From Verrucomicrobiota bacterium (GTDB lineage Bacteria; Verrucomicrobiota; Verrucomicrobiia; Limisphaerales; UBA11358): a stretch of DNA of 64,000 nucleotides. Made by a program: the position numbers and the translations under genes. Below are positions 1 to 64,000 of the stretch, one piece after another. How positions within the stretch are numbered: position 1 is the stretch's first letter; every line of letters starts with the position of its first letter. The DNA lies in NCBI GenBank assembly GCA_049509875.1, contig JBEKZM010000017.1:2529-66528 (forward strand), given 5' to 3'. A model generated the notes under the pieces. The model did not search any database. It was not told the origin of the DNA and saw nothing but the letters and a program-made list of their open reading frames with translations.

Positions 1-745
1 GATCTGGGCTCGAAACCCCGGGCGGTCCCCCTGCCCTCACCACTGACGGGCCGGAAGCGGTGGCCTGCGCGTTGTCCAAAGCGCTCGGCCCTCTCCGATT
101 TCCGTATTTCGGGGCTGTTTCCATTCAAGGTCAGTTTCGCCGGTTGCCTTTAGTCCTCGTCGTCTTTCGTGGCTACGCATCAATCGGCCTGTTGCCAGAC
201 CAACTGCGAGCCTCGATACCGAGCGCGGGGTTAGCGCTTACTCGGGGGGATTCCCACCCCTTGAACTCACACCCTTTCCAGGCCGCCACTGGACACCACG
301 GGATCCGGGTTGGTTAATGGGCTCACCCGCCCACAACCTCCTCCTCGAAATCCAGCTTCAATGTCGCGTCATTCGTCCCATCCTTCTCGCGTCTCCGCAG
401 ACCGGCTCCGCACACTCGCACCGAAATTCATCGCCTCCAGCAGCTCCGTTTCCGCCGTTGGCCGGCCAGATAATCATCCAGCAAAACATTGGATGTGCAG
501 TCGTTTGAGTGATGCTCACATCGGCTTGCTGTCCCGAAGCCAAGCTCAAACGCACGGCTCGCCCCAGTCCATCGACCCAAACGTTGAGCTTCGTATTCAG
601 GTCACATTTGGGGGCGCTGGATAAAGAACTTCCATTTTTGGCCACTATAGGCTCGCCAATTGCACTGGAGTGCGATTGAATTCCGTCGCATAGCAAAAGG
701 ACGCTGCCACATTTCCCAAAGCCATATTTGAACCATCCGAGACTT

Positions 746-3043
746 ATGCGCATAATTTCTTCCTCCCTGCTCGCTCTCTTCGCGTCGTCGCCAATGCTTA
801 CGACGATGCGTGGTGAGGAAGCCGCCGCACCGTTGCTCGGCTTCACCGAAACATCTTCAGCCAACCAGGTTGCGCTCGAAAAAAAGTTCGACGCTCTGCT
901 CAAGGCTGATGATCAGAAAGCGTGGCTGGAACAGATGGCCGCCGCGCCGAATCACGTCGGCTCGCCGCATGACCACGCGAACGCGGAGTTCATGCTGGGA
1001 CAGTTCAAGGAATGGGGCTGGGACGCGCGTATCGAGACGTTCGACGTGCTCTATCCAACGCCGAAAAAAGTCAGCGTGGAACTCATCGCGCCGACACATT
1101 TCAACGCCAAACTGCAAGAGCCAGCGGTGAAGGGCGACCGGACGTCGGATCAAATTGTCGACGAGTTGCCACCCTATAACGTCTACGGAGCGGACGGTGA
1201 TGTCACGGCGGAACTCATCTACGTGAACCAAGGCATGCCGGATGATTACAAAGAACTCGCCGCGCACGGCATCGATGTGAAAGAACACGTTGTGATTGCG
1301 CGTTACGGCGGCGGCTGGCGCGGGCTCAAGCCGCGCTTCGCGCAGGAACATGGAGCGGTGGGCTGCATCATTTATTCCGATCCGCAGGACGATGGCTATG
1401 GTGCTGGTGACCCGTATCCGAAGGGCGGATTTCGACCGGCAGACGGCGTGCAGCGCGGCTCTGTGCTGGACATGACGATGTATCCGGGCGATCCCCTGAC
1501 GCCGGGCGTGGGCGCCACTGCGGATGCGAAGCGTCTGGAGATTAAGGACGCGAAGACGATTTTGAAAATTCCCGTGCTACCGATGTCGTATGCAGATGCG
1601 CAGCCTTTGCTCGCGGCGTTGGCAGGGCCGGTGGTGCCTGCGAACTGGCGCGGCGCGTTGCCGATTACATATCACTTCGGCCCCGGCCCAGCCAAGGTGC
1701 ATCTTACGGTCGAGTCGGATTGGAGCCGGAAAACACTTTACGACGTCATCGCGGTGATGAAAGGCAGTGAATTGCCAGACGAATGGGTGTTGCGCGGCAA
1801 TCATCACGACGGCTGGGTCTTTGGGGCAGAAGATCCGCTCTCGGCCAACGTGGCGCTGATGGCCGAGGCGAAAGCGCTCGGCTCGCTGGCGCACGACGGC
1901 TGGTGGCCGCGCCGCACGCTGGTTTATTGCAGTTGGGACGGCGAGGAACCGGGCTTGTTGGGTTCCACCGAATGGGCCGAAACCCATCAAGAGGAATTGC
2001 AAAAGAAAGCCGTGCTGTATCTGAACACCGACGGCAACGGGCGCGGCTTTTTTGACGCCGAGGGCAGCCAGTCGCTCCAAAAATTTGTGAGCGAGGTTGC
2101 GCATTACGTGCGTGACCCGGAGACGGGCGCGACGGTTTATCAACGTCTGCGCGCGAAACTAATGGTGGATGAAAGCAAGACCAACGGCGACGACGACGCC
2201 AAGCGCGCCGCCGAACGGGTAGCTGAGGGCGGAGCCATTCCGATGGGCGCGCTTGGTTCGGGCTCGGATTACACGGCATTTATTGATCACCTCGGCATCG
2301 CGTCGCTGAATATGGGCTTTGGCGGCGAGAGTGAGACGGCTGGGGTTTATCATTCGGCGTATGATTCCTTCGATCACTACTCGCGCTTTGGCGATCCGGG
2401 TTTTGTCTATGGCGTTGCGCTGGCGCAAGTTGCGGGCCGCATTGTGACGCGCGTGGCTGATGCGGACGTTTTGCCGCATGCCACGGTAGATTTTGCGGAA
2501 GCCGTGGAGCGTTACACCGACGAACTGCACAAGAAAACCGACACGATGCGCGACAGAACCGAGTGGCAACATCGCGTGCTCAACGAAAAACTGGATGCGC
2601 TTGCCGCGGATCCAACGAAGACGAATCGTCCGCCGGAGAGCGAAGCCTCGGTGCCCGTGCTGAACTTTGCGCCGCTGGACAACGCCGTGCTGCGCCTGAA
2701 GAAATCTTCCAAAGCTGCCGATGAAGCGTTTGCGGCAGCCATGAAAGCTGGATTGCCGCTGGATACACAGCAACGCGCGCAGTTGAACGGTCTGTTCCGA
2801 TCACTCGAGCAGACGCTGCTCTCCGCGGATGGCCTTCCCGAACGCAGCTGGTTCCGCCACATGATCTACGCGCCCGGCCGCAAGACCGGTTACGGAGCGA
2901 AAACGTTGCCGGGAATCCGCGAAGCCATCGAAGATCGCCGGTGGTCGGACGCCGAGAAATATGCAAGTGTGGTCGCAGGTGGGTTAAACAAGTACAGCGA
3001 CCAGTTGGATAAAATTATTGCGCTTTTGCCGTCGCATCCGTAA
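746..3043 (+). CDS. Secreted M28-family zinc peptidase with PA domain and transferrin-receptor-like dimerisation domain (glutamate carboxypeptidase II/NAALADase-like)
   Basis: The 771-aa ORF runs 728..3043 from a TTG. An in-frame ATG at 746 gives a signal-like N-terminus, MRIISSSLLALFASSP. M28 metal-ligand blocks are present: RGNHHDGWVFGAEDP, WDGEEPGLLGSTEW, GSGSDYTAFIDHLGIAS, VYHSAYDSF. The C-terminal domain is helical. Confidence 0.85.
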   Translation: MRIISSSLLALFASSPMLTTMRGEEAAAPLLGFTETSSANQVALEKKFDALLKADDQKAWLEQMAAAPNHVGSPHDHANAEFMLGQFKEWGWDARIETFDVLYPTPKKVSVELIAPTHFNAKLQEPAVKGDRTSDQIVDELPPYNVYGADGDVTAELIYVNQGMPDDYKELAAHGIDVKEHVVIARYGGGWRGLKPRFAQEHGAVGCIIYSDPQDDGYGAGDPYPKGGFRPADGVQRGSVLDMTMYPGDPLTPGVGATADAKRLEIKDAKTILKIPVLPMSYADAQPLLAALAGPVVPANWRGALPITYHFGPGPAKVHLTVESDWSRKTLYDVIAVMKGSELPDEWVLRGNHHDGWVFGAEDPLSANVALMAEAKALGSLAHDGWWPRRTLVYCSWDGEEPGLLGSTEWAETHQEELQKKAVLYLNTDGNGRGFFDAEGSQSLQKFVSEVAHYVRDPETGATVYQRLRAKLMVDESKTNGDDDAKRAAERVAEGGAIPMGALGSGSDYTAFIDHLGIASLNMGFGGESETAGVYHSAYDSFDHYSRFGDPGFVYGVALAQVAGRIVTRVADADVLPHATVDFAEAVERYTDELHKKTDTMRDRTEWQHRVLNEKLDALAADPTKTNRPPESEASVPVLNFAPLDNAVLRLKKSSKAADEAFAAAMKAGLPLDTQQRAQLNGLFRSLEQTLLSADGLPERSWFRHMIYAPGRKTGYGAKTLPGIREAIEDRRWSDAEKYASVVAGGLNKYSDQLDKIIALLPSHP

Positions 3044-3286
3044 CGCGAACGGATTTCTTCCTGCAATTATTCGATGACGCTCTGCTGATTGCGACTCATC
3101 CAGCCAGTGACCCCTGTTCCAGCATCGCGGTGATCGTTTCGAGCGCATTCCCCTCCAGTCGATTATGCCGCGTCAGGGATTATGCCGCGTGGATCGGGTG
3201 GAGGCGCAATTTTCGCTCTATTCCTCCGTTAACCGGGTATCAACGCGCGGCATAATCAAAGACTCTCCAGAAAGGCCCGTACGTTA

Positions 3287-3763
3287 TCACTTGGATGATA
3301 CCGCTTGGGTATCCGCAATGTACGCTCCGAGAATGGCACTGCGCATCGCTGGACCGCTGCCCGCGGAATTTACGGCACTTTTGCCCGGTGGAAAACCAAT
3401 CCACAGTTTAAGACACGCTTTGGCGGTCGCCAGTCCCACGCCACCTGGCAGGCCAATGAACCAAAAACGAAATTTCCAAGCCAGGGTGCGTTGAAATGCC
3501 GTGGCATCCTTAGGTTGGGCGAGCAGGGCCTGGGCAACCATCAAGGTGTGCTCGGTATCATCGCTAACCATGCCGCGGCCGAATAAGAGACGCATTCGCC
3601 ACTGACCCCGCCATCGGCGGCGAATTTTGTCGGCGGAGAGATTTTCGGCGGGTAAACCGAGCGCATCACCAACGGCTGTCCCGAGCAACAGCCCAGTGAA
3701 GTGGTCCATTCGATTGAGAGTTGGGCCAGTCGCACTCACGTTATGCGGAATTTTGCGGCCCAT
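3287..3763 (-). pseudogene. ADP-ribosylglycohydrolase (ARH) family gene, 3'-truncated (158 codons of an expected ~300)
   Basis: The N-terminal ARH signature is present (LLGTAVGDALGLPAE, MVSDDTEHT). The frame stops at 3287 after ILGAYIADTQ. No GGDTDT block follows in any frame. GATTATGCCGCG repeats lie directly downstream. Confidence 0.6.
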
Positions 3764-4725
3764 GTTGTTCGCACAAATCTGCGAACTCTTGAAACAGGCG
3801 ATCTACATCAGCCTTACGAGCAAGTTGGCTGATCCAATCGGGTGGAATGGATTTTATGCCCTATGCAACCCCGGCCAAACCGCCGGCCACACAACCCGTG
3901 GTGTCGGTGTCGCCGCCAAGATTGACTGCTGAGTCCGCAGTCGCGAAAATTCTGCGTCGTCAACAGGCACCACGGGCTCGCCGTCAAAGTGTTAAGCACA
4001 TACCCGCCGGAATCAATTTCGGATTCGGGCCGCCGGGCCAAATCACGGGCCAGGAGGAGTTGAAAATAGTCCCGCCCGGCGGACCACCATGGATCGGGTT
4101 CATAGAATTCGCGGAAGGCTGACAAGCCAATGCTATATGCGTTTTCTGCATTATCGCCTTTTAACAATTCACGGACGATCAACGTAAACAAGCCGCAAGC
4201 CATTTGGGATCGAGGATGCCGATGCGTCAGAGCGGACGCTCGGTGAACTCGATCCATGGCCTGCTTGATGGGGCAATCTGCGAAGCGCAACGAAACTGGC
4301 AGGATGCGCATTAACGAGCCGTTGCCGTTGCTGAATTGATCATCGCCACCGGCCACTTCCGCCCGCATCCCGTTGGCAATGCGGGTAAGCGCACGTGCCG
4401 TGGCCACTCCCACATCAAACGTTTTCCCGTGTGGTGTCCAGATTTCTTCCTGATACCAGCGGACGAATCGTTTTCCCATGTCCCCGGTGTCAAATTCGTG
4501 GCGGAGTAGACTTTCGGTGGAACACAACAGCAATGACGAATCGTCCGACCAGGTGCCTGCTGGTTGCTTGTGTGTACCGAGTCCACGCATTTCAGTGACC
4601 GGATCGGATTGGACCTCTGCACGATCCATGAATTCCACGGGCACGCCGAGGGCATCGCCCACGAGCGATCCCCACAGGCCGCCGAGGATACGATCTTTCC
4701 GTGAAATGTTTGTCTCCGGCTTCAT
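3741..4725 (-). pseudogene. ADP-ribosylglycohydrolase (ARH) family gene with one frameshift and one in-frame TAG
   Basis: The ORF 3814..4725 starts LGGLWGSLVGDALGVPVEF and runs to GGYVLNTLTASPWCLLTTQNFRDC. The conserved continuation AVNLGGDTDTTGCVAGGLAGVA*GIKSIPPDWISQLARKADVDRLFQEF is in another frame, with the shift near 3925-3945. That continuation is interrupted by TAG at 3861-3863 and ends at TAA 3741-3743. Confidence 0.65.
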
Positions 4726-5135
4726 TTTCCCTGCGTTACGAAGAACAGGCCGGCGTAAACCTTCGGGTCAATCAAGACCCCGGTCTTGGCCTTTGATTCC
4801 AGCCACGGCACAATTTCGGACAGCGGAACTTCGTGGACCGTGATGTCTTCATGCGCCACAGCGCCACCCTTTCCGGTGCGGCGTAATCCCGAGGCATGAA
4901 ATAATGTCACCCGCTCAGAGGTGTTGCCGCTACAAGCCGGCCCTGTGGTCAGCGCCTCCATCCTTTCTGTGGCATAGCCGGTCTCCTCCGGCAATTCGCG
5001 CCGGGCGGCGTGGGCCTGAGATTCATTTGAGTCGCCGGCTCGTCCCCGATGATGCCCGCAGGCAGTTCGATGGTGCGCGCGTGGACGGGAATGCGATATT
5101 GCTCCACGAGCAGAACTTTCTGTTCCGCAGTCAGC
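4722..5135 (-). pseudogene. Nudix hydrolase (ADP-ribose pyrophosphatase-like), 5'-truncated and frameshifted
   Basis: IIALTAEQKVLLVEQYRIPVHARTIELPAGIIGDEP lies in the frame of ORF 4949..5221. The Nudix box remainder and C-terminus (ESQAHAARRELPEETGY...VTLFHASGL...VHEVPLSEIVPWL) lie in the frame of ORF 4722..5303. The frames switch near 5040-5050. The stop overlaps the ARH start as ATGA. Confidence 0.6.
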
Positions 5136-5303
5136 GCGATAATTGGCGGCAACCGAAGTCGCCGAACGGAGCAACTGTCGTCCCAGCACGCGGCCTTCGT
5201 CCGTTTTTGGCAACTTGCCAAAGAATTTCACAATCTGGACGGCGAAGGCTTTTGTCCCGGCTTTCATTTTTACCGCAAATTCTATTTTGTTATTTGGGTT
5301 CAT
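5131..5303 (-). pseudogene. Fragment (first ~57 codons) of a four-helix-bundle protein gene (23S rRNA intervening-sequence protein family), fused in frame to the Nudix remnant
   Basis: MNPNNKIEFAVKMKAGTKAFAVQIVKFFGKLPKTDEGRVLGRQLLRSATSVAANYR matches the N-terminal half of that family. The usual second half of the bundle is absent, and the sequence runs straight into Nudix coding sequence. Confidence 0.5.
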
Positions 5304-5374
5304 TTTTGACTTTCTCTTAGTGGTTTGACGTTCTGCCTAAATGCGGTTCATTCTCCAATTCTCTAATTTGAAAT

Positions 5375-6063
5375 TCACAACTGGAAGTCGATTCCGCGTT
5401 TCTTGAGCTTCTCGTATTTGTCCGCGTCGAAGCCGAACAACTGTGCCGGGCGATGCCGTCCCTCCATCAGCGTTTCCTTCAGTGGCACCAGCAGACCGAA
5501 ACTGAGGACCTTCTTGCGGAAATTCCGCTTGTCCAACTCAATTCCGAGCACGGCCTCGTACAGATGCTGTAGCTGCGAGAGCGTGAACTTGGGCGGTACA
5601 ACTCAAACCCAATGGGCTGATAGCGCACCTTGCCCTTCAATCGTTCCAACCCGGCCACTAGGATTTGCGCATGGTCAAACGCCAGCTTTGGCACTTGGGA
5701 GATCGGAAACCACTCAGCGTTGGCAGCATCGGTGGCGGCTTTGGCGCGATGGTCGGAAAGTTTGACCAACGCAAAGTGCGCCACACTCACGACGCGTTCG
5801 CGTGGATCGCGGTCCACCGTTCCGAATGTGTAGAGCTGCTCCAGAAACACGTTCTTCAAGCCCGCCTCCTCGGCCAGCCCACGCCGCGCGGCATCGTCAA
5901 GCGTCTCGTCCACCCGTACGAAGCCGCCAGGTAACGCCCATTTGCCCTTGAAAGGGTCGAGAGCCCGCTGGATCAGCAGCACTTTGAGTTCACTTTCGTC
6001 GAGTCCAAAGACCACGCAATCAACCGTGAGCGCGGCGCGAGGATATTGGTATGTGTGCGGCAT
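5375..6063 (-). pseudogene. NrtR-like Nudix-related transcriptional regulator (Nudix domain plus C-terminal winged helix), frameshifted
   Basis: The start [16 protein letters not shown]...[10 protein letters not shown]...LAEEAGL...EQLYTFG...[15 protein letters not shown]...KLAFDH...[10 protein letters not shown] is NrtR-like. The winged-helix tail [36 protein letters not shown]...YEKLKKRGIDFQL continues in a different frame, with the shift near 5595-5603. It ends at TGA 5375-5377. Confidence 0.65.
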
Positions 6064-6065
6064 AA

Positions 6066-6329
6066 TTAATTGGTTGTTCGTTTAAATTCAGCAATCACCT
6101 CAATCGATCCCACAATGTTCGCATTGAATGCCGGCGGTTCTTCGGCGGGAACCCAAAGCTCCTTGCAGGAGGAATCGCCGACAATCTGCACCGGACATTT
6201 CGCCGCGAATTCTTTCCGAACGCGAAAACGGGTCACATAACCTGAGCCATAGTCTCTCACGTTCCATTTGCGCGAAATGTCCGCCGCATATTCCTCGTTG
6301 AGCACGGGATAAAAAATGGGCTGCTCCGG
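6066..6329 (-). pseudogene. Conserved hypothetical protein (EQPIFYPVLNEEYA...GYVTRF...ELWVPAEE...IEVIAEF family), apparently 5'-truncated
   Basis: Protein-like sequence begins at PEQPIFYPVLNEEYAADISRKWNV. The 30 codons upstream of it in ORF 6066..6419 are arginine-rich and unlike protein, and they overlap real plus-strand coding sequence. The family assignment comes from memory of similar hypothetical proteins, not from a named domain. Confidence 0.4.
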
Positions 6330-6346
6330 TGCCGCTGCCCGGGTCA

Positions 6347-6748
6347 GGTTCGCGCGAGTATGGCGTTCTTCGGACCTTCCACAACGAACAGGAGCGCGAT
6401 GATTTCTATAAATCACCACTGTTCAAAGACTGGCAAGAGCGAGTGAAGCCGCTAACCGAGGGCGAACCGATGTATCGCAGGCTTCACGGTCTTGAAGCTT
6501 GGTTCCGTAATTCCGGCCAGGCCAATCCGCCGCAATGGAAGATGGCTTTGGTCACCTACATCGGAGTCGATGTGGTCACGACCTTGCTGTTGGGGGTTCT
6601 TGGTCCGCTGATTCAGAATTGGCCATTCCTTATCCGCAATTCCGCGTTCAACATCGTCGTCGTCGCATGCTTGACGTGGCTGGCGATGCCGTTGCTGATG
6701 CGCGTTTTCAGCAGATGGCTGCAACCCCAACCGGAAACATTCCGATGA
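6347..6748 (+). pseudogene. ABM-domain (antibiotic biosynthesis monooxygenase-like) protein with C-terminal two-TM anchor, apparently 5'-truncated
   Basis: GSREYGVLRTFHNEQERDDFYKSPLFKDWQERVKPLTEGEP...LEAWF...PPQWKMALVTYIGVDVV... corresponds to the second half of the ABM fold plus the TM tail. The expected first ~45-50 residues are missing. Confidence 0.45.
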
Positions 6749-6808
6749 ACAAAAAACGACCGGGGGCTCCGACGATAAACTTAACAAACATCAACACACC
6801 CATATTTT

Positions 6809-8686
6809 ATGAATAAATCACTGTATCCCGAACTAATTCTTCACAATGGGCGAATCACGACTCTCGACCCCAAACACCCTGGCGCAACCAATTTGGCCGT
6901 CAAGGATGGCCGATTCATAGGCATTGACGACGCAGAGGAATACGAGCGTGGGCCGGATACCAAAGTCATCGATCTTAAAGGTCACCGTGTCATTCCTGGT
7001 TTGAACGACTCGCACCTTCACGTCATTCGCGGCGGGTTGAATTACAACCTGGAACTGCGTTGGGATGGCGTCCCTTCACTGGCTGATGCCCTGCGGATGC
7101 TGCGAGAACAGGCGCTGCGCACACCGCCCGGCCAATGGGTGCGAATCGTTGGCGGCTGGACTGAATTTCAATTCGCTGAGCGCCGGATGCCGACGCTGGG
7201 AGAAATCAATGCCGCTGCGCCTGAAACCCCTGTGTTTATCCTCCACCTGTATTGTCGTGCCCTGCTGAACAAGGCAGCATCGCGCGCCTGTGGCTACACG
7301 AAGGACACACCGAATCCACCAGGTGGCGAGATCCAACGTGACCCAGGAGGCAATCCAACCGGGCTGCTCATTGCGCGTCCGAATGCGACAATTCTTTACG
7401 CCACTCTCGCCAAAGGACCGAAGCTGCCCCCGGAACACCAGATGAACTCAACGCGGCGCTTCATGCGCGAGCTCAACCGACTGGGCTTAACGAGCATCAT
7501 TGACGCCGGAGGTGGTTTTCAGAATTACCCGGAAGATTACGCCATCATTGATGAGCTCCATAGCAAGGGCGAGATGACCATGCGCATCGCCTACAATTTG
7601 TTCACCCAAAAGCCCAAGCAGGAAAAAGAGGATTTCGCGCGCTGGATCAAGATGACGGGGCCGGGCAAAGGCGATGATTTCTTCCGCTGCAACGGCGCCG
7701 GCGAAATGCTTGTCTTCTCCGCGGCGGACTTTGAAGATTTCCTCGAACCGCGTCCCGATCTCAACGCGTCTCTGGAAGGTGAGCTTAAGGCCGTCGTCTC
7801 GTTGCTTGCCGCAAATAAATGGCCGTTCCGGCTGCATGCCACGTACGATGAAAGCATCACGCGATTCCTCAATGTGTTCGAGGAGGTAAATCAGGATACG
7901 CCGTTCAAGGGCCTGAACTGGTTTTTCGATCATTGCGAGACAGTTACCGACCGGAATCTTAACCGTATTAAGGCCCTGGACGGTGGCATCGCCATTCAAC
8001 ACCGCATGGCCTATCAGGGCGAATATTTCATGGATCGCTACGGCAAAAAGGCTGCCGAGCGGACGCCGCCCGTGCGGAAAATGTTGGAGCTGGGCATTCC
8101 CGTAGGCGCGGGCACGGATGCCACGCGGGTGGCGAGCTACAGTCCCTGGGTATCTCTGTATTGGCTGGTCACGGGAAAGACGGTCGGTGGCATTTCGATG
8201 TATCCTGATAAAGACTGTCTCAGCCGCGAAGAGGCATTGCGCCTCTACACCCAGGGCAGCAGTTGGTTTTCGAGCGAAAGCGGCAAGAAGGGCGCGATTA
8301 CCGTCGGCCAATTGGCGGATTTGGTGGCCCTCACCGATGATTACCTTTCCGTTCCGGAGGAACAGATCAAGGGCATCGAATCCGTTCTCACGATCGTCGG
8401 GGGCAAGATCGTCCACGCGACGGAAGAATTCGCGCCCCATGCACCGCCACCGATTCCGGTGTTGCCCGAATGGACGCCGATCAGGGTGTTCGGCGGCTAC
8501 GGCGCACCCTTGGATATTCGTAAGGCCGCACGAGCAGGGGTGTCCGTGGCACAGACTCAGGAGCACCGTGCTGAGTGCAATCACGGTTGCGCCCATTCCG
8601 CGCATCAACTCCTGACGGGGATCGAAGCCGCACGAAATCGTTACGCCGATTTCTTTGGGCTGGGCTGCGACTGCTTCGCATTTTGA
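6809..8686 (+). CDS. Metal-dependent amidohydrolase (amidohydrolase-3/YtcJ-like)
   Basis: The ORF is 625 aa. It has the HxH motif IPGLNDSHLHVIRGG, a late GAGTDATRVASYSPW block, and a Cys/His-rich C-terminal tail. Confidence 0.8.
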   Translation: MNKSLYPELILHNGRITTLDPKHPGATNLAVKDGRFIGIDDAEEYERGPDTKVIDLKGHRVIPGLNDSHLHVIRGGLNYNLELRWDGVPSLADALRMLREQALRTPPGQWVRIVGGWTEFQFAERRMPTLGEINAAAPETPVFILHLYCRALLNKAASRACGYTKDTPNPPGGEIQRDPGGNPTGLLIARPNATILYATLAKGPKLPPEHQMNSTRRFMRELNRLGLTSIIDAGGGFQNYPEDYAIIDELHSKGEMTMRIAYNLFTQKPKQEKEDFARWIKMTGPGKGDDFFRCNGAGEMLVFSAADFEDFLEPRPDLNASLEGELKAVVSLLAANKWPFRLHATYDESITRFLNVFEEVNQDTPFKGLNWFFDHCETVTDRNLNRIKALDGGIAIQHRMAYQGEYFMDRYGKKAAERTPPVRKMLELGIPVGAGTDATRVASYSPWVSLYWLVTGKTVGGISMYPDKDCLSREEALRLYTQGSSWFSSESGKKGAITVGQLADLVALTDDYLSVPEEQIKGIESVLTIVGGKIVHATEEFAPHAPPPIPVLPEWTPIRVFGGYGAPLDIRKAARAGVSVAQTQEHRAECNHGCAHSAHQLLTGIEAARNRYADFFGLGCDCFAF

Positions 8687-8763
8687 GGCATTTATGAACC
8701 TGGCGTTGTATCTGTCGGATCGGGCACTGCCCGAGCATGCCAGCGAGTATGGCGTGCAAGTGC

Positions 8764-8870
8764 GGCGAATTTGAGTTGCGGCATCTACGGCAGTGGGGCG
8801 CTTGCTGGACCGGCTGCCGTCTGTGGGAGCAATTACAGTTGGATGAGTTTTGGCGCGAACGGTTGCAGTT
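8764..8870 (+). mobile_element. Short relic of an IS1634/IS4-like transposase gene (N-terminal segment only)
   Basis: The translation GEFELRHLRQWGACWTGCRLWEQLQLDEFWRERL resembles the R-x-FG-x-x-YLGL-x-LW-x-x-L-x-LD-x-F block of IS1634-family transposases, as recalled from memory. It sits in an otherwise non-coding 400-nt gap. No DDE domain or inverted repeats were seen. Confidence 0.3.
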
Positions 8871-9094
8871 CAGTTTTTGCGCAAATAGAAAAACGAGAGA
8901 GCGTACGAGAGCCAAAAATATTGCCACAGGCATGTGGGGCGGAACATTAAACCGAATCTCAAACACCTTGACGCTCGCATGCGGCAATCAGGCCACGGGC
9001 AAGGTGAAAGAATGGGCCAATTGGATTTATCCGCCCCGAACTGACGCGATAACAACGCGACCGTGTATTGCCTGTTTGTGACCTTGGACGGCAC

Positions 9095-10438
9095 CTAAGG
9101 AACGGAGCGAACGCGCCAGAAGTTGTTGGTGGTCGGAACGGGCGTATTGGTGAAGATCAGAAACCCGCCGGCGCCGGCGGAATTGGTTTCCAGCGGCACC
9201 CAGTCGGGCGGCACCAAGTTCAATGTGTGTTCCAACGCGTACCGGCTTTCGCCCACGCCCACATAGGACAGAAGTACGGCTCCGCCGGCCATCAACAGGC
9301 CCGAAAGTTGGTTATAGTCCGCCGGTTCAAGAATGGCTCGCGGAAGCAGGATCTCACTGTTGGTACCGCCTCCCAACTGCCCGTAGGCGTTGTCGCCCAT
9401 GACCCACAGGCTGCCGTCACTCTTCAGGAACATGCTTTGGAAGCGCTTGGCGGCAACTGCGATGACGCCGCCGGGGAGAATTTCCTCCGGCTGGTTGGTG
9501 CCCAAATTGAAATTCTCGCCTAACTGCCCATAGCCATTGTCGCCCATGCCCCACAGACTGCCGTCGCTTTTGATAAACAGGCTATGGAGGCTGCCGGCGG
9601 CCACCGCCGTGACATTACTGGCGACAATTTGCACCGGCTTATTGGTGGAGGGCACCGAGCCGATGCCCAATTGGCCGTTAAAATTTCTGCCCATGCCCCA
9701 GAGGCTGCCGTTGTTGCTAAGGTACAGAGTGTGAAAATCCCCGGCGGTCATGGCCACGATTTTGCTGGCTGCAATCTGAATGGGAACGGCAGAATTGTCA
9801 ATATCGCCGGCGCCCAGCTCGCCGTCATAATTGACCCCCATGCCCCAGAGGCTGCCGTTGCTCTTCGTAAACAGGCTGAAAGTGAAGCCGGCGGCGATAG
9901 CGGTGATGTTGCTGGCTGCAATCCGTTCCGGAACCGTGACACTATTGAAGCGGCCGTCGCCCAACTCGCCCTCAGTGTCGTCACCCATGGCCCACAGGCT
10001 GGCATTGTTGCTGATGAAGAGACTGTGGCTGGCGCCGGCGGCAATGGCCGTCACGTTTCTGGCCACAATCAATCCGGGTCGATTGGTGAGGTAGGGAGAC
10101 CCGGGAGCCAACCCGTCCAACTCGCCGGGATAACTGTAGCCCATGCCCCACAGTGCGCCATTGTTGCTAATGAACAGACTGTGGAAGTAGCCGGCGGCGA
10201 TGGCCGTTATGTTGCTGGCGATGAGCTGTTCCGGCAAGTTTGTGTTGTTGTAAGTGCCATCACCCAATTGGCCGTTGTCATTGCTGCCCATCACCCAGAG
10301 ACTGCCGCCGCTCATAAGAAAGAGGCTGTGCTCGAAGCCGGGCGCGATACGGGTCACGGGTTGCGCGCTGCCGCAGAGCGCGGTCAGGAGCAACATGTAC
10401 GATGTCCAAACTGAAGGGAACGGGCGTTCGGTTTTCAT
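9095..10438 (-). CDS. Secreted RCC1-repeat (beta-propeller) protein with C-terminal beta-sandwich-like tail
   Basis: Signal-like MKTERPFPSVWTSYMLLLTALCGSA. Repeated blades are present: GSNDNGQLGDG, GDDTEGELGDG, GVNYDGELGAG, GRNFNGQLGIG, GDNGYGQLGEN, GDNAYGQLGGG. The tail ends FWRVRSVP. Confidence 0.8.
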   Translation of the reverse strand: MKTERPFPSVWTSYMLLLTALCGSAQPVTRIAPGFEHSLFLMSGGSLWVMGSNDNGQLGDGTYNNTNLPEQLIASNITAIAAGYFHSLFISNNGALWGMGYSYPGELDGLAPGSPYLTNRPGLIVARNVTAIAAGASHSLFISNNASLWAMGDDTEGELGDGRFNSVTVPERIAASNITAIAAGFTFSLFTKSNGSLWGMGVNYDGELGAGDIDNSAVPIQIAASKIVAMTAGDFHTLYLSNNGSLWGMGRNFNGQLGIGSVPSTNKPVQIVASNVTAVAAGSLHSLFIKSDGSLWGMGDNGYGQLGENFNLGTNQPEEILPGGVIAVAAKRFQSMFLKSDGSLWVMGDNAYGQLGGGTNSEILLPRAILEPADYNQLSGLLMAGGAVLLSYVGVGESRYALEHTLNLVPPDWVPLETNSAGAGGFLIFTNTPVPTTNNFWRVRSVP

Positions 10439-10860
10439 AGGAACACGGAGGAATGGCTGGCTGCCATGCCTGGTATTTCGCCTGACCTTGACCAAACTTT
10501 TATAATGCCTGGACGGGCGCGTTGCAAATTAAATATCCGGACCATCACTGGCCGATAAAGGCCGTGCCATTCACGGCGATGATGGTCATTTGACTTGAGA
10601 TCGTCATGTTCGACTTGGTTTATCTCCCTCATTCCGGCCACGCGGGATTTTCTTTCCGCTGGCCAGCACCTCCACTCAGTCAAGAGTCGTGATTTTTTGA
10701 GCGGGCAAGAGGCTACCCATTTCAATTTGCGCCGGTGCTTGCCTCGCCGGACTACACCAATCAAAACGGTTCAGCTGGAAGACCGGCCAAGAATTCCCGA
10801 ATGATTGGCCAGCGGCTGGGCCGGTTGCGTTTTATCCTCGATGCTGTAAAGTGCTTTCGT

Positions 10861-11499
10861 ATGAAAATTGGCATCATCGGCTCCGGGGATGTTGCAAAGG
10901 CTCTGGGCGGAGGATTCCTGAAGCACGGTCACGATGTTGTGCTGGGCACCCGCGAGCCCGGCAAGCTGGCGGATTGGGCGAGGCAAAATCCCAAGGGCCG
11001 CGCGGTCAGCTTCGCCGAAGCCGCCATCTATGCGGAAGTTGCCGTGCTCGCGGTCAAAGGCACGGCGGCGGCCGACGCGGTGAGGGCTGCGGGCGCGGGA
11101 GCTCTCGCCGGCAAGATCGTGATTGATGCGACCAACCCCATCGCCGATGCGCCGCCGGATCATGGCGTATTAAAATTTTTCACCACGCACGACGAATCGC
11201 TGCTGGAACGATTGCAGCGGGAGTTTGCCGGCGTGCGCTTCGTGAAGGCATTCAATTCCGTCGGCAGCGCTTGCATGGTGAACCCGCAGTTCAAGGGGGG
11301 ACAGCCCACCATGTTCATCTGCGGCGACGATGCTGCGGCCAAAAGTGTCATAACGAAGATTCTCGACCAATTCGGCTGGGAGACGGCGGATATGGGGCCG
11401 GCGGTGGCGGCCCGCGCGATTGAGCCGCTGTGCATGCTCTGGTGCATTCCCGGTTTCGTCGCGAATGATTGGGTGCATGCGTTCAAGCTGCTAAGGTAG
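10861..11499 (+). CDS. NAD(P)-binding oxidoreductase, NADPH-dependent F420 reductase (NpdG)-like
   Basis: The internal ATG of ORF 10735..11499 gives MKIGIIGSGDVAKALGGGFLKHGHDV, a Rossmann GxGxxG motif. Length and C-terminal half are typical of the family. Confidence 0.75.
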   Translation: MKIGIIGSGDVAKALGGGFLKHGHDVVLGTREPGKLADWARQNPKGRAVSFAEAAIYAEVAVLAVKGTAAADAVRAAGAGALAGKIVIDATNPIADAPPDHGVLKFFTTHDESLLERLQREFAGVRFVKAFNSVGSACMVNPQFKGGQPTMFICGDDAAAKSVITKILDQFGWETADMGPAVAARAIEPLCMLWCIPGFVANDWVHAFKLLR

Positions 11500-11668
11500 A
11501 TGCCAGGCGGGGCCGCTCGCGGGCCGGCGACTTCGACCTCGCTTCGCTGCTCGCGGAAATCAGGATTCCCTTTTGCCCTTTGCCATCCCCGGGGGAAACC
11601 GCGCCGGCCAGCCCCCTAATCAAAACGAAAACCAACTTTTGCCTTTATCTCTTGGAGAAGATAATCTT

Positions 11669-14227
11669 GTGCGCGTGGAAAACGTAGCCGGCCAGGAAGA
11701 AGTCAAACCCGCCTCCCCGCTGCTGGAAAAATACCAGCGGCGTGAAGGCGCTTTTGACGAACTCCTGGGTGGCGACGGCCAGCCGCGCCCCCAATATCGG
11801 AAGCTGTTCAAGGAACTCGAGACATTCAACGCCGCGGAATTCCGCCGCCGGCGCGAAACCTCTGACCGGCTGGTCGAGGAGCAGGGCATCACTTACCACA
11901 TCTATGGCGACTCCCGCGGCGTCGAGCGGCCGTGGCAGCTCGATCCGCTGCCGTTGATCCTCTCGCCCTCCGAATGGCGGACCATTGAAACCGGGATCAT
12001 CCAGCGCGCGACCTTGCTGAACAGGATTCTGGCGGACTGTTACGGATCCCAGGAACTCATTCGTTCCCGCTGGCTGGCGCCAGCGCTGGTGTTCGCCCAG
12101 CCGGATTTCCTCCGCCCTTGCCACGGCGTGCGGCTGGCGGACGACCTGTTCCTGAACGTGTATGCGGCCGACCTGGCACGTTCACCGGACGGGCGCTGGT
12201 GGGTCGCTTCCGACCGCACCCAAATTCCCACGGGGGCGGGTTACGCGCTGGCCAACCGCCTCGTCACCTCCCGCATCTTGCCCGAGTCGTTCCGCGACAA
12301 CCACGTCCATCGCGTCGCCGGATTTTTCCGCGATCTCCAAAACGCCCTCGCCCGCCTCGCGCCCCGGGTTTCGGAAAAAACCCGCGTCGTGATGCTCACC
12401 CCCGGCCCGCACAACGAGACCTACTTCGAGCAGGCCTACCTCGCCCGCTACCTCGGCTACATGCTCGTCGAGGGCCAGGACCTCACCGTCCGCGACAACC
12501 ATGTTTTTCTCAAGACCTTGAGCGGCCTGGAGCGGGTGGATGTGATTTTACGCCGCGTCGATGATGATTTTTGCGACCCGCTGGAGTTGCGCAATGATTC
12601 CATTCTCGGCGTGCCCGGCCTGGTCGAGGCCATTCGCGCCGGCAACGTGGTCACCGCCAACGCGCTCGGCACGGGCCTGGTCCAAAGTCCGGCCTTCATG
12701 CCGTTTCTGCCGGGTTTGTGCCGCCATATCCTCGGCGAAGAGTTGAAGCTGCCTTCCATCGCCACCTGGTGGTGCGGACAGAAGGCCGCGCGCGATCATG
12801 TCCTCAAACATCTCGATCATCTGGTGGTCAAGCCCGCGTTCCGCACCCGCCTGCGCTCGCCCGATTCCGACAAGCCGCTGGGCGACGACGAGAGCGCGGG
12901 CCTGAGGCGGCACATTGAATTTGACCCCGACCTGTTCGTGGCGCAGGAACGCGTGGAGTTTTCCGACGCGCCGTCGCTGGAAAAGGACGGCCTGGTTTCG
13001 CGCCCGGTCGGGTTGCGCGTTTTTCTGGTGGCCACGGAAAGCGGCTATCGCGTCATGCCGGGCGGACTCACGCGCGTCTCGCCGGAAGCGGGCGGCCGCT
13101 TCATCTCGATGCAGCGCGGCGGCACCAGCAAGGACACCTGGATCGTTTCGGAGACCCCGGTGGAGGAATTCACCCTGCTGCGCGGCGCCCAACAAATCGT
13201 GGAGCTGCGCCGCACTGGCAACAACCTGCCCTCGCGGCTGGCCGATAATTTTTTCTGGCTCGGGCGCTACTCCGAGCGCGCCGACGCCACCGCGCGACTG
13301 TTGCGCAGCGCGTTGCAGCGGTTCAATCCCGAGCGCGGCATCGGCGTCCAAACGCTGCTGGGGCCGCTGTTGGAAACCCTGGAAACCCAGGGCCAGCTGC
13401 CCGATCTCTCGGCCCGGCCCGAGCTGCGTCAAAACGCCGAGGCCTTCGAGGCCGAGTTGCTCGCCGCCATCTTCGACCCGTTGCGCCCGGGCAGCCTGCG
13501 GGCCACCGTTGACCAGTTGCAGCGCCTGGCCATGCACGTCCGCGACCGCACCTCGAACGACATGTGGCGCGCGTTGAGCAAGTTGAATGACCGCCTGACC
13601 GGCCCGCCCAAAAAGTTCGTCATGCTCGCCGGGGACGCCACCGCCGTCTTGAACGAGACCCTCCTGGGCCTGGCGGCCTTCCATGGCCTTGCCCGCGAGA
13701 ACATGACCCGCGCCCAAGCTTGGCGCTTCCTCGACATGGGCCTGCGTATCGAGCGCGCCGTTTACCTCGCCACGCTCCTCCAGGACACCCTGCGGTCGCC
13801 GGACGCGGAAAATCCGAGCCTGCTGGAGGCTGTCCTCGAAGTGGCTGACAGCAGCCTCACCTTCCGTTCGCGCTACACGCTCCTGCCGAATGTGCCGCCG
13901 GTGTTCGACCTCGTGCTGCTTGACGACAAAAATCCGCGCTCGGTTCTGTTCCAAATCCGCCAGCTCGCCAAACATTTCGAACACCTGCCCCGCGACCGCG
14001 AAAGCGCCCTGGGTTCCGGCAAGAGCATCGTGGCCAAGTGCCTCGCGCGCTTGAACCAGACCGATGCCCGCGAACTGGCCACCGCGGGCCAGACCTGGCC
14101 CAAAAGCGAGGTCAGCAACGTGCTCGCGGAAGTCTTGCAGACGTTGCCAAAACTTTCCGATGCCATCGCCGCCAACTACTTCGCCCATTCCTCCATTTCA
14201 CGCACGGGGAGAGGCAGCGAACAATGA
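11669..14227 (+). CDS. Fusion of circularly permuted type-2 ATP-grasp domain and alpha-E domain
   Basis: The ORF begins at TTG 11573. GTG 11669 is preceded by GGAG at about 11653. The N-terminal two thirds resemble CP-ATP-grasp-2 proteins. The C-terminal third carries NNLPSRLADNFFWLGRYSERADATARLL, typical of alpha-E. The stop overlaps the next start as ATGA. Confidence 0.8.
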   Translation: MRVENVAGQEEVKPASPLLEKYQRREGAFDELLGGDGQPRPQYRKLFKELETFNAAEFRRRRETSDRLVEEQGITYHIYGDSRGVERPWQLDPLPLILSPSEWRTIETGIIQRATLLNRILADCYGSQELIRSRWLAPALVFAQPDFLRPCHGVRLADDLFLNVYAADLARSPDGRWWVASDRTQIPTGAGYALANRLVTSRILPESFRDNHVHRVAGFFRDLQNALARLAPRVSEKTRVVMLTPGPHNETYFEQAYLARYLGYMLVEGQDLTVRDNHVFLKTLSGLERVDVILRRVDDDFCDPLELRNDSILGVPGLVEAIRAGNVVTANALGTGLVQSPAFMPFLPGLCRHILGEELKLPSIATWWCGQKAARDHVLKHLDHLVVKPAFRTRLRSPDSDKPLGDDESAGLRRHIEFDPDLFVAQERVEFSDAPSLEKDGLVSRPVGLRVFLVATESGYRVMPGGLTRVSPEAGGRFISMQRGGTSKDTWIVSETPVEEFTLLRGAQQIVELRRTGNNLPSRLADNFFWLGRYSERADATARLLRSALQRFNPERGIGVQTLLGPLLETLETQGQLPDLSARPELRQNAEAFEAELLAAIFDPLRPGSLRATVDQLQRLAMHVRDRTSNDMWRALSKLNDRLTGPPKKFVMLAGDATAVLNETLLGLAAFHGLARENMTRAQAWRFLDMGLRIERAVYLATLLQDTLRSPDAENPSLLEAVLEVADSSLTFRSRYTLLPNVPPVFDLVLLDDKNPRSVLFQIRQLAKHFEHLPRDRESALGSGKSIVAKCLARLNQTDARELATAGQTWPKSEVSNVLAEVLQTLPKLSDAIAANYFAHSSISRTGRGSEQ

Positions 14228-15099
14228 ACTACAACATCACCCATCGCACGCTTTACGAATATGCCGCGCCAGTCACCGTCTCGCAGCATGTCACCCGGCT
14301 CGAACCGCGGGTCCAGAGCACCCAGGAGTGCGAGCGCTTCTCGCTGAAGATTTTCCCGGACCCGACCCTGCGCAAGACGCGGCAGGATTATTTTGGGAAC
14401 CGGATCTGTTTTTTTTCGATCCAGGAAATTCACAGCCAGCTCGAGATCATCACGCACAGCCGCGTCAAAGTCACCGCCCGCAAGCTGCCGGCCGCCGAAA
14501 ACACACCGCCCTGGCAGCAAGTCGCGGCCCTGTTCCGCGACCCCGTGTCCCCGGAAGTGGTTGAGCCCTACCAGTTCGTCTTTGATTCGCCGCAGGTGCG
14601 CTCGTCGTTTGAACTGGCCGATTACGCCCTGGCCAGCTTCAGCGGCGACACCCCCTTGCTCGCCGGCGTCGCCGATTTGAACCGGCGCATTTTCACCGAC
14701 TTCAAATTTGACCCCCGGGCCACCACCGTCGCCACCCCGATCGAGGAAGTCTGGAAGAACCGGCGCGGCGTCTGCCAGGACTTCGCTCACCTCGGCATCG
14801 CCTGCCTGCGTTCACTCGGCCTGCCCGCCCGGTATGTCAGCGGTTATTTGCGCACGCATCCCCCGGCTGGCCGGCCGCGGCTGGCTGGCGCCGATGCCAG
14901 CCACGCCTGGTTCCGCGTCTTTTGTCCCGGCCTCGGCTGGGTGGATTTCGATCCCACCAACAACGTCCAGCCGGCCGAAGAACACATCACCGTTGCCTAC
15001 GGCCGCGACTTTGACGACGTGAGTCCCGTGGCGGGCATCCTCACCGGCGGCGGCGAACACATCGTCCGGGTCTCCGTGGATGTCGAAGAAGTTTGCTGA
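14224..15099 (+). CDS. Transglutaminase-family protein (Bact_transglu_N plus transglutaminase core)
   Basis: MNYNITHRTLYEYAAPVTVSQH at the N-terminus. The Cys-His-Asp core is RRGVCQDFAHLGIACL...SHAWFRVF...WVDFDPTN. Confidence 0.8.
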   Translation: MNYNITHRTLYEYAAPVTVSQHVTRLEPRVQSTQECERFSLKIFPDPTLRKTRQDYFGNRICFFSIQEIHSQLEIITHSRVKVTARKLPAAENTPPWQQVAALFRDPVSPEVVEPYQFVFDSPQVRSSFELADYALASFSGDTPLLAGVADLNRRIFTDFKFDPRATTVATPIEEVWKNRRGVCQDFAHLGIACLRSLGLPARYVSGYLRTHPPAGRPRLAGADASHAWFRVFCPGLGWVDFDPTNNVQPAEEHITVAYGRDFDDVSPVAGILTGGGEHIVRVSVDVEEVC

Positions 15100-15100
15100 G

Positions 15101-15931
15101 ATGAAATTTGAAATCCTCCATCGCACGATCTACGTCTATGCCTCGCCGGTGCACGACAGTTTTAATGAGGCGCGGCTGCAGCCTTTCTCCAATCCGCTGC
15201 AGAGCGTGGATTATTTCCTGTTAAAGGTGTTGCCGGCCGCCCGCCTCCAGCATCATCACGACTTTTATTCCAACACGATCCACCGCTTCGAAATTGCCGA
15301 GCCGCATTCCACCCTCCAAATCGAAAGCCATTTGCGCGTTACCACCCGGCCGCCCGCCTGGCCGGCCGGTTCCGACACGCCCTGGCCGCTCGCGCGCATC
15401 GGCGAGGCGCTGCGCGAACCCCGCGTCTTCGATTTCTTGCAGGACAGCCATTATGTCGAGCTCTCCCCGGAAGTCTGGCGGCTGGCGCTGGACGCCACGG
15501 CCGGCGTCACCGACACCTGGCAGGCCTGCCTGGCCCTCCTCCGGTTTCTGAACGAGAATTTCAAATACGAGTCCTATTCCACTTCGGTCCACACGCACAT
15601 GCGCGATGTCTTGCAGGAACGCCGCGGCGTCTGCCAGGATTTCGCCCACGTCATGATCGGACTCTGCCGGGCCCTGAAAATTCCAGCCCTGTACGTCAGC
15701 GGCTATCTGGCCACCGAAATCGCCAGCGCCACCCATGCCTGGCTGGAAGTGCTGCTGCCCGGCATCGGCTGGATCGGACTGGACCCCACGCACAACCGCC
15801 CGGTGGATGAAACCTACGTGAAAATCGCCGTCGGCCGCGACTACGCGGACGTCCCGCCGGTTGCAGGCCATTACAAGGGCACCAAGGACCGCAAACTAGA
15901 TGTGAAAGTGGACATCAAACGCCTGGAATAG
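15101..15931 (+). CDS. Second transglutaminase-family protein
   Basis: MKFEILHRTIYVYASPVHDSFNE at the N-terminus. The core is RRGVCQDFAHVMIGLC...THAWLEVL...WIGLDPTH. It starts 2 nt after the previous stop. Confidence 0.8.
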   Translation: MKFEILHRTIYVYASPVHDSFNEARLQPFSNPLQSVDYFLLKVLPAARLQHHHDFYSNTIHRFEIAEPHSTLQIESHLRVTTRPPAWPAGSDTPWPLARIGEALREPRVFDFLQDSHYVELSPEVWRLALDATAGVTDTWQACLALLRFLNENFKYESYSTSVHTHMRDVLQERRGVCQDFAHVMIGLCRALKIPALYVSGYLATEIASATHAWLEVLLPGIGWIGLDPTHNRPVDETYVKIAVGRDYADVPPVAGHYKGTKDRKLDVKVDIKRLE

Positions 15932-16070
15932 GGCATTTGAAGAAATGTGCCGGATGGAACAGGCGTCCCGCCGGTCAAATCCGGTGTCTCGCCGGAGGTC
16001 GCGCGCACCCAGGTCCCAGGTACATTTCACAACCGCCGCGCGCAAGGGGTGCGGACGGAATGCAGAGCAA

Positions 16071-17039
16071 TCAACTCCGCTCCGGCGGGGCTGGCGCCGC
16101 GGCAATTCTCTCCAAGGTTTCGGCCACGGATTCGTCCGCGCGCAGTTCCACCCAATGACAATTGCCGTGGCGGCGAAACCAGGAGAGTTGCCGCTTGGCG
16201 AACTGGCGCGTGCGGGTTTTCACCAGTTCAACGGTTTCCGGGAGACCGCGCTCGCCGCGTAGATGCTCCACCACCTGCCGATAGCCGATCGCCTGCATCG
16301 CGTTGGGGTTGGCGGCCAGGCCCTGGCTCAACAGATGCCGGGTCTCCTCCACCAGGCCCCGCGCAAACATGTCCTCGACGCGCCCTTCGATGCGCCGGCG
16401 CAGGTCATCCGGGACCCGGGTCAAGCAGAAGATCCGTGATCCTTGGTCCCTGATTGATGACGCGGAGTTCCAGGCCGCCCGCTGCTCGGAGAACTTTTTG
16501 CCGGTCAGGCGGATGACTTCCACCGCGCGAATGACGCGACGGGGATTTTGGCGGTCAATGATCGCGAAGGTACCCGGGTCGCGGGCTTGAAGTTCGGCCA
16601 CGAGTTGTTCCGGCGGAGTGGCTTCCAGTTCCGCCCGCAACGGCTTGTCAGCGGGTGGCGCCTCGCCCAGTCCCTCCAGCAGCGCTGTGAAATAGAGGCC
16701 CGTGCCGCCGCAAAAGACGGGCTTTCGGCCGCGCCTCTGAATGGCTTCGACCGCGATCCGCGCCCGCCGCACGAACTGCGCCGCATCAAACGTTTCGCCC
16801 AAATCACAGATGTCCACCAAGTGATGCGGCACGCGGGCGCGCTCTGCGATGGCCGGTTTGGCGGTGCCAATGTCCAGGCCGCGGTAAACTTGCATCGAAT
16901 CCACCGAAATGATTTCGCCGCCGATTCGCTCCGCCAGCGCCAGCGCCACCGCGGATTTTCCGACCGCCGTTGGTCCCGCGAGAAAGACGGGAGGATAGAG
17001 AATGGAGGATGGAGGATGGACTCCGAGTGTAGTTGCCAT
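16071..17039 (-). CDS. miaA: tRNA dimethylallyltransferase
   Basis: GPTAVGKSAVALALAERIGGEIISVDSMQVYRGLDIGTAKP and the full-length architecture match MiaA. The start is taken at ATG 17039 inside the longer ORF 16071..17756. Confidence 0.9.
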   Translation of the reverse strand: MATTLGVHPPSSILYPPVFLAGPTAVGKSAVALALAERIGGEIISVDSMQVYRGLDIGTAKPAIAERARVPHHLVDICDLGETFDAAQFVRRARIAVEAIQRRGRKPVFCGGTGLYFTALLEGLGEAPPADKPLRAELEATPPEQLVAELQARDPGTFAIIDRQNPRRVIRAVEVIRLTGKKFSEQRAAWNSASSIRDQGSRIFCLTRVPDDLRRRIEGRVEDMFARGLVEETRHLLSQGLAANPNAMQAIGYRQVVEHLRGERGLPETVELVKTRTRQFAKRQLSWFRRHGNCHWVELRADESVAETLERIAAAPAPPERS

Positions 17040-17056
17040 CGGCGATCCTCCTTCCT

Positions 17057-17839
17057 CTAGGTTCGTTGCGCGCCGGCACCTGCCCGGCGCGAAAACAAGA
17101 ACCAGGCGGCGATCCCTGCCATCAAAATCGGCACGCCCAAAAGCTGGGCCGACGTGAAATAGCCCGCATGAATATGGTCCGGCGGATAATCGCCCCGGAA
17201 ACATTCCACGATGGACCGGCAGATGGCGTAGCCCACCAGGTAGAGGGCAAAAATCTGCCCGTCGAACTTCCGGTGCCGGAACAGCCAGGCCAGGCCGAGA
17301 TACAAAAGCAAATTCAGAAGGCCGTCGTATATCTCGGTGGGGTGCACTGGCAGGCCGTTCGTTTCGTGCCCGGGAGGAAAACGGATGGCCCACGGCAGGT
17401 TGCACTGGCGGCCATAGCAACAGCCGTTGAGCAGGCAGCCGATGCGCCCAAACACGCTGCCCAAGGCGATGCTCGGAGCCACGATGTCGGCGATTTTCCA
17501 GATCGGAAGTTTCTTCCACCACAGGTAACCGATGCCGGCGAGGGACGCCCCGAGCAGTCCGCCGTAAAACACCAGCCCGCCATGCTGAATCATGAACACT
17601 TCCGAAAACGGTCCGCCCGCAAATTCTTGTTTCCAATAAGTGGTCACATACACCACGCGAGCGCCGATGATGCTTCCGCCCATCAGCCACAGGGTCACGT
17701 CGGTAATGACGTCGGCGGAAACATTGGCCAGCCGGGCCCGTCGCGTGGCCGTCCACAAGCCCGCCAAGAAGGCGGCGGCCATCATGATGCCGTACCAGCG
17801 GATGGGCAGCGTGCCCAAATAAAATGCAATCGGATGCAC
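17057..17839 (-). CDS. lgt: Prolipoprotein diacylglyceryl transferase
   Basis: MHPIAFYLGTLPIRWYGIMMAAAFLAG, GRIGCLLNGCCYGR and a multi-TM profile match Lgt. Confidence 0.9.
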   Translation of the reverse strand: MHPIAFYLGTLPIRWYGIMMAAAFLAGLWTATRRARLANVSADVITDVTLWLMGGSIIGARVVYVTTYWKQEFAGGPFSEVFMIQHGGLVFYGGLLGASLAGIGYLWWKKLPIWKIADIVAPSIALGSVFGRIGCLLNGCCYGRQCNLPWAIRFPPGHETNGLPVHPTEIYDGLLNLLLYLGLAWLFRHRKFDGQIFALYLVGYAICRSIVECFRGDYPPDHIHAGYFTSAQLLGVPILMAGIAAWFLFSRRAGAGAQRT

Positions 17840-17912
17840 GGCTCTAACTTAAGGTGGCGTGGGCCAAATTGAAAATTGAAACTGCAGAATCTCGTGACCT
17901 CGCGCGGCGCGG

Positions 17913-18908
17913 ATGCGTCCAATGGTGAGAATGAGCATGCGCCGGTTGATTCAGGCCATTGGCGTCGGCTGCCTGGCCTGGCCATTGCTGCTGTGCGGCC
18001 AGGCGACCACGCCGGCGCCATCCGGGATTGCGGAGCACATGGTGTCGCGTCAGGAAGCCTTCTGGGGCTCCTGCGCCCGGCCCGCGGACGGCATCTCCTC
18101 ACGCGAGGTCTTCGCCTATGCCCTGGAATTGTGCGAAGCGCATCAGCACGCCGACCGGTTGGATCCTCTTTTTGAACTGGCCGCCAGAATGCAGGACCGC
18201 AGTCCCAAGAGCCGCAGCCTCGGTAATTTTTGGTGGAACTGGCGGGACGGACGGGTGTTGGATCACAACGCCGTGGATTTCTGCATGCGCGGTGGCTCGC
18301 TGCTATGGCTGAAACATCGCGATTTCATTCCGGCTCCGGCGCAGGGACGGCTGGCCACGCTGCTGGACTATGCGGTTCAGGGCTGCCGGCTGCACAAGGT
18401 CCCCCCCAGCTATTCCAATATCGCCATCATGAACGCCGGCGACCTGATCTTGCTCGGCGAGGCGCTGGGCCGGCTGGACGCGGCCGAAGAAGGGTACGCG
18501 CGGCTCGGCCAGGTCTTTCATTACACTCTAACGGCAGGCATTCACGAATTTGACAGTCCCACCTACACCGGCGTTGACCTGACCGGACTGGGAACGATCA
18601 ACACCTCTGCCGGCGCGAGGCCGGACGAAGTGAGGCCCGGGCGCTGTTGAATCTGTTCTGGACGGATGTCGCGCTCAACTGGTTTCCACCCGCCCAACGG
18701 CTCGCCGGCGCCAACAGCCGCACTTATGACTGTCTCCATGGTCTCGGTGAACTCGACCGGCAACTGGCGTGATATCGCGTTGGGCGTCATGCATGTGACG
18801 CTGGAGACTTGGCTGGCCCAATGGAATGCTCATCTCGTTGACCAGGTGGCTTATTATACGGATCCACATCTCCCGCCGAATCATTTGTACCTGGCGGGCT
18901 TCAACTGA
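17913..18908 (+). pseudogene. Secreted hypothetical protein, interrupted by two compensating frameshifts
   Basis: ORFs 17913..18650 and 18666..18908 share one frame. Between about 18600 and 18770 the protein-like reading (EARALLNLFWTDVALNWFPPAQRLAGANSRTYDCLHGLGELD) is in another frame. The N-terminus is signal-like (MRRLIQAIGVGCLAWPLLLCGQA). Confidence 0.5.
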
Positions 18909-18977
18909 GCCCAGGCGCGCGCCACAGGCCGTCATTGTTGATTTGCCGAAAGGGGATTTTTGCTAGAGAATAAGGCC

Positions 18978-19931
18978 ATGGCTACGCCACTGGCAATTGC
19001 CGGACGCATGGTGTCCCCTTTTGCGGGAGTGGTGAATCGCGTGCGTTACGGTTTTCCCAGCCGCTACTTTCAGGGCGCCGGGCGCATTGGCGATGACCTC
19101 ATGTGTTCGGTCGTGCTGCGCGAACTCCGCAAGCGTGGCAAGCGCAGCCTCGCGGTCATCACTCCTAATCCGGGCCTCTTCGAGCGAAATCCCGATGTGG
19201 CAAAAATCATCCTGCAGAAGGACAACCGGCTCAATCGTTGGGGCCGGGCCGGCTTGCCGGTGCTGAAACTCGCGCACACCGGCTACGACCCGGAACGCGA
19301 CCTCGACCTGCCCCCCAAAGAGCACGTCCTCATCCACCTGTGCCGTCTGGCCGGCATTACCGGACCCGTGGAATTGCGGCCTTTCATTTTTTTGACCGCG
19401 GCGGAGCTGGCCGCCGGCCGGCTGGATGAAAACCAGGTGGCCATCCAGTCCACCGGCCTCGCCGCGCCCTATGCCATGCATAATCGGGAATGGTATCCGC
19501 AGCGCTTCCAGGATCTTTGCGCCCAGCTCCGCTCCGATGTCCGGGTGATCCAAATCGGGAGCGCCAGTGATATGAAGCTGGAAGGCGCCATCGATTTGCG
19601 CGGCAAGACCAGCCTGCGCCAGACCGCGGCTGTGCTCGCCAATTCGCTGGTGTTCATCGGGCTGGTCGGTTTTGTCATGCACCTGGCCCGGGCCGTGGAC
19701 TGCCGTTCGGTCATCATTTATGGCGGCCGGGAGAAACCCGCCATCACCGGCTACGTGGCCAATAAAAATCTCTACACCCAGGTCCGTTGCGCCCCCTGCT
19801 GGCTGCGCAATCCCTGCGACTTCAACCGCAAGTGCATGGATATGATTTCGGTGGACCACGTGATCGCCGCCGCGGCTGAACAGATCGCCCGCCACGGCAC
19901 GCTCCTGGAAGTCCAGACCGCCGTGCTCTGA
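18978..19931 (+). CDS. Glycosyltransferase family 9 (heptosyltransferase-like)
   Basis: The C-terminal half IQIGSASD...IDLRGKTSLRQTAAVLANSLVFIGLVGFVMHLARAVDCRSVIIYGG is typical of GT9. ATG 18978 was chosen inside ORF 18960..19931. Confidence 0.65.
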   Translation: MATPLAIAGRMVSPFAGVVNRVRYGFPSRYFQGAGRIGDDLMCSVVLRELRKRGKRSLAVITPNPGLFERNPDVAKIILQKDNRLNRWGRAGLPVLKLAHTGYDPERDLDLPPKEHVLIHLCRLAGITGPVELRPFIFLTAAELAAGRLDENQVAIQSTGLAAPYAMHNREWYPQRFQDLCAQLRSDVRVIQIGSASDMKLEGAIDLRGKTSLRQTAAVLANSLVFIGLVGFVMHLARAVDCRSVIIYGGREKPAITGYVANKNLYTQVRCAPCWLRNPCDFNRKCMDMISVDHVIAAAAEQIARHGTLLEVQTAVL

Positions 19932-19960
19932 CTCAAGCTCAATCCCTCGCAGAATTACAT

Positions 19961-19988
19961 TTGACAGTCGCGCGCCGCCGCTTATCTT
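19961..19988 (+). promoter_or_regulatory. Candidate sigma70-like promoter (TTGACA, 16 nt spacer, TATCTT)
   Basis: There is a perfect -35 hexamer at 19961-19966 and a 4/6 -10 match at 19983-19988, in the gap upstream of the 20008 ORF. Promoter rules for this lineage are not known to me. Confidence 0.25.
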
Positions 19989-20007
19989 TCCATCAATAAT
20001 AGACTAT

Positions 20008-20478
20008 ATGGCCGACAATCTTCCACCCACTCCGCCGTCAGGACCCACTGGCGCCGTACAGCCGCCGAAAAAAGAAACCGGCAAGGTGCAGCCCAAAAAG
20101 GAGACCGTTCGCATCAATTTGCCGCCCAAACCCACCGCCGCGCCGACGATCAAGCTGCCGACGCTGCCCCCGGGCGGCCCGACTGGCGCGCCCAGTGCTG
20201 CTCCGGCCCTGGCCACGGCGCACGCGGCCCCCCCGCCGGCTCCCAAACCGTCCGGCGCCCCCGGCACTTCCATTGCCAAATCCCCCACCCAGTCCCAAGT
20301 TCAGCAGCGCCCCGCGAGCATGCAGCGTCCCGCCGCCGCGCCCGCCGCGCCCACCATCAAGACCATCGACAAGGTCTTGATTTATGCCACCCTCGTCGCC
20401 GTGCTCGGGGGCGTGGGTTTTTATTGTTACGTTTCCTTCCTGGTTTTGAAACCGGCGATCGACACTTTTCAACCTTAA
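20008..20478 (+). CDS. Proline-rich low-complexity protein with C-terminal transmembrane anchor
   Basis: PPTPPSGPTG...PPKPTAAPTIKLPTLPPGGPTG followed by the hydrophobic stretch IYATLVAVLGGVGFYCYVSFLVL. It lies immediately upstream of trxA. Confidence 0.5.
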   Translation: MADNLPPTPPSGPTGAVQPPKKETGKVQPKKETVRINLPPKPTAAPTIKLPTLPPGGPTGAPSAAPALATAHAAPPPAPKPSGAPGTSIAKSPTQSQVQQRPASMQRPAAAPAAPTIKTIDKVLIYATLVAVLGGVGFYCYVSFLVLKPAIDTFQP

Positions 20479-20488
20479 GAATTTGAAC

Positions 20489-20821
20489 ATGGCCTCTCCT
20501 TTGATCGTCACGCTCACGCAGGATAATTTTGAAACTGAAGCTTTGAAATCCGGGACGCCGGTGCTGGTGGATTTTTGGGCTGAATGGTGTGGACCCTGCA
20601 AGATGATTGCGCCCGTATTGGACGAACTGGCCGGCGAATACCAAGGCAAGATCAAGATCGGCAAGGTCAATGTGGACGAGCATCAGGGCCTGGCCGCGCA
20701 ATACAAAGTGACCGCCATTCCCACGCTGCTCGTCATCAAGAATGGCCAGGTGTCCGAACAGATGGTCGGCGCCAAGAGCAAACGCGATTTGAAGGCCAGC
20801 CTTGATCGCGCCACGGCCTGA
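20489..20821 (+). CDS. trxA: Thioredoxin
   Basis: WAEWCGPCKMIAP active site and a length of about 110 aa. Confidence 0.9.
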   Translation: MASPLIVTLTQDNFETEALKSGTPVLVDFWAEWCGPCKMIAPVLDELAGEYQGKIKIGKVNVDEHQGLAAQYKVTAIPTLLVIKNGQVSEQMVGAKSKRDLKASLDRATA

Positions 20822-20844
20822 GGCCGTCTTCAATTTAAGATCGG

Positions 20845-20880
20845 GCGGGCAATGGTGTACCCATTGCCCGCTTTTTGATT
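20845..20880 (+). terminator. Rho-independent terminator after trxA
   Basis: An 11-bp perfect stem (GCGGGCAATGG 20845-20855 with CCATTGCCCGC 20861-20871), a 5-nt loop, then TTTTTGATTTT. Confidence 0.7.
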
Positions 20881-21143
20881 TTACCGGCCGGCGAGGGAAT
20901 CCAAGACACTTCCCGAACTGCGATGCGCCCAGTAATCCCGTCGGCATTTCCAAACGAAACGCCGTGCATCTCCGTCCAACGCCGACAGCTTCTTGCCCGT
21001 TTGCGTGCCCCCACTCCGCAATCCGAACTCTGAAATCCGCACTCAAATGGTGCGCCCGTTTCGAATTCGCCAGCCATTTTTTTATGTGCCCGGAGCGCGG
21101 CAGCCTGTAATCTTCCACTTCGGAACAGCCCGATACACCTGAC

Positions 21144-22202
21144 ATGGTCACACCCGGAAAACTCAACCGCCGCGCGGAATTCTTTGATCAACTCGCGACC
21201 ATGATCGCGGCGGGGGTGCCGCTGACCAAGGCCATGGAGATGGCGGGGAGAAACCGCTCCCTCGGCGTCCCCCGGCGGGTCGTCGAGGAGTTGACCCACC
21301 ATTTGCAGGACGGGCATACTTTCACCGACGCCATGCAACTCGCCAGTGGGCAGAAGCGCGGCATCGACGTCGCTCTCAAGCCCAGCCGGGAATATTGGCT
21401 TTCCGATTTCGACGTGGCGCTGCTATCCGCCGGGGAAGAATCAGGCCGATTGGACACGACATTCAGAACGCTGGCCCGCTACAACCGTTCGCGCGCCCAG
21501 ATCATTCGCGACACGGTGAGCGGCTCGCTCGTCACCATCGTAACGCTGCATGTCTTCCTGCTCGTTTTTCCGATTGGATATCTCCAGCAATTCGTGCTGG
21601 GCATCATCAACAACCAGTACCACATGTGCCTGCCGTTTATCCTGGAGAAGGCGGCCGCTTACGGCCTGCTTTACGGCGCAATCTGGTTTCTGACCTTCTC
21701 CTCCCAAGGACACCGCGGGGAGTCATGGCGGTCAGCGGTGGAGGCCATCTTCAACCTCATTCCGTGGTTGCGTCAGGCGGTCAAGTACCTCGCGGTGGCC
21801 CGCCTGTCCATGGCTTTGGAAGCCCTGCTCAGCGCCGGAGTGCCCGTGATCCGGTCGTGGGAACTCGCCGCCGCATCCTGCGGTTCCCCGCAATTGAAAA
21901 AGGAAATCTTCAAATGGGCGCCCCAGCTCGAATCCGGCACCACTCCCGGCGACATGGTCGCCCAGATCCCTTATTTTCCCGAGACATTCACCCAACTGTA
22001 CCAGACGGGTGAGCTCAGCGGCAAGATGGACGAAACGCTGGTGCGCCTTCATACGTACTTCGAGGAAGAGGGTTTTCACAAGCTGAAAACGTTTTGTCGT
22101 GTCCTGGGCTACGCGATTTACTTTACCATAGTGGTTATCGCCGGCATTTTCATTATTCGCTTCTGGACGCTGTATTTCGCCCAGGCGCTGGGCTCCTTTT
22201 GA
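21144..22202 (+). CDS. Type II secretion/type IV pilus platform protein, GspF/PilC family
   Basis: There are two T2SS-F repeats (LLSAGEESGRLDTTFRTLA and LYQTGELSGKMDETLVRL), each followed by TM segments. Confidence 0.75.
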   Translation: MVTPGKLNRRAEFFDQLATMIAAGVPLTKAMEMAGRNRSLGVPRRVVEELTHHLQDGHTFTDAMQLASGQKRGIDVALKPSREYWLSDFDVALLSAGEESGRLDTTFRTLARYNRSRAQIIRDTVSGSLVTIVTLHVFLLVFPIGYLQQFVLGIINNQYHMCLPFILEKAAAYGLLYGAIWFLTFSSQGHRGESWRSAVEAIFNLIPWLRQAVKYLAVARLSMALEALLSAGVPVIRSWELAAASCGSPQLKKEIFKWAPQLESGTTPGDMVAQIPYFPETFTQLYQTGELSGKMDETLVRLHTYFEEEGFHKLKTFCRVLGYAIYFTIVVIAGIFIIRFWTLYFAQALGSF

Positions 22203-22276
22203 AAATATCCATGTTTTCCCGCTCGGTCTGGTTTATCCTGCCGGGGCATGAGGCGGCCCAAGCTGAGTGATCTTTT

Positions 22277-23425
22277 ATGACCCTTGCCGAAATTCTATCG
22301 AACGAAGAACTGCGCCAGCACGAATTCCCGGTGGCCAAGGATAAAATCTTCCTGGGCCATGCCGGCGTGTGCGCGCTGCCCCGGCGCGTGGCCCAGGCCA
22401 TGTGCGATTGCGCCAGCGGCGCCATGCTTGGGGACCAGGAGGCGTTCGTAATGCATCGCATTGGTGACGCCCGGAAGGCCGGCGCGAAACTACTGGCCTG
22501 CCAGCCCGACGAAGTGTCACTGGTGGGGCCCACTTCGCTCGGGCTAAGTTTCGTCGCCGCCGGCCTCAATTTTCGCCGGGGCGACAACATCCTCATTTAT
22601 CACGATGATTACCCTTCCAATGTTTATCCGTGGATGGCGCTGGCGGGCCAGGGGGTCCAGGTTCGATTGCTCAATACCCGGAGCCTCGGGGCCATCCGGC
22701 CCGTCGATGTGATGGGGCAGGTGGACGAGAACACGCGGCTGGTGGCGCTGGCCTCCTGCCATTTCATCAGCGGCCATCGCCTGGAATACGAGGCGATCGG
22801 CAAATTTCTACGGGAACGCGGCATTCTATTCTCCCTCGACGCCATCCAGACACTGGGCGCATTTCCGACCACGATGGAGCACGTGGATTTTCTGGCTGCC
22901 GACGCCCACAAGTGGCTGCTCGGCCCCTGCGGCGCGGGCCTCTTGTACGTCAAAGGCGACCTGCAGGAAAAGCTCAATCCGCCGGTGTATGGCTGGCACA
23001 ATGTGCGCAACCCTGATTTCATCGCGCAGGAGAAAATCGAGTTTCGCGCCGGCGCGGCAAAATTCGAGGCCGGCACGCACAATCTCGTGGGCCTGGTCGG
23101 CCTGCTCACCGCCCTGGAACTTATTCTGGAGATAGGCGTGGACGACATCGCCGCGGAACTGGCGCGCAAGCGCGCGTGGCTGGTGCCCGCCTTGCAGGAC
23201 CGGGGTTACCGAGTGCTGAATCCCGACCCCAAACCGGATTGTGCAGGCGGCATCACGTCGCTTTTCCTTCCGGGCAAAGATCTTGCCCCCTTGCACCATC
23301 GGTTGGCCGACGCGGGCGTCATTGCCTCGCTGCGCACCGACCGCCAAGGGCAGAACTACCTCCGCCTCTCCCCGCATTTTTACAACACGGACGCCGAATT
23401 GCGCCGCGTCTTGGAAATGCTCTGA
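22277..23425 (+). CDS. Class V aminotransferase-fold PLP enzyme (cysteine desulfurase/IscS-like fold)
   Basis: ADAHKWLLGPCGAGLLYV (PLP lysine context), with length and overall pattern typical of class V. Confidence 0.8.
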   Translation: MTLAEILSNEELRQHEFPVAKDKIFLGHAGVCALPRRVAQAMCDCASGAMLGDQEAFVMHRIGDARKAGAKLLACQPDEVSLVGPTSLGLSFVAAGLNFRRGDNILIYHDDYPSNVYPWMALAGQGVQVRLLNTRSLGAIRPVDVMGQVDENTRLVALASCHFISGHRLEYEAIGKFLRERGILFSLDAIQTLGAFPTTMEHVDFLAADAHKWLLGPCGAGLLYVKGDLQEKLNPPVYGWHNVRNPDFIAQEKIEFRAGAAKFEAGTHNLVGLVGLLTALELILEIGVDDIAAELARKRAWLVPALQDRGYRVLNPDPKPDCAGGITSLFLPGKDLAPLHHRLADAGVIASLRTDRQGQNYLRLSPHFYNTDAELRRVLEML

Positions 23426-23550
23426 CTGCTTGATCTAACGGCAGTTCCGTAAGATGGCACCATTCCCCTGAACCAATGAGCCAGAATAGTGTCAATAAGT
23501 CAGATTGATTTGAGCTTTACAGCCGGCAATAAAACCCGGAGAAATATGTC

Positions 23551-24783
23551 ATGAAGAAGAACCTGATCCTCATCTTCGTGCTGCTGGCAGCCGTTGGCGG
23601 CGTCATTTACCTGACCAAGGCTGCCCCGGCGGCGCAAACGCCGGGCCAATCCCAGACTCAATCGCCCGCCAAATACCCGCCGCCGCCAGGGGTGGGCATC
23701 GCGCAGACTCTCACCACCATTACCGGGGTGGCCATTTCGCCGCTGCTGGGCGTCAGCGTGATCGGCTGTTATCAATATTGCAAGGCCGAGACGGATGAGG
23801 AACGCGCCAAACTACCCTGGTTCGCCAGCCCGGTGTTTTGGGTGCCGGCCTTCCTGCTGCTGGTGGCCTGCTTCATCAAAGACACGGCCGGCACGGCTCT
23901 CCCCGCTCCCGCCAAGAAACCGTTCGACGCCCTCGAAACCATCGAGCATAAAATCTCCGGCTTGGTGGCGACGGGCGCGTTTGTGCCCATCATGGTCAAC
24001 ATGATCCACGAGGCCAATTCCACCGGCGGCCAGCCCACCCTGACCTTAAGTTCCCTCGGTTTTGCGGCCATCACCATGCCCAACTGGCTTTACGACATCC
24101 TGGTGACGCCGGCGGCGATGTTCATGTTCTTCATCGTCTTTCTGGCGTCCAATGCGATCAACATCCTGATTCTCCTGAGCCCGTTCACCACCATCGATGC
24201 GGCGCTGAAGACTTTTCGGGCCTCGGTGCTGGCCAGCGTGGTCGGCGCCTCGGCCATCGGCTCCTGGACGGGGCACCCGTGGATCGGCGCGCTTTGGTCC
24301 CTGATGATCATTGTGATTTCGTATTTCATTGCGGGCTGGTCGTTTCGCCTCTCGCATTTCGGCCTGGTGTTCGTCTGGGAATTTTTCACCGGCGGCCGCT
24401 ACCGTTTCAAACCGGATCCCAAGGAGAACAACATGTTTCTCGGGCGCAAAGCGGAACGGGTGCCCACGCGCACCTATGGCAAGCTGCTCCGCAACGGCCA
24501 GGGTGAGCTGGTCTTCAGCTATCGCCCATGGCTGGTGCTGCCGCGGCGCACGCTGGTTTTGCCAGCGGGACATTACGAGGCGGGCCGCGGTCTTTTCTAT
24601 TCCGAAATCCTGCGCGTGGAGGGCAGTTCGACCCGGACGGTGTTGCTTTTGCCACCGCATTACCGCGGGCACGAGGAGGAAATTGCCCGGATCTACAGCC
24701 TGACCGGCACGAGGGATGTGGGTTTTCGCGCTGCCTGGGCGTGGTTCAAAGGTCTTTTCACCAGCCAGCCGGTCCCGGCGTGA
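23551..24783 (+). CDS. Polytopic membrane protein of unknown function
   Basis: The ORF is 410 aa, with several hydrophobic helices followed by a soluble ~130-aa C-terminal domain. No family was recognised. Confidence 0.55.
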   Translation: MKKNLILIFVLLAAVGGVIYLTKAAPAAQTPGQSQTQSPAKYPPPPGVGIAQTLTTITGVAISPLLGVSVIGCYQYCKAETDEERAKLPWFASPVFWVPAFLLLVACFIKDTAGTALPAPAKKPFDALETIEHKISGLVATGAFVPIMVNMIHEANSTGGQPTLTLSSLGFAAITMPNWLYDILVTPAAMFMFFIVFLASNAINILILLSPFTTIDAALKTFRASVLASVVGASAIGSWTGHPWIGALWSLMIIVISYFIAGWSFRLSHFGLVFVWEFFTGGRYRFKPDPKENNMFLGRKAERVPTRTYGKLLRNGQGELVFSYRPWLVLPRRTLVLPAGHYEAGRGLFYSEILRVEGSSTRTVLLLPPHYRGHEEEIARIYSLTGTRDVGFRAAWAWFKGLFTSQPVPA

Positions 24784-25066
24784 ACATTGCCGGCGCGGTG
24801 GCCGAGCCTGGCCAAGTCCTGATTTGAATTTGTCACTTTGTGCCTGATCGCACTTCGGATTGGACGCCGAATGTTGAATGTTTCGGAATGCGGAGTTGGC
24901 GAAGGTAGGGCGCGTCGCTCCGCGCGCGCCGCGCTTGCCAACCAACGCAAGCTCACTCCAATCGTTATCGCCTGCCAAGACTTTCGGCTTTCGCGCTTCG
25001 GACTTCAATTGCGTCCATCTGCGGTTAGAGCTTCTTTGACGGCGAGTCAACCGCCGGGCTGCCGCG

Positions 25067-25687
25067 CTACGCCTTTTGTTTCAGGTGGCGGTGAACGAAG
25101 AAATAATACAAGCCGCCCAGGACAAGCGCCGTGGCGCCCACCCACAGAACGACACGATGCATTTCGCCCTTGGTGACGTCCGCGCCGATGGTCACGCCCA
25201 GCCAGCACAGCACGGAACACCAGATGCCCGAGCCGAGCAGGGTGAACAGGGAAAATTGCAGATAATCCATGCGGGCGATGCCGGCCGGAATGCCCACCAA
25301 TTGCCGCGCGCCCGGCAGCAGCCGCGCGATGAACACGCCCGCCGCGCCGTAGTGCGCCGACCAATTCTCCGCCTTCTGGATTTTATCCGGCGTGATCAAA
25401 ATATACCGGCCGTAGCGGATGAGCAGCGGCCGCCCCGCCAGCCGGGCCAGCCAATAAACGAAGGTGGCGCCCAGCCACGATCCCGCCGCGCCGGCAATAA
25501 CAATGCCCGGCAGGCCGATGGCGATTTTTCCCGAGTGCGACCAGCTCGCGGCGAGCGGGATGATGCTTTCACTGGGCAGCGGCAGCACGGAGCTTTCCAT
25601 GGTCATCAGCAGACCCACGACGAAGTAGCCGCCATGTTGGAGCGCCTGCTGGTACCAGTCGAGAATGATTTGGAAAAGGTGTTTCAA
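25067..25687 (-). CDS. DedA/SNARE-associated family membrane protein
   Basis: GYFVVGLLMTMESSVLPLPSE...ARLLPGARQLVGIPAGIARM is typical of DedA. Confidence 0.8.
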   Translation of the reverse strand: MKHLFQIILDWYQQALQHGGYFVVGLLMTMESSVLPLPSESIIPLAASWSHSGKIAIGLPGIVIAGAAGSWLGATFVYWLARLAGRPLLIRYGRYILITPDKIQKAENWSAHYGAAGVFIARLLPGARQLVGIPAGIARMDYLQFSLFTLLGSGIWCSVLCWLGVTIGADVTKGEMHRVVLWVGATALVLGGLYYFFVHRHLKQKA

Positions 25688-25749
25688 GATCAGATGTAAA
25701 AAATGTGCCCGCTAATTACGCGAATTGGCGTGAATTGGAAAGCCGCAAA

Positions 25750-27267
25750 TCACTTGGGCGGATGCTCGTTGTAAAATTGCACTTCGGCGGGCGTGGCGGG
25801 CTGGGGCCAGACCCAGTCGCGGGCCCGGAGCCAATACCAGCTCCCCAGTTTGCTCGACGATCCCCCGGCGTCACCGCCATCGTCCGTGCCGTCTTCGCCC
25901 ACGGAATACAGGAGGAACGTGCCATCGCCGTCTGGGCGATACTTCAGAGGTTTCCCGTCGTTCGGGTCCATGGGCATCGCTGGCAGGAATTCCGGCGAGA
26001 GGCCGGCGAGCGTTTCTGGAAATTTGCCATGTTTCGATTGGAACCGCTTCAGGGCAATGGCCGTCACGACCAGCCGGCGCGCCGTCTCGATTTGCAAGGT
26101 CTTGCGAATCGCGCCACCCAAGCTGGAGCTAAAATCGTCGTGAAAGTCCGGAATTTCGAGCGCGTGAAAAAGAGGGCCGCTTAGGTTTGTGCCGCCTATT
26201 GAGGAGAGCCGGGTTTCCATGGCGTCGTAGTCCGCCTTGTAAAATTGGCCGTGGTTGGTTTGCATCGTCCGCAACGCTTCCAAGATGGCCTGGTTTTGTT
26301 TAATGATCTCGAGTTCCTGGGAATAGCTCCACGAGGAGCGCCACATGACTTCGGCAACGGCATAGCGCGGGCGTTCGGTCAGGGATTCCCAGCCGGACGG
26401 GCCGCCGGACAAGGAGCCCGACATCGCCATGGCGCCGCCGGCCAGCTCTTTGAAATTCTCGTGTGAAGCCCGATATTTCTCAATTTCTCCCGACACCCAG
26501 GCCCGTTCCGTAGCAAACACATTTTCCGCGTCTTTCAGAAAATTCAACTGTTCCCAGCCGTTCTGGACGGCGGCCATTTGCTCGTCGGTGGCATTGGTCG
26601 CCTGCAGGAACTCCCAAGTGGGCGGCACCGCGACCGCCGTGATGGCCACGCGAACCAGGTGGCCGATGATGAGATCGTCCCGATGATCCCGCTGGACGAT
26701 GGCCAACATGGTCAGAAGGTTGGTGGCCGCCGCGGCAGTGTCACCGTCGTGCAGGTCCAACTGGGTCGCGACTACCAATTTTTGGGCGGCCCGCTTCATG
26801 GTCGCGAGATGAGGAAGTGGCAGTTTGGCGCCCAGGCTGTAATCCAGTTGAAAATCCAGCCTGGGGCGGTCGAGAATCTGGCGCAACAATTCCACGGCCG
26901 GCCGGTCGGCCTCAACATAGGCCCGATACTGCTCCCAGGAATTGGTGAAGTCGTAGCCGCGAACGTCCGGCTGGGTCCAGCCAATTTCGGCCCGGCCGGG
27001 TCCGACCATCTGCATCGCGCTTGAATTGTCCGCCGCGGTGCTGAACAGGGCTGCGGCGTCCTGAAGGGAATTGGCACTGTTTTCCTCCGTTGCGGCGGGC
27101 GCGGGAAGCACTTCCGCCAGCGTCAGCTTCTCGCCCTGGTCGCGCAGCAGCCTTTTGTAGGTGTCCAGTTCGTTGCCCGGCTGGAAATGCAGACTCAAAA
27201 GCCCGCTGGCGGCGGCCATGGCAAGAAAGAGGGCCAGCGCGAGCAATATTTTCCACCGGCGGTTCAT
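25750..27267 (-). CDS. Secreted/anchored hypothetical protein
   Basis: The ORF is 505 aa. N-terminal anchor MNRRWKILLALALFLAMAAASGLL. The C-terminus GKPLKYRPDGDGTFLLYSVGEDGTDDGGD is a motif I recall as common in PVC hypothetical proteins. Confidence 0.55.
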   Translation of the reverse strand: MNRRWKILLALALFLAMAAASGLLSLHFQPGNELDTYKRLLRDQGEKLTLAEVLPAPAATEENSANSLQDAAALFSTAADNSSAMQMVGPGRAEIGWTQPDVRGYDFTNSWEQYRAYVEADRPAVELLRQILDRPRLDFQLDYSLGAKLPLPHLATMKRAAQKLVVATQLDLHDGDTAAAATNLLTMLAIVQRDHRDDLIIGHLVRVAITAVAVPPTWEFLQATNATDEQMAAVQNGWEQLNFLKDAENVFATERAWVSGEIEKYRASHENFKELAGGAMAMSGSLSGGPSGWESLTERPRYAVAEVMWRSSWSYSQELEIIKQNQAILEALRTMQTNHGQFYKADYDAMETRLSSIGGTNLSGPLFHALEIPDFHDDFSSSLGGAIRKTLQIETARRLVVTAIALKRFQSKHGKFPETLAGLSPEFLPAMPMDPNDGKPLKYRPDGDGTFLLYSVGEDGTDDGGDAGGSSSKLGSWYWLRARDWVWPQPATPAEVQFYNEHPPK

Positions 27268-27322
27268 GGCGCGAATTTTGATCCGCTAATTGCGCCCGTT
27301 GGCGCGAATTAGAAAGGGCAAT

Positions 27323-27787
27323 TCACGTGCCGGTCTTTTTCTTCCACGGCTGTTCCGGGAATTTATCGGGCAGGCGGATGACCTTGACGGGCGGCGGCTT
27401 GGGCCGGGCCATCTGCATTTCGGGGTCGGCAGCGGGTGGCGCATCAGAGGAATTGGACCGGGCGGCGGCGTTTTCGGCACGCCAGCCGGCGATACGCGCC
27501 TGGAGGCCATGATGCTCGGCGGTGACCTTGTCGCCGGACTTCATATAAAAGAGTGAAAGGTTGGTGTGAACGAGTTGCTCCTGTGGACGCAGCTTTTCCG
27601 CCTTGTGGCCCTCGGCGATGGCCGCCGCGAAGTCGCCCAGCCGGTAAAAGGCCATGCCGAGCGCGAGCTGGGCGTCAAAATATGAGTCACTCTGGGTCAG
27701 CACGGCTTTCAGCTTCCCGACGGCGGCGGCAAATTCGCCGCGGCTGAAGTCGAACATGGCGTCGTCGTATTGTTCCTGCAAGGTCAT
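27323..27787 (-). CDS. Tetratricopeptide-repeat protein
   Basis: TPR-like helices are present (FAAAVGKLKAVL...AQLALGMAFYRLGDFAAAIAEGHKA). The C-terminal tail is basic and Pro-rich. Confidence 0.65.
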   Translation of the reverse strand: MTLQEQYDDAMFDFSRGEFAAAVGKLKAVLTQSDSYFDAQLALGMAFYRLGDFAAAIAEGHKAEKLRPQEQLVHTNLSLFYMKSGDKVTAEHHGLQARIAGWRAENAAARSNSSDAPPAADPEMQMARPKPPPVKVIRLPDKFPEQPWKKKTGT

Positions 27788-27833
27788 CCTGGTTGCACGC
27801 TAACCCCACCTCCGGCGAGAGACAAGGGGCGAG

Positions 27834-27867
27834 TGGCAAATGACCAATGGCAAATGACGAATGACGA
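27834..27867. repeat. Short tandem repeat TGGCAAATGAC x2 followed by GAATGACGA
   Basis: Read directly from the sequence. It lies in the divergent intergenic region between the TPR gene and korA. Confidence 0.5.
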
Positions 27868-28014
27868 GGCGTGGAAGGCACGGGACGATGAGCAGGCTGA
27901 TTTTTGGACACCACTATATCGCGATCACTAATGCACCAATTTCGCTTTTCTTTTGGCGCGGCGCGTAATTATATAACCCATTGATACGCAGATATATAAA
28001 TATCGCATTAGAAT

Positions 28015-28044
28015 TTGACACAATTGGTAGAAGTCGACTATTTT
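28015..28044 (+). promoter_or_regulatory. Candidate sigma70-like promoter for korAB (TTGACA, 18 nt spacer, TATTTT)
   Basis: There is a perfect -35 at 28015-28020 inside a conspicuously AT-rich 200-nt island. korA starts at 28128. Confidence 0.3.
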
Positions 28045-28127
28045 ATCACGGCATCGGTGTCGCGCTGAGATGATTCTTTTCAACCGCCAAACCCCGTGCA
28101 TATTGGTCAACTTGTAATACGAGCTCA

Positions 28128-29936
28128 ATGAGTGATACAGCGACTGGCGCGCCGGCGACGGGTGGCGCACAAAAAATCTCCCGGATCAGCGAGGCGGTCA
28201 TCCGTATCGCGGGCAATTCGCAGGACGGCATCCAGGCTATCGGCGGCTTCCTGGCCCGGCTGGCTGGCCGCAGCGAGCAGGAGGTCATGACGTTCATGAC
28301 GATTCCCTCGACGATCTCCGGCGGACCCTCGATTTTCCAGGTGCGCATCGGAAGCGGGGAGGTGATGACCGCAGGCGACGACGCGGACGTACTGCTGGCC
28401 TTTTACCAGCACAGCTACGAAGACCATATCAATTCACTCAAGAAAAAGGGCATTGTGCTGTATGACAGCGACCACGTGCAGCCCAAGCCCGAGTGGGAAG
28501 GCGACTATCACCATGTGGGCATCCCGATTTCGTCGCTGACCGTGGAAGCCATCGGCGGGACGGCCAAGGACAAGGGGAAGAATATCTATGCGCTCGGCCT
28601 GATTGCGCGCATGTTTGGCCTGAACGTGCCGAAGCTGGAAAAGCTGATCGGCGAACGATTCACGGGGAAGGACCCGAGCGTGTTGAACAACGCGCTGGCG
28701 GCCTTCCATGCCGGCTACGGCAATTCGCCAACGAATTTGCTGGAGACCTTTCAGTTTTCGGAAAGCCAGAAGAAAGGAGTGCCCCAAGTCGTCATGAACG
28801 GCAACGAGGCCATTGCCTATGGACTGATCGCCGCCGGCGTCCGCTTCGGCGCCGCCTATCCCATCACGCCGTGGTCGGATGTGATGGAGATCCTGCGCCG
28901 GGAGCTGCCCAAATATGGCGGCACGTTTGTGCAATGCGAAGACGAGATTGCGTCGGTTTGCATGGCGCTGGGGGCGAGCTTTGCCGGCCGCGTGGCAGTG
29001 ACGGGCTCCAGCGGTCCGGGCATTTCGCTCAAGACCGAGGCGATCGGCTGGGGCGTGATGGCGGAAATGCCGCTGATCATCGTGGACGTTCAGCGCGGCG
29101 GTCCATCCACCGGGATGCCGACAAATATTGAGCAGTCCGACTTGAACATCGCCACGTTTGGCGGACACGGCGATGCGCCGCGCGTGGTGATGGCGCCGGC
29201 GAACGTGGAGGATTGCTTTTACATGGCCATTGAGGCGGTGAACATCGCCCGCAAATACAGCGTGCCGGTGTTTTTCCTCTCCGATCAGGGCATCGGGACG
29301 CGGATTGAGGCCTTTCCGGAACCCGCCTTGGAGAAGATTTGCCAGGACATCAGCCCGGATTTGACGCCGGTGCCCACGCATAAGGCGTATGATTTGTCGG
29401 CCAAAGACGGCGTGACGTTCCACGTGAAACCCGGCACGCCGATCCTGGACGGCAAGTATCCCACTGCCACCGGGCTGGAACACGACGAATTTGGCCACCC
29501 GACGGGATCGCCGAAGCTGCACATGCAGATGTCGGCCAAACGACGAAAAAAGTTGCAGGCGCTCGGAGCGACGCTCCCGCTGCCGAAAATTTACGGGCCG
29601 CCCGAAGGCAACGTCCTGCTGGTGGGCTGGGGCTCCACGGAAGGTCCGATCCGCGAAGCGGTGGACCGATCGCGCGCCGCCGGCGACAGCGTTTCTTCCG
29701 TTCACCTCCGGCACCTGAGCCCGCTGCCGAACGGGCTGGAGAACATTTTCTCGGGCTTCAATCACATCCTGGTGGTGGAAATGAATGATGAGGGACTATA
29801 CGGTTACGGCCAGCTCGGCGCCGTGCTGCGCGCCCGTTATTGCGAATCCAAGATACAGGGCATCAATAAGACCGACGGACTGACCTGGAAGGTCAGGGAG
29901 ATCCTGGAAGGGATCAAAAACAGACTACGCAAATAA
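28128..29936 (+). CDS. korA: 2-oxoacid:ferredoxin oxidoreductase, alpha subunit (fused gamma+alpha domains; 2-oxoglutarate type KorA-like)
   Basis: GNEAIAYGLIAAGVRFGAAYPITPWSDVME, with an N-terminal gamma-like domain. The 602-aa length resembles actinobacterial KorA. Confidence 0.85.
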   Translation: MSDTATGAPATGGAQKISRISEAVIRIAGNSQDGIQAIGGFLARLAGRSEQEVMTFMTIPSTISGGPSIFQVRIGSGEVMTAGDDADVLLAFYQHSYEDHINSLKKKGIVLYDSDHVQPKPEWEGDYHHVGIPISSLTVEAIGGTAKDKGKNIYALGLIARMFGLNVPKLEKLIGERFTGKDPSVLNNALAAFHAGYGNSPTNLLETFQFSESQKKGVPQVVMNGNEAIAYGLIAAGVRFGAAYPITPWSDVMEILRRELPKYGGTFVQCEDEIASVCMALGASFAGRVAVTGSSGPGISLKTEAIGWGVMAEMPLIIVDVQRGGPSTGMPTNIEQSDLNIATFGGHGDAPRVVMAPANVEDCFYMAIEAVNIARKYSVPVFFLSDQGIGTRIEAFPEPALEKICQDISPDLTPVPTHKAYDLSAKDGVTFHVKPGTPILDGKYPTATGLEHDEFGHPTGSPKLHMQMSAKRRKKLQALGATLPLPKIYGPPEGNVLLVGWGSTEGPIREAVDRSRAAGDSVSSVHLRHLSPLPNGLENIFSGFNHILVVEMNDEGLYGYGQLGAVLRARYCESKIQGINKTDGLTWKVREILEGIKNRLRK

Positions 29937-29956
29937 TTTCAAACTTTCACCCATTT

Positions 29957-30892
29957 ATGAGCCAGACTTTGACTGAAAATCCAGCAGTTACAATTAATGC
30001 CCCGCAGCCCGCCACCGGCGACCGCAAGCCGCTGACGAAAAAGGAATTATCGGCCGACCACCCGACGTGGTGCCCCGGCTGCGGCGACTTTTCCGTGCTC
30101 GCGCTGTATTTCAAGCTGATTGAAAAGCGGAAACTGTGGCAGGAGAAAATCACCACGATTTCCGGCATCGGCTGTTCGAGCCGGTTCCCATATTTCGTGC
30201 AGTCCCACGGCGCGCACTTCCTGCATGGCCGCGCGCTGCCGTTTGCCAGCGGGGTTTCGCTGTCCCGGCCCGATTTGCACGTGTTCGCCTTCAGCGGCGA
30301 CGGCGACGCCTTGTCCATCGGCGGGAACCACTTTACGCACACAGCGCGCAAGAACATCAAGATGACCCTGGTGGTGATGGACAACCAGGTCTATGGCCTG
30401 ACCAAGAAGCAGACCTCGCCCACCTCCCCGCTCGGCTTCAAAAGCAAGACGGACACGTGGGGTGCGGTGGATTATCCGATCAACCCTGCGAAACAGGCCA
30501 TTGCGGTCGGGGCCACGTTTGTGGCGCGCACCTCGGCCTCAAATCCGAATCATGTGCTGGCGATGATGGAGGCGGCGATGGACCACGACGGCTTCAGTTT
30601 TGTGCACTGCCTGAGCGAGTGCGTGGAGTTCTACGAAGGCGCGTTCGACGCAGCGAATCCGCGCAAGGGCGGCGTGTTCAACGAAGTTCCCAAGACGCAC
30701 GATGTAACCGACGAACTGGCGGCCTACAAGCTAGCTGGCGCCGACTTTCCGGGCAATTTCGGCATCTTGTACCAAGTCAGAAGGCCGACCAAGAACGCCA
30801 AGGAAGCGGAGGTCAACAAGAATGCGCAGAGCAAGGTGGCCGGCCAGAAAGACTGGCAGATTCTCCAAAAGACCTTCGAAAAGATGAAGTGA
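29957..30892 (+). CDS. korB: 2-oxoacid:ferredoxin oxidoreductase, beta (TPP-binding) subunit
   Basis: WCPGCGDFSVL and GDGDALSIGGNHFTH are TPP-binding motifs. The gene starts 20 nt after korA. Confidence 0.85.
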   Translation: MSQTLTENPAVTINAPQPATGDRKPLTKKELSADHPTWCPGCGDFSVLALYFKLIEKRKLWQEKITTISGIGCSSRFPYFVQSHGAHFLHGRALPFASGVSLSRPDLHVFAFSGDGDALSIGGNHFTHTARKNIKMTLVVMDNQVYGLTKKQTSPTSPLGFKSKTDTWGAVDYPINPAKQAIAVGATFVARTSASNPNHVLAMMEAAMDHDGFSFVHCLSECVEFYEGAFDAANPRKGGVFNEVPKTHDVTDELAAYKLAGADFPGNFGILYQVRRPTKNAKEAEVNKNAQSKVAGQKDWQILQKTFEKMK

Positions 30893-31009
30893 ACCGATTC
30901 GCGATAGACGATTTGAACACTCTGCCGGGCGGTGAGAACATCGATATTCTTGCGACCTCATTGAATTTTTGAATTAACGGCTGTCGTCCCGGTCTGTTAG
31001 AAATCAGTT

Positions 31010-31711
31010 GTGCGCAATGTTCCGCCCAATCTGTTTCCGGTCCGCGGGGCCATGGGCTGCTGCCATTTTCTTTATGATGGCGACAACAGCATTCTGTTGG
31101 ATACGGGGCTGGCTGGCGAGACGATCTATCTGCGCCGGCTGTTTCGCCGCCTGGGGCTCAAGCCGCAATCGCTCAAGGCCATCGTGCTCACGCACGGCCA
31201 TCTCGATCACACCGGCAATCTCGCGCGGCTCAAGGATTGGAGCGATGCAACCATTTACGCACATCCCCGCGAACAGGCGCACGTCGACGGCCAATACCCG
31301 TATCAGGGCGTGAACCGCTGGTGCGGCCGGCTGGAGGCCTTCGGCCGCAAGGCGCTTGGGTACCGGCCGGTGAAGATCGATCAGTTTCTCGCCGACGGAC
31401 AAGTCCTGCCATTCTGGGGCGGGCTGGAAGTGATCCATCTGCCCGGCCACACGCTCGGGCACTGCGGATTTTACAGCGCCAAGCACGACGCGCTCTTCAG
31501 CGGCGACATGATGGCCAGCTATTTCTTCAACGTTCACAAGCCCTGTGCCATGCTCAACAGCGCACCCGAGTTGCTGCCGGCCAGCGCCGACCGAATCCGC
31601 CGGCTCCGCCCGCGCTGGATTCTGCCTTTCCATTTTGACGTATTGGACGGCGAACTTCATCGCCGGCGGTTCGTGAAGTTGTACGGGCTGGCGGATTGGG
31701 CCGCCGCGTAG
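31010..31711 (+). CDS. MBL-fold metallo-hydrolase
   Basis: LTHGHLDHTGN (HxHxDH) and a later HLPGHTLGH. Confidence 0.75.
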   Translation: MRNVPPNLFPVRGAMGCCHFLYDGDNSILLDTGLAGETIYLRRLFRRLGLKPQSLKAIVLTHGHLDHTGNLARLKDWSDATIYAHPREQAHVDGQYPYQGVNRWCGRLEAFGRKALGYRPVKIDQFLADGQVLPFWGGLEVIHLPGHTLGHCGFYSAKHDALFSGDMMASYFFNVHKPCAMLNSAPELLPASADRIRRLRPRWILPFHFDVLDGELHRRRFVKLYGLADWAAA

Positions 31712-31752
31712 CCCGGCGCGGCAGGTTCGTGGTTAGACCACTTAGTGGCGTG

Positions 31753-31770
31753 GCCCCCGTTCTTGGGGGC
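31753..31770. terminator. Weak GC hairpin between convergent genes (possible bidirectional terminator)
   Basis: GCCCCC-gttctt-GGGGGC lies between the MBL stop (31711) and the stop of the last gene of the minus-strand operon (31792). There is no U-tract on either strand. Confidence 0.25.
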
Positions 31771-31791
31771 AATGCGGTGGGCGGCTCGATC

Positions 31792-32220
31792 TCAGGGCGC
31801 GCCCTTCCCCGGCCAGAAATCCATGGTAATCGTGGTGCCTGCTCCCGGCGCCGATTCGATGTGAAAGTGATCCACCAAACTGCGCGAGCCAGGCAACCCT
31901 GATCCCAGCGTGCCAGCTTTGGCGTACTCCAAAAGCCGTTCCGGGTGCTCGATGCCCTTGCCCTTGTCCGACACGATGATACGTAGTCCGTGCTTGTCGC
32001 CCTCGGCAACCTGGCCAATTCGGATTTCTCCGGCACAGCCGGCGTGTTGAACCACATTGCGCGTGATTTCAGAAATCACCGTGGCGAGCCGCGTCAAAAT
32101 CGCAGGAGGAAAACCCATTTTAGTGGCCTCGTCCCGGCCCACGAATCGCGCCAAAAGCACGTCTTGCACCTTGGCAATTGGCAGGCGGGCCAGTTCAACC
32201 CAGATAATGTTTTCGTTCAT
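31792..32220 (-). CDS. RsbW/SpoIIAB-like anti-sigma-factor-type serine kinase (HATPase_c_2)
   Basis: N-box EITRNVVQHA, G1 SDKGKGI and G2 GSGLPGS are present in 142 aa. ATG 32220 is preceded by GGAG. The gene lies 13 nt after the upstream gene. Confidence 0.7.
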   Translation of the reverse strand: MNENIIWVELARLPIAKVQDVLLARFVGRDEATKMGFPPAILTRLATVISEITRNVVQHAGCAGEIRIGQVAEGDKHGLRIIVSDKGKGIEHPERLLEYAKAGTLGSGLPGSRSLVDHFHIESAPGAGTTITMDFWPGKGAP

Positions 32221-32233
32221 TGGTGGTGGCTCC

Positions 32234-33316
32234 TTAGGTTTCAAGCGGCACCAGCACGCTGACGGTTGTCGCATCAGCGCCCGATTCGATGGCGAATTCG
32301 CACCCATGCAGGCGGGCGGCGCCTTGGGCCAGCGCCAGCCCCAGCCCAAGTCCCTGCGGTTTTCTGCTGCCGCACCAGAACTGCTTGAAGGCGCCGATCC
32401 GCGAAATCTGGTCGGCGTTCATGCCCGCTCCGCGGTTGCCAATCGTCAAGGACCAGAATTCACGCTCCCCGCGGCCCTTGACCTCAATGGGCGTTCCCGG
32501 AGCGGAAAACTTGCAGGCGTTGTCCACCAGCTCTTCCACGAGCCAGACCAGGTATTCCTCACTGAAAGACAAATCAATTGGCTCACACGTGAGGGCGAGA
32601 TCTCTCTCCCGTTTCCAATTTCGGCAGACTTCCCGCGCTACACGATCGACCACGGTTCCGGCTGCGACGAGCTGTCCAGTTCTCACCAATTCAAAGCGAT
32701 TGGCGTAGAGCTGCGGCAGTTGGGCATAAAGATGGAGCCGCCGCATCATGCGCCGCAAACGCGCCGATTCCTGGACCACGGACTTATGCATCGCGGCGAC
32801 CTGGGTGTCCTGCCCGGCATATTTGAGCGCCAGCAAATTCGTGACGGTCGTGATCCGATCGAGCGTCTCCAAAACCTCCGACGGCACCGAGCCGGCCACC
32901 GCCAGGCTGACCTCTTCGGCGCGGAGACGATTTTCCTCAAGCTGGCGGTTCCGTTTCTCCAGGCGGCGGCGCACTGAGCCGATGAGCGCCTCTGGCTGGC
33001 AGGGTTTGGTGATGTAATCATCGGCGCCTGCCTCCATCCCGTGGCGCAGGTCGTCGTTGGCCACCAGCGCCGTGAGGAAGATAAATGGTATCATCGCCGT
33101 CCGCGGATTGTCCCGTACGGCTTGGAGGACCCCGAAACCATCCAAAAGCGGCATCATGATGTCGCAAAGGATGAGATCTGGAATCGAGTTAATCGCCGTC
33201 GCTGCTCCCAGCCTGCCGTTTTCGGCTTCGAGCGTCTCGAAACCTTCAAAACGGAAGATCTGGGCCATCTGCTTGCGAATGGCATCATCGTCTTCAATGA
33301 TCAATATTCTGTGCAT
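32234..33316 (-). CDS. Response-regulator receiver fused to a histidine-kinase-like DHp/HATPase module lacking the phospho-acceptor His
   Basis: REC domain: MHRILIIEDDD...LILCDIMMP...DYITKP. HATPase: LVDNACKFS...IGNRGAGM...GLGLGLALA. At the H-box position the sequence is PSEVLETL, where the paralogues have SHEFRTPL. Confidence 0.75.
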   Translation of the reverse strand: MHRILIIEDDDAIRKQMAQIFRFEGFETLEAENGRLGAATAINSIPDLILCDIMMPLLDGFGVLQAVRDNPRTAMIPFIFLTALVANDDLRHGMEAGADDYITKPCQPEALIGSVRRRLEKRNRQLEENRLRAEEVSLAVAGSVPSEVLETLDRITTVTNLLALKYAGQDTQVAAMHKSVVQESARLRRMMRRLHLYAQLPQLYANRFELVRTGQLVAAGTVVDRVAREVCRNWKRERDLALTCEPIDLSFSEEYLVWLVEELVDNACKFSAPGTPIEVKGRGEREFWSLTIGNRGAGMNADQISRIGAFKQFWCGSRKPQGLGLGLALAQGAARLHGCEFAIESGADATTVSVLVPLET

Positions 33317-35712
33317 ATAAATTTCTGTTGCTGGCTCTCCGCGTGCGACCGGGGTATTGTGATTGGTATTTCCACCCAGACAGTGGTTCCCGTGCCTTCC
33401 TGGCTTTCAAGCCGAATTGTGCCCCGATGCAGATCCACAAACTGTTTGACTATGGCCAGGCCCATGCCCGAGCCCGGACGGTTGCCGACATTCGCCGCGC
33501 GGTGAAAGGTCTGATAAAGCTTGGCGAGGTCGGCGGCCGGAATTCCGATGCCTGAATCGCTGACCTTAAATTCAAGGCGCGGTTCCGACGACGGATCAGG
33601 GTCGCCACCTGGCTGCGGACTCCCGCCAATCCGCTTCACTTCCAGCTTCACGGGTTGGCCATCGGAAGAATACTTGACCGCGTTGCTAAGAAGATTACCC
33701 AAGATGTGCCGTAAAATCTTCTCGTCAAGACAGGCTTCGCCCACGGCGGAGTCAACCTGGAGTTCGATGGTACGGGGTGAACCATCGGGGCTTTGCCCTT
33801 CCGCGATTATCCGCCGGCAAAGCGTCCCCACTTCCACCCGCGCCGGTTTGCATTCCATTTTGCCACTGGTGCAAACACCATGAACCAGGAAGTCAGTCAA
33901 CATCTTGGTCATGCGCCCAACGGCGCCGTGGATTTCCTTGAGTTGCTCAGACCGTTCGGCGTCAGTCATCGTTTGCCCATAACCGCCGAGCAAATCGGCA
34001 GCCATGGTGATAACGGACAAGGGGGTGCGGAACTCATGGGAAACCATGCTCACAAAGCGGCCCTTGATTTGGGATAACTTCTGCTCGTGCTCGAGCGCCA
34101 GGCGGGAACGCTCCTCCTTCTGCTTATGGTCGGCCAACTCCTCGGCAATCCGCCTGCGTTCGGTAATGTCGCGGGCAATACCGACCATGCCATTATAACC
34201 ACCTTTGTCGTCGAAAACGGGCGACTCAATCGTTTCAAACCAGCGGCTGCAGCCGACGGCATCCAGCACGCAGTTCTCGCTGCGGACAGGTTTCCCCGAG
34301 CTGATGACTTCACGGTCTCCATTGAAAAATTCAGCCGCGCGTTCTGGAAAAATCTCGGAGATCGTCCGGCCGATGAGGCTTTCCAGCGATTGACCAATAA
34401 TGCGGGCCAATGGCTCGTTGACGGCCAGATACCGTCCTTGGGCATCCTTGAGCCAGGCGGGATCGGGAATGTTATTGAGAATCTGCGTTTGCAGACGCTG
34501 GCTTGCGCGCAGGGCCTCCTCAGCCCGTTTGATCCGGCTGATGTCCTCTTTCACGGCGACATAATGGGTGATCCTGCCCTGATCATCCCGGAGGGGCGAG
34601 ATGGTGGCCGCTTCCCAGTAAAGCTCCCCGTTCTTCCGCCGGTTATGGAATTCGCCGCGCCACTCCTCGCCCGCAGCAAGGGTGGCCCACATTTGCCGGT
34701 AGGCTTCAGGCGGTTTATCACCTGATTTGAGCACCCGGGGGTTTTTCCCGCGCACTTCCGCGAAACTGTACCCAGAAACAGCACAAAACTTTGGATTGAC
34801 GTATTCGATCCCGCCGTTGAGATCAGTAATGACAATGGACACCGGACTTTGCTCCACTGCGCGTGAGAGTTTGCGCAATTGCGATTCGGCTCGTTTGCCT
34901 TCCGTAATGTCGCGGAACGTCCAGAGCCTGCCGTAGTAAGTGCCATCCGCGTGAATCACGGGTGACGTGCAACAGTCGAGCACCGTCCCGTCCTTAAGTT
35001 CGATTTCATCCCGGCTCATTTCGCTCGGGTGGGCGTAGAGATAGACGACTTTTTCAACAAACTTTTCGGGATTTTTTGTCCTGATCGAGGACCACACCAG
35101 CTGTTTCAGGTGGACGTTATCTTCCGTGCTGGGCGGAGGGAGCTTGAACAAATCGGACAACGCGCGGTTTTGCAGAAGAATCTTTCCCTGCTCGTCGGTG
35201 ACGAGGATTCCGTCAATCAACGTGTTCGCCTGGGCCTCTAGAAAGCCCGTTTTCCAGCGGAAAGCATCTTCCGCCTGCTGGCATTCGGTGACGTTTTCGA
35301 GGACCACCTCCTCGGCGCGAAGCAGGCTTTCCTGGATCTGGCGGTCTCGCTTTTCCAAGCGGCGGTTCACGGAGTCTAGTAGCGTCGCCGGCTGGTACGG
35401 CTTGGTAATGTAATCATCGGCCCCTTCGTCCATTCCATGACGCAGGTCCTGGATCGCACCCAGCGCGGTGAGGAAGATGAATGGTATCATCGCCGTCTTC
35501 GGACTTTCCCGCAAAGCTTGCAGAACGCCGAAGCCATCCAAATCCGGCATCATGATATCGCAAATGATGAGATCTGGAGGCGAGTCAATCGCCGCCGCCG
35601 CCCCCAGCCTGCCGTTTTCGGCTTCGTGTGTTTCGAAGCCTTCAAAGCGGAGCATCTGGGCCATCTGTTTGCGCATGATTGGCTCGTCTTCAATGATCAA
35701 TATTCTATGCAT
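33301..35712 (-). CDS. Hybrid sensor histidine kinase: N-terminal REC, three PAS domains, HisKA, HATPase
   Basis: REC: MHRILIIEDEP...DLIICDIMMPDLDG. PAS blocks are present (for example SIVITDLNGGIEYVNPKFCAVSGY). H-box SHEFRTPLSVI, N-box LGNLLSNAVKYS, G-boxes DSGIGIP and GSGMGLAIV. Confidence 0.85.
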   Translation of the reverse strand: MHRILIIEDEPIMRKQMAQMLRFEGFETHEAENGRLGAAAAIDSPPDLIICDIMMPDLDGFGVLQALRESPKTAMIPFIFLTALGAIQDLRHGMDEGADDYITKPYQPATLLDSVNRRLEKRDRQIQESLLRAEEVVLENVTECQQAEDAFRWKTGFLEAQANTLIDGILVTDEQGKILLQNRALSDLFKLPPPSTEDNVHLKQLVWSSIRTKNPEKFVEKVVYLYAHPSEMSRDEIELKDGTVLDCCTSPVIHADGTYYGRLWTFRDITEGKRAESQLRKLSRAVEQSPVSIVITDLNGGIEYVNPKFCAVSGYSFAEVRGKNPRVLKSGDKPPEAYRQMWATLAAGEEWRGEFHNRRKNGELYWEAATISPLRDDQGRITHYVAVKEDISRIKRAEEALRASQRLQTQILNNIPDPAWLKDAQGRYLAVNEPLARIIGQSLESLIGRTISEIFPERAAEFFNGDREVISSGKPVRSENCVLDAVGCSRWFETIESPVFDDKGGYNGMVGIARDITERRRIAEELADHKQKEERSRLALEHEQKLSQIKGRFVSMVSHEFRTPLSVITMAADLLGGYGQTMTDAERSEQLKEIHGAVGRMTKMLTDFLVHGVCTSGKMECKPARVEVGTLCRRIIAEGQSPDGSPRTIELQVDSAVGEACLDEKILRHILGNLLSNAVKYSSDGQPVKLEVKRIGGSPQPGGDPDPSSEPRLEFKVSDSGIGIPAADLAKLYQTFHRAANVGNRPGSGMGLAIVKQFVDLHRGTIRLESQEGTGTTVWVEIPITIPRSHAESQQQKFICTEY

Positions 35713-35726
35713 ATAAAATCCTGCTG

Positions 35727-37487
35727 CTAATTCGCCGTCTGGACTGGTCCAGCGGCCGGCAACTCCACCCACACCTTCGTTCCTTTCCCTTCTTCGGTCT
35801 CAAAACGAATCGTGCCCCCCAGCAGATCCACGAACTGCTTGACGATGGCCAGGCCCATGCCGGTCCCGGGGCGGTTGCCGACATTGGCCGCCCGGTGAAA
35901 GGTCTGATAGAGCTTGGGGAGGTCGGCCGCGGGAATTCCGATGCCCGAATCGCTGACCTTAAATTCAAGTCGGTGTTCCGACGACGGATCAGTTCCGCCA
36001 TTTGGCTGCGGACTGCCGCCAATCCGCTTCACTTCCAGCGTCACGGGGCGGCCATCGAAAGAATACTTGACCGCATTGCTGAGGAGATTACCGAGGATAT
36101 GCCTCAATATTTTATCGTCGAGCCAGGCTTCGCCCACGGCGGAGTCAACCTGCAGTTCGATGGTACGGGGCGAACCACCATGGCTTCGCCCTTCCGCGAT
36201 TATCCGCCGGCAAAGGGCCTCCACCTCCACCCAAGCGGGCTGGCACTCAATTTTCTTGCTCGCGCAATTGCCGTGGATGAGGAAGTCATTCATCATTTCA
36301 GTCATGCGCTCGACGGAGTTTCGGATTTCGTTGAGGTGCTCGGAACGCTCGGCTTCGGTCATCTTATCCAAGTAACCGTCCAGCAACTCGGCCGCCATGT
36401 TGATAACGGACAAGGGGGTGCGGAACTCATGCGAAACCAGGCTCACAAAACGGCTCTTGATCTGGGATGACTTTTGCTCGTGTTCGAGCGCCAGGCGGGC
36501 GCTTTCCTCATTCGCCTTGTGTTCGGCCAATTCCTGGGCGGTGCGTTTCTGTTCGGTAATATCGCTGGCTATGCCGGAGAGGCGAATCAGCTTGCCGGCG
36601 GCATCGCGGACTTGAAAACCACGGTCATGAATCCAGCGGATCGTGCCATCAGGACGGGCGACGCGATACTCGACGCTAACCTCCGGTGCGTCTCCCATGA
36701 GGGTAGTGAAAACGCCGAATACATGCTCACGTTCCTCGGGGAGGATCGCTTCAACCCATTGGTGCGGATTGGCGTACAAACTCTCCATCGAACGGTCCCA
36801 AATCAATTTATAACCCGCACTCACGTAGTGGATCGTTTTGAAGTCGGGTGAACATATCCAGAACACATCGGTGATGTTGTCCGCCAACTGGTGGAACTTC
36901 TCCTCGCTCTCGCGCGACGCCTCTTGGGCCCGCTTCCGTTCAGTGATGTCCTCGATGGTACCAACGCGACCGGTGGCTTCGCCACCCTCGGCAGGAATTG
37001 TCCGCGAACGAATCTGCGCCCAACGCTGGTCGCCACGCGTATTTACGAACCGAACCTCACGGATAAACTCCTGCCCTGCCTGCCGAGCACGGTCTCTTTC
37101 CTCCAAAAAGGCTGGCGCATCGTCGGGGTTCAGGGCGCGCTGCCACCCATCGCCCAGAGATTCCTCCGCCGTGAGACCGCTGATGTCTTGCCAGTACGAA
37201 TTCGTGTAAATGCAGCGGCCGGCGGCGTCCAATTCAAAGATGCCGATGGGCGAGCAAGCACTCAGGCTGCGGTAACGTTGTTCGCCGACCTCAAATTTCT
37301 TATGCGATGCGACCAGATCGGCGTTCGTGCGGGCCAATTCGCGTTGGAGATTGGCCAGTTCATTGTTGATGCGGCTCAACTCCTCGTAAAAGTGGTCGTC
37401 ACGGCGATTGAGCACCTGGCCGCTCGGGACCGGATCCTGTGCCGCAGCCAGGGGGGCGATGACGGGATTGGTGGTGTCCTGTTTCAT
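35727..37487 (-). CDS. Cytoplasmic PAS-PAS sensor histidine kinase
   Basis: There is an N-terminal coiled coil and two PAS domains (IGIFELDAAGRCIYTNSYW and VFWICSPDFKTIHYVSAGY). H-box SHEFRTPLSVI plus an HATPase domain. The start overlaps the stop of the B12-binding gene as ATGA. Confidence 0.85.
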   Translation of the reverse strand: MKQDTTNPVIAPLAAAQDPVPSGQVLNRRDDHFYEELSRINNELANLQRELARTNADLVASHKKFEVGEQRYRSLSACSPIGIFELDAAGRCIYTNSYWQDISGLTAEESLGDGWQRALNPDDAPAFLEERDRARQAGQEFIREVRFVNTRGDQRWAQIRSRTIPAEGGEATGRVGTIEDITERKRAQEASRESEEKFHQLADNITDVFWICSPDFKTIHYVSAGYKLIWDRSMESLYANPHQWVEAILPEEREHVFGVFTTLMGDAPEVSVEYRVARPDGTIRWIHDRGFQVRDAAGKLIRLSGIASDITEQKRTAQELAEHKANEESARLALEHEQKSSQIKSRFVSLVSHEFRTPLSVINMAAELLDGYLDKMTEAERSEHLNEIRNSVERMTEMMNDFLIHGNCASKKIECQPAWVEVEALCRRIIAEGRSHGGSPRTIELQVDSAVGEAWLDDKILRHILGNLLSNAVKYSFDGRPVTLEVKRIGGSPQPNGGTDPSSEHRLEFKVSDSGIGIPAADLPKLYQTFHRAANVGNRPGTGMGLAIVKQFVDLLGGTIRFETEEGKGTKVWVELPAAGPVQTAN

Positions 37488-38557
37488 GTGGCGATGGACT
37501 CGTTGGTGAGGCGATTGGCCAAAAGGATGGCCCCTTGGGCGTCAGGGGCAGAACCATCCGCCCCAATGATCTTCCAGAGGTCCGGATCGGTTTTAAAGGG
37601 ATAACCACCAACCAGGATTTTCACATGGCCGCAGTCGGGCGTGCGGCGCACGGCGGCAATGAGGGACTCGACCGCCCGGACATGATAGGTGATGGTGGCC
37701 GAAATGGCGAGGGCATCAGCCTGGCGTTGAACGAGGGCCTGGACCACGGCCGATCCGGGCATATTCGCGCCGAGATAATAGGTCTGCCAGCCATCCATCT
37801 CGAAGAAATCGCTCACCATGCGGGCGCCCATTTCATGGAGATCACCGGAAACGCAGGCGGCCACGAGCGCGCCGCGGGTTTTCTCACCGCCGAAGACGTA
37901 AGGATAGAGCTGGGACATGATGAGCTGGGTGGCAGCAGTGCAATAGTGTTCCTGGGCCACGCTGATCTGGTTCACCTGCCAGAGCCGTCCGATCTCATAT
38001 TGGGTGCGCTGGAAGACCTGAAGGTAGAGGTCGCGCACGGCGGTGCCCTGCCGGGCAGCGTCGAGGATCAGCTTGCTGGCTATATGCCGTTCCCCCCGGA
38101 GCAGCGCCTGCAGATATTGACCGGCCAGCGGCGCGAGCGCAGTGCCCTCAGCGATGAAGCCCGGCACGTCGTCTGCCAATTGCGGCAATTGCTGGAGTCC
38201 GCGGTCCAGGAAAACGCAGGCGAGCCGGCTAAACTCCGGCAGCAGTTCCCGCTGCAGGGATTCCTTCATGGTTTCGAGCAGACCCGCGAGGTCCATTGCC
38301 GGAATGCCGCGCTTGGCGAGCATGACCTTGGCCCAGCCAACGTAATCGCCGAACAACGCGGCGCTGTCGGCCGCGATTGCCTGCGCAAGATAGGCAAGAT
38401 GATAACCGGCGTCCTCGAGACATCGATCGCGCCCGGCCGTTCCGTAACGTTGTGCCAGTTCTGGATGGCGGACAAATTCGCGAGCCACCATGAGCGCAGC
38501 CAGAGCGGACCGCCGGTTGTCCAGCGTATCGCTGACCTGCTGGTTTAAGGAATTCAT
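37484..38557 (-). CDS. Stand-alone cobalamin (B12)-binding protein, CarH-type photoreceptor-like module without DNA-binding domain
   Basis: Four-helix B12-binding_2 segment with W193-x9-E203-H204 (GRLWQVNQISVAQEH, nt 37946-37981). Rossmann B12-binding domain with DxHxxG (GDLHEMG, nt 37826-37843). The ~170-aa helical N-terminal domain has no recognised family. Confidence 0.8.
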   Translation of the reverse strand: MNSLNQQVSDTLDNRRSALAALMVAREFVRHPELAQRYGTAGRDRCLEDAGYHLAYLAQAIAADSAALFGDYVGWAKVMLAKRGIPAMDLAGLLETMKESLQRELLPEFSRLACVFLDRGLQQLPQLADDVPGFIAEGTALAPLAGQYLQALLRGERHIASKLILDAARQGTAVRDLYLQVFQRTQYEIGRLWQVNQISVAQEHYCTAATQLIMSQLYPYVFGGEKTRGALVAACVSGDLHEMGARMVSDFFEMDGWQTYYLGANMPGSAVVQALVQRQADALAISATITYHVRAVESLIAAVRRTPDCGHVKILVGGYPFKTDPDLWKIIGADGSAPDAQGAILLANRLTNESIAT

Positions 38558-38563
38558 GCGCGT

Positions 38564-38998
38564 TCACGAGCAGATGTGCTCGAAATGGCGGACGTCCTGA
38601 GCCCCGGGCACGAGCTTCAAGCCTTGGGGAATGCCGTGGTGCGATTCGTGGTAAAGATGGCTGCGGTGCCAGAGCTTGAAGCTGCCGGCATCGGTCCAGT
38701 AAGTGACGAGCCAGATTTCCTCCGGTTTGTCCAGTGGACTGAGGACTTCCATACGCACGAAGCCGGGCTGATCATCCACCAAATGCGGGCGACGCCGGAA
38801 CGCTTCCTTGACCTCGGCCGTCTTGTCATTGGCGATGACAAATTTGCTGAGCACCACGAATGGGCCGGCCACCTTGGCGGAGCGCTCTGGCGGAGACACG
38901 GAAGGGGCCGGTCCGATGGCTTGGTGAAAAGGGCAGCCAGTGGCGCCGGAGGACGGCATTTCTATCTTCACGATTGGGGTGGATTCAGCGTTTGACAT
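38564..38998 (-). CDS. ABM-fold protein, IsdG/HmoA-like putative haem-degrading monooxygenase
   Basis: VVLSKFVIANDK...GFVRMEVL...WLVTYWTDAGSFKLWHRSHLYHESH aligns by eye with the Asn/Trp/His positions of IsdG. The N-terminal extension carries GCPFH, a Cys-Pro motif. Confidence 0.6.
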   Translation of the reverse strand: MSNAESTPIVKIEMPSSGATGCPFHQAIGPAPSVSPPERSAKVAGPFVVLSKFVIANDKTAEVKEAFRRRPHLVDDQPGFVRMEVLSPLDKPEEIWLVTYWTDAGSFKLWHRSHLYHESHHGIPQGLKLVPGAQDVRHFEHICS

Positions 38999-39025
38999 GG
39001 CAGGTTATTTTGTTAATTGGCGTCG

Positions 39026-41098
39026 TTAAAACAACTCCACATTGTCGCCCAAGTCTCCGCTGGCTGCTGGTTTCGTTTGTGCCACCGGAAGCGTCGGCGT
39101 CGGCGGGCTGATTTTCGTCGCCATCAATTCAGCCGGGCGCGGGGGATCTTCCGGCCGCTCACTTGGAGGAGGGACTTCGCCGGAGGGGTCGGCAATGCGG
39201 GGCGCGGGTGACGCGGAAAAATCGTCGAACAGCTCGATTGAAGACTCGGAAGCGTGCGAGCTTGCCGGCGCCAGCGCCGGTTGTAAAGCGGTCGCGTGCG
39301 CTTGCCGCTCCGACTCCATGGTGTATTTGGATTTGAGACTGTCAATCCTCTGGGAGGCCGCAGTCTCGTCCAACGATGCCGGACCGGCCGCGCCGCCCCA
39401 AGCCACTAAATCCTGAAAGAAGCCGCTGGACCGAAGTCTGGCTTGGGCGACGGTTACGGGAAATTGGATATCCGCCATGACCTTCTCGACGGATGCGGCA
39501 AAGGTCTCTTGTCGCTGAGTGACCCCCCGGATCTGAACGGGGATGGCACTTTCCAGGTCCGCGAGCTTTTTCATGGAGAGCGCCGATTCCTCGGAAAGGA
39601 CTGCCTGTTCCGCCTGTCCGAGTATCTGAAAGTCTTCCAGCCGCTGCCGGAGATTGTTCACCATCTCCGAGGCGTGGCTGAGCACCCCCCCCATTCGTGC
39701 CACGTGCTCGATGACATCTTCCGAAATGAAGTTCACGCGCCCTGCCAGCACTTCCAAGGTGGCTCCGGCGGGTGTACGGATGGCGAAGACCTGGGCGTTC
39801 AACCCGGCTAGCCGAACGTCGCCAGCCAAGGCGGTCGCTTTGGCGGTGCAGTCAACAAAGCTGGCTTGCAGGGGCTCGAAAGCCGAGACAATGCCGGCAA
39901 TTTTCTGCACCGCCTGCTTCACAATACTCAGAATCTCATCGACGCCAGCCTGGCACTGCCGGTTGACTTTGGCGTCCAGCGTGGCGCCGCACACCTTGAC
40001 CGCCAATTCGGCGGCGGCACCGACCTCGGTGCGCAGGCTCTGGATGCCTGACTTAAGACTATCGGCGGCTTGGTTGAGCTGGTCGAACATACTTTGGACC
40101 TGCTGCAATTGAATCTGGCCGGCCTGGAACACGAACTGGCGCGCCTGCGCATCAGTGGCCGGCGTGGCGGCCCGGCCAGCGCCCAGATGCGCGCGCATCT
40201 CATCCATCGCTCCGCCGACGTGCTCGATTCTTTGACGGGTGATGTCCTGGCATTGCAGGGCCATGACGATGCCATTGATGTGGCCCGTGACCGCCTGGTT
40301 TCGCTGGGACAAGTCGGTGGCCCCGGCCCCGGAGCGGATGAGCGCCTGGCTCAGTGCACCCAACTGGGCGCGAGTCGCCGCCAAAGTGATCGTCACTTTC
40401 TTTCGATGCTCTTGAATCGAGCCGGAAATTTGCCGCATCAGGCTGTGGGCGATTCGCTCGCTCGCCGCGAGTTCATCAAATTGCCTTTCCATCGTGCTGC
40501 GGACATCATGCACCGTCCGGTTCACATGGTCGGAAAGAGTGAAGAAAGCCTGCTGCACTTCCACCGGATGGCGGCTAGCTTCGATGCGGAATGACATCGT
40601 GATGAAGCTTAGCGGCAGGAGAACGCGCATGAGTTCATCGCGCTGCTGGGAAGCCTGGGCGAGCCGTTGCTGCAGCTCGTTAAACATGGCGAACACGTGA
40701 TCGTATTGATCATAGCTGGCCAGCACCAGGTCCTCCGCTTTTTTGAGCAATTGGAAGGCGAATTGGACGGCGGCGTCCTGGGTCTGGCCCAAGGTCAGGT
40801 CGGTGAGTGACTGGCATTCCTTTTGGTTTTCGCCCAACTGTCGTGCCAGGTCTTCCAGGCCATTGCCGGTGGCCAGGAATTCCGTCTCCATGCCACGCGC
40901 CAGAGATGAGAGAGAATCCTTTTCTTCCTGGAGCCGGGAGGCCCAGACGCCCGCTTCCATTCGCCCGGAGGATCTGGCGACAGTCGCACGATACCACGCC
41001 CGGGCTCCCAGGCCATGGCCGCGCGTCAGTAAAGCCCTGCCCGCCTGCTGCAAGCGGCGAGCTTGCTCGCGGATCTTTATGTCGGTTGGCCAACGCAT
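39026..41098 (-). CDS. Cytoplasmic coiled-coil protein with two degenerate MCP-tip-like segments and a Pro-rich tail (atypical chemoreceptor-like protein)
   Basis: ATG 41098 lies 14 nt after the cheB stop. The segments LSFITMSFRIEASRHPVEVQQAFFTLSDHVNRTV and LAGLNAQVFAIRTPAGATLEVLAGRVNFISEDV echo [34 protein letters not shown] of the neighbouring MCP. There is a QCQDITRQRIEHV motif. The tail contains SIELFDDF and ends DNVELF. Confidence 0.55.
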   Translation of the reverse strand: MRWPTDIKIREQARRLQQAGRALLTRGHGLGARAWYRATVARSSGRMEAGVWASRLQEEKDSLSSLARGMETEFLATGNGLEDLARQLGENQKECQSLTDLTLGQTQDAAVQFAFQLLKKAEDLVLASYDQYDHVFAMFNELQQRLAQASQQRDELMRVLLPLSFITMSFRIEASRHPVEVQQAFFTLSDHVNRTVHDVRSTMERQFDELAASERIAHSLMRQISGSIQEHRKKVTITLAATRAQLGALSQALIRSGAGATDLSQRNQAVTGHINGIVMALQCQDITRQRIEHVGGAMDEMRAHLGAGRAATPATDAQARQFVFQAGQIQLQQVQSMFDQLNQAADSLKSGIQSLRTEVGAAAELAVKVCGATLDAKVNRQCQAGVDEILSIVKQAVQKIAGIVSAFEPLQASFVDCTAKATALAGDVRLAGLNAQVFAIRTPAGATLEVLAGRVNFISEDVIEHVARMGGVLSHASEMVNNLRQRLEDFQILGQAEQAVLSEESALSMKKLADLESAIPVQIRGVTQRQETFAASVEKVMADIQFPVTVAQARLRSSGFFQDLVAWGGAAGPASLDETAASQRIDSLKSKYTMESERQAHATALQPALAPASSHASESSIELFDDFSASPAPRIADPSGEVPPPSERPEDPPRPAELMATKISPPTPTLPVAQTKPAASGDLGDNVELF

Positions 41099-41112
41099 TG
41101 GATTTTGATTGG

Positions 41113-42195
41113 TTAATTTGTCCGCCCTGCCGCGCGCACCACTTCGCGCGCGAGTTGTCCGAGCGGGTAAATTTGATTCACACCGCCCCGCTTGATGGCC
41201 TCCGCGGGCATGCCGAAGACGACACAACTTGCTTCGTCCTGCGCGAAGGTGATCGCGCCCGCCTCCTTCATTTCCAACATTCCGCGTGCGCCATCGTCGC
41301 CCATGCCGGTCATGATGACACCAATGGCATTTTTGCCGGCGTAGCGCGCGGTAGAGCGGAAAAGCACGTCCACGGACGGCCGATGGCGGCTGACGAGCGG
41401 CCCGTCTTTGACCTCGACATAATAGCGCGCGCCGCTGCGTTTGAGCAGCAAGTGCCGGTTCCCCGGGGCGATGAGGGCCTGACCGCGGAGCACCGAATCG
41501 CCGTCGGCAGCTTCTTTAACGGTCACCGCGCACAGGCCGTCGAGGCGCTGCGCGAAACTGGCGGTGAATTTTTCGGGCATGTGCTGGACAATGATGATTC
41601 CCGGCGCGTCCGGCGGCATGGCCTCGAGAAAAATTCGCAGCGCCTCGGTTCCGCCCGTGGACGCTCCCACCGCGACAATTCGTTCGGTGGTCTGGATCAT
41701 CGCCATTGAAGCCGGTTTGGCCAGCATGGCGTCGGCCGTGAGTTTTGGTGCCACGACCACTTGGGGGGCGGGCTTGGGACCAGGGTGGCCGAGGCGCGCC
41801 TGCGCGGCGGATTTTACGGCATCACAAATTCGTATGCAGGATTCTTCAAGAAACTGCTTGGTGCCGAGTTTGGGTTTGGTGATGATTTCGACGGCGCCTT
41901 TTTCCAACGCGGCCAGTGCGGTTTCTGAACCCTTTTCAGTCAGGGTGGAGCAGATGACCACCGGGATGGGGCATTGGGCCATCAGCTTTTCCAGAAACGT
42001 GATGCCGTCCATGCGCGGCATCTCCACATCCAGGGTGATCACGTCGGGCACCTGCTGTTTGATGCGTTCGACGGCAATGTAAGGATCCGCCGCCGTGGCC
42101 AAGACCTCGATCTGGGGATCGCTTTCCAGAATCTCTTTCATGGTCTGGCGCACCACGGCGCTGTCGTCCACCACCAGCACTCGGATTTTTTTCAT
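41113..42195 (-). CDS. cheB: Protein-glutamate methylesterase/glutaminase (REC plus CheB catalytic domain)
   Basis: [46 protein letters not shown]. Confidence 0.9.
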
Positions 42196-42707
42196 ATTTT
42201 GGTCGCTCCCCGGGACAGCCATCTGTGCAGCACCTCGCCCGTTTGCGTATTGAACATGATTTTGCAGCCGCGGTTGCCGCCCACGCTCTGGGCCTTGATG
42301 CGAAACCGAGCCGCCTTGAGAAGGCGTCGCGCCATGGCGATATTGGCATGACCGATCGAGCGATCGCTATGGGAATCGCCGCCCAGGTCAACGACATTGC
42401 CGCCGCCGAACAATTTCACCTCCACCTCACTGGGCGGCAATCCGAGCCGGAAAAAACGCCCGGCCATCGCGGGGAGGGCGTCGCTCAGATAGCGGAAACG
42501 ACGGGCCGGCTCCGGGCCGGGCGGAATTTCCCCGTGCGGTTCCGGCAGCAGGGCGTGGCAGATGGCCGCCAGACGAAAGCGGGCATTGAACATCGTTACG
42601 GACACACAGGATCCGAGCAGGGTCAGAACCCATTGCGGTTCCTGCGTGACCAGCAACTCGCCGGGCTGCAATTGAACCTGCGGTATCGGAGGACCCGGTG
42701 GTTTCAT
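42192..42707 (-). CDS. cheD: Chemoreceptor glutamine deamidase
   Basis: [21 protein letters not shown] and [17 protein letters not shown]. There are ATGA overlaps at both ends. Confidence 0.85.
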
Positions 42708-43579
42708 AATGGTTTCCGGTACACGGCGGAAGCAATGCACTTCACCGGCAGTGTCAAGCCCGCCAGGGATTCAGAATGCCCCACGAAAAGATAGCCTCCG
42801 GGAACCAGATTCCGGCAGAGTTTGTGGATGACGGCTTCCTGGGTGGGCTTGTTAAAATAGATCATCACATTGCGAAAGAAAATCACGTCAAACATCTCCT
42901 TCACGCCATAATCCGCCGCCATGAAGTTCAGTCGGTGATAGGAGATTTTAGCCCGCAACTTCGGGATGATGCGCACCTGTTTTTGGGCCGGGTCTTTGCT
43001 GCGCAGCAAGTACTTGGTCCGCCAGGCCGGCGGCACGGGAATGACTCGTTCTTCGTCATAGATGCCAAGCTGGGCATGGTCGAGCACCTTGGTGGAAATG
43101 TCCGTGGCCAGCAGGGAAAAATCGAAGCCGGTCCGCACCTCGCCGAATTCACTTAGGACCATGGCCAGGGTGTAAGGCTCCTCGCCCGAGGAGCAGCCGG
43201 CACACCAGAGTTTCAAGCGCCAGGGCCGTTCAAGGGCGCCGGCGCGAGTCCTGGGATCCAGAGCCGGCAGTGCCGTCCGGGCCAGGTAGTCAAAGTGCTG
43301 AGACTCGCGGAAGAAGTCTGTCTTGTTGGTCGTGATGGCATTGATGAAATGCACGCGCTCTTCGTTGCCTTGGGCTGAGTCAAAGAGATAGCTCTGGTAT
43401 TGATCCAGCGTGCCCAGGCCCAGGGCCCGCAGCCGGCGTTGCAGCCGGCTTTGCAGCATGGGCAGCTTGGCGGGCGACATCGTGATGCCCAATTCCCCGG
43501 TGATGTATTTGCAGAATCGAGCCAGACTGTCGGCCGACAACCCCGGGGTCTCCAGCGTTTGCGGCACGGGGGAACTCAT
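42704..43579 (-). CDS. cheR: Chemotaxis protein methyltransferase
   Basis: TNKTDFFRE and WCAGCSSGEEPYTLAM (SAM-binding). The ORF is 291 aa. Confidence 0.9.
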   Translation of the reverse strand: MSSPVPQTLETPGLSADSLARFCKYITGELGITMSPAKLPMLQSRLQRRLRALGLGTLDQYQSYLFDSAQGNEERVHFINAITTNKTDFFRESQHFDYLARTALPALDPRTRAGALERPWRLKLWCAGCSSGEEPYTLAMVLSEFGEVRTGFDFSLLATDISTKVLDHAQLGIYDEERVIPVPPAWRTKYLLRSKDPAQKQVRIIPKLRAKISYHRLNFMAADYGVKEMFDVIFFRNVMIYFNKPTQEAVIHKLCRNLVPGGYLFVGHSESLAGLTLPVKCIASAVYRKPL

Positions 43580-43652
43580 GGGTTGCCTCCGGTCCAGTCA
43601 ACCGATGACCGTGTCGCCCGCACGCAGGCCCGGCTCTTAAGCATTTGGATTT

Positions 43653-44066
43653 TCATTGTTCAGTCGTCCGGCTTTCGTCGCCATTCCAGATATTTGCCCC
43701 ATAATTCTTGTCCAACGCCGCTTCGACCGCTGCAACCAACGACGTGCTTGAGAACGGTTTTCCCAATGAGATATCCGCGCCCAAACCGCGTGCCTCAGCG
43801 AACCTGTTCGATGGCGATTGGTAGGAGCTGATGGCGATGAACGGCACGTTAAGCTTCATCGCCCGCACCTTCCTCATGATCTCCAGCCCGTCCGGAGGTG
43901 GCATATGGATATCCGTGATCACCAGGTCCACGCGTTCCTTGCGTAGCATTTCCAGCGCTTCGGCTCCCGACGACATGGACCACACCTCGTGGGATTCTCG
44001 CCGGAGAACTGATTTCACGAAGGTGAGAACCGATTCCGAGTCGTCTATGACCAGGATTTTCGCCAT
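43653..44066 (-). CDS. Single-domain response regulator (CheY-like) with short C-terminal extension
   Basis: MAKILVIDDSESV...DLVITDIHMPPPDGLEI...LGKPF. Confidence 0.85.
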   Translation of the reverse strand: MAKILVIDDSESVLTFVKSVLRRESHEVWSMSSGAEALEMLRKERVDLVITDIHMPPPDGLEIMRKVRAMKLNVPFIAISSYQSPSNRFAEARGLGADISLGKPFSSTSLVAAVEAALDKNYGANIWNGDESRTTEQ

Positions 44067-44100
44067 GAGATGGCTTGCGTCTTGCGATTGGATCGGGCCT

Positions 44101-44610
44101 TTAAGCCGGAACTGCCGCGGCTTCGGCGGCAATCTCCGCGGTTTTCAGGAGCGCCGGGCCGGCCGAGGCAAAGACCCGGTTGATGTCGAGGATGATGATG
44201 AACTCATCACCTCGCCGGCCCATGCCCTGTATCAAGTCCGTGCGCCAGCGCATGGCGATGCGCGGGGGCGGATTGATCTGGCCGGCTTCCAGTTCGATGA
44301 CTTCATGCACGCTGTCGGCGATGCCGCCCAGGACCGTGGTCTCGCCATCGAGCTCCAGCTCCAACACGACGATGCGGCTGTTGATCGTGTCGGGCGTGGA
44401 AGGCAGGCCGAACTTAAGGCGCAGGTCCACCACGGGAATGGCTTTGCCGCGGACGTTGACCACGCCGCGCATGTAGTCGGGCGCGGTCGGCACCTTGGTG
44501 ATTTGGGGGAGCTCCAGCACTTCGCGCACCTGCGTGACGTTGATGGCGAACAGTTCGTCACCCAACTTGAAGGTGATATACTGTGCAGTTTCGTTAAAGG
44601 TCGTGCTCAT
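44101..44610 (-). CDS. cheW: Chemotaxis coupling protein CheW
   Basis: YITFKLGDELFAINVTQVREVLE...VNVRGKAIPVVDLRLKFG...IIILDINRVF. Confidence 0.9.
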   Translation of the reverse strand: MSTTFNETAQYITFKLGDELFAINVTQVREVLELPQITKVPTAPDYMRGVVNVRGKAIPVVDLRLKFGLPSTPDTINSRIVVLELELDGETTVLGGIADSVHEVIELEAGQINPPPRIAMRWRTDLIQGMGRRGDEFIIILDINRVFASAGPALLKTAEIAAEAAAVPA

Positions 44611-44630
44611 AGGCTCAAGTGCTGGGTGGC

Positions 44631-46730
44631 TTAGTAACTGGTGAACTCCTTGTCTTGAGCGTCGCCGTGGCCATTGCCATTACTTTTCCGGGGTTCGGCT
44701 CCCAAGTTGATGGCAACGGTGGCCGGTTTGGCGGCCCGGGGCTTCTCCATGTGCGATGGAGCGATCACCAATGGCTTCTTTCCATTCGCAGCGGGCTTCA
44801 TTGAAGGAGCGGCCTTGATGGAGGCACTGCTGCGTTTGGACGAGGCGTCGTCCATTTTAAAGAAACTGATGGATTGCTGGAGCTGTTCGGCCTGACTGGA
44901 CAACTCTTCGGAGGTGGAAGCCATTTCCTCCGAAGCGGAGGCGTTCTGCTGGATGACTTGGTCGAGTTGTTGAATGGCCTTGTTGACCTGGGAGGCGCCG
45001 GTGTTCTGTTCGGCGCTGGCGGCATTGATTTCCTGGACCAATTCGGCCGTCTTGCGGATGTCCGGCACCAGTTTGGTGAGCATTTCGCCCGCACCTTGGG
45101 CGACCCGGACGCCATCGGTGGCGAGTTTGGTGATTTCCGCGGCCGCACCCTGGCTGCGTTCGGCCAGCTTGCGCACTTCGCTGGCGACCACCGCAAAGCC
45201 TTTGCCGTGTTCGCCGGCCCGGGCGGCCTCGACGGCCGCATTGAGCGCGAGCAAGTCGGTCTTGCGGGCGATTTCTTCGATAATGTTGATCTTTTCCGCG
45301 ATTTCCTTCATTGCGGTCACCGTCTGTCCAACAGCCTCCCCGCTGGCCTTGGCATCTTCGGCGGCTTGGGAGGCCAGCTTGTCAGTCTGTTTGGCGTTGT
45401 CGGCATTTTGCTGGATGCTCGAAGTCATTTCCTCCATTGAAGAAGTCGTCTCCTCGGCGGAGGCCGCCTGCTCGGACGCGCCTTGAGAGAGTTGTTGGGC
45501 CGTGGCGCTCATCTCCTCGCTGCCTTGAGCGACGTTATTGGCGGCGCTGACGGTTTCACTGACGACGGTGCGTAACTTTTCGACCATTCCATTGAGCGCT
45601 TCCAAGGTCAGCCCGATTTCGTCCCGATTCTTGATTTCTGCCGTGCGGGTCAGATCGCCCCCGGCGACCGCCCCGGCCAATTGCGATGCCTGGTTCAAAG
45701 ATTTGATGATGTAGCTTAGCAGCCAAGTCGTGGTTCCCACGCCCACCAGGATGGCGGCGATCAGAATTCCGATCAGAAGATTCCGCGCCATGGCATATTC
45801 TTTGACTGCGGATTCCTTGGCCGCTGCCATTTCTTTATTATTCTTGTCAATGATGAATTCCAATGCCGCTTCGGAGGCGTCGGCGAGCTTGCGGCCGTTG
45901 CCGGTTGAAAGCTTCATGGCTTCCGAATTGCCATTTTCCATGGCGAGCCGGCTCACTTGGTCGTGAATATCGAGAAACTTGTTCCAAGCGGAGCGGAAAA
46001 GGGCCAGTTTGGCCTGTTCATCCGCGTTGGCGGCTTTGTCCAGTTCGGCCAAACGGGCGGTTATTTGCGTCTTGAGTTCCTCAATCTGCTTGGCTTGGGC
46101 CTCCATCGCCGTCTTGTCGGTTTCGATGATTAAGTTTTTTTCCGCCCGGTGGATGGCCAGCAAATTTTGTCCCGCGTGGGAGGCACTCAAAGCGGCTTGC
46201 ATCAGCTCAGGGGTCTCCTTCGCGCGCTTGGCAAACTGCGCTTCGAGGTCCGACAGAATGGCTTCAGCCGCATCCAGCGCGTTGCGACCCTCGGTTTTGG
46301 AAAGCGCCTGCGCCCGCACATTCGAATTGAGCAAGGCAAGCTCACTCACTTTTTTGTGATTTTCCTTGAACTGCTGCCATTGGTCCGCAAATTCCTTTAC
46401 TTTGGCTTTGCCTTCGCCAGTAGCCAATGCGTCGAGCTTTTGCCGGCTTTCCTCCAAGGCCGCCATATAAATGTCAATGTTCGCGGCTTGTTGATTCTTA
46501 CCCTCGACGGTGTCATCCAAAATCATGTTCTTCTCCCCCCGGCAGACTTTCAAGAATTGCTGGTCAATCTCTCCGGCCAACTCAACCTTGGCGGCATTGT
46601 TATCGACAATGGTATTGAGCTGTTCGTTAATGGTGCTGAGTTTCTTGATCCCCAGCACCGCCGAGACCGTCAGCATGCCCAGCACGACGGTGAAACCGAG
46701 AATGAGTTTTGTTTTTATTGTTAATTTCAT
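44631..46730 (-). CDS. Methyl-accepting chemotaxis protein with large helical (HBM/double 4HB-like) periplasmic domain, HAMP and MCP signalling domain
   Basis: TM1 (LILGFTVVLGMLTVSAVLGI), a ~300-aa Lys/Ala/Glu-rich helical ectodomain and TM2 are present. The tip is [35 protein letters not shown]. The C-terminus is ...KEFTSY. Confidence 0.9.
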   Translation of the reverse strand: MKLTIKTKLILGFTVVLGMLTVSAVLGIKKLSTINEQLNTIVDNNAAKVELAGEIDQQFLKVCRGEKNMILDDTVEGKNQQAANIDIYMAALEESRQKLDALATGEGKAKVKEFADQWQQFKENHKKVSELALLNSNVRAQALSKTEGRNALDAAEAILSDLEAQFAKRAKETPELMQAALSASHAGQNLLAIHRAEKNLIIETDKTAMEAQAKQIEELKTQITARLAELDKAANADEQAKLALFRSAWNKFLDIHDQVSRLAMENGNSEAMKLSTGNGRKLADASEAALEFIIDKNNKEMAAAKESAVKEYAMARNLLIGILIAAILVGVGTTTWLLSYIIKSLNQASQLAGAVAGGDLTRTAEIKNRDEIGLTLEALNGMVEKLRTVVSETVSAANNVAQGSEEMSATAQQLSQGASEQAASAEETTSSMEEMTSSIQQNADNAKQTDKLASQAAEDAKASGEAVGQTVTAMKEIAEKINIIEEIARKTDLLALNAAVEAARAGEHGKGFAVVASEVRKLAERSQGAAAEITKLATDGVRVAQGAGEMLTKLVPDIRKTAELVQEINAASAEQNTGASQVNKAIQQLDQVIQQNASASEEMASTSEELSSQAEQLQQSISFFKMDDASSKRSSASIKAAPSMKPAANGKKPLVIAPSHMEKPRAAKPATVAINLGAEPRKSNGNGHGDAQDKEFTSY

Positions 46731-46738
46731 GTTTTCTA

Positions 46739-48850
46739 TCAGTTGTGAGCGACCGGATTTGAGGACGCAGCGGTTAATTTGTTGTGTGTTTTAGTAGAAC
46801 GATCCGAATCCCAGACCGACATGGTCGTGTCCGCACGGTTCGGCTGCTCGCCCGCCATGCGAACGAGCCCAGCCAAATCGAGGATGAGCGCGACCCGACC
46901 GTCGCCCATGATGGTGGCGCCGGAAACGAGGTCGATGTGGTGATAAAATTTGCCGAGCGGCTGGATGACGGTTTGGTGGCTTCCCACCACGCGGTCCACA
47001 ACCAAGCCGACGCGATCCTCGCCATGGCGTGCGATCACGATCTTTTCGATCTCCGGTTCCGCGCCAGCGATGGCGAAGGTTTCGCGCAGGAGCACGTAAG
47101 GCACGAGCTCGCCGCGCACGGCAATGACGTTGCGGCCATTGTTACGACCACGGTCGGACCGCTGGAGTTCCACATTTTCGGTCACCACCGACATCGGAAC
47201 GATGAACTGGTCGCGGCCAATTTCGACGAGCAGTCCGTCAATGATGGCGAGCGTCAGCGGCAGCGTCAGCGTGATCGTGGTGCCCTGGCCCGCCTTGCTG
47301 GAGAGGGCGACCCGGCCGCGCAGGGCCTCGAACTGCCGCTTGACGACGTCCATGCCGACACCCCGACCGGAAACATTCGTGATTTTTTCGGCCGTGGAAA
47401 AGCCGGGCCGGAAAATAAGCTCATACATTTCCGGCTCGGAAAGCCTGGCGTCGGCAGCGATCAATCCTTTTTCAACCGCCTTGGCGCGGACGGCCTCCGC
47501 ATCAATTCCCCGTCCATCATCGGTGATGGTAATGACGACGTTCGAGCCGACGTGAGCCGCGGCGAGGCGGATGGTGCCGCGGCGCGACTTGGCGGCCGCG
47601 GTGCGCGTTTCGGGCACTTCGATGCCGTGATCGATGCTGTTGCGGATGAGATGAACCAGCGGATCACCGAGTTGGTCGAGCACGGTCTTGTCGAGTTCCG
47701 TGTCCTCTCCCTCAGTGACCAGGTCGATTTCCTTGCCCAATTCGGCGGACAGGTCATGCACCAGCCGCTTGAACCGGTTGAAGGTGGCGCCGATGGGCAT
47801 CATCCGGATGCCCAGAACGTTGTCACGCAACTCGTCTACCAGGCGCTCCAAATCCTCCACCGGCGCGGCGAGGTCCGGCAGCTTGGCAGCGGCGGCCACC
47901 TGCGAGAGGCGCGATTGGTTCATCACCAGTTCGCCGACGAGATTCACGAGGCGGTCGAGCCGTTCGGAGGGAACACGAACACTGGAATCTCTCGAAGAAA
48001 GCCTATGCGACGGCGCGGCTGCCGCTGGCTGGGTGACCGGCTTCTCCGGCGCGGCGGCGGAAACGGGCGGCGGAGTGGAAGTGGCGGGGTTAGCCCTAGC
48101 TGGGGTGGAAACCCCGGCGGCTGCAATTTTGATCTCGCTACCGTCTTCCACGAACATGAACACGTCCTTGATCGAGTTGAGTCCCCGGCTCGTGGCGAGG
48201 GTGATATCCCACGCAAAATAACACTGGTCGGGCTGAAGCTGCTCCAGCGGCGGCACGGCGCCGGCATCGGCCGTGATCCGGCAATTGCCGAGCTCGCGCA
48301 GCTCGTTTAGCAACGCGATGGGATTCGTGCCCGCCACCATCAGGCCGGGCGAAGGGCGAAAATGAATTTCATAGGTTTGAGCGGGCGCAGGGTTGGCGGG
48401 CTCGGACGGCCTCGAAGCTTTAGTTTGGTGCACCGGAGAGCCGTTCTGTTCCGCCGCGTGGGTGGATGGCAGGCACCCGTTCAAAGCCGTCACAATATCC
48501 GCGCCGGCGGCGACCGGGGCAGGTTGATTGCTTTGCGCAGCGTCTAATAATGCCTTGATATGGTCCTTCGACCGGAGTATGAGACCGATGAGTTCTTTCG
48601 AGAGGGGAACGCGGCCTTCGCGGACTAGATCCAAAACTGACTCCACATGGTGCGTGAACTCCGCAACCGTGTCGAAACCAAACATGCCACCTGAACCCTT
48701 GAGCGTGTGAAACGCGCGAAACAGAGGATTGATGAGATCGTTCGCCGCCCCGCCGGCATCAAGCTCCAAGGAAATCTCCTCGATGCGGAGCAACAGCTCT
48801 TCTGCTTCGGTGAGGAAGACTTGGACTGGATCGGGCTGGCTTGAGTTCAT
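46739..48850 (-). CDS. cheA: Chemotaxis histidine kinase CheA
   Basis: Hpt domain FRAFHTLKGSGGMFGF. Kinase core DPLVHLIRNSIDHGIE, DDGRGID, GRGVGMDVVK. A C-terminal CheW-like domain is present. Confidence 0.9.
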   Translation of the reverse strand: MNSSQPDPVQVFLTEAEELLLRIEEISLELDAGGAANDLINPLFRAFHTLKGSGGMFGFDTVAEFTHHVESVLDLVREGRVPLSKELIGLILRSKDHIKALLDAAQSNQPAPVAAGADIVTALNGCLPSTHAAEQNGSPVHQTKASRPSEPANPAPAQTYEIHFRPSPGLMVAGTNPIALLNELRELGNCRITADAGAVPPLEQLQPDQCYFAWDITLATSRGLNSIKDVFMFVEDGSEIKIAAAGVSTPARANPATSTPPPVSAAAPEKPVTQPAAAAPSHRLSSRDSSVRVPSERLDRLVNLVGELVMNQSRLSQVAAAAKLPDLAAPVEDLERLVDELRDNVLGIRMMPIGATFNRFKRLVHDLSAELGKEIDLVTEGEDTELDKTVLDQLGDPLVHLIRNSIDHGIEVPETRTAAAKSRRGTIRLAAAHVGSNVVITITDDGRGIDAEAVRAKAVEKGLIAADARLSEPEMYELIFRPGFSTAEKITNVSGRGVGMDVVKRQFEALRGRVALSSKAGQGTTITLTLPLTLAIIDGLLVEIGRDQFIVPMSVVTENVELQRSDRGRNNGRNVIAVRGELVPYVLLRETFAIAGAEPEIEKIVIARHGEDRVGLVVDRVVGSHQTVIQPLGKFYHHIDLVSGATIMGDGRVALILDLAGLVRMAGEQPNRADTTMSVWDSDRSTKTHNKLTAASSNPVAHN

Positions 48851-48858
48851 GGGCAGGA

Positions 48859-49224
48859 TTAAGGCAGTAATTTCTTGGCTACCATCACGAGTTGTTCAAT
48901 GCGGAACGGCTTGACGATCCAGCCGCTTGCGCCCGCCGCCCGTCCGGCTTGTTTTTTGGCGTCCTGCGATTCGGTCGTGAGCATGACGATGGGAATGTAT
49001 TTGCATTGCGGCAGCGCGCGAACCTGGCGAATCAATTCGATTCCGTCCATGTTTGGCATGTTCAGGTCGGTAATGAGCATGTGCGGAGCACTGCTGGAGA
49101 TCTTGGCGAGTGCGTCCTGCCCGTCCACCGCCTCAACGACGTCATAGCCGGCGTTGCGAAGCGTGAAGCTGACCAATTGGCGAATGCTGGCCGAATCATC
49201 GGCCGTCAGAATGGTTTGGCTCAT
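48859..49224 (-). CDS. cheY: Single-domain response regulator CheY
   Basis: MSQTILTADDSASIR...MLITDLNMPNMDGIELI...GASGWIVKPF. 121 aa. It lies 8 nt upstream of cheA. Confidence 0.85.
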   Translation of the reverse strand: MSQTILTADDSASIRQLVSFTLRNAGYDVVEAVDGQDALAKISSSAPHMLITDLNMPNMDGIELIRQVRALPQCKYIPIVMLTTESQDAKKQAGRAAGASGWIVKPFRIEQLVMVAKKLLP

Positions 49225-49228
49225 GGGC

Positions 49229-49537
49229 TTAAGCGGGCAATGGCTGCAAGGCTTGAGGCGGCAAACCAAGGAGTTCAGCGCATTGATCAATTGCCGGAGC
49301 AGGCGCGTGAATGGAAAAAGCTTTGCCAGCGGCAAGCGCGCTGCGACGAGCTGCCACGAGCAATTGAATGCCCGCTGCGTCGCAGGTTTCAACACGACTG
49401 CAATCTAATTCGAGGCCATGTTCACCCGCGAGATGCTCGGTTAATGCGTGGCGCACCGCGTCGCCATTATAAATGTCCAAATCACCGGCAAACCGAACGG
49501 TGTTCGTTTCTCGCTGCAATATAATTTCGAGTTTCAT
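49229..49537 (-). CDS. STAS-domain protein (anti-sigma-factor-antagonist fold), first gene of the chemosensory operon
   Basis: MKLEIILQRETNTVRFAGDLDIYNGDAVRHAL...LELDCSRVETCDAAGIQLLVAARR. At the position of the DS[ST]G phospho-serine motif the sequence is DAAG. Confidence 0.7.
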   Translation of the reverse strand: MKLEIILQRETNTVRFAGDLDIYNGDAVRHALTEHLAGEHGLELDCSRVETCDAAGIQLLVAARRSALAAGKAFSIHAPAPAIDQCAELLGLPPQALQPLPA

Positions 49538-49590
49538 TTGGATCAGACGGAAATTCGGGCTTGCTCTATTCACCATTCATAAATTCGCGA

Positions 49591-49662
49591 CGATGTGATT
49601 ACATCGGCAGTGCAAGCTGGCGGGTTGAGGAACAAGGCTCACCCAAACTTGCGAACTCGCAA
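49591..49662. promoter_or_regulatory. Two perfect palindromes upstream of the chemosensory operon (candidate operator sites)
   Basis: CGATGT-gatt-ACATCG (49591-49606) and TTGCGA-ac-TCGCAA (49649-49662) lie 54-125 nt upstream of the STAS start codon. Confidence 0.25.
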
Positions 49663-49713
49663 CATATTTTGCGCAGACTTTGATGCTACAATTCTGGCCC
49701 TTGGCCCTGGTCG

Positions 49714-49953
49714 CTACAAATCGATTGACTTCGGCAGTGGCATAGAACGTTTTATTTTTTGCCTTCCAGCCAGAACATCATTGAAGCAGTCGGGACAGAC
49801 TCCGTGAGTGGCTTGATCAACCATTTCCTTGCAAATCAATTTAAGCGCATATGGAACCACCTCCACTTGCACCCAGTGATCCTTTCGCAAGGAAATCCTC
49901 CGGCACCACGCGCATATTCGCAATCTTCCTCCATCCTGGAGTGTTGGCACCAT
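49714..49953 (-). CDS. Small zinc-ribbon-like protein (CxxC ... CxxC)
   Basis: RICAWCRRISLRKDHW...THGVCPDCF. The internal ATG at 49953 of ORF 49714..50031 was chosen. I recall this motif pattern from small PVC/deltaproteobacterial proteins. Confidence 0.45.
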   Translation of the reverse strand: MVPTLQDGGRLRICAWCRRISLRKDHWVQVEVVPYALKLICKEMVDQATHGVCPDCFNDVLAGRQKIKRSMPLPKSIDL

Positions 49954-50242
49954 CTTGTACGCATAGGACGCTCGCGCGCCACCGGTGATATTGGTTGCAC
50001 CGCAAGATTGTTGGCCAGCGCGTTCATTCATATGTTTGTCGTAGTAACTATCGGCAATTCAATACAATACTGTAATCTATTGAGACCGAGCTTGTGCGAT
50101 ATGTCTCAATTGGATTCATTGCTCTTTTAAATGCCAACGGGTTTGCCAGGCACGAAGCCTGGCTTACTATAACGCACAAAATCCGGGCAGCCCGAAGCGT
50201 GGGTTGCGCCTCGGCGCCGCGCGGAATTCTTGAATCCTTTAC

Positions 50243-51607
50243 TTAGAATTTGAACACTGCGCCCAGCGAGACGAGGTCGCGCCAAAAGTACCGGGTGCTT
50301 GGGTTGACGACTTCATCGTCCATGTTATCGCCCAATTCCATTGTATAGGCCAGATTCACCCGCAGGTGCGGGTTGAAGACGTAGCCCAGACCCACCGAGG
50401 CCTGATAATCCCAGTCGTTCCGGCGGCAGGTACTCAGATTGCCGCTGGTGTAATCCAGTGACTGAATCCGGCCGCCGAGATCAAAGCCGAGCTTGTCGGT
50501 GAAACTGCGATGGTAGTTCAGATCGTAACAGGTGTCCAAATAAGGGACCTTGCCAATGCTCGACACCCATTGCCACTCCTTGAACTTGAAGGTGATGCTG
50601 TCCTTATCCGTCAAGGTGGCCACCAACTGGGCTTCGCCGTACGGCTTGACCGGACGAAGATCGTTGACGGGCGTGATGTGGTCGGGCGTATTGCCGGGAT
50701 AATCGCGGAAATCAGGGCCGCCAATGATTCTCACGGTCAACCAGCTCAAAAGCCTGCCCTCCACGCCGACCAGCACTCGCTGATAATCGCTGGGCGTGCT
50801 ATAGGGCGAAAAGCTGAACTGCTCCTGGTATTGATGCCCGTAACGGTAGCCCAGGGTGAAGGCCACCTCCGGACAAACCCGGTATCCTAGGTCCGCGCCG
50901 CCATTGACATCATACCGGCTCGCATAATTTTGGTAGCCGGAAACATCGTACAACGCCGTCATCATGTCGTAATAAGTAAGCGCGGCGGTCGGGCGGAAGA
51001 AGAATTTCTCCCAGTCGTATTGCATCGTCAAGGTCGCCTTGTCCTGGATTTGTTCGCGTCGTTCCCGCGGGCCGTTGTTCATGTTGGCGTTGTACAGGTT
51101 GCCGGGATAAAACGGGCCGGTGGAGCTGCCGTCCACATAGGTAAAGGCGTTGTCCAGGCTGATCGAGAAGGCATCCCACTTCGCCTTGGCCGCGATGATG
51201 GCTCGCTGGGCATCGTAGCTCTCCGACGAGGCATCGTGAAAGGTGACAAAGTCCGGCGCATACGCCAGGGACAGCGTTTGCCCGTTGTCCTGCTGGCCCA
51301 GCAGTTTGCTGAAATCGACGGCCACCTTGGGCGACACGGTGGTCACCCAGGAGGAAATATTCTCCAAAGCGGCCACGCTGCCCGGCGGCACCGTGTAGGA
51401 CTTTGGCAGATATTGGGATTCCACGCCGGACAGATAAATATTGTCGTCGTAGGTTTCTTTCACGCCCAGCGATGCCTCCGTCAACCACGCGGGTTTTTCA
51501 GGGATCGCCGAGAGGAAGCTTTGGGCGGATACACTGGTGCCGGCGGCGGCCGCAAGCAGGATGACGTTGGCGGAACAGGCGCGGATCTTTGTGTTCGAAT
51601 GATTCAT
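50243..51607 (-). CDS. Outer-membrane beta-barrel protein (porin-like, BBP2-type)
   Basis: Signal peptide ...LLAAAAGTSVSAQS. Alternating amphipathic strands rich in Y/G/D are present. The C-terminus is LGAVFKF, with the terminal Phe typical of OMPs. Confidence 0.65.
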   Translation of the reverse strand: MNHSNTKIRACSANVILLAAAAGTSVSAQSFLSAIPEKPAWLTEASLGVKETYDDNIYLSGVESQYLPKSYTVPPGSVAALENISSWVTTVSPKVAVDFSKLLGQQDNGQTLSLAYAPDFVTFHDASSESYDAQRAIIAAKAKWDAFSISLDNAFTYVDGSSTGPFYPGNLYNANMNNGPRERREQIQDKATLTMQYDWEKFFFRPTAALTYYDMMTALYDVSGYQNYASRYDVNGGADLGYRVCPEVAFTLGYRYGHQYQEQFSFSPYSTPSDYQRVLVGVEGRLLSWLTVRIIGGPDFRDYPGNTPDHITPVNDLRPVKPYGEAQLVATLTDKDSITFKFKEWQWVSSIGKVPYLDTCYDLNYHRSFTDKLGFDLGGRIQSLDYTSGNLSTCRRNDWDYQASVGLGYVFNPHLRVNLAYTMELGDNMDDEVVNPSTRYFWRDLVSLGAVFKF

Positions 51608-51676
51608 GTTGGAGGGGAGCGATTGTGGTGTGTGGATCTATTTAAGGAGGTGTGGATTTAACGGATGTTTATGGAC

Positions 51677-53326
51677 TTAGAATTGGATTTGATTGGTGGC
51701 CGCCGGCTTGTGCCCGCGGGGAGCGTGGGGAGCAACGAACGGCACCTGGTGGCGTGGAGCGCCATGACTCGATGTCCTCGGCGGGTTTTTTCGTCCATCG
51801 GCGGTTGGCCGGGCAGCAGCGCCTTGGTGGTGGCCGCCGACCAGTTCGACGAGATCGGCCACCAGGCGTTTCATGGTTTCGGCCTGCGCGTTGAGTTCCT
51901 GGGCCGAGGCTGCGGTTTCCTGGGCATTGGCCGCATTGGATTGCGTGACTTTGTCCATCTGTCCCACCGCCAAATTCATCTGGCTGATGCCGCCGGCCTG
52001 TTCACTGGAAGCGGCGGCAATTTCCGCAGCCAGTTCGTCCATGCGCCGCGCTTTGTCCACGATTTCGTTCAATGCCTGGGCCACTTTGCCCGTCAGGGCC
52101 ACCCCCTGGCCGGCCTTGCTGATGGCCCCTTCAATTTGGGCCGCGGTTTCCTTGGCCGACTGGGCCGAACGCTGCGCCAAATTGCGGACTTCATCGGCCA
52201 CGACGGCGAAGCCCATGCCGGCTTCACCTGCGCGGGCCGCCTCCACGGCGGCGTTCAAGGCCAGGATGTTCGTCTGGAAGGCAATCTCATCAATCGTGTG
52301 AATGATTTTGGCGATGTCGTTGGAGGAGGTTTTGATCGAGTCCATTGCCCGCAACAGGCCCTGCATGTCTTGCACACCCTGGTCGGCGGCGGCCCGCGTC
52401 TGCCGGGCCAGATCCTTGGCCGTATTGACGTTCTCCGCATTGCGCTTGGTGGTGCTGGAGGCTTCTTCCAGCGAGGCGCTGGTTTCCTCGATAGCCGCCG
52501 CCTGTTCGCTCGATCCCGCCGCCAGCGACTGGCTCGTGACGCTCAATTGCCCGGAGGCGGCGGCCACCTGTCCGGCGCTATCGCGCAAGCCCTGCACCAC
52601 GTCACGCATCACCCGGGTGATGGATCGGGTAAGCAGCCCGCCTGCCGCCAGGCTAAAGCCGAGGATGAGGAGACACAGGGCGGCTATATATGCGTAATAT
52701 TGCCGGGTTTGACCGTTTAACTTCTGCGCCAGGGCGTCCCGTTCACTCTTGATGTCATCAATGTAAACGCCGGCGCCAACGAAGAAATCCGTGCCGGGAA
52801 TGAAGGCTGCATAGCTCAACTTGGGCTGGACTCCCTGGCCGGCCTTTTCGAACCGATACTGCACAAAGCCGCCGCCGGCTTGCGCCGCCTCCACAAAGGC
52901 GCGGATGAATGGAATGCCGTCGCTGTCCTTCAGGTCAATGAGGTTCTGGCCATTTTGGCTTTTGTTGATCGGCACGTTGATGCGCACGCCGGTGGTGTCA
53001 TACGAGAAAAAATATCCCGAATGGTCAGGAAAGAATCGCAGCGGGTCCGTCTCCGCCTCGATGATGGCAATTTGCTCCGCCCGCGTTTTGGCTGACTTGA
53101 TCCGCTGGCTGAGCACTTGAATCTCAGTGTCCACGAGCGATTTCAAGGTGTCCTTGTGCGCGTTTAGAAGTTGGTTCTCAAAATTGGGAAAAACCACCTG
53201 CTTTTCCGTGCGCCGTTCCAGCCAGCCACAGGCCAGCAAAACCGCCACAATGCCGGCCAGGAAAACGGCCTGCAACAGCCACAACCGCTGCCGCAGCGTG
53301 AAATTGGTCGCCGGTGAAATGCTCAT
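51677..53326 (-). CDS. Methyl-accepting chemotaxis protein with single Cache (sCache_2-like) sensor domain
   Basis: The Cache-like ectodomain is [20 protein letters not shown]...[11 protein letters not shown]...[11 protein letters not shown]. The tip is [35 protein letters not shown]. The C-terminus is ...TNQIQF. Confidence 0.85.
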
Positions 53327-53555
53327 CAGTTAATTCCCTTGTGAATCGGCTACCTGCGCCGGATGCTGCAGTCGGATTTTGCGAAAGAACAAACTTTTCT
53401 TGGCGCCAGGTCTGTCGATTTTTAGTGTCGGTCTGAGACCGGTGGCCGCGATAACGCGAAGGAAGCGACCATTGGAGGTTTTTGAATAATTGCCACCAAG
53501 GACAATCCCAAGATGCAGCTTGTCTGCCTGCCAATCTCTTGCCAGCCTCGTCGTC

Positions 53556-56500
53556 ATGACACAAAACATTGCCGGCAATCGACGCCGGGAATGGCTGGCT
53601 TTACTTCCGGTTGCTTTGGCTCTGCTTCAGCTCCCGGCGTTGGCCCAGAATCGGCAGGATGATTTCTCCGCCTACGCCGCCGGCAGCGATGGCGGCCCTG
53701 CCTGGGAGCCAGGGAATGAGGATTGGCAAATTGCGGATCGCGCCTACCTGGGCGACAACGGTAACTCGCTCTGGCAGGCGGTGCCTTTCGCGTCGGAGAT
53801 TACTTTTGCCTGCGATGTCACCGTGCTCGAATTGCACCCGGGCGATTGGCTGACGGCGGGCATCGGTATCGCGGCTGACGACCGGAACTACTGGGCGCTC
53901 AACCTGGTGGTCAGTCCCGAGAATCAAGGCCGCCGGCATCGGGCCGAACTGCAGGAAGCTGTGGATGGATATTGGCCGGCGGCTGGCGCAGCCCCCACGC
54001 GCCTGAAGCCGTTGCCGGGCAAGGGCGAGGACTTCGACTGGCGCACCAACCACACTTACCGGATGGAAATCAAGCTCACTTCAGCCACGATTACCGGACG
54101 AATACTTGAGGGCACCAACGAAGTGGCGGGGATCGGCTACGGACTTACAAAAGAAGTCAGAGCGGTCCGCGCCGGCCGGCCGGCTTTGCGGCTCAACGGA
54201 ATAAGTGCGCGCTTTGGCAAAGCCGTGGCTGACGTGGCGCAAACGACGCCGGAAACCAAGGCCACCCAAATCCCGGCTTGGACGACCCGCCCGGGCCGCG
54301 CGCTGGTGAAGGGTGAGGGATTCTTCCGCACGGCCGAAGTGGACGGGCGCTGGTGGCTGGTTGATCCCGAAGGCAAGCCCTTCTTCGCCGTCGGCACCGA
54401 CCATGTGAACTACTACGCCCACTTCTGCGAAAAGCTGGGCTACGCGCCGTACAATCGCAATGTGCAGGCCAAGTTCGGCAGCGAGGAAGCCTGGGCGGCG
54501 AACACCATCGAGCGCCTCAAGGCCTGGGGATTTAACGAGCTTCCCGCCGGGCACACCCCGTCCTTGCGGCATCGCGGGCTGCCACACATTCTGTTCGGTT
54601 CGCTGGGGACCAGCTTTGCCCAGCGCGAATGGATTTGTGAGCCGAAGAACTGGACCGGCTTCCCCGATGTCTTCAGCCCCCGCTGGGAAAGGCATTGCCG
54701 TTTTGCTGCTCGGGAGACCGTCCGCGGCAGCCAGGGCGACCCTTGGTGCATTGGCACATTTATTGACAACGAGCTGGAGTGGTATGGCAAGGGCGGCCAG
54801 CTCGTGGACGAGGTTTTTCAACGGGGCCCGCAGCAGCCGGCCAAACATGCGCTCTGGGAATGGCTGTTGCAGGAATATGGCACCGTGACCGAAGTCAATA
54901 ACCACCTCGCTACGGGCTACGCCGATGAAGCCGGCTTCCTCGCTTCCACGAATGTGCCCAAGTCTTCCGCCGCGCTCAGGCGAGTGCGCAATCGCTTTCT
55001 GGCGCTCATCGCCGAACGGTATTTCAGTGTTGCGGCCAAGGCGCTGCGTGCAGCGGATCCTGATCATCTGGTGCTGGGCTGTCGTTTCGCCGGGAGTGTG
55101 CCGGAGCCGGTCCTGGCTGCGGCCGGCAAATATAATGATGTCTTCACTTTCAACACTTATCCGCGTGTTGATTTTGAGAATGTCTGGTCGCCGGACGGCA
55201 CGGGCGGCGTGGTCGAGCGCGTTCCCCGTGAATTGAGCGGGTATTTCGCGGTTGCGCGGAAGCCCGTCCTCATCACCGAATGGAGCTTCCCCGCGCTCGA
55301 TAGTGGTTTGCCGTGCCAGCATGGAGCGGGCATGAGAGTGGATACGCAGGAACAAAAAGCCGCCTGCTACCGCATCTTTGTCAGCGCGATGGCCGACCTG
55401 CCCTTCCTGGTCGGCTACCACTACTTCATGTGGGCGGATGAACCGGCGCTGGGCATCAGCACCGGCTTTCCGGAGGACAGCAATTATGGTCTCGTCAACG
55501 AAAAGGACGAACCTTATGAAGTCCTCGTCAAGGTCGCGACCGAAGTGAATCGCTCCGCCGAAAGCCGCCATGCTCGCAGCGCGGCTTCCGGCAACCTCGA
55601 ATTGAATGCCGAAGGAAATATTATCGAAATCGCCAACACCAATGCCATCCCCGCTCACGGACTCCTGAGAATTTCCTCGGCCGGCCAAAGCCGCATCGAA
55701 GGAATTTCCCTCCCGGCCGGACAAACGCAGCACTTATCGTTGCCGGCCCGAACGGTCGCCTGCGTGGAGCTGCAGAATTGGGACGGCACCAAACAGCACG
55801 CCATCAGCGGGCTGCCGCCCGGGCCGCTGGAAGTGGCCAATGCTTCCGCCGGCACGCTGGCCGGCGTGCCGGTTGTGATCGAAGCCGCGCAGCCGGTGGC
55901 CGCGTGGCTCCGGCAACTCGATCCCGGCCAGACCGAAAGGCTCCAGCCGCCCGGCAACCGTTGGACGAAACCCAACCGCCTTGAGCTCAAGACCGAAGGC
56001 GTGACCTGGTCTGGCAGTGGCCAGGATGGAACTTTATTGACCAGGTCCAGGCCGGTGATCTGGCTTTGGGCCGGCTCGCGTTTGCCGTCCATCAACAGGT
56101 CGATGGCCGCGAGCAATGGACGGAGTGTGACCGTGTTGTGTCGCTCCAACTTCAGGAGCAGCCCGACGCGTGGCTGGTCGAAGCGGTGGTGAGCCACGGC
56201 GAGGCAGGTTCTGAGAACAGCTTCCGGGCGGCCGTGCGGCTGGCTGTTTTCAAGCACGCCGGCGTTGTGCTGGCCCGCCCGTTGTGGGTGGAGAACACCG
56301 GGGCGCGAAATTGGAAACTGGCCGAGGTCTATTGGTTCTGCCGTCCTGCCATAGGTGACTCGTCCGCTGACGAGGTGGCCGGAGGTGCGGGAGTGCCCGA
56401 GTATTATCGCAACGCCCAATTCTGGACCAATTCCAAGCTCGGCGGTTGCTTTGGCGCGCTGGACCCAAGCGGCGGCTGGCTGGTGAGCTATTGGAAAGGA

Positions 56501-56710
56501 TCTGCCACCGATTTCCATCCCGACGCGCGGTTCCCGGTGGAACGGACGCTGCAGCCGCGTGAGCGCTGGGCCGCAGACGATACGCCGTATCTGTGGATCT
56601 TCGCAGGTCATGACGCCGCGCAATGGCGGACGGTGGCGGGCCTGGCCCGCCAAGCGAATGCTTCGGTCATGCTTGGTACGAAAGGGCTTGTCCACCTGCC
56701 GCCACGATGA
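53556..56710 (+). pseudogene. Secreted glycoside hydrolase (N-terminal LamG/DUF1080-like domain plus clan GH-A TIM-barrel, agarase/GH50- or GH42-like), split by one frameshift
   Basis: Signal peptide MTQNIAGNRRREWLALLPVALALLQLPALA. Catalytic-domain blocks are FIDNELEWYGK, PVLITEWSFPALD and VGYHYFMWADEP. The reading frame changes near 56028-56040, after which ORF 56066..56710 continues the protein. The family call is tentative. Confidence 0.55.
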
Positions 56711-56771
56711 CTTAATCGCGCAGTGCCCGCAGGAGGCAAGCAGAGCAGGCACTTAATCAGCCGAGCGCGAA

Positions 56772-57191
56772 TCACTCGCGCGTCTTGTCGGCGAGCCATT
56801 GCCAGGCCGCTTTCAAGGAAGCCTTCATTTCGTTGTCGGATTTTTGGTAGTCGGTCTTCAGGTCGTTCCAGTTGGCCGGTTTTGCCGTACTGAGGGTAGC
56901 CAGCTTTTTGGCCAGGGCGGCGCGCTGGTTTTGCAATTCCTGAATCTTTGGTTGCGCGGCGGCATGGAGGGGCGCACTGGCCGCCGCCTTGCCGGATAGG
57001 GCGCCAATATTCCGATCCAAATCCATCAGATCGTCGCCGGCGTCGGCGATGAAGACCTCGCGTTTATCGTAGGTGTAATTATAGTCCATCTGCGGCCGCA
57101 CCGACTTGGCAGCACTTTCCCCCGATTTCTTGCAACCAAGGATGTGCGCGGCCATCGCCAAGAGGATCAGGAACGACAGAATCCGTCTCAT
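56772..57191 (-). CDS. Lipoprotein of unknown function
   Basis: MRRILSFLILLAMAAHILGCKK has a lipobox (LGC). The start is taken at ATG 57191 inside ORF 56772..57347, whose upstream part is a translated REP-like repeat. Confidence 0.6.
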   Translation of the reverse strand: MRRILSFLILLAMAAHILGCKKSGESAAKSVRPQMDYNYTYDKREVFIADAGDDLMDLDRNIGALSGKAAASAPLHAAAQPKIQELQNQRAALAKKLATLSTAKPANWNDLKTDYQKSDNEMKASLKAAWQWLADKTRE

Positions 57192-57226
57192 CGAGTTCCT
57201 CCTGCACACTTTGTGCCAACCGTTTG

Positions 57227-57253
57227 GGAGCGCGGGCGGCTCGCCCGCGTGTT
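57227..57253. repeat. REP-like GC hairpin repeat, copy 1 (GGAGCGCGGGCGGCTCGCCCGCGTGTT)
   Basis: The core GCGGGCG-nnn-CGCCCGC is a perfect 7-bp hairpin. The 27-mer is the exact reverse complement of 63133-63159. Confidence 0.7.
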
Positions 57254-57310
57254 CCCACTGGCGCGGATGGCGGCGGTTCAGAGACTGATCTTCTTCATGC
57301 GAACCTGGAA

Positions 57311-57336
57311 ATGCGCGGGCGAGCCGCCCGCGCTCC
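57311..57336. repeat. REP-like GC hairpin repeat, copy 2 (inverted relative to copy 1)
   Basis: ATGCGCGGGCGAGCCGCCCGCGCTCC lies 57 nt from copy 1 in the opposite orientation. Confidence 0.7.
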
Positions 57337-57481
57337 GCCGCACGCAAGAAGGCGGTTTTTGGCTGATTGCAGATTGCACGAGTCCAACCGCGGTTTGCTT
57401 GCAGGTCGCAGGGCGGCCGGCCTCAAAGCATCGCAAAGCGCGTCAATGTTTCTGGCACGCGGGTGGCTCAAAGGCTGAATA

Positions 57482-58093
57482 ATGGCGAATCGATTCACCC
57501 AGACCGTTATGAGAAATCCGAATTCGTCGTGCTGGACGTCAGTTTGCGCCGCAGTTTTGGCGGCGATGACAGCATTCCAGGCGATGGCGCAATCCATGGC
57601 GGCGACTGTCCGAGCGGAAAAAAGTTATACGGGCACGATTGTTTCGGTTAACCCACCGGATGGTGTGCTGACGGTGGTCGGACCTTGGGGGTCAGCGCGC
57701 GGATTCAAGATTGGCGGGCACTGCGCCTACAATTTCGTTTACTCCAGGTTGAAGAATGACGACCACCCGATGAACGATCTGCGGGTCGGGGAAAAGGTAA
57801 CGGTCACCTATCAGGAGCGCGAGGGTGTGTTGACGGCCGAGCGCATTGAGCAGCAGCCCATGCAGCTGGCGGGAGTGGTCAAGAGGCTCAGCCCTGACCA
57901 GCACACACTGACGCTGCATCGGTGGATGCGGAACCAGCGATTGGATATCGCGGCCGCGTGTATCGTCGTCCTGCCGGGCGGTCGCGCTGGTGCATTGGCC
58001 GACATCCATCCGGGCGATCCAGTGGTGGTCACTTACGAGACTCCCGGGGTCAGGCCGGCGGCGTGGCAAATCACGAAGGTGCTCAAGAATTAA
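57482..58093 (+). CDS. Secreted hypothetical protein
   Basis: Signal-like CWTSVCAAVLAAMTAFQAMAQS. Internal repeats of a small beta-rich unit are present (GTIVSVNPPDGVLTVVG, GVVKRLSPDQHTLTLH). No family was recognised. Confidence 0.5.
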   Translation: MANRFTQTVMRNPNSSCWTSVCAAVLAAMTAFQAMAQSMAATVRAEKSYTGTIVSVNPPDGVLTVVGPWGSARGFKIGGHCAYNFVYSRLKNDDHPMNDLRVGEKVTVTYQEREGVLTAERIEQQPMQLAGVVKRLSPDQHTLTLHRWMRNQRLDIAAACIVVLPGGRAGALADIHPGDPVVVTYETPGVRPAAWQITKVLKN

Positions 58094-58170
58094 TAGATCC
58101 GCCCGTTAACACGAATATCAGCCGAAACCCGGGGGGGGACGCGGCATGATTGCGCGGTGCGGAGCCAACT

Positions 58171-58357
58171 GGTCTAAGGCTAATGCCTTTCGGAAATTCA
58201 GGATTTCTGATAAACGGGGAAAGGCCGCAACCCCGTTGGGGTTGATGGCTATGTGCGGATTTACCCAGGGTAGCTCCTTCGTCGCGACCCTGGGCTTTAG
58301 GGCGGAATCCCTTTGGGATTCGTACTGGGAATTTCCGAAAGGCATTCGGTCTAAGGC
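58171..58357. mobile_element. MITE-like structured repeat: 10-bp direct repeats flanking 18-bp perfect terminal inverted repeats and three internal hairpins
   Basis: Direct repeat GGTCTAAGGC at 58171-58180 and 58348-58357. Inverted repeat AATGCCTTTCGGAAATTC at 58182-58199 with GAATTTCCGAAAGGCATT at 58329-58346. Internal hairpins lie at 58228-58244, 58264-58294 and 58305-58321. The spurious ORF 58083..58493 translates it (PKGFRPKAQGRDEGATLGK). Confidence 0.55.
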
Positions 58358-61300
58358 ACCGTCTCCACTTGATAGAACTTTTGCGGCGCCGGCGGGTTCG
58401 AATCATAAAACGACGTGGTCGCTCCCTGGCTGGGAAGGACGCCGCTGATGTTCTGGAAGGGCTGGGTGAGATTCGTCGTGGCCAGCACCTCATAGTTTAG
58501 CCCGGGTGTGCTGTCCCAAAGGACAAGCCGGTTGTCGCTGCCGCCCAGCCGGGAAATGGCCAGCGGCGGCGCCACAATAACCTCGCGCGTGTCGCCGATC
58601 GTCGGCACCGCGTTGGTGTAAACCACTTCAATGACATTCGTGCCCACCGGCGGATTGTTCCAATTGTAATACAGGGCCTTCATGCCGGCACAGATGCCGC
58701 TGGGGCGCAGGATATAATTGGCTTGCGGCTGCAGCACGCCATCGATCAGCACATTGAAATTGCTCGAACTGGTGGCCAGGGACGGACTGAAACAGGCGGA
58801 GATCAAGAAGGTTGAGTTGGTTTGATACGGCAATATGGCGCCATTGGTGGCCGGACTGGCAATCTCCACCACCTGCACCGGCGCGAGCGTATTGACCGCG
58901 GCGGACAGCAGGGTAAAACGGTTCGTATGAACGCTGGTCGCGTATTCGTTCAACCGCACAAAGATGGTGGCCGTTCCGGTGCCCGGCACGTCTGGATATA
59001 CGAACCGGAATTCCTGCGGATAGTTTGTATAGATGGCGCTCAGGGTTGGATCGGGCGTGACCGCCGCGGCGGCGACAAAGATTGGGTTGCCATTGGTGTC
59101 ATTGCCAATGCCGTTTAGCTGGCCGGTGATCGTGTCGTCGTTGGTAGGGTCGCTTTCTTGAATGTTGAAATCCACCCCCGTTACCGTGCTGTCTGCGCGA
59201 ACCACCGCCGTGTAGGCGCTGCTGTTGATGGTGCCGCCATTGGGGGGATAGGCAATCGCGCCCGTCGGCAGCGCGCCGTCGTAGTAAAACGTCTGTAAAA
59301 ACGTGTTATAGACCGAAGCCTGGCCCGGCCGGGGCAGGAAGACGCGGGCGCGGACAATGTGAAATCCGCTTTGCAGGCCCACGGTGGTATTGGCCGGGTT
59401 CAAGTCATTGTGCAGCCAGACGGTGGCCGTGGCGGGATTGAAATTCGTGACGGCGGCCTGGGTCACCCCATAATATTTGGAACCTTGCGGCTCGGCGTCG
59501 GAGATCGGCTGGATGCTATGGCCGGCATCGGCGCTGCCCCCGGAAAAGAAGGCGACTTGGTAGGACACCTGCGTGCCGCTGGGCTGGGCCGGAAGGGTGC
59601 CTTTCCACCAGTCAATATTGCTTTGGGCGCTGTCGTGGTTGACCCAGATCGCGGGCACCACCTGCGTCGTGCCCTGGCCCACGCCAAACGCGCCTGCCGG
59701 ATCCGAGCCGTCGGTCGTGTAATAGATGCAGCCGGTATTGATTTGGAACTGGTAGCCGACCTTGACATAGATGTCGGCCGGCTGGCCGGCGGCCGGGCTC
59801 AACGGAACGCGCTGCGTGAGGGTGTTATTCGGCGCCAGGGCGGTGTTGGCGGCCGCCGGATCGTGATAAACCCAGCTCGCGGTCTGGTTCGTGATGTCCG
59901 CGCCGAACCCCGCGCCGGCGAGGACGTTGCTCGCGCCATCAACCGAGTAAGAATACGTTTCCGCCCCCGGCGACACGAGGTTGTTGCTGGCCACGATTCG
60001 CGCCGCGAACTTCTCCGGCCCGTTCCGGAATTGCAAGGCCGTCTGCTCGTAGCCCAGGAAAACATCCGATGCGTAACCGGGCTTGTTGTCGCGGAAATCG
60101 GGAAAATTCGTGGGTGCCAGCCCGGCGCTGTCATTCGTGGGGCCCAGACCCATCTGGCTGTTCAAGTCAATGCCGCCGTCCAGCTTGACGAGCGTGTTGG
60201 AGCAGGACGCATCGCTGCGGACCACAATGTCGAAGTTCGCGTTGGTCACCACCGGCACGCTGATGGCATAGGTTAAATTGGAAATATTGCCTTCACCGGG
60301 CTCCTGAATCGGGTCGCCGGTGTAGGGATCCACGCTGCCGCGCATTTTATACGGGAAGAGTGGATTGTAAGCGGCCTGACCATTCGGCCCGTCGGTGCGA
60401 TAGACCAGCAGGTGCGGCACCTCGCTGCCGGCCTGGCGAAAGATGATGGCATTGGTGGAAACATTCGCCCGACTGGCTTCCGGCCACTGGTAGCCGTACA
60501 TCACCCAGGCATCGCTGGGCAGGGTCAATTCGATGGCGCCGCCGCCCGAGGCCAGCGTCTGGCTCCCGATGTAAATCAGCCGCTGCGTTGGATCGCTGGC
60601 ATTCGCCGAATTGGTGGCGTCGTACCAGTTCGAAGTGGCCCCATGCACGAGCAGTTTCTGATAGGCCCGGCCGCCCGTCGGCGAGGAACTGGCCAGTTGC
60701 GCCAGCACGGAACCGGGCGCAAAACCCACCACCAGCCCCACGCCCCGGGAATTTGAAACCGCCGTCGAAGTCGTGTTGGAGGGATTCAGGTAATAGTCAT
60801 CGCTGGACCGCGTCACGCCGTCGTCAAAGGAGATGTCCCCCGGATAACCGGCGTTGTCGTTCATGCCAAACAGCACCACGGCCTGCGTTTGCGGCTGGGC
60901 GCTGTTGCCTTCGCGATAATCATAACGCTCAAACAGCGCCACATTCTGGTCGCTCCAGCGCGACCAGGTGCCGCCGCGGGAGAGCTGGTTGTGCAGATAC
61001 ATGGTGTCGGGCATGGTGTTATCGCTGTTGGTGCCGCTGCCTTCGCCGAGGTAATTGGCATCGGACACAATCGGCGTGCCGCCGCCGGTATTGTGGTTAA
61101 AGCCGTCCGAATAGACGCCGGGCAGGCCTTCGTGCAGGAAGAAATAGGCGTCCTCCAGGCTTTCGTTGGCCGGGCAACACGTGCCACTGTCCTGCGTCTG
61201 GGGCATGTTCACCCCCTGCGCGGTGCTGTAATTCCCGTTGGCATCGCAGTTGGCCCCGGGCGGCGTATAATCGCGCTGATCCAGGCCCGACATCGAACTG

Positions 61301-62451
61301 CCGCCCAGGATGCTGTTCATCTGGTCGTAAAGCGGCTGGTTCAACAGCCGCATCCCGGAATTGAGATAGTCGTAAAAATCCTCGCCCTGCGGCAACGCCG
61401 ACGGGATGTATTCGCCGAAAACCATCGCGTCATTGCGAGGCGCCTCGGTGTTGAACACACAGTTCCGGTCGCCGTCGGTTTCCACGTAGCCATTCCCGGT
61501 CACGTTGCGGCCATAGCCGTGCACATAGTCGTACATGGCCTGAATCGCACCCGTATAACCCGCAAAGTTCGGATCATCCGTCTGGCCGGTTTCATTGCCG
61601 AAAAAATCCACCGGCACATGCTTCGCGGCATCCAGCCGGAAGCCGTCGCACTTGGTCGTGTAAAGGGTCCAGGCCACCGCGCGGCAAAGGTAGGTGGAAA
61701 CATCTTCCGGCACCGGCTGGCCATGGCCATCGAAGGGCCGCCAGCCGGCGCCGCCCCAGCCGACGCCCAGCAGCGGACCGTTGGTATCCATGTACAAATC
61801 CGGCCGCCCGGGAAACCGCACAAAAACCGGCTTGTTCGTCGTGTCGCCGTAGTTTGGGCCGAAGTTCCAGTTGACCGTGCCCGGTTCATTGGCCAGATCG
61901 CACAAGCCCAGCAGCGGATTGTTCTCCACGTTTTCGGTCGTGCACCAGTCGCTGACGTCCGACCAGTTTTCGTACCCGCCCGAAACGACTTGCAGATGAA
62001 AATCCTGCGGGACCAGGCCGGGATAATAATTGGTGGGCGTGCCGGAACCGGGATAGCCAGGGACCACCGACGACCGGTGATTCATCACGTTGTCAAAATA
62101 GACGCGAATGCCAAAGCGGTGCGCCGTTTGCACCATCTGGAGCAGTTGCGCTTCGGTGCCGTAATAGGTGGCCACGGTGCCCTGCTGGTTGGTGCTGCCC
62201 AAATCAAAGGGGTCAAACGCGTCGTACCCGATGGAATAACCGCCGCTGTTGCCCTTGGCCGGGTTGGGCAGCCACAGGCTGTCATAGCCCGCCTCGGCAA
62301 TTTCGGGCATCTTCTGCGTGACCTGCGGCCATGTCTGTTGAAACAATTCCAACATGGCATCACCCGGGGCCAGGCGCGCCGCCAGAAGCAGAAGCAGGGC
62401 GAGAACGCTGGTGACCAGGCGCCGCTTTCCGGCGCGAGCGTGACGGGACAT
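58351..62451 (-). CDS. Giant secreted GH13 alpha-amylase-family enzyme with ~900-aa C-terminal beta-rich extension
   Basis: Start ATG 62451 (MSRHARAGKRRLVTSVLALLLLLAARLA). GH13 regions are present: GIRVYFDNVMNHR, CDGFRLDAAKHVP, MVFGEY. A long Ig-like/beta-sandwich region follows. The tail ends FYQVETVP. Confidence 0.85.
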   Translation of the reverse strand: MSRHARAGKRRLVTSVLALLLLLAARLAPGDAMLELFQQTWPQVTQKMPEIAEAGYDSLWLPNPAKGNSGGYSIGYDAFDPFDLGSTNQQGTVATYYGTEAQLLQMVQTAHRFGIRVYFDNVMNHRSSVVPGYPGSGTPTNYYPGLVPQDFHLQVVSGGYENWSDVSDWCTTENVENNPLLGLCDLANEPGTVNWNFGPNYGDTTNKPVFVRFPGRPDLYMDTNGPLLGVGWGGAGWRPFDGHGQPVPEDVSTYLCRAVAWTLYTTKCDGFRLDAAKHVPVDFFGNETGQTDDPNFAGYTGAIQAMYDYVHGYGRNVTGNGYVETDGDRNCVFNTEAPRNDAMVFGEYIPSALPQGEDFYDYLNSGMRLLNQPLYDQMNSILGGSSMSGLDQRDYTPPGANCDANGNYSTAQGVNMPQTQDSGTCCPANESLEDAYFFLHEGLPGVYSDGFNHNTGGGTPIVSDANYLGEGSGTNSDNTMPDTMYLHNQLSRGGTWSRWSDQNVALFERYDYREGNSAQPQTQAVVLFGMNDNAGYPGDISFDDGVTRSSDDYYLNPSNTTSTAVSNSRGVGLVVGFAPGSVLAQLASSSPTGGRAYQKLLVHGATSNWYDATNSANASDPTQRLIYIGSQTLASGGGAIELTLPSDAWVMYGYQWPEASRANVSTNAIIFRQAGSEVPHLLVYRTDGPNGQAAYNPLFPYKMRGSVDPYTGDPIQEPGEGNISNLTYAISVPVVTNANFDIVVRSDASCSNTLVKLDGGIDLNSQMGLGPTNDSAGLAPTNFPDFRDNKPGYASDVFLGYEQTALQFRNGPEKFAARIVASNNLVSPGAETYSYSVDGASNVLAGAGFGADITNQTASWVYHDPAAANTALAPNNTLTQRVPLSPAAGQPADIYVKVGYQFQINTGCIYYTTDGSDPAGAFGVGQGTTQVVPAIWVNHDSAQSNIDWWKGTLPAQPSGTQVSYQVAFFSGGSADAGHSIQPISDAEPQGSKYYGVTQAAVTNFNPATATVWLHNDLNPANTTVGLQSGFHIVRARVFLPRPGQASVYNTFLQTFYYDGALPTGAIAYPPNGGTINSSAYTAVVRADSTVTGVDFNIQESDPTNDDTITGQLNGIGNDTNGNPIFVAAAAVTPDPTLSAIYTNYPQEFRFVYPDVPGTGTATIFVRLNEYATSVHTNRFTLLSAAVNTLAPVQVVEIASPATNGAILPYQTNSTFLISACFSPSLATSSSNFNVLIDGVLQPQANYILRPSGICAGMKALYYNWNNPPVGTNVIEVVYTNAVPTIGDTREVIVAPPLAISRLGGSDNRLVLWDSTPGLNYEVLATTNLTQPFQNISGVLPSQGATTSFYDSNPPAPQKFYQVETVP

Positions 62452-62777
62452 GACTTTCACAAATGGTTTCGCTGGTTTGACAATCGCTCTATCTCCAGCC
62501 GCGGAGCCGACCCACTGCCGCCGCCGCGCGGTCCGGATGCAAAGGACTGGCAGCGTAGTCAAGATAGCGCAGCATCGGCCGTCCGGCCATCGCATCTTTG
62601 TGCTGCGGGCTGCGGCGTGCGTCTGGGTTGACACCATTACGATTTACGATACACGTTTTTTCCGCGTTCGCCGCACCCGATGGTGATTCGTCCGCGCTCT
62701 GGAAGGGCGTGTGCCCCTTTTCGGTTTTGGGCGGGACGCCCATTTGAGTGCGGAATGCGGAATGGGGGGCGAAATCC

Positions 62778-62818
62778 GGCGGGACGCCTGATTTTACAGG
62801 CTGGAAGCCTGTTCCACC
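62778..62818. repeat. Structured intergenic repeat GGCGGGACGCC...ACAGGCT-gga-AGCCTGT...
   Basis: GGCGGGACGCCTGATTTTACAGGCTGGAAGCCTGTTCCACC has an internal 7-bp hairpin. A partial copy of the GGCGGGACGCC head lies at 62730-62740. The spurious ORF 62489..62857 translates it as GTGFQPVKSGVPPDF. Confidence 0.5.
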
Positions 62819-63132
62819 CCGGTCTTTTGGGTCTTTTGGGTTCGTTTTTCCGGCCAAGAACCATCCAAATTGCGTGAACCTGTTGTATCCGAATGAGAAC
62901 CGCGATTTTGGTTTTGGGTTCGTTTCGTAATTTCAGGGTAATGGGCTGCCCTCGAGGGAGGAACTTAGCTCCCCGCTGAGCGGCGCCTCTTCCAATGGGA
63001 TTTTGGTTTAATTTGCTTTAATTTGGTTAAAGTTTTTCGATTGTCCAAGATGATCCCCCATTTTGCGTCGGTCGCCGTCGTGATTTCCGTAGCCTGGGCC
63101 GCCGACAATGGCCAGTCGCTCGAAGGGCCGGA

Positions 63133-63159
63133 AACACGCGGGCGAGCCGCCCGCGCTCC
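63133..63159. repeat. REP-like GC hairpin repeat, copy 3
   Basis: AACACGCGGGCGAGCCGCCCGCGCTCC is identical to the reverse complement of 57227-57253. Confidence 0.7.
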
Positions 63160-63580
63160 GGCCTGCTCGTAGCGCGGCCGCCGTATGGACGCTGTGTGCA
63201 ACACCAGCTCAATATAACCACAAGTTTCGCCAATGTAAAGTCTAATTGTGACATCTATGTTATTTTCTTTTATTAATTCACAATAGTCTGCATGTTAATA
63301 TAATACGATTCTAAAGCGGCAAAATACTGGAAAAGAAATGTCAAATCAAAAGAGGAATAAGCCTAACAAGGACAGACAGAAACGCTTGAGTTTGGGGAAA
63401 GGTTGCCCAAGGGATGGGAGAAGGGGCCCGCTTTGCGCCACCGAGATCAGATGAAGAAGGGCGGAGGAGGGCTTTGGGGACGAGCCGCGGGGAGAAAGGC
63501 TAAGTGGCCTAATTCATAAATACGGGCACTTCATGGGTTCTTTGGGAAGACGCGAAAGATCGGGTTGCTGGGAAACTGTG

Positions 63581-64000
63581 TTATTTGCCAGTGCCGTCCG
63601 GTGGAAGTGTGGCGGCGGCTTTTTTCAATTCCGCAATGTCCCCTTCGGTCAGCTTGAGCCTTTCCGTGTCATTGCCTGCGCCACGGAGATGCTCGTACAC
63701 GACGCGGACATTCCCCCTGCACCCTTCTTCATTTGGCAGCCCCGGAGGTTCAATTTCATTGATCCGCAGCAGTTCCGTCACCATCTCGCGCAGATTCTTA
63801 ATGTTTCGGTGACCCACCACCCAAAAGCGCTCTCCCTGGTTCATCTGGCCAATGCCAAGCCGGACGCCGTTGGTTCCGGGATCGAGAATCAGGACTCCCG
63901 TTGGAGCATAGCTGTCGTAGGCGGCCTGCAATTCAGGCGTCATGTCCACCAGCTTCATGCCAAGCAAGCTGAGCGACGCAGGCGGATTGGTGAAAACCAC
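63581..64000 (-). CDS. Hypothetical protein, C-terminal part only (gene runs off the window)
   Basis: The open frame reaches the window edge. A possible PDZ-like segment is present (GMKLVDMTPELQAAYDSYAPTGVLILDPG). There is no start codon in the window. Confidence 0.45.
   Translation of the reverse strand: MVFTNPPASLSLLGMKLVDMTPELQAAYDSYAPTGVLILDPGTNGVRLGIGQMNQGERFWVVGHRNIKNLREMVTELLRINEIEPPGLPNEEGCRGNVRVVYEHLRGAGNDTERLKLTEGDIAELKKAAATLPPDGTGK

Follow-up and report, generated by a model that had tools for sequence, protein, structure and literature searches.

The stretch of DNA analysed (64,000 nt, hereafter referred to as the window) comes from a soil Verrucomicrobiota MAG and carries, at 31792-49537, an operon-like cluster of 16 genes, all on the minus strand. 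We favour, with moderate confidence, a reading of this cluster as a four-module unit, in which a light/PAS relay would pass through a His-less REC-kinase (hereafter referred to as HK3) to an RsbT-like ATPase, with a 690-aa protein (hereafter referred to as X690) linking this relay to the Che array. Most of the parts are of known kinds, and we found no study of the combination or of three of its conserved proteins. Sequence comparisons indicate that the Che core, X690, a sensor kinase, the His-less REC-kinase and the RsbT-like ATPase form a recurrent backbone, with an order shared by Verrucomicrobiota and Acidobacteriota. The genes and motifs are listed below.

50182..50196, minus strand: terminator-like hairpin, 3' of the OMP-like gene upstream, probably marking the 5' limit of the unit
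49229..49537, minus strand: STAS-only protein, 102 aa, first gene of the unit (Pfam STAS_2, 5.9e-17), in the CheS or "anti-sigma antagonist" position
49370..49381, minus strand: D53-A54-A55-G56 of the STAS protein, with Ala aligned to the phosphorylated Ser58 of SpoIIAA
48859..49224, minus strand: CheY, 121 aa (Response_reg, 2.1e-26), with readable acceptor Asp, Thr and Lys
46739..48850, minus strand: CheA, 703 aa (Pfam Hpt, H-kinase_dim, HATPase and CheW)
44631..46730, minus strand: transmembrane MCP, 699 aa (Pfam 4HB_MCP twice, HAMP and MCPsignal), 34H
44101..44610, minus strand: CheW, 169 aa (CheW, 2.3e-37)
43653..44066, minus strand: second single-domain receiver, 137 aa (Response_reg, 2.7e-23)
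42704..43579, minus strand: CheR, 291 aa (Pfam CheR_N and CheR)
42192..42707, minus strand: CheD, 171 aa (CheD, 2.9e-20), ATGA overlap with cheR
41113..42195, minus strand: CheB, 360 aa (Pfam REC and methylesterase), ATGA overlap with cheD
39026..41098, minus strand: X690, soluble and divergent MCP-like protein of the McpA-like kind, helical throughout (family profile, AF2)
40220..40255, minus strand: X690 residues 282-293, QCQDITRQRIEH, family-invariant Q..D...Q...H (QxxDxxxQxxxH) with a DxxxQ core
39743..39802, minus strand: X690 residues 433-452, LNAQVFAIRTPAGATLEVLA, degenerate MCP hairpin tip, with N434 invariant
39029..39043, minus strand: NVELF at the X690 C-terminus, preceded by a disordered, Pro-rich linker of ~80 aa
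38564..38998, minus strand: IsdG-family-like ABM protein, 144 aa (ABM, 5.7e-13), with an N-terminal GCPFHQ (Cys-Pro) motif
37484..38557, minus strand: photocobilin-like protein, 357 aa (N-terminal photoglobin domain, B12-binding_2 and B12-binding)
37946..37981, minus strand: W-x9-EH motif of the B12 protein, WQVNQISVAQEH, residues 193-204, aligning with W61/E71/H72 of SasPcob
37826..37843, minus strand: DLHEMG (DxHxxG) of the B12 protein, residues 239-244, His-on lower-ligand motif, aligning with His108 of SasPcob
35727..37487, minus strand: HK1, 586 aa, PAS-PAS-HisKA-HATPase (Pfam), ATGA overlap with the B12 gene
33301..35712, minus strand: HK2, 803 aa, REC, three PAS, HisKA and HATPase (Pfam)
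32234..33316, minus strand: HK3, 360 aa, REC, His-less DHp-like helix and HATPase_c (Pfam, no HisKA), 16-nt overlap with HK2
31792..32220, minus strand: RsbT/RsbW-type single-domain GHKL ATPase, 142 aa, last gene (HATPase_c_2, 2e-10)

All 16 ORFs were present, each starting with ATG and free of internal stops. The spacings computed from their coordinates (4, 8, 8, 20, 34, 73, -4, -4, 14, 27, 6, -4, 14, -16 and 13 nt) exactly reproduced those given in the original prediction of 16 co-directional genes, nearly all the domain assignments of which were matched by Pfam classification. Stop/start codon overlaps span the module borders. Promoter-like and terminator-like matches occurred at chance level within the cluster, with none in the intergenic gaps. 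The 16 genes form the single tight co-directional unit proposed and, judging by their spacing, probably share one transcript. No Pfam match to flagellar proteins, CheZ, CheC or CheX was found anywhere in the 64,000-nt window, as predicted, but the accompanying statement that pilus genes were missing is not strictly true, because there is a lone T2SSF/PilC-family gene at 21144-22202.

CheA matched the NCBIfam CheA model at 4e-138, under the equivalog cut-off. The 699-aa MCP has two TM segments, carries four methylation-consensus sites and is one heptad shorter in each signalling arm than Tsr (36H), giving 34H. It had been described as an HBM-type MCP; its domains confirm the MCP, but it gave no match to the Pfam HBM model. 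A 34H receptor with two TM segments is the type found in F8 systems (PMC7184735) and, together with cheD, suggests that the Che core is F8/F7-like. This receptor points to the F8/F7 clade, rather than to the alternative-cellular-function class initially proposed. The second receiver has no counterpart in locus L004, which has the closest Che core.

The STAS family profile matched TM1442 at 9e-13 and SpoIIAA at 8e-11, and the profile alignment set D-l-a-G of the window protein against D-S-S-G of SpoIIAA. The STAS gene was present in 61 loci, usually in the order X690-family protein, STAS, CheY, CheA, and most of these loci had no RsbT-like gene; L002, L005, L080 and L086 had an RsbT-like gene and no STAS gene. 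The STAS gene thus tracks cheY-cheA, rather than the RsbW-like gene.

The H-box SHEFRTPL is present in HK1. The receiver of HK2 is 76% identical to that of HK3 and its PAS-kinase part is 53% identical to HK1, suggesting that HK2 is a chimera, with an HK3-like REC on an HK1-like core. HK3, predicted to be a REC-pseudokinase, does combine REC and HATPase without HisKA, and S, A, Q, P or R occupied the H-box position in 12 of 13 homologues; the remaining one (L006) has His, so this position is not conserved. HK3 adjoins X690-family genes, with conservation at 46-79% identity, and is always preceded by a HisKA kinase. The RsbT-like family is tight (275 clusters at 70-91% identity; JGI name RsbT). 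Its N, G1 and G2 boxes are readable in the window protein, which scored under every NCBIfam equivalog cut-off and had the CA domain of a histidine kinase as its best PDB sequence match (E 0.03).

These genes bear on an alternative explanation, in which CheA would be the donor for the kinase-borne receivers and the first (STAS) and last (RsbW-like) genes would encode a split partner switch releasing a sigma factor, carrying light/haem and chemoreceptor signals to transcription. There are precedents: che1 of Shewanella oneidensis is co-transcribed with McpA, CrsA (STAS) and CrsR (REC-PP2C-anti-sigma kinase), which control RpoS (PMC9855816), and F7 stage 1 systems have STAS and a Ser phosphatase (PMC7184735). 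Furthermore, the RsbT-like gene overlaps by 4 nt a Ser-keeping STAS gene in L085 and L088, and the phospho-site Thr/Ser is kept by STAS in several RsbT-bearing clusters (L004, L085 and Acidobacteriota loci). However, the window STAS has Ala at this site, the window contains no PP2C phosphatase or sigma factor, and HK3 is preceded by a HisKA kinase, the kind that more usually acts as donor; for the kinase-borne REC domains, the adjacent HisKA kinases are phosphodonors at least as plausible as CheA. The tracking of cheY-cheA by STAS and the Ala at its phospho-site make the "split partner-switching parts" of the original prediction doubtful in the window, and we consider this explanation unlikely.

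The block of X690, kinases and RsbT-like ATPase recurs in related genomes. L004 (Opitutaceae MAG) retains 12 of the 16 genes in order, and in L089 CheW-CheR-CheD-CheB precede, in this order, an X690 homologue, a sensor kinase, a REC-pseudokinase and an RsbT-like protein. L088 has its kinase block flanked by che genes on both sides, and the Acidobacteriota loci L087 and L010-L013 also carry the backbone. The association of Che core and kinase block on which the original prediction depended is thus found elsewhere (L004, L089, L088 and L087). The sensor-kinase slot varies in content (PAS, 4HB-PAS, REC-PAS or photocobilin-plus-PAS kinases), and the photocobilin cassette of the window appears to sit in this slot.

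The nearest PDB relatives of the ABM protein are TT1380, HmoB, MhuD and IsdI, and it is closest to IsdG-family haem degraders; it keeps the Trp and His, and has Ser in place of the catalytic Asn of IsdG. The B12 protein, which has more than 3800 homologues, matched PDB 8J2X/8J2W with E 1.5e-31, both domains being aligned, and D49 and W75 fall at the positions of Asp270 and Trp296, the residues that bind biliverdin. The protein is predicted to bind a chromophore. The predicted CarH-type motifs, W-x9-EH and DxHxxG, are indeed present, and the "B12/haem sensor module" containing them is better described as a photocobilin/photoglobin-type cassette (8J2W-like). The ABM-B12 pair recurs in several phyla and is widespread as a stand-alone cassette, and was absent from 79 of 79 related genome loci. 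It appears to be a mobile light-sensor cassette and a lineage-specific insert.

This mobility (the pair is also found with unrelated two-component genes, and lies beside LuxR-type regulators in L082 and alone in L083) would be consistent with a juxtaposition of independent systems (motility Che, light two-component and a separate kinase pair) sharing a transcript or neighbourhood, with no cross-signalling. So would the X690-HK-HK3-RsbT blocks of L080 and L086, which have no che genes in the 3.3 kb upstream, up to the contig end, and in the 10 kb upstream, respectively, and indicate that the relay can exist apart from the Che core, as would the presence of X690-family genes next to Che clusters of two or more types. 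Nevertheless, this block is repeatedly joined to or embedded in Che clusters of different types in two phyla, the overlaps in the window cross module borders, and X690 itself belongs to a Che-cluster protein family. Independence is therefore rather improbable.

X690 gave no match in Pfam or NCBIfam. Its family is large and Che-linked (3226 representatives), adjoining che genes in nearly every locus, with CheY, STAS or CheA as neighbours in most of 78 loci. MCPsignal matched 54 of 75 family members (best E 1.7e-21), so the label "MCP-like" was right; in distant members, these matches cover the hairpin-tip region. The AF2 model (pLDDT 78) is helical throughout, with helix-turn-helix turns at residues 441-445 and pLDDT <50 for residues 608-690. 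Q282, D285, Q289, H293, N434, Y592, T593, M594, E597, H601 and F690 are invariant in the family, the first four making up the Q..D...Q...H motif (75 sequences) and Y592 to H601 falling in an invariant YTMxSERxxH block, despite a mean identity of 22%. About 75 of 79 homologues retain this C-terminus, NVELF belonging to the same motif class as the McpA-like endings EVELF, DIELF and TVELF and matching the EVELF, itself unexplained, at the end of McpA from Pseudomonas, Vibrio and Shewanella. Kinship with CheZ was considered and found to be without statistical support: hhalign placed the motif on the CheZ active-site helix (P 0.005-0.011) and Pfam CheZ gave sub-threshold matches in 22 of 75 members, with no significant profile match and no CheZ recovered in PDB profile searches. 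That X690 is a degenerate soluble chemoreceptor feeding CheA as an ordinary MCP, with structural rather than catalytic or tethering motifs, would fit the MCPsignal matches, the MCP-like tip, the MCPs listed by Foldseek among generic coiled coils and the signalling units formed by Shewanella McpA and CheA3, but is very unlikely given the lack of any detected TM segment, methylation consensus or sensor domain, the motifs invariant at such low identity, and the strictly conserved terminal peptide on a disordered linker, the P. aeruginosa McpA counterpart of which is reported to bind no CheR.

The observed gene content, domains, conserved motifs and recurring synteny are the starting point of the four-module relay that we favour; we infer all its phosphotransfer steps and its output. 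Module 1 would be the F8/F7-type core (CheS-like STAS, CheY, CheA, 34H two-TM MCP, CheW, second CheY-like REC and CheR/D/B) and module 2 X690, a soluble McpA-like divergent MCP, of a kind regularly present in such clusters. Module 3, the variable sensor-kinase slot, would be filled by HK2 (REC-PAS kinase) and the cassette, in which the photoglobin-B12 photoreceptor is accompanied by a presumed haem-binding or -degrading IsdG-like protein and by HK1, the PAS kinase translationally coupled to it. Module 4 would comprise HK3, as a response regulator with a His-less kinase-like output, followed by the RsbT-like Ser/Thr-kinase-type ATPase. Light would act through the AdoCbl (possibly also bilin) protein on HK1, and PAS-sensed cues on HK2; the phosphorylation state of the HK3 receiver, and that of its near-identical counterpart in HK2, would depend on these two kinases. 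HK3 would in turn control the RsbT-like ATPase, which may target either the STAS protein or a partner encoded elsewhere. Through its MCP-like tip, DxxxQ motif and tethered C-terminal peptide, X690 may provide a physical or catalytic link between this relay and the Che array with its CheY.

The original prediction knew of no described system with such a combination; this holds for the exact combination, but clusters combining Che and partner-switch proteins have been described (PMC7184735; PMC9855816). The ancestral F7 (stage 1) system of gamma-proteobacteria contains an anti-sigma antagonist (STAS), cheY, cheA, cheW, an MCP, cheR, cheD, cheB and an McpA-like receptor, the heptad class of which cannot be assigned and which ends in a conserved x[VIL][ED]LF (PMC7184735). 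This system and Shewanella che1 share with the window the order STAS-cheY-cheA...cheR-cheD-cheB-McpA-like followed by partner-switch-type proteins, tight packing, and a function that is non-flagellar or has no assigned role. They differ in several respects. F7 stage 1 has a soluble 36H Aer2, whereas the window has the F8-like 34H receptor with two TM segments. X690 has no TM segment, unlike the McpA-like proteins of these systems and unlike PA0180 and VCA1088. The Shewanella STAS and REC-PP2C-anti-sigma kinase are replaced by PAS kinases, the REC-pseudokinase and a separate RsbT-like ATPase; the PP2C phosphatase of these systems is absent from the window, and the photocobilin cassette is inserted. 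The hosts also differ, with Verrucomicrobiota and Acidobacteriota carrying the window-type locus.

CheS of Sinorhizobium meliloti and Agrobacterium fabrum resembles the window STAS by position: it is STAS-only and directly precedes cheY-cheA, and its cluster likewise includes CheD and two CheY-type receivers. CheZ and X690 are both helical-bundle proteins with an invariant D...Q on a long helix (as in the HisKA_3 phosphatase motif), a flexible linker that ends with a conserved peptide of acidic and hydrophobic residues, and a gene beside cheY; X690 is three times longer, with an added MCP-like signalling tip. HisKA_3 H-boxes read HDxxxQ, and most X690 family members QFHDITRQ.

The described photocobilins, or photoglobin-B12 photoreceptors (SasPcob and AbDPcob; PDB 8J2W, 8J2X and 8J2Y), have been catalogued in operons that also encode histidine kinases, STAS proteins and ABM monooxygenases (PMC10979010, PMC8717448); we found no description in the literature of such a cassette within a Che-linked relay. 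The window B12 protein shares with them the B12-binding Rossmann domain and four-helix bundle, W-x9-EH, DxH and a globin-like domain with the aligned biliverdin-binding residues, and by analogy may likewise be a stand-alone protein acting on partner enzymes. Unlike SasPcob and AbDPcob, it has its globin domain at the N-terminus (a described permuted group); its gene is invariably paired with one for an IsdG-like ABM protein and has a stop codon overlapping the start of a PAS kinase gene. Finally, the RsbT-like ATPase resembles the GHKL Ser kinases RsbT, RsbW and SpoIIAB in its single HATPase_c_2 domain and its N, G1 and G2 boxes, and in the translational coupling of the sister-locus gene to STAS, but its constant neighbour is the REC-pseudokinase, rather than a sigma factor or PP2C phosphatase.

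The original prediction of 16 co-directional ORFs at 31792-49537 was accurate: all were present on the minus strand, all had ATG starts, and the predicted spacings were reproduced exactly. The domain content predicted for the cluster was also recovered with Pfam, except that X690, the 690-aa MCP-like protein coded after CheB, had neither a Pfam nor an NCBIfam match. The X690 sequence matches that of NCBI locus ABSH48_08110 (68.8-kb contig) with 100% identity. In gene order, the Pfam matches of the Che part were STAS; CheY; CheA (Hpt, dimerisation, HATPase and CheW domains); MCP; CheW; a second REC; CheR; CheD; and CheB. X690 is followed by ABM; B12-binding_2 with B12-binding; PAS-PAS-HisKA-HATPase (HK1); REC-PAS x3-HisKA-HATPase (HK2); REC with HATPase (HK3, 360 aa); and HATPase_c_2. 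The features of the window considered here are as follows.

7-254, minus strand: catalytic intron RNA, matching Rfam group-II-D1D4-6 over its full model length (104 bits), right at the start of the window
11573-15931, plus strand: circularly permuted ATP-grasp + Alpha-E protein near a transglutaminase-like protein, unrelated to the cluster
21144-22202, plus strand: isolated gene of the T2SSF family (GspF/PilC-type platform), lying some 10 kb away from the cluster
32234-33316, minus strand: HK3, REC protein without HisKA
33301-35712, minus strand: HK2, REC-PAS x3 kinase
35702-35730, minus strand: sigma-70-like hexamer pair TTAGCA-17-TAGAAT (9/12), precisely at the HK1/HK2 junction
35727-37487, minus strand: HK1, PAS-PAS kinase
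38564-38998, minus strand: IsdG-like ABM protein
39026-41098, minus strand: X690
39296-39325, minus strand: second invariant block of X690, residues 592-601
50243-51607, minus strand: OMP-beta-barrel-like gene, directly upstream of the cluster and co-directional
51677-53326, minus strand: additional MCP (sCache_2/dCache), upstream of the cluster and co-directional

Promoter- and terminator-like matches across the cluster region occurred at chance level, and the intergenic gaps hold none; with such sites at this level overall, the hexamer pair at the HK1/HK2 junction may mean nothing. A terminator-like hairpin was found 3' of the upstream OMP-like gene, where it stands between the cluster and the OMP-like and sCache MCP genes (50243-53326). 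The downstream neighbour of the cluster is a convergent MBL-fold gene. Among the ORFs scanned in the remainder of the window, there was no flagellar, CheZ, CheC, CheX, sigma-factor or PP2C match. The predicted lack of flagellar, CheZ, CheC and CheX genes therefore stands, but that of pilus genes is not strictly accurate because of the lone T2SSF gene; no other T2SS or T4P genes were present among the window ORFs scanned. Rfam searches identified no cobalamin riboswitch or other RNA near the cluster, and no tRNAs were found.

The cluster MCP contains two 4HB_MCP stretches, a HAMP domain and MCPsignal (Pfam), together with two TM segments and four methylation-consensus sites. It aligned with E. 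coli Tsr (36H) across the entire cytoplasmic domain, with one 7-residue deletion per arm, and is therefore a 34H receptor. F8 systems have 34H receptors with two TM segments, F7 receptors are 36H, and the CheABR analysis places F8 together with F7 (PMC7184735). Receptor heptad class and TM count suggest that the Che core is F8-like, the matches of CheA, CheB, CheR and CheW being only to generic Pfam and NCBIfam models. The order STAS-cheY-cheA-MCP-cheW-(REC)-cheR-cheD-cheB-(MCP-like) parallels that of stage 1 F7 systems (anti-sigma antagonist, cheY, cheA, cheW, cheW, aer2, cheR, cheD, cheB, mcpA-like, antagonist, serine phosphatase), and no function is yet known for F7 systems of stages 1-2 (PMC7184735).

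A genome scan with X690 returned 168 stretches, 79 loci of which were kept, from Verrucomicrobiota, Acidobacteriota, Desulfobacterota, Nitrospirota, Syntrophorhabdus, Zixibacteria, Calditrichia and Rhodospirillaceae. CheA was present in 61 and a close CheY in 59 of 78 loci, in which the next gene downstream of X690 encoded CheY (40 loci), STAS (7) or CheA (7). The Opitutaceae locus L004 retains 12 of the 16 genes in order, with 56-90% identity (STAS-CheY-CheA-MCP-CheW-CheR-CheD-CheB-X690-(REC-PAS-HK)-HK3-RsbT, then a convergent gene). The order in L089 was CheW-CheR-CheD-CheB-X690-(4HB/PAS HK)-HK3-RsbT, and Acidobacteriota displayed STAS-CheY-CheA-X690-HK-REC-HK-HK3-RsbT. L088 has another Che type, with X690-HK-HK3-RsbT-STAS placed between its CheR-REC and its CheY-CheA, L085 has X690-RsbT-STAS-CheY-CheA, and in L080 and L086 the kinase block occurs without nearby che genes. 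On the basis of this synteny, we conclude that the Che core, X690, a sensor HK, HK3 and RsbT form a conserved backbone, in which the sensor-kinase slot is variable; HK3 would most simply be the cognate response regulator of the HisKA kinase ahead of it. Recurrence of the cluster in relatives was observed for the Che core with the kinase block (L004, L089, L088 and Acidobacteriota); the pair of genes encoding the ABM and B12-binding proteins was absent from all 79 loci. The gene content, motifs and synteny reported here were observed directly.

Four loci (L085, L088, L087 and L001) carry a different class of Che cluster that has also recruited X690, with a gene for a 600-aa multi-CheW protein and a HEAT_2-repeat gene between cheB and cheR; L085 and L088 have an HDOD gene after cheA as well. 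In a Methylomirabilota locus (L016), two tandem X690-family genes (115-1710 and 2151-4217, plus strand) lie ahead of CheY-CheA.

HK1 and HK2 have SHEFRTPL H-boxes. HK2 is a chimera: it shares 76% identity with HK3 in the REC domain and 53% with HK1 in the PAS-kinase part, and the joining of HK3-like and HK1-like parts looks recent. In relatives, one single kinase of 1000-1100 aa occupies the slot held here by HK1 and HK2. HK3 had no HisKA match and lacks the H-box His, in agreement with its predicted pseudokinase status: of 13 homologues, 12 carry S, A, Q, P or R at the corresponding position and one (L006) carries His, the residue also present there in the real REC-kinases of L015 and L047 in the same alignment. 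The product of the last gene, a 142-aa single-domain GHKL ATPase, scored 41.2 bits against HATPase_c_2 (cut-off 27.4 bits). This RsbT-like protein belongs to a tight family (275 clusters, 70-91% identity; JGI name RsbT); it fell below every NCBIfam equivalog cut-off, and no close solved relative was found.

The first gene encodes a 102-aa STAS protein, in a position resembling that of CheS of S. meliloti and A. fabrum, a STAS-only protein coded ahead of cheY1-cheA. A family-specific HMM recovered a STAS ORF in 61 fetched loci, usually in the order X690-STAS-CheY-CheA. The family profile matched TM1442 (9e-13) and SpoIIAA (8e-11); BLASTP of the window STAS against SpoIIAA gave no alignment, and the family profile gave it instead. 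In this alignment, D53-A54-A55-G56 falls on D-S58-S-G of SpoIIAA, Ala54 taking the place of the phosphorylatable residue, with no Ser or Thr at the Ser58 position. This position is Leu or Val in most loci, and Thr or Ser in several clusters bearing the RsbT-like gene (L004, L085/L088 and Acidobacteriota). The RsbW-type partner switch initially proposed is consistent with the GHKL Ser-kinase-type protein, and is opposed by Ala54 and by the absence of a PP2C phosphatase and a target sigma factor from the scanned window ORFs, both of which could be coded elsewhere in the genome.

The X690 family comprises 3226 representatives at E<=1e-3 and 509 at E<=1e-30. MCPsignal was passed or approached by 54 of 75 relatives (best E 1.7e-21), and the window X690 fails this Pfam model; it has no TM segment, sensor domain or methylation consensus. 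Its AF2 model consists entirely of helices (pLDDT 78) and includes a helix-turn-helix whose turn (residues 441-445) falls at the MCP-tip-like LNAQVFAIRTPAGATLEVLA. Across 75 sequences with a mean identity of 22%, the invariant residues are Q282, D285, Q289, H293, N434, Y592, T593, M594, E597, H601 and F690. The five from Y592 to H601 belong to the second invariant block, (R)YTMxSERxxH, just ahead of a tail of about 80 residues predicted to be disordered. The tail ends in the conserved LGDNVELF, the terminal NVELF of the window protein corresponding to N[VI][ED]LF in about 75 of 79 homologues. Profile searches of the PDB with the whole family or the motif region alone turned up nothing beyond coiled-coil noise, and neither CheZ nor an MCP was among the matches. 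Foldseek comparison of the AF2 model with the PDB was not discriminating (SMC proteins, pore-forming toxins and MCPs, all similarly weak), and hhalign of the family against the cluster MCP gave no meaningful alignment.

The gamma-proteobacterial McpA-like receptors (PA0180/CttP, VCA1088 and SO_2117) have an unassignable heptad class and no xWxxF, Val at position 2 prevents CheR binding, and their C-terminus is strikingly conserved, with a role described as “unclear” (PMC7184735). Their listed endings are EVELF, DIELF, EIELF and TVELF (PMC7184735). X690 shares the x[VIL][ED]LF C-terminus in place of xWxxF, but has no hydrophobic segment, whereas the McpA-like receptors have a predicted TM region. 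A tblastn search of plasmids for annotated gamma-proteobacterial McpA genes, with an X690-family member as the query, gave no match. Given these reported traits and endings, X690 is best filed as a putative soluble relative or analogue of the McpA-like receptors.

The first invariant block reads QFHDITRQ in most members and QCQDITRQ in the window protein. DxxxQ is the receiver-phosphatase motif of CheZ and, with a preceding His, matches the H-box of HisKA_3 kinases. A CheZ-like mechanism for X690 can be hypothesized. In an extended form, members of the X690/McpA-like family would serve as array-associated receiver phosphatases or tethers that have so far gone unrecognised, and would be functional analogues of CheZ: the MCP-like tip would dock to CheA/CheW, DxxxQ (in most members HDxxxQ) would dephosphorylate either CheY~P or the receiver of HK3, and the linker-tethered NVELF would capture the receiver; we consider this unlikely. 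If true, it would explain the conserved C-terminus of McpA in the F7 clusters of Pseudomonas, Vibrio and Shewanella, and signal termination in Che cores without CheZ, CheC or CheX, and in this lineage X690 would link the Che array with a relay made up of a light-gated kinase, the pseudokinase and RsbT. Membership of the CheZ family itself fails: hhalign placed D285/Q289 on D143/Q147 of the CheZ active-site helix only weakly (P ~0.005-0.011, probability <10%, with an E. coli CheZ sequence not taken from a database), Pfam CheZ was sub-threshold in 22 of 75 members (best E 6e-4, below the gathering score), and the PDB searches retrieved no CheZ. We rejected the idea that X690 contains an HDxxxQ “DHp” whose missing catalytic domain is the RsbT-like protein, because His-bearing members lack the RsbT-like gene and RsbT-like-bearing members have Gln there.

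The nearest solved relatives of the B12 protein are the photocobilins SasPcob (8J2W and 8J2X; E 1.5e-31) and AbPcob (8J2Y). There are two separate alignments, one over the B12 module and one that sets residues 32-97 against the C-terminal globin domain of SasPcob; a Pfam Phycobilisome match was weak (E 1.3e-3). The predicted cobalamin motif W-x9-EH is present, together with DLHEMG, and both are kept across phyla; the corresponding motifs of photocobilin B12 domains are W-x9/10-EH and E/DxH (PMC10979010, PMC8717448). D49 and W75 align with Asp270 and Trp296 of SasPcob, which contact biliverdin (numbering offset of +6, checked on W61, E71, H72 and H108). The protein is thus described as photocobilin-like, with predicted AdoCbl/biliverdin binding and light response. 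Photocobilins are known in either domain order, stand-alone ones working via protein-protein contacts, and the photoglobin survey lists histidine kinases, STAS proteins and ABM monooxygenases among such operons (PMC10979010, PMC8717448).

The nearest PDB entry to the ABM protein was TT1380, a hypothetical ABM protein, followed by the IsdG-family haem degraders HmoB, MhuD and IsdI; NCBIfam HmuQ matched below its cut-off (1.4e-7). Trp and the haem-ligand His are kept, and Ser replaces the catalytic Asn in all four cassette partners. The N-terminal extension of ABM partners of photocobilin-like genes bears, in most cases, a GCPFHQ Cys-Pro motif resembling a haem-regulatory motif, absent from the Pyrinomonadaceae copy. 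The close relatives L080 and L081 have the order X690-ABM-B12-HK-HK3-RsbT; the pair occurs with a PAS-HisKA_3 kinase and a LuxR-type regulator in another Verrucomicrobiota locus (L082), and alone in Pyrinomonadaceae (L083/L084). We read it as a candidate mobile photoreceptor cassette. Haem-oxygenase genes pair with bacteriophytochrome genes and, from this analogy, we infer that the ABM protein may supply the bilin.

No output is known for ancestral F7/F8-type Che clusters, nor a role for the conserved C-terminus of their McpA-like receptor. The cluster and its relatives extend this architecture to Verrucomicrobiota and Acidobacteriota, and define a conserved trio of McpA-like protein, REC-pseudokinase and RsbT-like ATPase. 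Every signalling step of the cluster is a matter of inference; the variable sensor-kinase slot can take a B12/bilin photoreceptor cassette, which would be a route for light into a Che-linked relay. QxxDxxxQxxxH, YTMxSERxxH and the terminal NVELF provide concrete mutational targets, including in the tractable Pseudomonas, Vibrio and Shewanella. There are precedents for Che clusters joined to partner-switch proteins: in Shewanella, the che1 operon shares its transcript with the genes for McpA, CrsA (STAS) and CrsR (REC-PP2C-anti-sigma kinase), which regulate RpoS (PMC9855816). The cluster differs in having a REC-pseudokinase and a separate RsbT-like ATPase instead of CrsR/CrsA. Its own features are the F8-like core, the soluble McpA-like protein, this pseudokinase-ATPase combination and, as one input, the photocobilin cassette.

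Follow-up and report, generated by a model that had tools for sequence, protein, structure and literature searches.

Gene organization of the locus

The window analyzed is a 64,000-nucleotide stretch of DNA from a non-phototrophic Verrucomicrobiota MAG (GCA_049509875.1, JBEKZM010000017.1:2529-66528), and all of the features described below are on its minus strand. Three consecutive genes are the subject of this analysis. The first (38564..38998) encodes a 144-residue ABM-fold protein, an IsdG-related Ser/Trp/His variant with an N-terminal tail that is predicted to be disordered (pLDDT <50). It ends 6 nt from the second gene (37484..38557), which encodes a 357-residue standalone photocobilin in which a photoglobin at the N terminus is joined to a CarH-type B12 module. 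The third gene (35727..37487) encodes a 586-residue kinase in which an N-terminal helix is followed by PAS, PAS, HisKA, and HATPase domains (Pfam); we propose that the photocobilin acts through this kinase. An ATGA (37484..37487) contains both the stop of the photocobilin gene and the start of the kinase gene, an arrangement consistent with translational coupling. HMM searches suggested in the initial annotation gave Pfam matches to B12-binding (PF02310, 5e-21), B12-binding_2 (PF02607, 1.1e-13), and ABM (5.7e-13).

Two more signaling genes lie downstream. An 823-residue hybrid kinase (33301..35772; probable start ATG at 35712) carries REC, three PAS, HisKA, and HATPase domains (Pfam). It is a paralog of the 586-residue kinase, with 53% identity over 516 residues, and is likely the next relay step after it. 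A 360-residue protein with REC and HATPase domains (32234..33316; Pfam) has a REC domain that is 76% identical to that of the 823-residue kinase. A co-directional Che set consisting of CheY, CheA, MCP, CheW, CheY, CheR, CheD, and CheB is located upstream (41113..49395; Pfam). The genes were initially described as lying inside a Che operon, but just a few of 80 loci have Che genes close to the cassette. The setting is particular to this Verrucomicrobiota genome and falls outside the conserved cassette.

A standalone photocobilin and its proposed effector kinase

The top PDB sequence match to the 357-residue protein is the photocobilin SasPcob (8J2X/8J2W; 1.5e-31), which aligns in two stretches in permuted order. 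AlphaFold2 modeling of the protein alone, also suggested beforehand, gave a confident structure (pLDDT 92, pTM 0.86). The top Foldseek match to this model is 8J2W, with an rmsd of 2.0 Å that covers the B12 half only, the domain order being permuted; the pTM suggests a defined domain arrangement. The protein has more than 3862 homologs. Sequence and model both place it as an ordinary member of the photocobilin family, a type of light sensor with vitamin B12 and a bile pigment. The photoglobin was described in 2021 (Schneider et al., PMC8717448) and placed within the photocobilins in 2024 (Zhang et al., Nat Commun, PMC10979010). The latter study defined photocobilins from two actinobacterial proteins. 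Its authors call the role of standalone photocobilins unclear, and its section 8 has them regulating an enzyme by protein–protein interaction.

The photoglobin, a bilin-binding globin domain, extends from residue 1 to about 130 (38168..38557). The profile of residues 1–130 matches the SasPcob globin at 4.6e-7, followed by the phycobiliproteins CpcA and the allophycocyanins. In C46-L-E-D49 (38411-38422), Cys46 aligns with the attachment Cys of CpcA and Asp49 with a CpcA Asp. Alignment to the PDB match pairs Asp49 with SasPcob Asp270, and Trp75, also within the domain, with Trp296. Both are among the AdoCbl and biliverdin contacts named in SasPcob, which are Trp61, Glu71-His72, His108, Asp270, and Trp296 (PMC10979010). 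Among 81 homologs, Asp49 is kept in 80, Trp75 in 79, and Cys46 in 54. The initial annotation described a helical N-terminal domain of ~170 residues and unknown family. The domain is helical, but it spans ~130 residues and is a photoglobin/phycobiliprotein-type globin according to Pfam, the PDB match, and the profile.

The B12 module consists of a four-helix bundle (37907..38119) and a Rossmann-type B12-binding domain (37529..37867). The two motifs reported initially were confirmed by direct reading: W193-x9-E203-H204 (WQVNQISVAQEH; 37946-37981) in the bundle and the DxHxxG motif D239-L-H241-E-M-G244 (37826-37843) in the Rossmann domain, where His241 is the lower axial His. Trp193 and Glu203-His204 align to SasPcob Trp61 and Glu71-His72, and His241 aligns with the lower-ligand His108. 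All 81 homologs have Trp193, Glu203, His204, His241, and Gly244. Pfam did not detect a MerR/HTH domain in the 357-residue protein, the N terminus being the globin, and the score against the NCBIfam CarH model was 46.9, short of the cutoff of 400. The proposal of a CarH-photoreceptor-type B12 module lacking the MerR head stands, and among solved structures the module is closest to the photocobilins and to the cobalamin-binding domain of CarH.

The link between photocobilin and kinase recurs in related loci. The photocobilin stop overlaps the effector start by 4 nt, in the ATGA manner already noted for this locus, in about 58 of 80 loci, and the effector is usually a kinase. The ORF downstream of the photocobilin encodes a HisKA/HATPase core in 61 of 75 related loci. 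Residues 33–60 of the 586-residue kinase (37308..37391) form a signaling helix, FYEELSRINNELANLQRELARTNADLVA, that is conserved among effectors. The conserved helix, FYEELSRINNELANLQRELA, occurs in almost every effector whose gene follows a photocobilin gene, regardless of output domain, including a GGDEF protein, and has no match in Pfam. Because no sensor domain precedes the helix within the kinase itself, its input probably comes through contact with the photocobilin. In one protein (P0254) the photocobilin, helix, PAS, and kinase are fused in-frame and the helix follows the B12 domain in cis, although this single fusion could be a frameshift artifact. The conserved overlap, the conserved helix, and the in-frame fusion lend support to the two-chain B12-gated kinase suggested in the initial annotation. 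The 586-residue kinase probably relays the photocobilin signal.

The ABM protein and its linkage to photoreceptor genes

The 144-residue protein contains GCPFH at residue 21, VIAND at residue 54, and KLWHRSHLYHESH at residue 108. Its PDB sequence relatives are TT1380, HmoB, and MhuD, and the ABM protein recognized initially is nearest to heme-degrading ABM proteins. The modeled topology is β-α-β-β-α-β, and Foldseek matches to the model include TT1380, MhuD, and IsdI; Foldseek did not separate the model from non-heme ABM proteins. The NCBIfam HmuQ and heme-oxygenase models scored 31.7 bits (cutoff 130) and 27 bits (cutoff 119), far below threshold.

A catalytic Asn defines the IsdG family (PMC5557675, PMC12670364), and the products of known IsdG-type enzymes are mostly staphylobilin or mycobilin, not biliverdin (PMC12670364). 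The IsdG-like Asn/Trp/His pattern proposed initially holds for the Trp and the His. Trp110 and His120 (WHRSHLYHESH; 38639..38671) are the equivalents of IsdG Trp67 and His77, and a MAFFT alignment of 72 ABM family members, whose IsdG and MhuD references were entered by hand, has both residues in 72/72 with the W+10 spacing of IsdG. The pattern does not hold for Asn57 of VIAND. The phmmer alignment to MhuD and TT1380, which is independent of those references, pairs Ser51 (38846..38848) with the catalytic Asn7 of IsdG/MhuD. Ser51 is located in strand β1 of the model and Asn57 in the next loop. The Ser51 position is Ser in all 67 ungapped members of the MAFFT alignment and in 119 of 120 close homologs. 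The Cys-Pro motif noted initially in the N-terminal extension (GCPFH; 38924..38938), which resembles a heme-regulatory motif, is also a conserved feature. Among 117 close homologs with a tail, 112 keep the CP, usually in the form [GRH]CPFH, and it is seen again in distant phyla.

In 71 of the 80 genome loci examined across many phyla, the gene immediately upstream of the photocobilin gene encodes the ABM protein; both genes have the same orientation, and the gap between them ranges from −28 to +35 nt. The reciprocal test returned the pairing in 53 of 70 informative metagenome loci. Five photocobilin loci have no nearby ABM gene and no obvious heme oxygenase in its place. The pairing of an ABM protein with a corrinoid sensor had been called unusual. 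It is the standard cassette of the photocobilin family, and it is not unusual because of this frequency and because the sensor carries a bilin-binding globin, which accounts for a tetrapyrrole enzyme as the neighbor. The recurrence of the motifs, the overlap, and the CP across homologs and loci is far above chance.

The same ABM subfamily is encoded directly upstream of PAS_2-GAF-PHY bacteriophytochrome kinases in eight metagenome loci. These copies are 75–87% identical to the photocobilin-linked ones and retain the Ser and the CP tail. Their genes occupy the usual place of the heme oxygenase gene bphO, which argues for the ABM protein as a bilin supplier. Canonical heme oxygenases cluster or fuse with photoglobin/B12 proteins (PMC8717448, PMC10151467). 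The ABM protein probably makes the photocobilin pigment from heme. A more specific proposal, which we advance tentatively and at somewhat less than even odds, is that the ABM proteins are an undescribed class of bilin-producing heme oxygenase with an IsdG fold, a Ser/Trp/His site, and a Cys-Pro heme-capturing tail. Such enzymes would have replaced the BphO type as dedicated suppliers for photocobilins and bacteriophytochromes across many non-phototrophic phyla, and the N-terminal-globin photocobilin clade would have their product, biliverdin or another bilin, as its native chromophore. We found no paper that links the ABM Ser variant to photoreceptor chromophore supply, and the Ser-variant IsdG-like protein in this role is the genuine lead of the analysis.

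We consider it rather unlikely that the ABM protein is instead non-enzymatic and binds heme or bilin as a regulatory subunit or a chaperone in the signaling complex. In such a role it could, for example, use the Cys-Pro tail and the His-rich helix to report heme, redox state, or O2, with a heme oxygenase encoded elsewhere as the bilin source. The invariant Ser in place of the catalytic Asn fits such a role, but the Trp and His needed for heme ligation and ruffling are invariant as well. Cys-Pro motifs are classically regulatory heme sites, whereas the tail is absent from about half of the more distant ABM homologs. In two cases (P0310 and the L053 ORF), sensor-helix-GGDEF proteins carry a fused ABM domain at the N terminus, and its role there could be regulatory rather than biosynthetic, but biosynthetic heme oxygenases are also fused to photoglobins (PMC8717448). 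The close translational coupling points to partners present in stoichiometric amounts. A requirement for bilin, however, is the one thing common to the unrelated photocobilin and bacteriophytochrome partners, and the bphO position points the same way.

Proposed light-sensing cassette and comparison with known systems

We propose, with a probability of roughly 0.6, that the locus is a conserved three-gene light-sensing cassette composed of an ABM bilin supplier, a standalone photocobilin, and an effector kinase. The family and fold assignment, the residue conservation, and the gene order and its conservation are the solid components of the analysis. Heme cleavage, the identity of the bilin, the photocobilin–kinase contact, the sign of regulation, and the Che link are what we infer in the following scheme. 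The IsdG-related ABM protein most likely supplies the globin domain with a bilin by cleaving heme, which it may capture with its Cys-Pro tail. The photoglobin domain would hold the linear tetrapyrrole non-covalently via Asp49 and Trp75. The CarH-type module would bind adenosylcobalamin base-off/His-on via His241, with Trp193, Glu203, and His204 capping the adenosyl group. A light-driven conformational or oligomeric change in the photocobilin probably passes to the kinase N-terminal helix by protein contact and would alter kinase autophosphorylation. Because two REC-containing paralogous kinases come after the effector kinase and a Che-type array ends with the cassette, light may feed a chemosensory-like pathway in this genome.

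It is quite improbable that the B12 module responds to corrinoid supply or redox state instead of light, as proposed for AerR/PpaA-type or SCHIC-like domains, a function that would make the cassette a cofactor or redox sensor. The AppA SCHIC domain is among the weak PDB matches (4heh, E 0.004), but the closest solved relatives are proven photoreceptors. The non-phototrophic host is compatible with a redox function. However, Trp193, Glu203, and His204, which form the adenosyl cap in light sensors of the CarH and photocobilin types, are invariant (81/81). A bilin-binding globin is part of the same protein, and the ABM partner also serves bacteriophytochromes, which are light sensors. The reading of the 357-residue protein as a methyltransferase corrinoid carrier (MtbC/MtgC/MtaC), carried by automatic annotations such as the JGI label 'methanogenic corrinoid protein MtbC1' and by weak partial NCBIfam MtgC/MtbC matches, is effectively refuted by scores of 45–65 bits against cutoffs of 310–370, by a Wx9EH motif and a globin domain that are foreign to such carriers, and by neighbors that are signaling genes with no methyltransferase gene nearby.

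The photocobilin clade to which this locus belongs is much larger, its thousands of members being distributed over Verrucomicrobiota, Acidobacteriota, Gemmatimonadota, Planctomycetota, Proteobacteria, and other groups. The fixed cassette of the N-terminal-globin clade supplies both missing pieces, a candidate bilin source and a candidate signaling partner. Should the chromophore prove to be made by the Ser-variant IsdG-like protein, heme-oxygenase chemistry in photoreceptor biogenesis would be wider, the native pigment of the N-terminal-globin photocobilins would be identified, and a compact three-gene green-to-red light-sensing two-component module would be available for optogenetics. For the window itself, the arrangement suggests that a verrucomicrobium of soil or peat feeds light input into a Che-like pathway.

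The closest known systems are the photocobilins SasPcob and AbDPcob (PMC10979010; PDB 8J2W/8J2X/8J2Y). Like the 357-residue protein, they combine the two chromophore modules, and the W-x-EH and D/ExH motifs are common to all three, as are the lower axial His and the biliverdin-holding Asp and Trp of the globin. SasPcob is likewise standalone without an output domain. The two characterized photocobilins have the opposite domain order, whereas the globin is N-terminal in the 357-residue protein; this order is listed in PMC10979010 as a predicted group that was uncharacterized there. Identity to SasPcob is ~31% over the B12 half, and Cys46 is found where SasPcob has Thr. Unlike the characterized photocobilins, members of the clade of the 357-residue protein are paired with a dedicated ABM protein and with a kinase whose translation is coupled to theirs. 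The photoglobin family (PMC8717448) includes the N-terminal-globin architecture of the 357-residue protein, whose C46/D49/L80 pocket residues are numbered as in the modeled representative of that study. The study lists kinase, S-helix, ABM, and heme-oxygenase neighbors of photoglobins and treats the oxygenase neighbors as possible small-molecule sensors or degraders. The quantified ABM linkage, the Ser variant, the CP tail, and the 4-nt overlap go beyond it.

CarH from Thermus thermophilus and Myxococcus xanthus shares the AdoCbl four-helix bundle and Rossmann domain, the Wx9EH motif, and the His lower ligand, and Foldseek aligned the 357-residue model to CarH 5C8A with a TM of 0.83 and an rmsd of 2.8 Å. 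The 357-residue protein differs from CarH in lacking the MerR DNA-binding domain and the His beside the Trp (W193-Q194) and in having the added bilin-binding globin. Its proposed output is through a separate kinase and not through DNA binding. The nearest characterized relatives of the ABM protein are the IsdG-family proteins (IsdG/IsdI, MhuD, HmuQ, HmoB, and LFO1), with which it shares the ABM ferredoxin-like fold, the Trp and His spacing, and the G-F and second Trp positions. In contrast to this family, the ABM protein has Ser for Asn, an extra His-rich helix (His111 and His114), and the Cys-Pro N-terminal tail, and its gene is tied to photoreceptors and not to heme uptake. In bphO-bphP operons, the gene for a heme-cleaving enzyme is directly upstream of, and co-directional with, the gene for a bilin photoreceptor kinase. 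The ABM gene is placed alike and its product would have the corresponding activity, but it has an ABM fold and not that of the all-helical canonical heme oxygenase, and the receptor at this locus is a photocobilin with a separate kinase.

The cobalamin protein and its cassette

The cassette consists of three genes read as ORFs on the minus strand, encoding a 144-residue ABM protein related to IsdG (38564–38998), a 357-residue B12 protein (37484–38557), and a PAS-PAS kinase (35727–37487). All three are as described in the initial annotation. A script verified the sequence features listed there: W193-x9-E203-H204 and D239-L-H241-E-M-G244 in the B12 protein; VIAND, KLWHRSHLYHESH, and GCPFH in the ABM protein; the 6 nt that separate the ABM stop from the B12 gene; and the ATGA at 37484–37487 that overlaps the B12 protein stop and the kinase start. 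Pfam searches matched B12-binding_2 (residues 147–217) and B12-binding (231–343) in the B12 protein, ABM (46–120) in the ABM protein, and two PAS domains, HisKA, and HATPase in the kinase. NCBI lists the ABM protein with 135 residues, its start placed 9 codons after the ATG chosen here; both versions keep the Cys-Pro (CP) motif.

The best PDB sequence matches of the B12 protein are the photocobilins SasPcob (8J2W/8J2X, E 1.5e-31) and AbPcob (8J2Y), members of a family that binds adenosylcobalamin and biliverdin side by side (PMC10979010). Each match is split in two: the N-terminal half of SasPcob pairs with the B12 half of the query, and the C-terminal globin of SasPcob with query residues 32–97. 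This globin was earlier predicted bioinformatically as the "photoglobin", with B12 domains stated to lie either before or after it (PMC8717448). Pfam gave a weak, sub-threshold Phycobilisome match at residues 11–123. A profile of residues 1–130 built from ten homologues matched the SasPcob globin at 4.6e-7 and, after it, many phycocyanin and allophycocyanin chains; its alignment to CpcA places C46 on the bilin-attachment Cys and D49 on a conserved Asp. Structure prediction of the B12 protein alone, as had been proposed, gave a confident AlphaFold2 model (24-sequence alignment, pLDDT 92, pTM 0.86). Its top Foldseek match in the PDB is dark-state SasPcob (rmsd 2.0 Å over 211 columns), followed by the CarH cobalamin-binding domain (TM 0.83); the alignment spans the B12 half only, the globin being permuted. 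The N-terminal region, first taken for a helical domain of unknown family, is a known bilin-binding globin according to the PDB, profile, and model matches.

Ligand-contacting residues were compared using SasPcob numbering equal to the chain index plus 6, as set by Trp61, Glu71, and His72 of the paper against the aligned W55, E65, and H66. With this offset, W193, E203, and H204 correspond to Trp61, Glu71, and His72, D49 to Asp270, and W75 to Trp296; H241 aligns to the His of the E/DxH motif, His108. Asp270 is the key biliverdin ligand and His108 the lower axial ligand in SasPcob (PMC10979010). W193, E203, H204, H241, and G244 are invariant across 81 homologues, with D49 kept in 80 and W75 in 79. 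The pocket residues C46, D49, and L80 carry the same numbers as in the photoglobin representative modelled in PMC8717448. Position 46 is Cys in 54 homologues, Ser in 20, and Thr in 4, in agreement with the Cys/Ser/Thr variation and CXQD motif published for photoglobins (PMC8717448, PMC10151467). An obligatory covalent bilin attachment at Cys46 was set aside because only 54 of the 81 have Cys, with Ser or Thr in 24, and because biliverdin binding in SasPcob is non-covalent (PMC10979010). The PDB sequence matches, globin profile, model match, and residue conservation indicate, at the level of sequence and predicted fold, that the B12 protein belongs to the standalone photocobilins with an N-terminal globin. 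Score cutoffs and the neighbouring genes led to the rejection of an MtbC-type corrinoid methyl carrier as an alternative reading. An NCBI entry of identical sequence, from a Verrucomicrobiota MAG, is labelled only "cobalamin-dependent protein", and more than 3862 homologues were found at E ≤ 1e-10.

Conservation of the cassette and its proposed effector kinase

A scan of one genome per species yielded 80 loci spanning Verrucomicrobiota, Acidobacteriota, Gemmatimonadota, Planctomycetota, Proteobacteria, Myxococcota, Chloroflexota, Bacteroidota, Abditibacteriota, and others. An ABM homologue (49–75% identity) lies directly upstream of the photocobilin on the same strand in 71 of these loci, separated by −28 to +35 nt, and nearby in another arrangement in 3 more. 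Inspection by eye of the upstream ORFs in the five loci without an ABM gene revealed no obvious canonical haem oxygenase in its place. As in the window, the downstream gene overlaps the end of the photocobilin gene by 4 nt in about 58 of the 80 loci. A HisKA/HATPase core is present in 61 of 75 downstream ORFs, and one downstream ORF (locus L071) is a GGDEF protein. One Verrucomicrobiae MAG contig, CAWFYE010000004.1, carries two ABM-photocobilin-kinase cassettes about 34 kb apart (L001, 49330–66397; L005, 83468–100535) with different kinase output types.

In the window the cassette closes a series of very tightly spaced genes that all run in one direction, ordered CheY, CheA, MCP, CheW, CheY, CheR, CheD, CheB, a 733-residue ORF, ABM protein, photocobilin, and 586-residue kinase. 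The initial annotation had stressed an ABM fold and a corrinoid sensor inside a Che operon; the Che array is present here, but the setting is not conserved. Only a few of the 80 genome loci have Che genes close to the cassette and none has the 733-residue ORF, so the Che setting is particular to this genome and outside the conserved unit. That ORF (39026–41227, minus strand), between cheB and the ABM gene, belongs to no detectable family: Pfam, NCBIfam, and PDB searches gave no relative, and none of the 80 loci has a homologue of it. Its product is largely helical, rich in Gln and Ala, and ends in a Pro-rich C terminus; the true start codon probably lies further inside the ORF, for instance at Met44. 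Promoter and terminator counts across 31000–50500 were no higher than in shuffled sequence and are uninformative on an internal cassette promoter. Neither a cobalamin riboswitch nor any other regulatory RNA was detected by Rfam around the cassette; at the window start Rfam matched group II intron domains D1–D4 (RF02005, 7–254, minus strand, 104 bits, E 2e-28).

The 586-residue kinase is followed by a REC-PAS-kinase paralogue, a REC-HATPase protein, and a small HATPase protein. Within 31792–37487 (minus strand), the 586- and 823-residue kinases share 53% identity over 516 residues, and the REC domains of the 823- and 360-residue proteins share 76%; these identities suggest recent tandem duplication and domain shuffling of the kinase genes after the photocobilin.

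Nearly all downstream effectors, whatever their output domain, have in common a helix, [FLY][YF][ED]EL[ST]R.NNELANLQRELA[RK]KN, that Pfam does not cover. It occupies residues 33–60 of the window kinase and about 140–167 of the commoner 400-residue kinases. By analogy it looks like an S-helix type signalling helix, a type listed among photoglobin neighbours (PMC8717448). The usual partner kinase is about 400 residues long (downstream ORFs of L012, L020, L040, L054, L077, and many other loci); an uncharacterised N-terminal domain of about 100 residues (GIALLCD..G.I..VLRDDLGL...DWEI.V), absent from Pfam, is separated from HisKA by two INNE-type helix copies.

A word-indexed homologue search with the 52-residue helix returned a single fragment and was replaced by an exhaustive representative search with kinase residues 1–70, which returned 70 proteins. 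One of them, P0254 (726 residues), joins photocobilin, helix, PAS, and histidine kinase in one reading frame. It is a single case with an N-terminally truncated photocobilin part in the gene call, and could reflect either a genuine Rosetta-stone fusion or an artefactual frameshift where the two genes overlap at the ATGA. Because the window kinase has no sensor domain ahead of its helix, and given the P0254 fusion, the data fit a photocobilin that acts as the sensor in trans for the kinase. Modulation of an enzyme by standalone photocobilins, through protein-protein interaction, has been demonstrated (PMC10979010, section 8).

The ABM protein as a candidate chromophore supplier

The defining feature of IsdG-family enzymes is an Asn/Trp/His triad, and every characterised member needs it (PMC5557675; PMC12670364, section 5.2). 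The initial annotation had lined up the ABM protein with all three positions. The Trp/His part stands: a family alignment of 72 sequences shows W110 and H120 in every member, ten residues apart as in IsdG (W+10). The Asn of VIAND is not the catalytic Asn. Phmmer alignments to MhuD and TT1380 place the IsdG Asn position at Ser51, which is invariant in the 72-sequence alignment and Ser in 119 of the 120 closest homologues. The VIAND Asn, N57, is conserved but aligns to the loop after strand 1, consistent with the AlphaFold2 secondary structure. With Ser51 at the Asn position and W110/H120 kept, the family is, by its aligned residues, an IsdG-related Ser/Trp/His clade outside any triad-based definition.

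The N-terminal tail is predicted by AlphaFold2 to be disordered. The GCPFH motif noted in it proved to be conserved, CP being present in the tails of 112 of 117 close homologues (mostly as [GRH]CPFH) and recurring in distant phyla; many distant homologues are tail-less. Human haem oxygenase-2 also carries haem-regulatory motifs in a disordered tail, and the CP tail fits a putative accessory haem site of this kind.

Conversely, metagenome contigs were scanned with the ABM alignment, and 70 of the 80 loci recovered had enough downstream sequence. A photocobilin directly follows the ABM gene in 53 of the 70 and lies nearby in another arrangement in 6 more. In 8 loci (L093, L095, L097, L098, L102, L105, L106, and L112, three of them near-identical) the ABM gene is directly followed by a bacteriophytochrome hybrid kinase with PAS_2, GAF, PHY, HisKA, HATPase, and REC domains and an N-terminal Cys motif; at L098 the ABM gene spans 3001–3429 and the bacteriophytochrome begins at 3576. 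The ABM proteins at these loci keep the CP tail and the Ser and are 75–87% identical to photocobilin-linked copies. In bacteriophytochrome operons the position upstream of the photoreceptor is normally that of the haem oxygenase gene bphO. The only obvious need common to bacteriophytochromes and photocobilins is a haem-derived bilin. Because of this position and this common need, the bacteriophytochrome pairing is the strongest argument that the ABM protein may supply the chromophore, and it argues against a B12-specific role.

Haem-degrading activity is a candidate function. It is unproven given the Asn-to-Ser change, the sub-threshold matches to the NCBIfam HmuQ and haem oxygenase models, and a Foldseek search with the ABM model (core pLDDT 70–85) that did not tell haem degraders apart from the remaining ABM proteins. 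By sequence, the ABM protein is related in the PDB to TT1380, B. subtilis HmoB, and MhuD. Among the structures listed by Foldseek, 6PLE is an MhuD point variant with bound biliverdin, which shows that the ABM fold can hold biliverdin. Two proteins fuse the photocobilin-associated ABM domain to the N terminus of a sensor-helix-GGDEF module, and these fusions are compatible with a supply or a regulatory role alike. P0310 contains GGDEF plus kinase; the L053 fusion (9059 onward) is encoded right after the photocobilin gene, not before it. The five genome loci with no ABM gene and no evident replacement for it weigh against the proposed function.

Relation to known systems

The photocobilin family, both domain orders, the Cys/Ser/Thr pocket position, and the general signalling neighbourhood are already published. 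Canonical haem oxygenases fused to or clustered with photoglobin/B12 proteins are on record (PMC8717448; PMC10151467; PMC13446030), and a 2021 paper mentions ABM monooxygenases in passing among photoglobin neighbours, as possible small-molecule degraders (PMC8717448). Our literature search found no paper linking IsdG-like proteins to photocobilins or bacteriophytochromes. The near-obligatory, translationally coupled ABM/photocobilin/effector cassette, the Ser/Trp/His and CP-tail signature of its ABM clade, and the alternative pairing of this clade with bacteriophytochromes appear not to have been described before. Together they suggest, in testable form, where standalone photocobilins obtain their native chromophore and which protein they signal through. 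Tested by sequence and by fold, the B12 protein comes out as a photocobilin; it lacks the MerR domain of CarH and is not a CarH. Its ABM partner resembles the IsdG family overall but lacks one of the features that define that family.

Follow-up and report, generated by a model that had tools for sequence, protein, structure and literature searches.

CheZ (PF04344), the CheY~P phosphatase of Proteobacteria, has remote representatives in A. caulinodans and in H. pylori (CheZ-HP). In E. coli the enzyme is positioned by binding to CheA-short, and its C-terminal helix binds the alpha4-beta5-alpha5 face of CheY. Outside the Proteobacteria, the removal of CheY~P is ascribed to CheC, CheX and FliY or to phosphate sinks, and to our knowledge CheZ has not been described in Verrucomicrobiota, Acidobacteriota, Desulfobacterota, Nitrospirota or the other phyla that bear the protein reported here. 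CheZ, whose active-site signature is AxxF(Y)Q-DxxxQ, is treated as a proteobacterial invention (PMC7750401). S. meliloti CheT (Agbekudzi et al. 2024, Mol Microbiol 122:429) is presented in PMC12654446 as a small DxxxQ protein with a predicted CheZ-like fold, a CheY phosphatase that serves one CheY out of two. According to the same summary, its gene closes a che operon in which the STAS protein CheS is encoded too, and CheT is reported in complex with CheR. On the receptor side, DosM of V. cholerae (VC1403) appears in PMC7534058 and PMC9321776 as an established double-signalling-domain scaffold of F9 arrays. The soluble receptor IcpA/MCP514, which opens alphaproteobacterial che operons, was rejected as a homologue of the present protein, since MCP514, found at that operon position in A. 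fabrum, is a protoglobin-HAMP-36H MCP (PMC8466855).

The protein considered here, labelled X, is encoded in a Che cluster within the window, by which we mean the whole 64,000-nucleotide stretch of verrucomicrobial DNA that was analysed. It combines elements of chemoreceptors and of CheZ in a single chain (Table 1).

Table 1. Features of X and of its gene neighbourhood, in window coordinates.
Feature	Position	Strand	Basis
X, whole CDS	39026..41098	-	ORF and full-length homologues
Helical hairpin 1, residues 110-243, turn 175-178	40370..40771	-	AlphaFold2 helices, profile matches, hhalign
Degenerate MCP tip motif 1, LSFITMSFRIEASRHPVEVQQAFFTLSDHVNRTV, residues 163-196	40511..40612	-	sequence, alignment, profile
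CheZ-like catalytic helix window, residues 261-311	40166..40318	-	hhalign, motif profile, reciprocal best genome matches
Core motif A280-L-Q282-C-Q284-D285-I-T-R-Q289-R-I-E-H293	40220..40261	-	alignments; Q282, D285 and Q289 invariant family-wide
Helical hairpin 2, residues 376-542, turn 441-445, degenerate but genuine MCP signalling domain	39473..39973	-	AlphaFold2, profile, hhalign
Degenerate MCP tip motif 2, LAGLNAQVFAIRTPAGATLEVLAGRVNFISEDV, residues 430-462, N434 and L448 invariant	39713..39811	-	alignments, profile
Conserved helix L-K-S-x-Y-T-M-x-S-E-R-x-x-H, residues 588-601	39296..39337	-	family alignments
Variable Pro-rich disordered linker holding the internal docking-type peptide, residues 606-683	39050..39283	-	pLDDT 30-40; variable in family alignment
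Internal IELF peptide, second copy of terminal motif, residues 621-624	39227..39238	-	family count
C-terminal peptide G-D-N-V-E-L-F, residues 684-690, L689 and F690 invariant	39029..39049	-	family alignments
cheB, upstream neighbour, same operon	41113..42222	-	
CheY-like receiver, candidate substrate	43653..44132	-	
Transmembrane 4HB-HAMP MCP of the cluster, canonical tip	44631..46730	-	
cheA	46739..48850	-	
CheY-like receiver next to cheA, candidate substrate	48859..49395	-	
STAS protein, CheS-like, first gene of the operon	49229..49576	-	

The protein and its receptor-like hairpins

X is 690 amino acids long, the stop codon occupying positions 39026-39028. Its ATG at 41098 lies 14 nt past the cheB stop and is backed by homologues whose alignment begins at residue 1; full-length homologues were recovered by the homologue search. 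The original prediction placed X directly after cheB and gave it no transmembrane segment, and both statements are upheld, by the ORF coordinates and by a maximum Kyte-Doolittle 19-residue mean of 1.36. The AlphaFold2 model is all-helical up to a disordered tail (residues 606-690), with pLDDT values of 30-40 in the linker before the C-terminal peptide. X itself has no Pfam, NCBIfam or PDB-sequence match, the phmmer and profile searches of the PDB returning coiled-coil noise only. The conserved helix at residues 588-601 is also present, in a looser version, in the one-hairpin and hairpin-less relatives described below.

The two tip-like stretches that had been pointed out (LSFITMSF...NRTV and LAGLNAQVF...SEDV) are indeed there, and the canonical tip string quoted for the MCP of the cluster is found in that receptor. 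With MCP signalling domains (PF00015; Tsr and the MCP of the cluster), X shares a tip core L-N-A-x-[VI]-x-A, a returning L/F-x-V-[VL]-A and a long antiparallel helical hairpin. Unlike them, it has no transmembrane or sensor part, no recognisable methylation sites and no match to Pfam MCPsignal (cut-off 34.6 bits); inspection of two family alignments revealed no conserved [EQ][EQ] methylation-site pattern. The AlphaFold2 model contains helices at residues 110-174 and 179-310, and the hairpin arms are ~65 residues long.

The second tip gives the clearer signal. Against the E. coli K-12 chromosome, a family profile of residues 395-490 matches the tips of tsr, trg, tap, tar and aer at E 6e-11 to 7e-10, and the sole further match at E <= 10 is at chance level (E 0.65). 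In a profile-profile comparison, hhalign aligns tip 2 with MCPs at 96.9% probability and P 1.4e-10 (reversed control P 2e-3); for tip 1 the in-register alignment has P 0.03 and its reversed control P 0.2. A much weaker signal also comes from the profile of residues 125-225, which in E. coli matches those five MCP tips and nothing else (E 0.026-0.22). Over hairpin 2, remote members of the family match Pfam MCPsignal, P0383 with 41.3 bits and P0280 and P0299 under the cut-off. Judged from these profiles, tip 2 is a true MCP signalling tip and tip 1 a strongly degenerate one, both hairpins are MCP-derived, and the resemblance of the tips to MCPs exceeds chance. An internal duplication relating hairpin 1 to hairpin 2 was also considered, and this claim was dropped because the hhalign signal is too weak (P 3.6e-5; reversed control 5e-4). 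The label "receptor-like" stands: X is soluble, is encoded inside a Che cluster and joins two MCP-derived hairpins (a double signalling domain) in one chain. Docking to CheA/CheW via a receptor-like tip may therefore reasonably be expected. The intramolecular pseudo-dimer that had been suggested would fit the helix lengths of the AlphaFold model.

The CheZ-like motif and the C-terminal peptide

The motif QCQDITRQRIEHV, merely listed by the original prediction, is present at residues 282-294, but its incidental status does not hold: no other element is as well conserved in the family, and the match is specific to the catalytic helix of CheZ. In a 64-sequence alignment reaching down to 18-20% identity, the invariant columns are only Q282, D285, Q289, N434, L448, L689 and F690. 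A set of 74 X sequences, taken from genomic loci of many phyla, yields the consensus [VI]xx[LM]Q[FYC][HQ]D[IM]TRQ[QK].EHV. D285 and Q289 align with D143 and Q147 of E. coli CheZ, and X has the Asp and Gln four residues apart that are expected of CheZ (A280, C283, Q284, D285, Q289). The two have in common the catalytic-helix signature A-x-x-[F/Y]-Q-D-x-x-x-Q within some 50 residues that can be aligned, polar Q and T in the flanking core positions, an acidic-hydrophobic C-terminal peptide that has a final F and hangs on a flexible linker, a gene beside cheY and, as far as the model of X predicts, an all-helical bundle. X differs from CheZ in being three times longer, in carrying two MCP-type hairpins, in scoring under the Pfam CheZ threshold and, in its own subfamily, in having Cys for the aromatic residue: this position of AxxF/YQ is Cys in the verrucomicrobial sequences and F or Y in most other phyla. 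In addition, the motif helix of the AlphaFold model heads towards the hairpin turn, whereas the CheZ catalytic helix heads away from it, and the topology of the X bundle, as judged from the helix lengths of the model, is therefore not the same as that of CheZ.

When profiles are compared by hhalign (47 CheZ sequences), residues 261-311 of X align with CheZ 119-169 at P 3.4e-4 and a probability of 38%, and the score rose when both profiles were widened. X lies below the Pfam CheZ gathering score (11.9 vs 30.7 bits), and hmmscan reports no CheZ match; the sole match of this model in X's own 7.2-Mb genome nevertheless falls on the motif (residues ~242-304, E 0.55). On the E. coli K-12 chromosome, the best match of the motif-window profile is cheZ (residues ~129-163, E 0.21), the X window and CheZ being reciprocal best genome matches. 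Run against 81 genomes of the order Rhizobiales, the same profile picks out, at per-genome E 1e-6 to 2.5e-4, proteins whose identity as CheZ is confirmed by Pfam (33-55 bits). With the HMMER filters off, it gives 19-26 bits to alphaproteobacterial CheZ (5/5) and a median of 10.9 to gamma- and betaproteobacterial CheZ (46/47). Overall, true CheZ spans 7.5-26 bits, with MCPs at 2.8 or below and reversed controls at 2.7 or below. As for the diversity of CheZ sampled, a search seeded with E. coli CheZ gave, among the matches listed, sequences of at least 71% identity, mostly above 79%, and a metagenome scan went down to 55%.

The ~50-residue motif helix sits about 109 residues past tip 1. The conserved MCP element 'MDxVTQQNA' was rejected as the better match for the motif: hhalign produces a loose alignment, but MCPs score no better than reversed sequences, and the distance from tip to Asp is 106-109 residues in X and its 420-aa relative vs 90 in Tsr. 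A Foldseek search of the PDB returned generic long helical bundles, with MCPs among the top matches (E 2e-3 to 4e-2) and CheZ absent from the best 50 of 926 matches. Since the sequence similarity to CheZ spans ~50 residues, convergence on a short helical motif could also have produced it.

The sequence ELF does occur twice in the tail, as had been remarked, once as IELF and once as VELF at residues 687-690. The internal copy is carried by 47 of the 138 family members, and 136 of them end in [VI][ED][LMF]F or LLF. Next to the ..DNVELF of X, the family has the variants ..DNIDLF and, in Alphaproteobacteria, IDDLLF and IDSLLF; alphaproteobacterial CheZ ends in ..DIDALFD or ..DIDAMFD, and the tail of X, as far as its sequence goes, resembles this CheY-binding end. 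The original prediction had instead compared the peptide to an NWETF-type tether used by CheR/CheB. Trp is the residue that defines the xWxxF pentapeptide tethers, and it is missing in 138/138 members, the N-V-E-L-F of X keeping the Phe; the comparison gives way to the nearer one with the alphaproteobacterial CheZ C-terminus.

Relatives and gene neighbourhood

At 50% identity the X family falls into more than 3,200 clusters, of which 517 score E <= 1e-30, and its members align over their full length. It extends over Verrucomicrobiota, Acidobacteriota, Desulfobacterota, Nitrospirota, Methylomirabilota, Calditrichia, Alphaproteobacteria and other groups. There is no Pfam or NCBIfam model for it, the source names seen were all 'hypothetical protein' or evidently spurious automatic labels, and no described MCP-CheZ hybrid or paper on the family was found in the literature searched. 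Its members form a size series. Hairpin-less relatives of 117 aa and ~197 aa, as well as a 420-aa relative whose single MCP tip is canonical (62.9 bits for MCPsignal), keep the motif and an ..ELF/..EFF end. The ~197-aa and 420-aa forms are placed after cheB, at the end of the che operon, and the 117-aa form is encoded on the opposite strand, with cheW on one side of it and cheD on the other. Because motif and tail are kept in relatives with one hairpin or none, the hairpins look accessory rather than the functional core. For the same reason, the idea that X is a decoy or scaffold is disfavoured in its pure form. The small relatives (117-197 aa) may be of the CheT kind. To judge from its description in PMC12654446, CheT resembles X in its DxxxQ motif, its predicted CheZ-like fold and its gene position at the end of a che operon with a STAS gene; it is unlike X in being small, without MCP hairpins, and in its reported binding to CheR.

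The neighbourhood of X is conserved over at least ten phyla: of 74 loci, 57 have a same-strand CheY no more than 1 kb from X and 56 have CheA no more than 3 kb away. CheR or CheB is present in 51 of these loci. In distant members the X gene overlaps the cheA stop codon. CheX-like ORFs were seen at only 3 of 79 X loci, and the Che cluster of the window contains none; the same genome, however, encodes CheX/CheC elsewhere, and a phosphatase is therefore not strictly missing. In the window, X comes after cheR-cheD-cheB, and CheW is a single-domain protein of 169 aa. The receiver position before cheA is the one that adjoins X in most other genomes.

Candidate function and competing readings

On balance, we consider it slightly more likely than not that X is a soluble, receptor-shaped and array-docked phosphatase of the CheZ type, acting on CheY~P; the CheY phosphatase CheT of S. 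meliloti offers a precedent. In such a model, one or both hairpin tips would anchor X in the array of the cluster, either at the CheA/CheW baseplate or at receptor trimers, which would put the phosphatase beside the kinase, much as E. coli CheZ is when bound to CheA-short. The tethered C-terminal peptide would then hold CheY~P by the alpha4-beta5-alpha5 face, in the manner of the CheZ C-terminal helix. D285 and Q289, whose heptad positions (b and f) are predicted to be exposed to solvent, would enter the CheY active site, where the Gln amide would orient the attacking water. The likely substrates would be one or both CheY-like receivers of the operon. By its gene content, that operon resembles a Che pathway of the alternative-function kind, linked to a photocobilin/B12 sensor, PAS kinases and an RsbW/STAS partner-switching module. 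If the X family does consist of phosphatases, a missing signal-termination component would have been found for widespread (STAS)-CheY-CheA pathways, and Q-[FYC]-[QH]-D-x-T-x-Q...E-H-V in combination with a C-terminal [VI][ED]LF would provide an annotation signature. Receptor mimicry would then be a new way to place a phosphatase at the kinase, and the origin of CheZ would become testable. A broader, and rather doubtful, extension makes the family an evolutionary bridge between chemoreceptors and CheZ: a CheZ-type site would have arisen on the C-terminal arm of an MCP hairpin, the loss of hairpins through 420-aa and then 117-197-aa forms would have given proteobacterial CheZ and CheT, and the long forms would still plug into arrays as built-in phosphatases. 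Were this so, CheZ-type termination would be widespread beyond Proteobacteria, with kinase-phosphatase co-localisation hard-wired by receptor mimicry.

The same features can be read in other ways. With two MCP-type hairpins in one chain, X could be a non-catalytic structural receptor of the DosM type, its hairpins at opposite ends of a rod stapling or nucleating a cytoplasmic double-layered array, and its QxxDxxxQ helix and tail making assembly contacts, for example with CheA, CheW or CheS. X and DosM are both soluble, with two tandem MCP hairpins, no sensor domain and a gene in a che cluster; the AlphaFold helix lengths suggest that the two turns of X lie at opposite ends of the molecule, and some of the clusters that bear X resemble F9 clusters, triple CheW included. 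However, X has the two tandem signalling domains of this type without its full MCP domains and triple CheW: both DosM domains are full MCPsignal domains, whereas the hairpins of X are short (~9 heptads per arm) and degenerate, with two additional helix turns between the tips in the AlphaFold2 model. Moreover, F9-like clusters have a separate DosM-type protein beside X (MCPsignal domains of 114.7 and 94.9 bits), which lacks both QxxDxxxQ and ..ELF; its coexistence with X in the same acidobacterial cluster (genome of locus L037) led us to reject X as DosM itself. The cluster of the window has a single-domain CheW and a transmembrane MCP, the tips of the verrucomicrobial subfamily degenerate while the motif does not, and the one-hairpin and hairpin-less relatives retain motif and tail. 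We regard a purely structural role as unlikely.

The tail raises another question, that of its partner. N-V-E-L-F might be a divergent NWETF-type tether by which X recruits adaptation enzymes to the array, with or without an action on CheY; a dual role of this sort is reported for S. meliloti CheT. The peptide shares three of five positions with NWETF (N, E and F at positions 1, 3 and 5) and follows a long flexible linker, the gene lies downstream of cheR-cheD-cheB, and 51 of the 74 loci have CheR or CheB. Together with the complex of the DxxxQ protein CheT with CheR reported in PMC12654446, this means that the tail could bind CheR or CheB instead of CheY. Against it stand the absence of the defining Trp from every member examined, the IDDLLF and IDSLLF variants and the DIDALFD ends of CheZ, which point to a CheY-binding type of peptide, and the lack of a methylation-site pattern in the alignments inspected; besides, of all neighbours it is CheY that recurs most constantly, ahead of CheR and CheB. 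We regard a tether of this kind as improbable. It is far harder to believe that X is a pseudo-receptor, a receptor duplicate that has decayed and serves no specific purpose: the degenerate tips and missing Pfam match would suit such a relic, but the size of the family and its full-length alignment, the invariance of the motif residues across phyla, the conserved synteny and the translational coupling of some members to cheA all speak against it.

Gene, operon and predicted fold

The 690-aa protein under study (here X) is encoded in a long operon whose genes are all co-directional on the minus strand. Its ATG lies 14 nt downstream of the cheB stop codon, a start that is supported because homologues align from residue 1. 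Upstream of X the operon encodes, 5' to 3', STAS, CheY, CheA, a 4HB-HAMP MCP, CheW, CheY, CheR, CheD and CheB, and downstream an ABM protein, a B12-binding protein, a PAS kinase, a REC-PAS kinase and a REC-HATPase protein. All sequence strings that the original prediction cited for X were located, including both peptides ending in ELF, and the canonical tip quoted for the neighboring MCP was found there. X was also correctly said to have no transmembrane segment, as its maximum KD19 is 1.36, with every window below transmembrane hydrophobicity. Searches of X against Pfam, NCBIfam and PDB sequences gave nothing significant. AlphaFold2 (41-sequence alignment) predicts an all-helical fold with a mean pLDDT of 75.7, in which long helices (49-102, 110-174, 179-310 with a kink at 282, 313-371, 376-440 and 446-542) are followed by shorter ones to residue 605 and a disordered tail (606-690). 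Directly N-terminal to this tail is a conserved Y-T-M-x-S-E-R-x-x-H helix, in which T593 and E597 are invariant across the close family; the pattern is looser in mini and medium relatives. A second MCP, which is canonical (MCPsignal 159.8 bits), is encoded on the same strand upstream of the operon. In total, the genome encodes 11 MCPs, and its contigs C1, C103 and C242 carry additional che loci that include CheX/CheC.

Coordinates of X and related features (G, genome; C, contig; L, locus; G000 is the genome of X)
Feature	Position	Strand	Details
X ORF	window 39026-41098, including stop codon	minus	690 aa; ATG at 41098
ELF peptides of X	residues 621-624 and 687-690
Y-T-M-x-S-E-R-x-x-H helix	window 39296-39337; residues 588-601	minus
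Second canonical MCP	window ~51944-52414; G000:C79:54472-54942	minus
REC-HATPase protein and RsbW-like kinase	window 31792-33316; L028-L039
DosM-type protein	L199 1752-3752; G001:C22	minus	666 aa; Solibacteraceae MAG
Short relatives, L206/L213	~7195-7836 of L213; G071:C9
Short relatives, L203/L212	G077:C7
Short relatives, L214	7860-8264; G009:C1	minus
Tandem X-family ORFs	L042 1-4200		ORFs at 1 and 2070; Methylomirabilota MAG
X homologue with in-frame TGA	G259:C1:674869-676578		complete verrucomicrobial genome

MCP-type hairpins and a CheZ-like motif helix

Two MCP-type tips had been proposed in one chain, and this reading is confirmed because both family profiles and hhalign point to MCP tips: tip 2, the turn of the second helical hairpin, is firm, and tip 1 is a strongly degenerate copy. 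The family profile built on residues 395-490 was run against all six frames of the E. coli K-12 chromosome. It matched the tips of tsr, trg, tap, tar and aer (E 6e-11 to 7e-10), and just one further match reached E <= 10, at chance level (E 0.65). Residues 370-545 aligned with 16 MCPs at 96.9% probability (hhalign P 1.4e-10; reversed control, 2e-3), and remote members of the family such as P0383 reach Pfam MCPsignal in the second-hairpin region (41.3 bits). For residues 125-225 the profile signal is far weaker, although the same five tips are its sole E. coli matches (E 0.026-0.22). With hhalign, FRIEASRHP..F..L of X falls in register with the MCP tip at P 0.03 (reversed control, 0.2). By these comparisons, the X hairpins are homologous to MCP tips. 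Each arm measures ~65 residues, which corresponds to the signalling subdomain alone, and no conserved methylation-site pattern was seen in X.

The core of the motif helix, A280-L-Q-C-Q284-D285-I-T-R-Q289, aligns with E. coli CheZ A138-Q-D-F-Q142-D143-L-T-G-Q147. Other phyla have Phe or Tyr in place of this Cys (MQFHDITRQ, LQYQDITRQ), so that the motif matches the published CheZ signature AxxF(Y)Q-DxxxQ (PMC7750401). When the X family was compared with CheZ alignments, hhalign found the motif region alone, and P fell from 3.4e-3 to 1.5e-3 and 3.4e-4 as both alignments were broadened, the broadest covering 51 columns (X 261-311, CheZ 119-169). The sole match of the Pfam CheZ model in the 7.2-Mb genome of X is this motif (E 0.55). 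Reciprocally, the 59-position profile of the motif window (A4) has its top match on the whole E. coli chromosome within cheZ (residues ~129-163, E 0.21). In 81 Rhizobiales-order genomes, A4 found long X homologues (E 1e-12 to 5e-9) and, at per-genome E-values of 1e-6 to 2.5e-4, proteins of ~185-250 aa encoded in open frames of 213-287 aa. Three of the latter were scanned, and Pfam confirms each as CheZ at 33-55 bits, above the cut-off. With HMMER filters off, A4 gave 19-26 bits for alphaproteobacterial CheZ (5/5) and a median of 10.9 bits for gamma/beta CheZ (46/47), with controls at or below 2.8 bits (16 MCPs) and 2.7 bits (68 reversed sequences). Because of these hhalign, Pfam and A4 tests, the motif window is, at the sequence level, specifically CheZ-like, and its helix specifically similar to the CheZ active site. 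Heptad reasoning would put Q284 and T287 on core positions, like CheZ Q142 and T145, and D285 and Q289 on exposed b and f positions. A loose hhalign pairing with the conserved MCP element MDxVTQQNA was rejected, as its distance from the tip differs and A4 favors CheZ.

Family, tail peptide and shorter relatives

A word-indexed search gave 140 close relatives, all unnamed, "hypothetical" or spuriously auto-named; the few with organism labels are verrucomicrobial. When the family profile was run with HMMER over all 1.84 billion representatives, it returned 3,246 clusters (50% identity) at E <= 1e-3, of which 517 reach E <= 1e-30, the best 150 listed being mostly full-length matches; no curated Pfam or NCBIfam model covers the family. 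On genome contigs it occurs in Verrucomicrobiota, Acidobacteriota (Bryobacteraceae, Solibacteraceae), Nitrospirota, Methylomirabilota, Desulfobacterota (including Syntrophorhabdus aromaticivorans UI, Desulfomicrobium and Geobacter), Calditrichia, Zixiibacteriota, Armatimonadota, Kryptoniota, Rhodospirillales and Rhizobiales. Its distribution among Verrucomicrobiota is patchy (full-length X in 7 of 201 sampled genomes). Across 64 sequences, down to 18-20% identity, just seven columns are invariant (Q282, D285, Q289, N434, L448, L689 and F690), and each belongs to the QxxDxxxQ helix, to the second tip or to the C-terminal LF. One Methylomirabilota locus has tandem X-family ORFs upstream of CheY-CheA-CheW. 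One verrucomicrobial homologue contains an in-frame TGA, which may reflect pseudogenization, a sequencing error or recoding.

The tail is a variable, Pro-rich, disordered linker followed by a C-terminal [VI][ED][LMF]F or LLF in 136 of 138 members, usually as LGDNVELF, and 47 of the 138 have a second, internal copy. Alphaproteobacterial CheZs (Pfam-confirmed, with two close relatives) end in ..DIDALFD, ..DIDAMFD, ..VDALFD or ..IDDLLEAV, and alphaproteobacterial X proteins in ..IDDLLF or ..IDSLLF. The Trp that defines the xWxxF CheR/CheB tether is absent throughout the family. From these ends and the missing Trp, the tail resembles the CheY-binding CheZ C-terminus more closely than that tether.

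In Rhizobiales-order genomes, shorter relatives of 117, ~197 and 420 aa combine a Q[FM]QDxxxQ motif with a ..VELF, ..IELF or ..VEFF end. The 420-aa protein, after cheB at a che operon end, has a single, canonical MCP tip (62.9 bits with MCPsignal), and its motif lies 106 residues C-terminal to that tip, versus 109 in X. The other two have no hairpin: the ~197-aa protein follows cheB at a che operon end, and the 117-aa one is encoded between cheW and cheD, on the other strand. Because these proteins keep the motif and the end, the CheZ-like helix and tail appear to be the constant core and the MCP hairpins an add-on. The small relatives may correspond to CheT-like proteins.

Genomic neighborhood, proposed role and alternatives

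Of 74 loci spread over many phyla, 57 encode a same-strand CheY no more than 1 kb from X, and 56 a CheA no more than 3 kb away, most commonly in the order X-(STAS)-CheY-CheA. In acidobacterial members, the start of X overlaps the cheA stop. A CheX-like ORF is rare at X loci (3/79), and in the genome of X, CheX/CheC are restricted to other contigs. Both the tethered C-terminal peptide and the adjacency to cheY and cheA are conserved.

We consider it slightly more likely than not that X is an array-docked CheZ-type CheY~P phosphatase. Its tips would dock on the CheA/CheW baseplate or receptor trimers, its tail would capture CheY~P, and D285 and Q289 would catalyze hydrolysis in the manner of CheZ. 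The outcome would be a co-localized kinase and phosphatase.

A purely structural, DosM-like role is unlikely. Identity with DosM itself was rejected, since one F9-like Solibacteraceae cluster holds both an X homologue, after cheA (L037), and a separate DosM-type gene, directly upstream of a ~600-aa triple-CheW gene. In this DosM-type protein both MCPsignal domains are full, one of the two tips reading LLALNAAIEAARAGEHGKGF, and the QxxDxxxQ motif and ELF end that X carries are absent. The tail had also been proposed as an NWETF-type tether to CheR/CheB; such a function might come in addition to phosphatase activity. That part of the original prediction stands insofar as N-V-E-L-F and NWETF have N, E and F in common, and S. 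meliloti CheT is reported as a CheR binder (PMC12654446); with the Trp missing family-wide and the ends nearer to alphaproteobacterial CheZ, the tether reading is doubtful. That X is simply a decayed receptor seems highly improbable.

Taken singly, MCP hairpins, CheZ motifs and double-domain receptors such as DosM are already known. Our literature search found no description of MCP hairpins and a CheZ motif in one protein, nor of a CheZ-type site outside Proteobacteria. Tentatively, and with less confidence than for the phosphatase role, X-type proteins might link MCPs and CheZ/CheT in evolution. Finally, verrucomicrobial and acidobacterial clusters repeatedly encode a ~360-aa REC-HATPase protein and an RsbW-like kinase downstream of X, and some of these clusters (e.g., L030 and L025) also have a STAS gene. 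This recurrence suggests a partner-switching module fed by the Che pathway.
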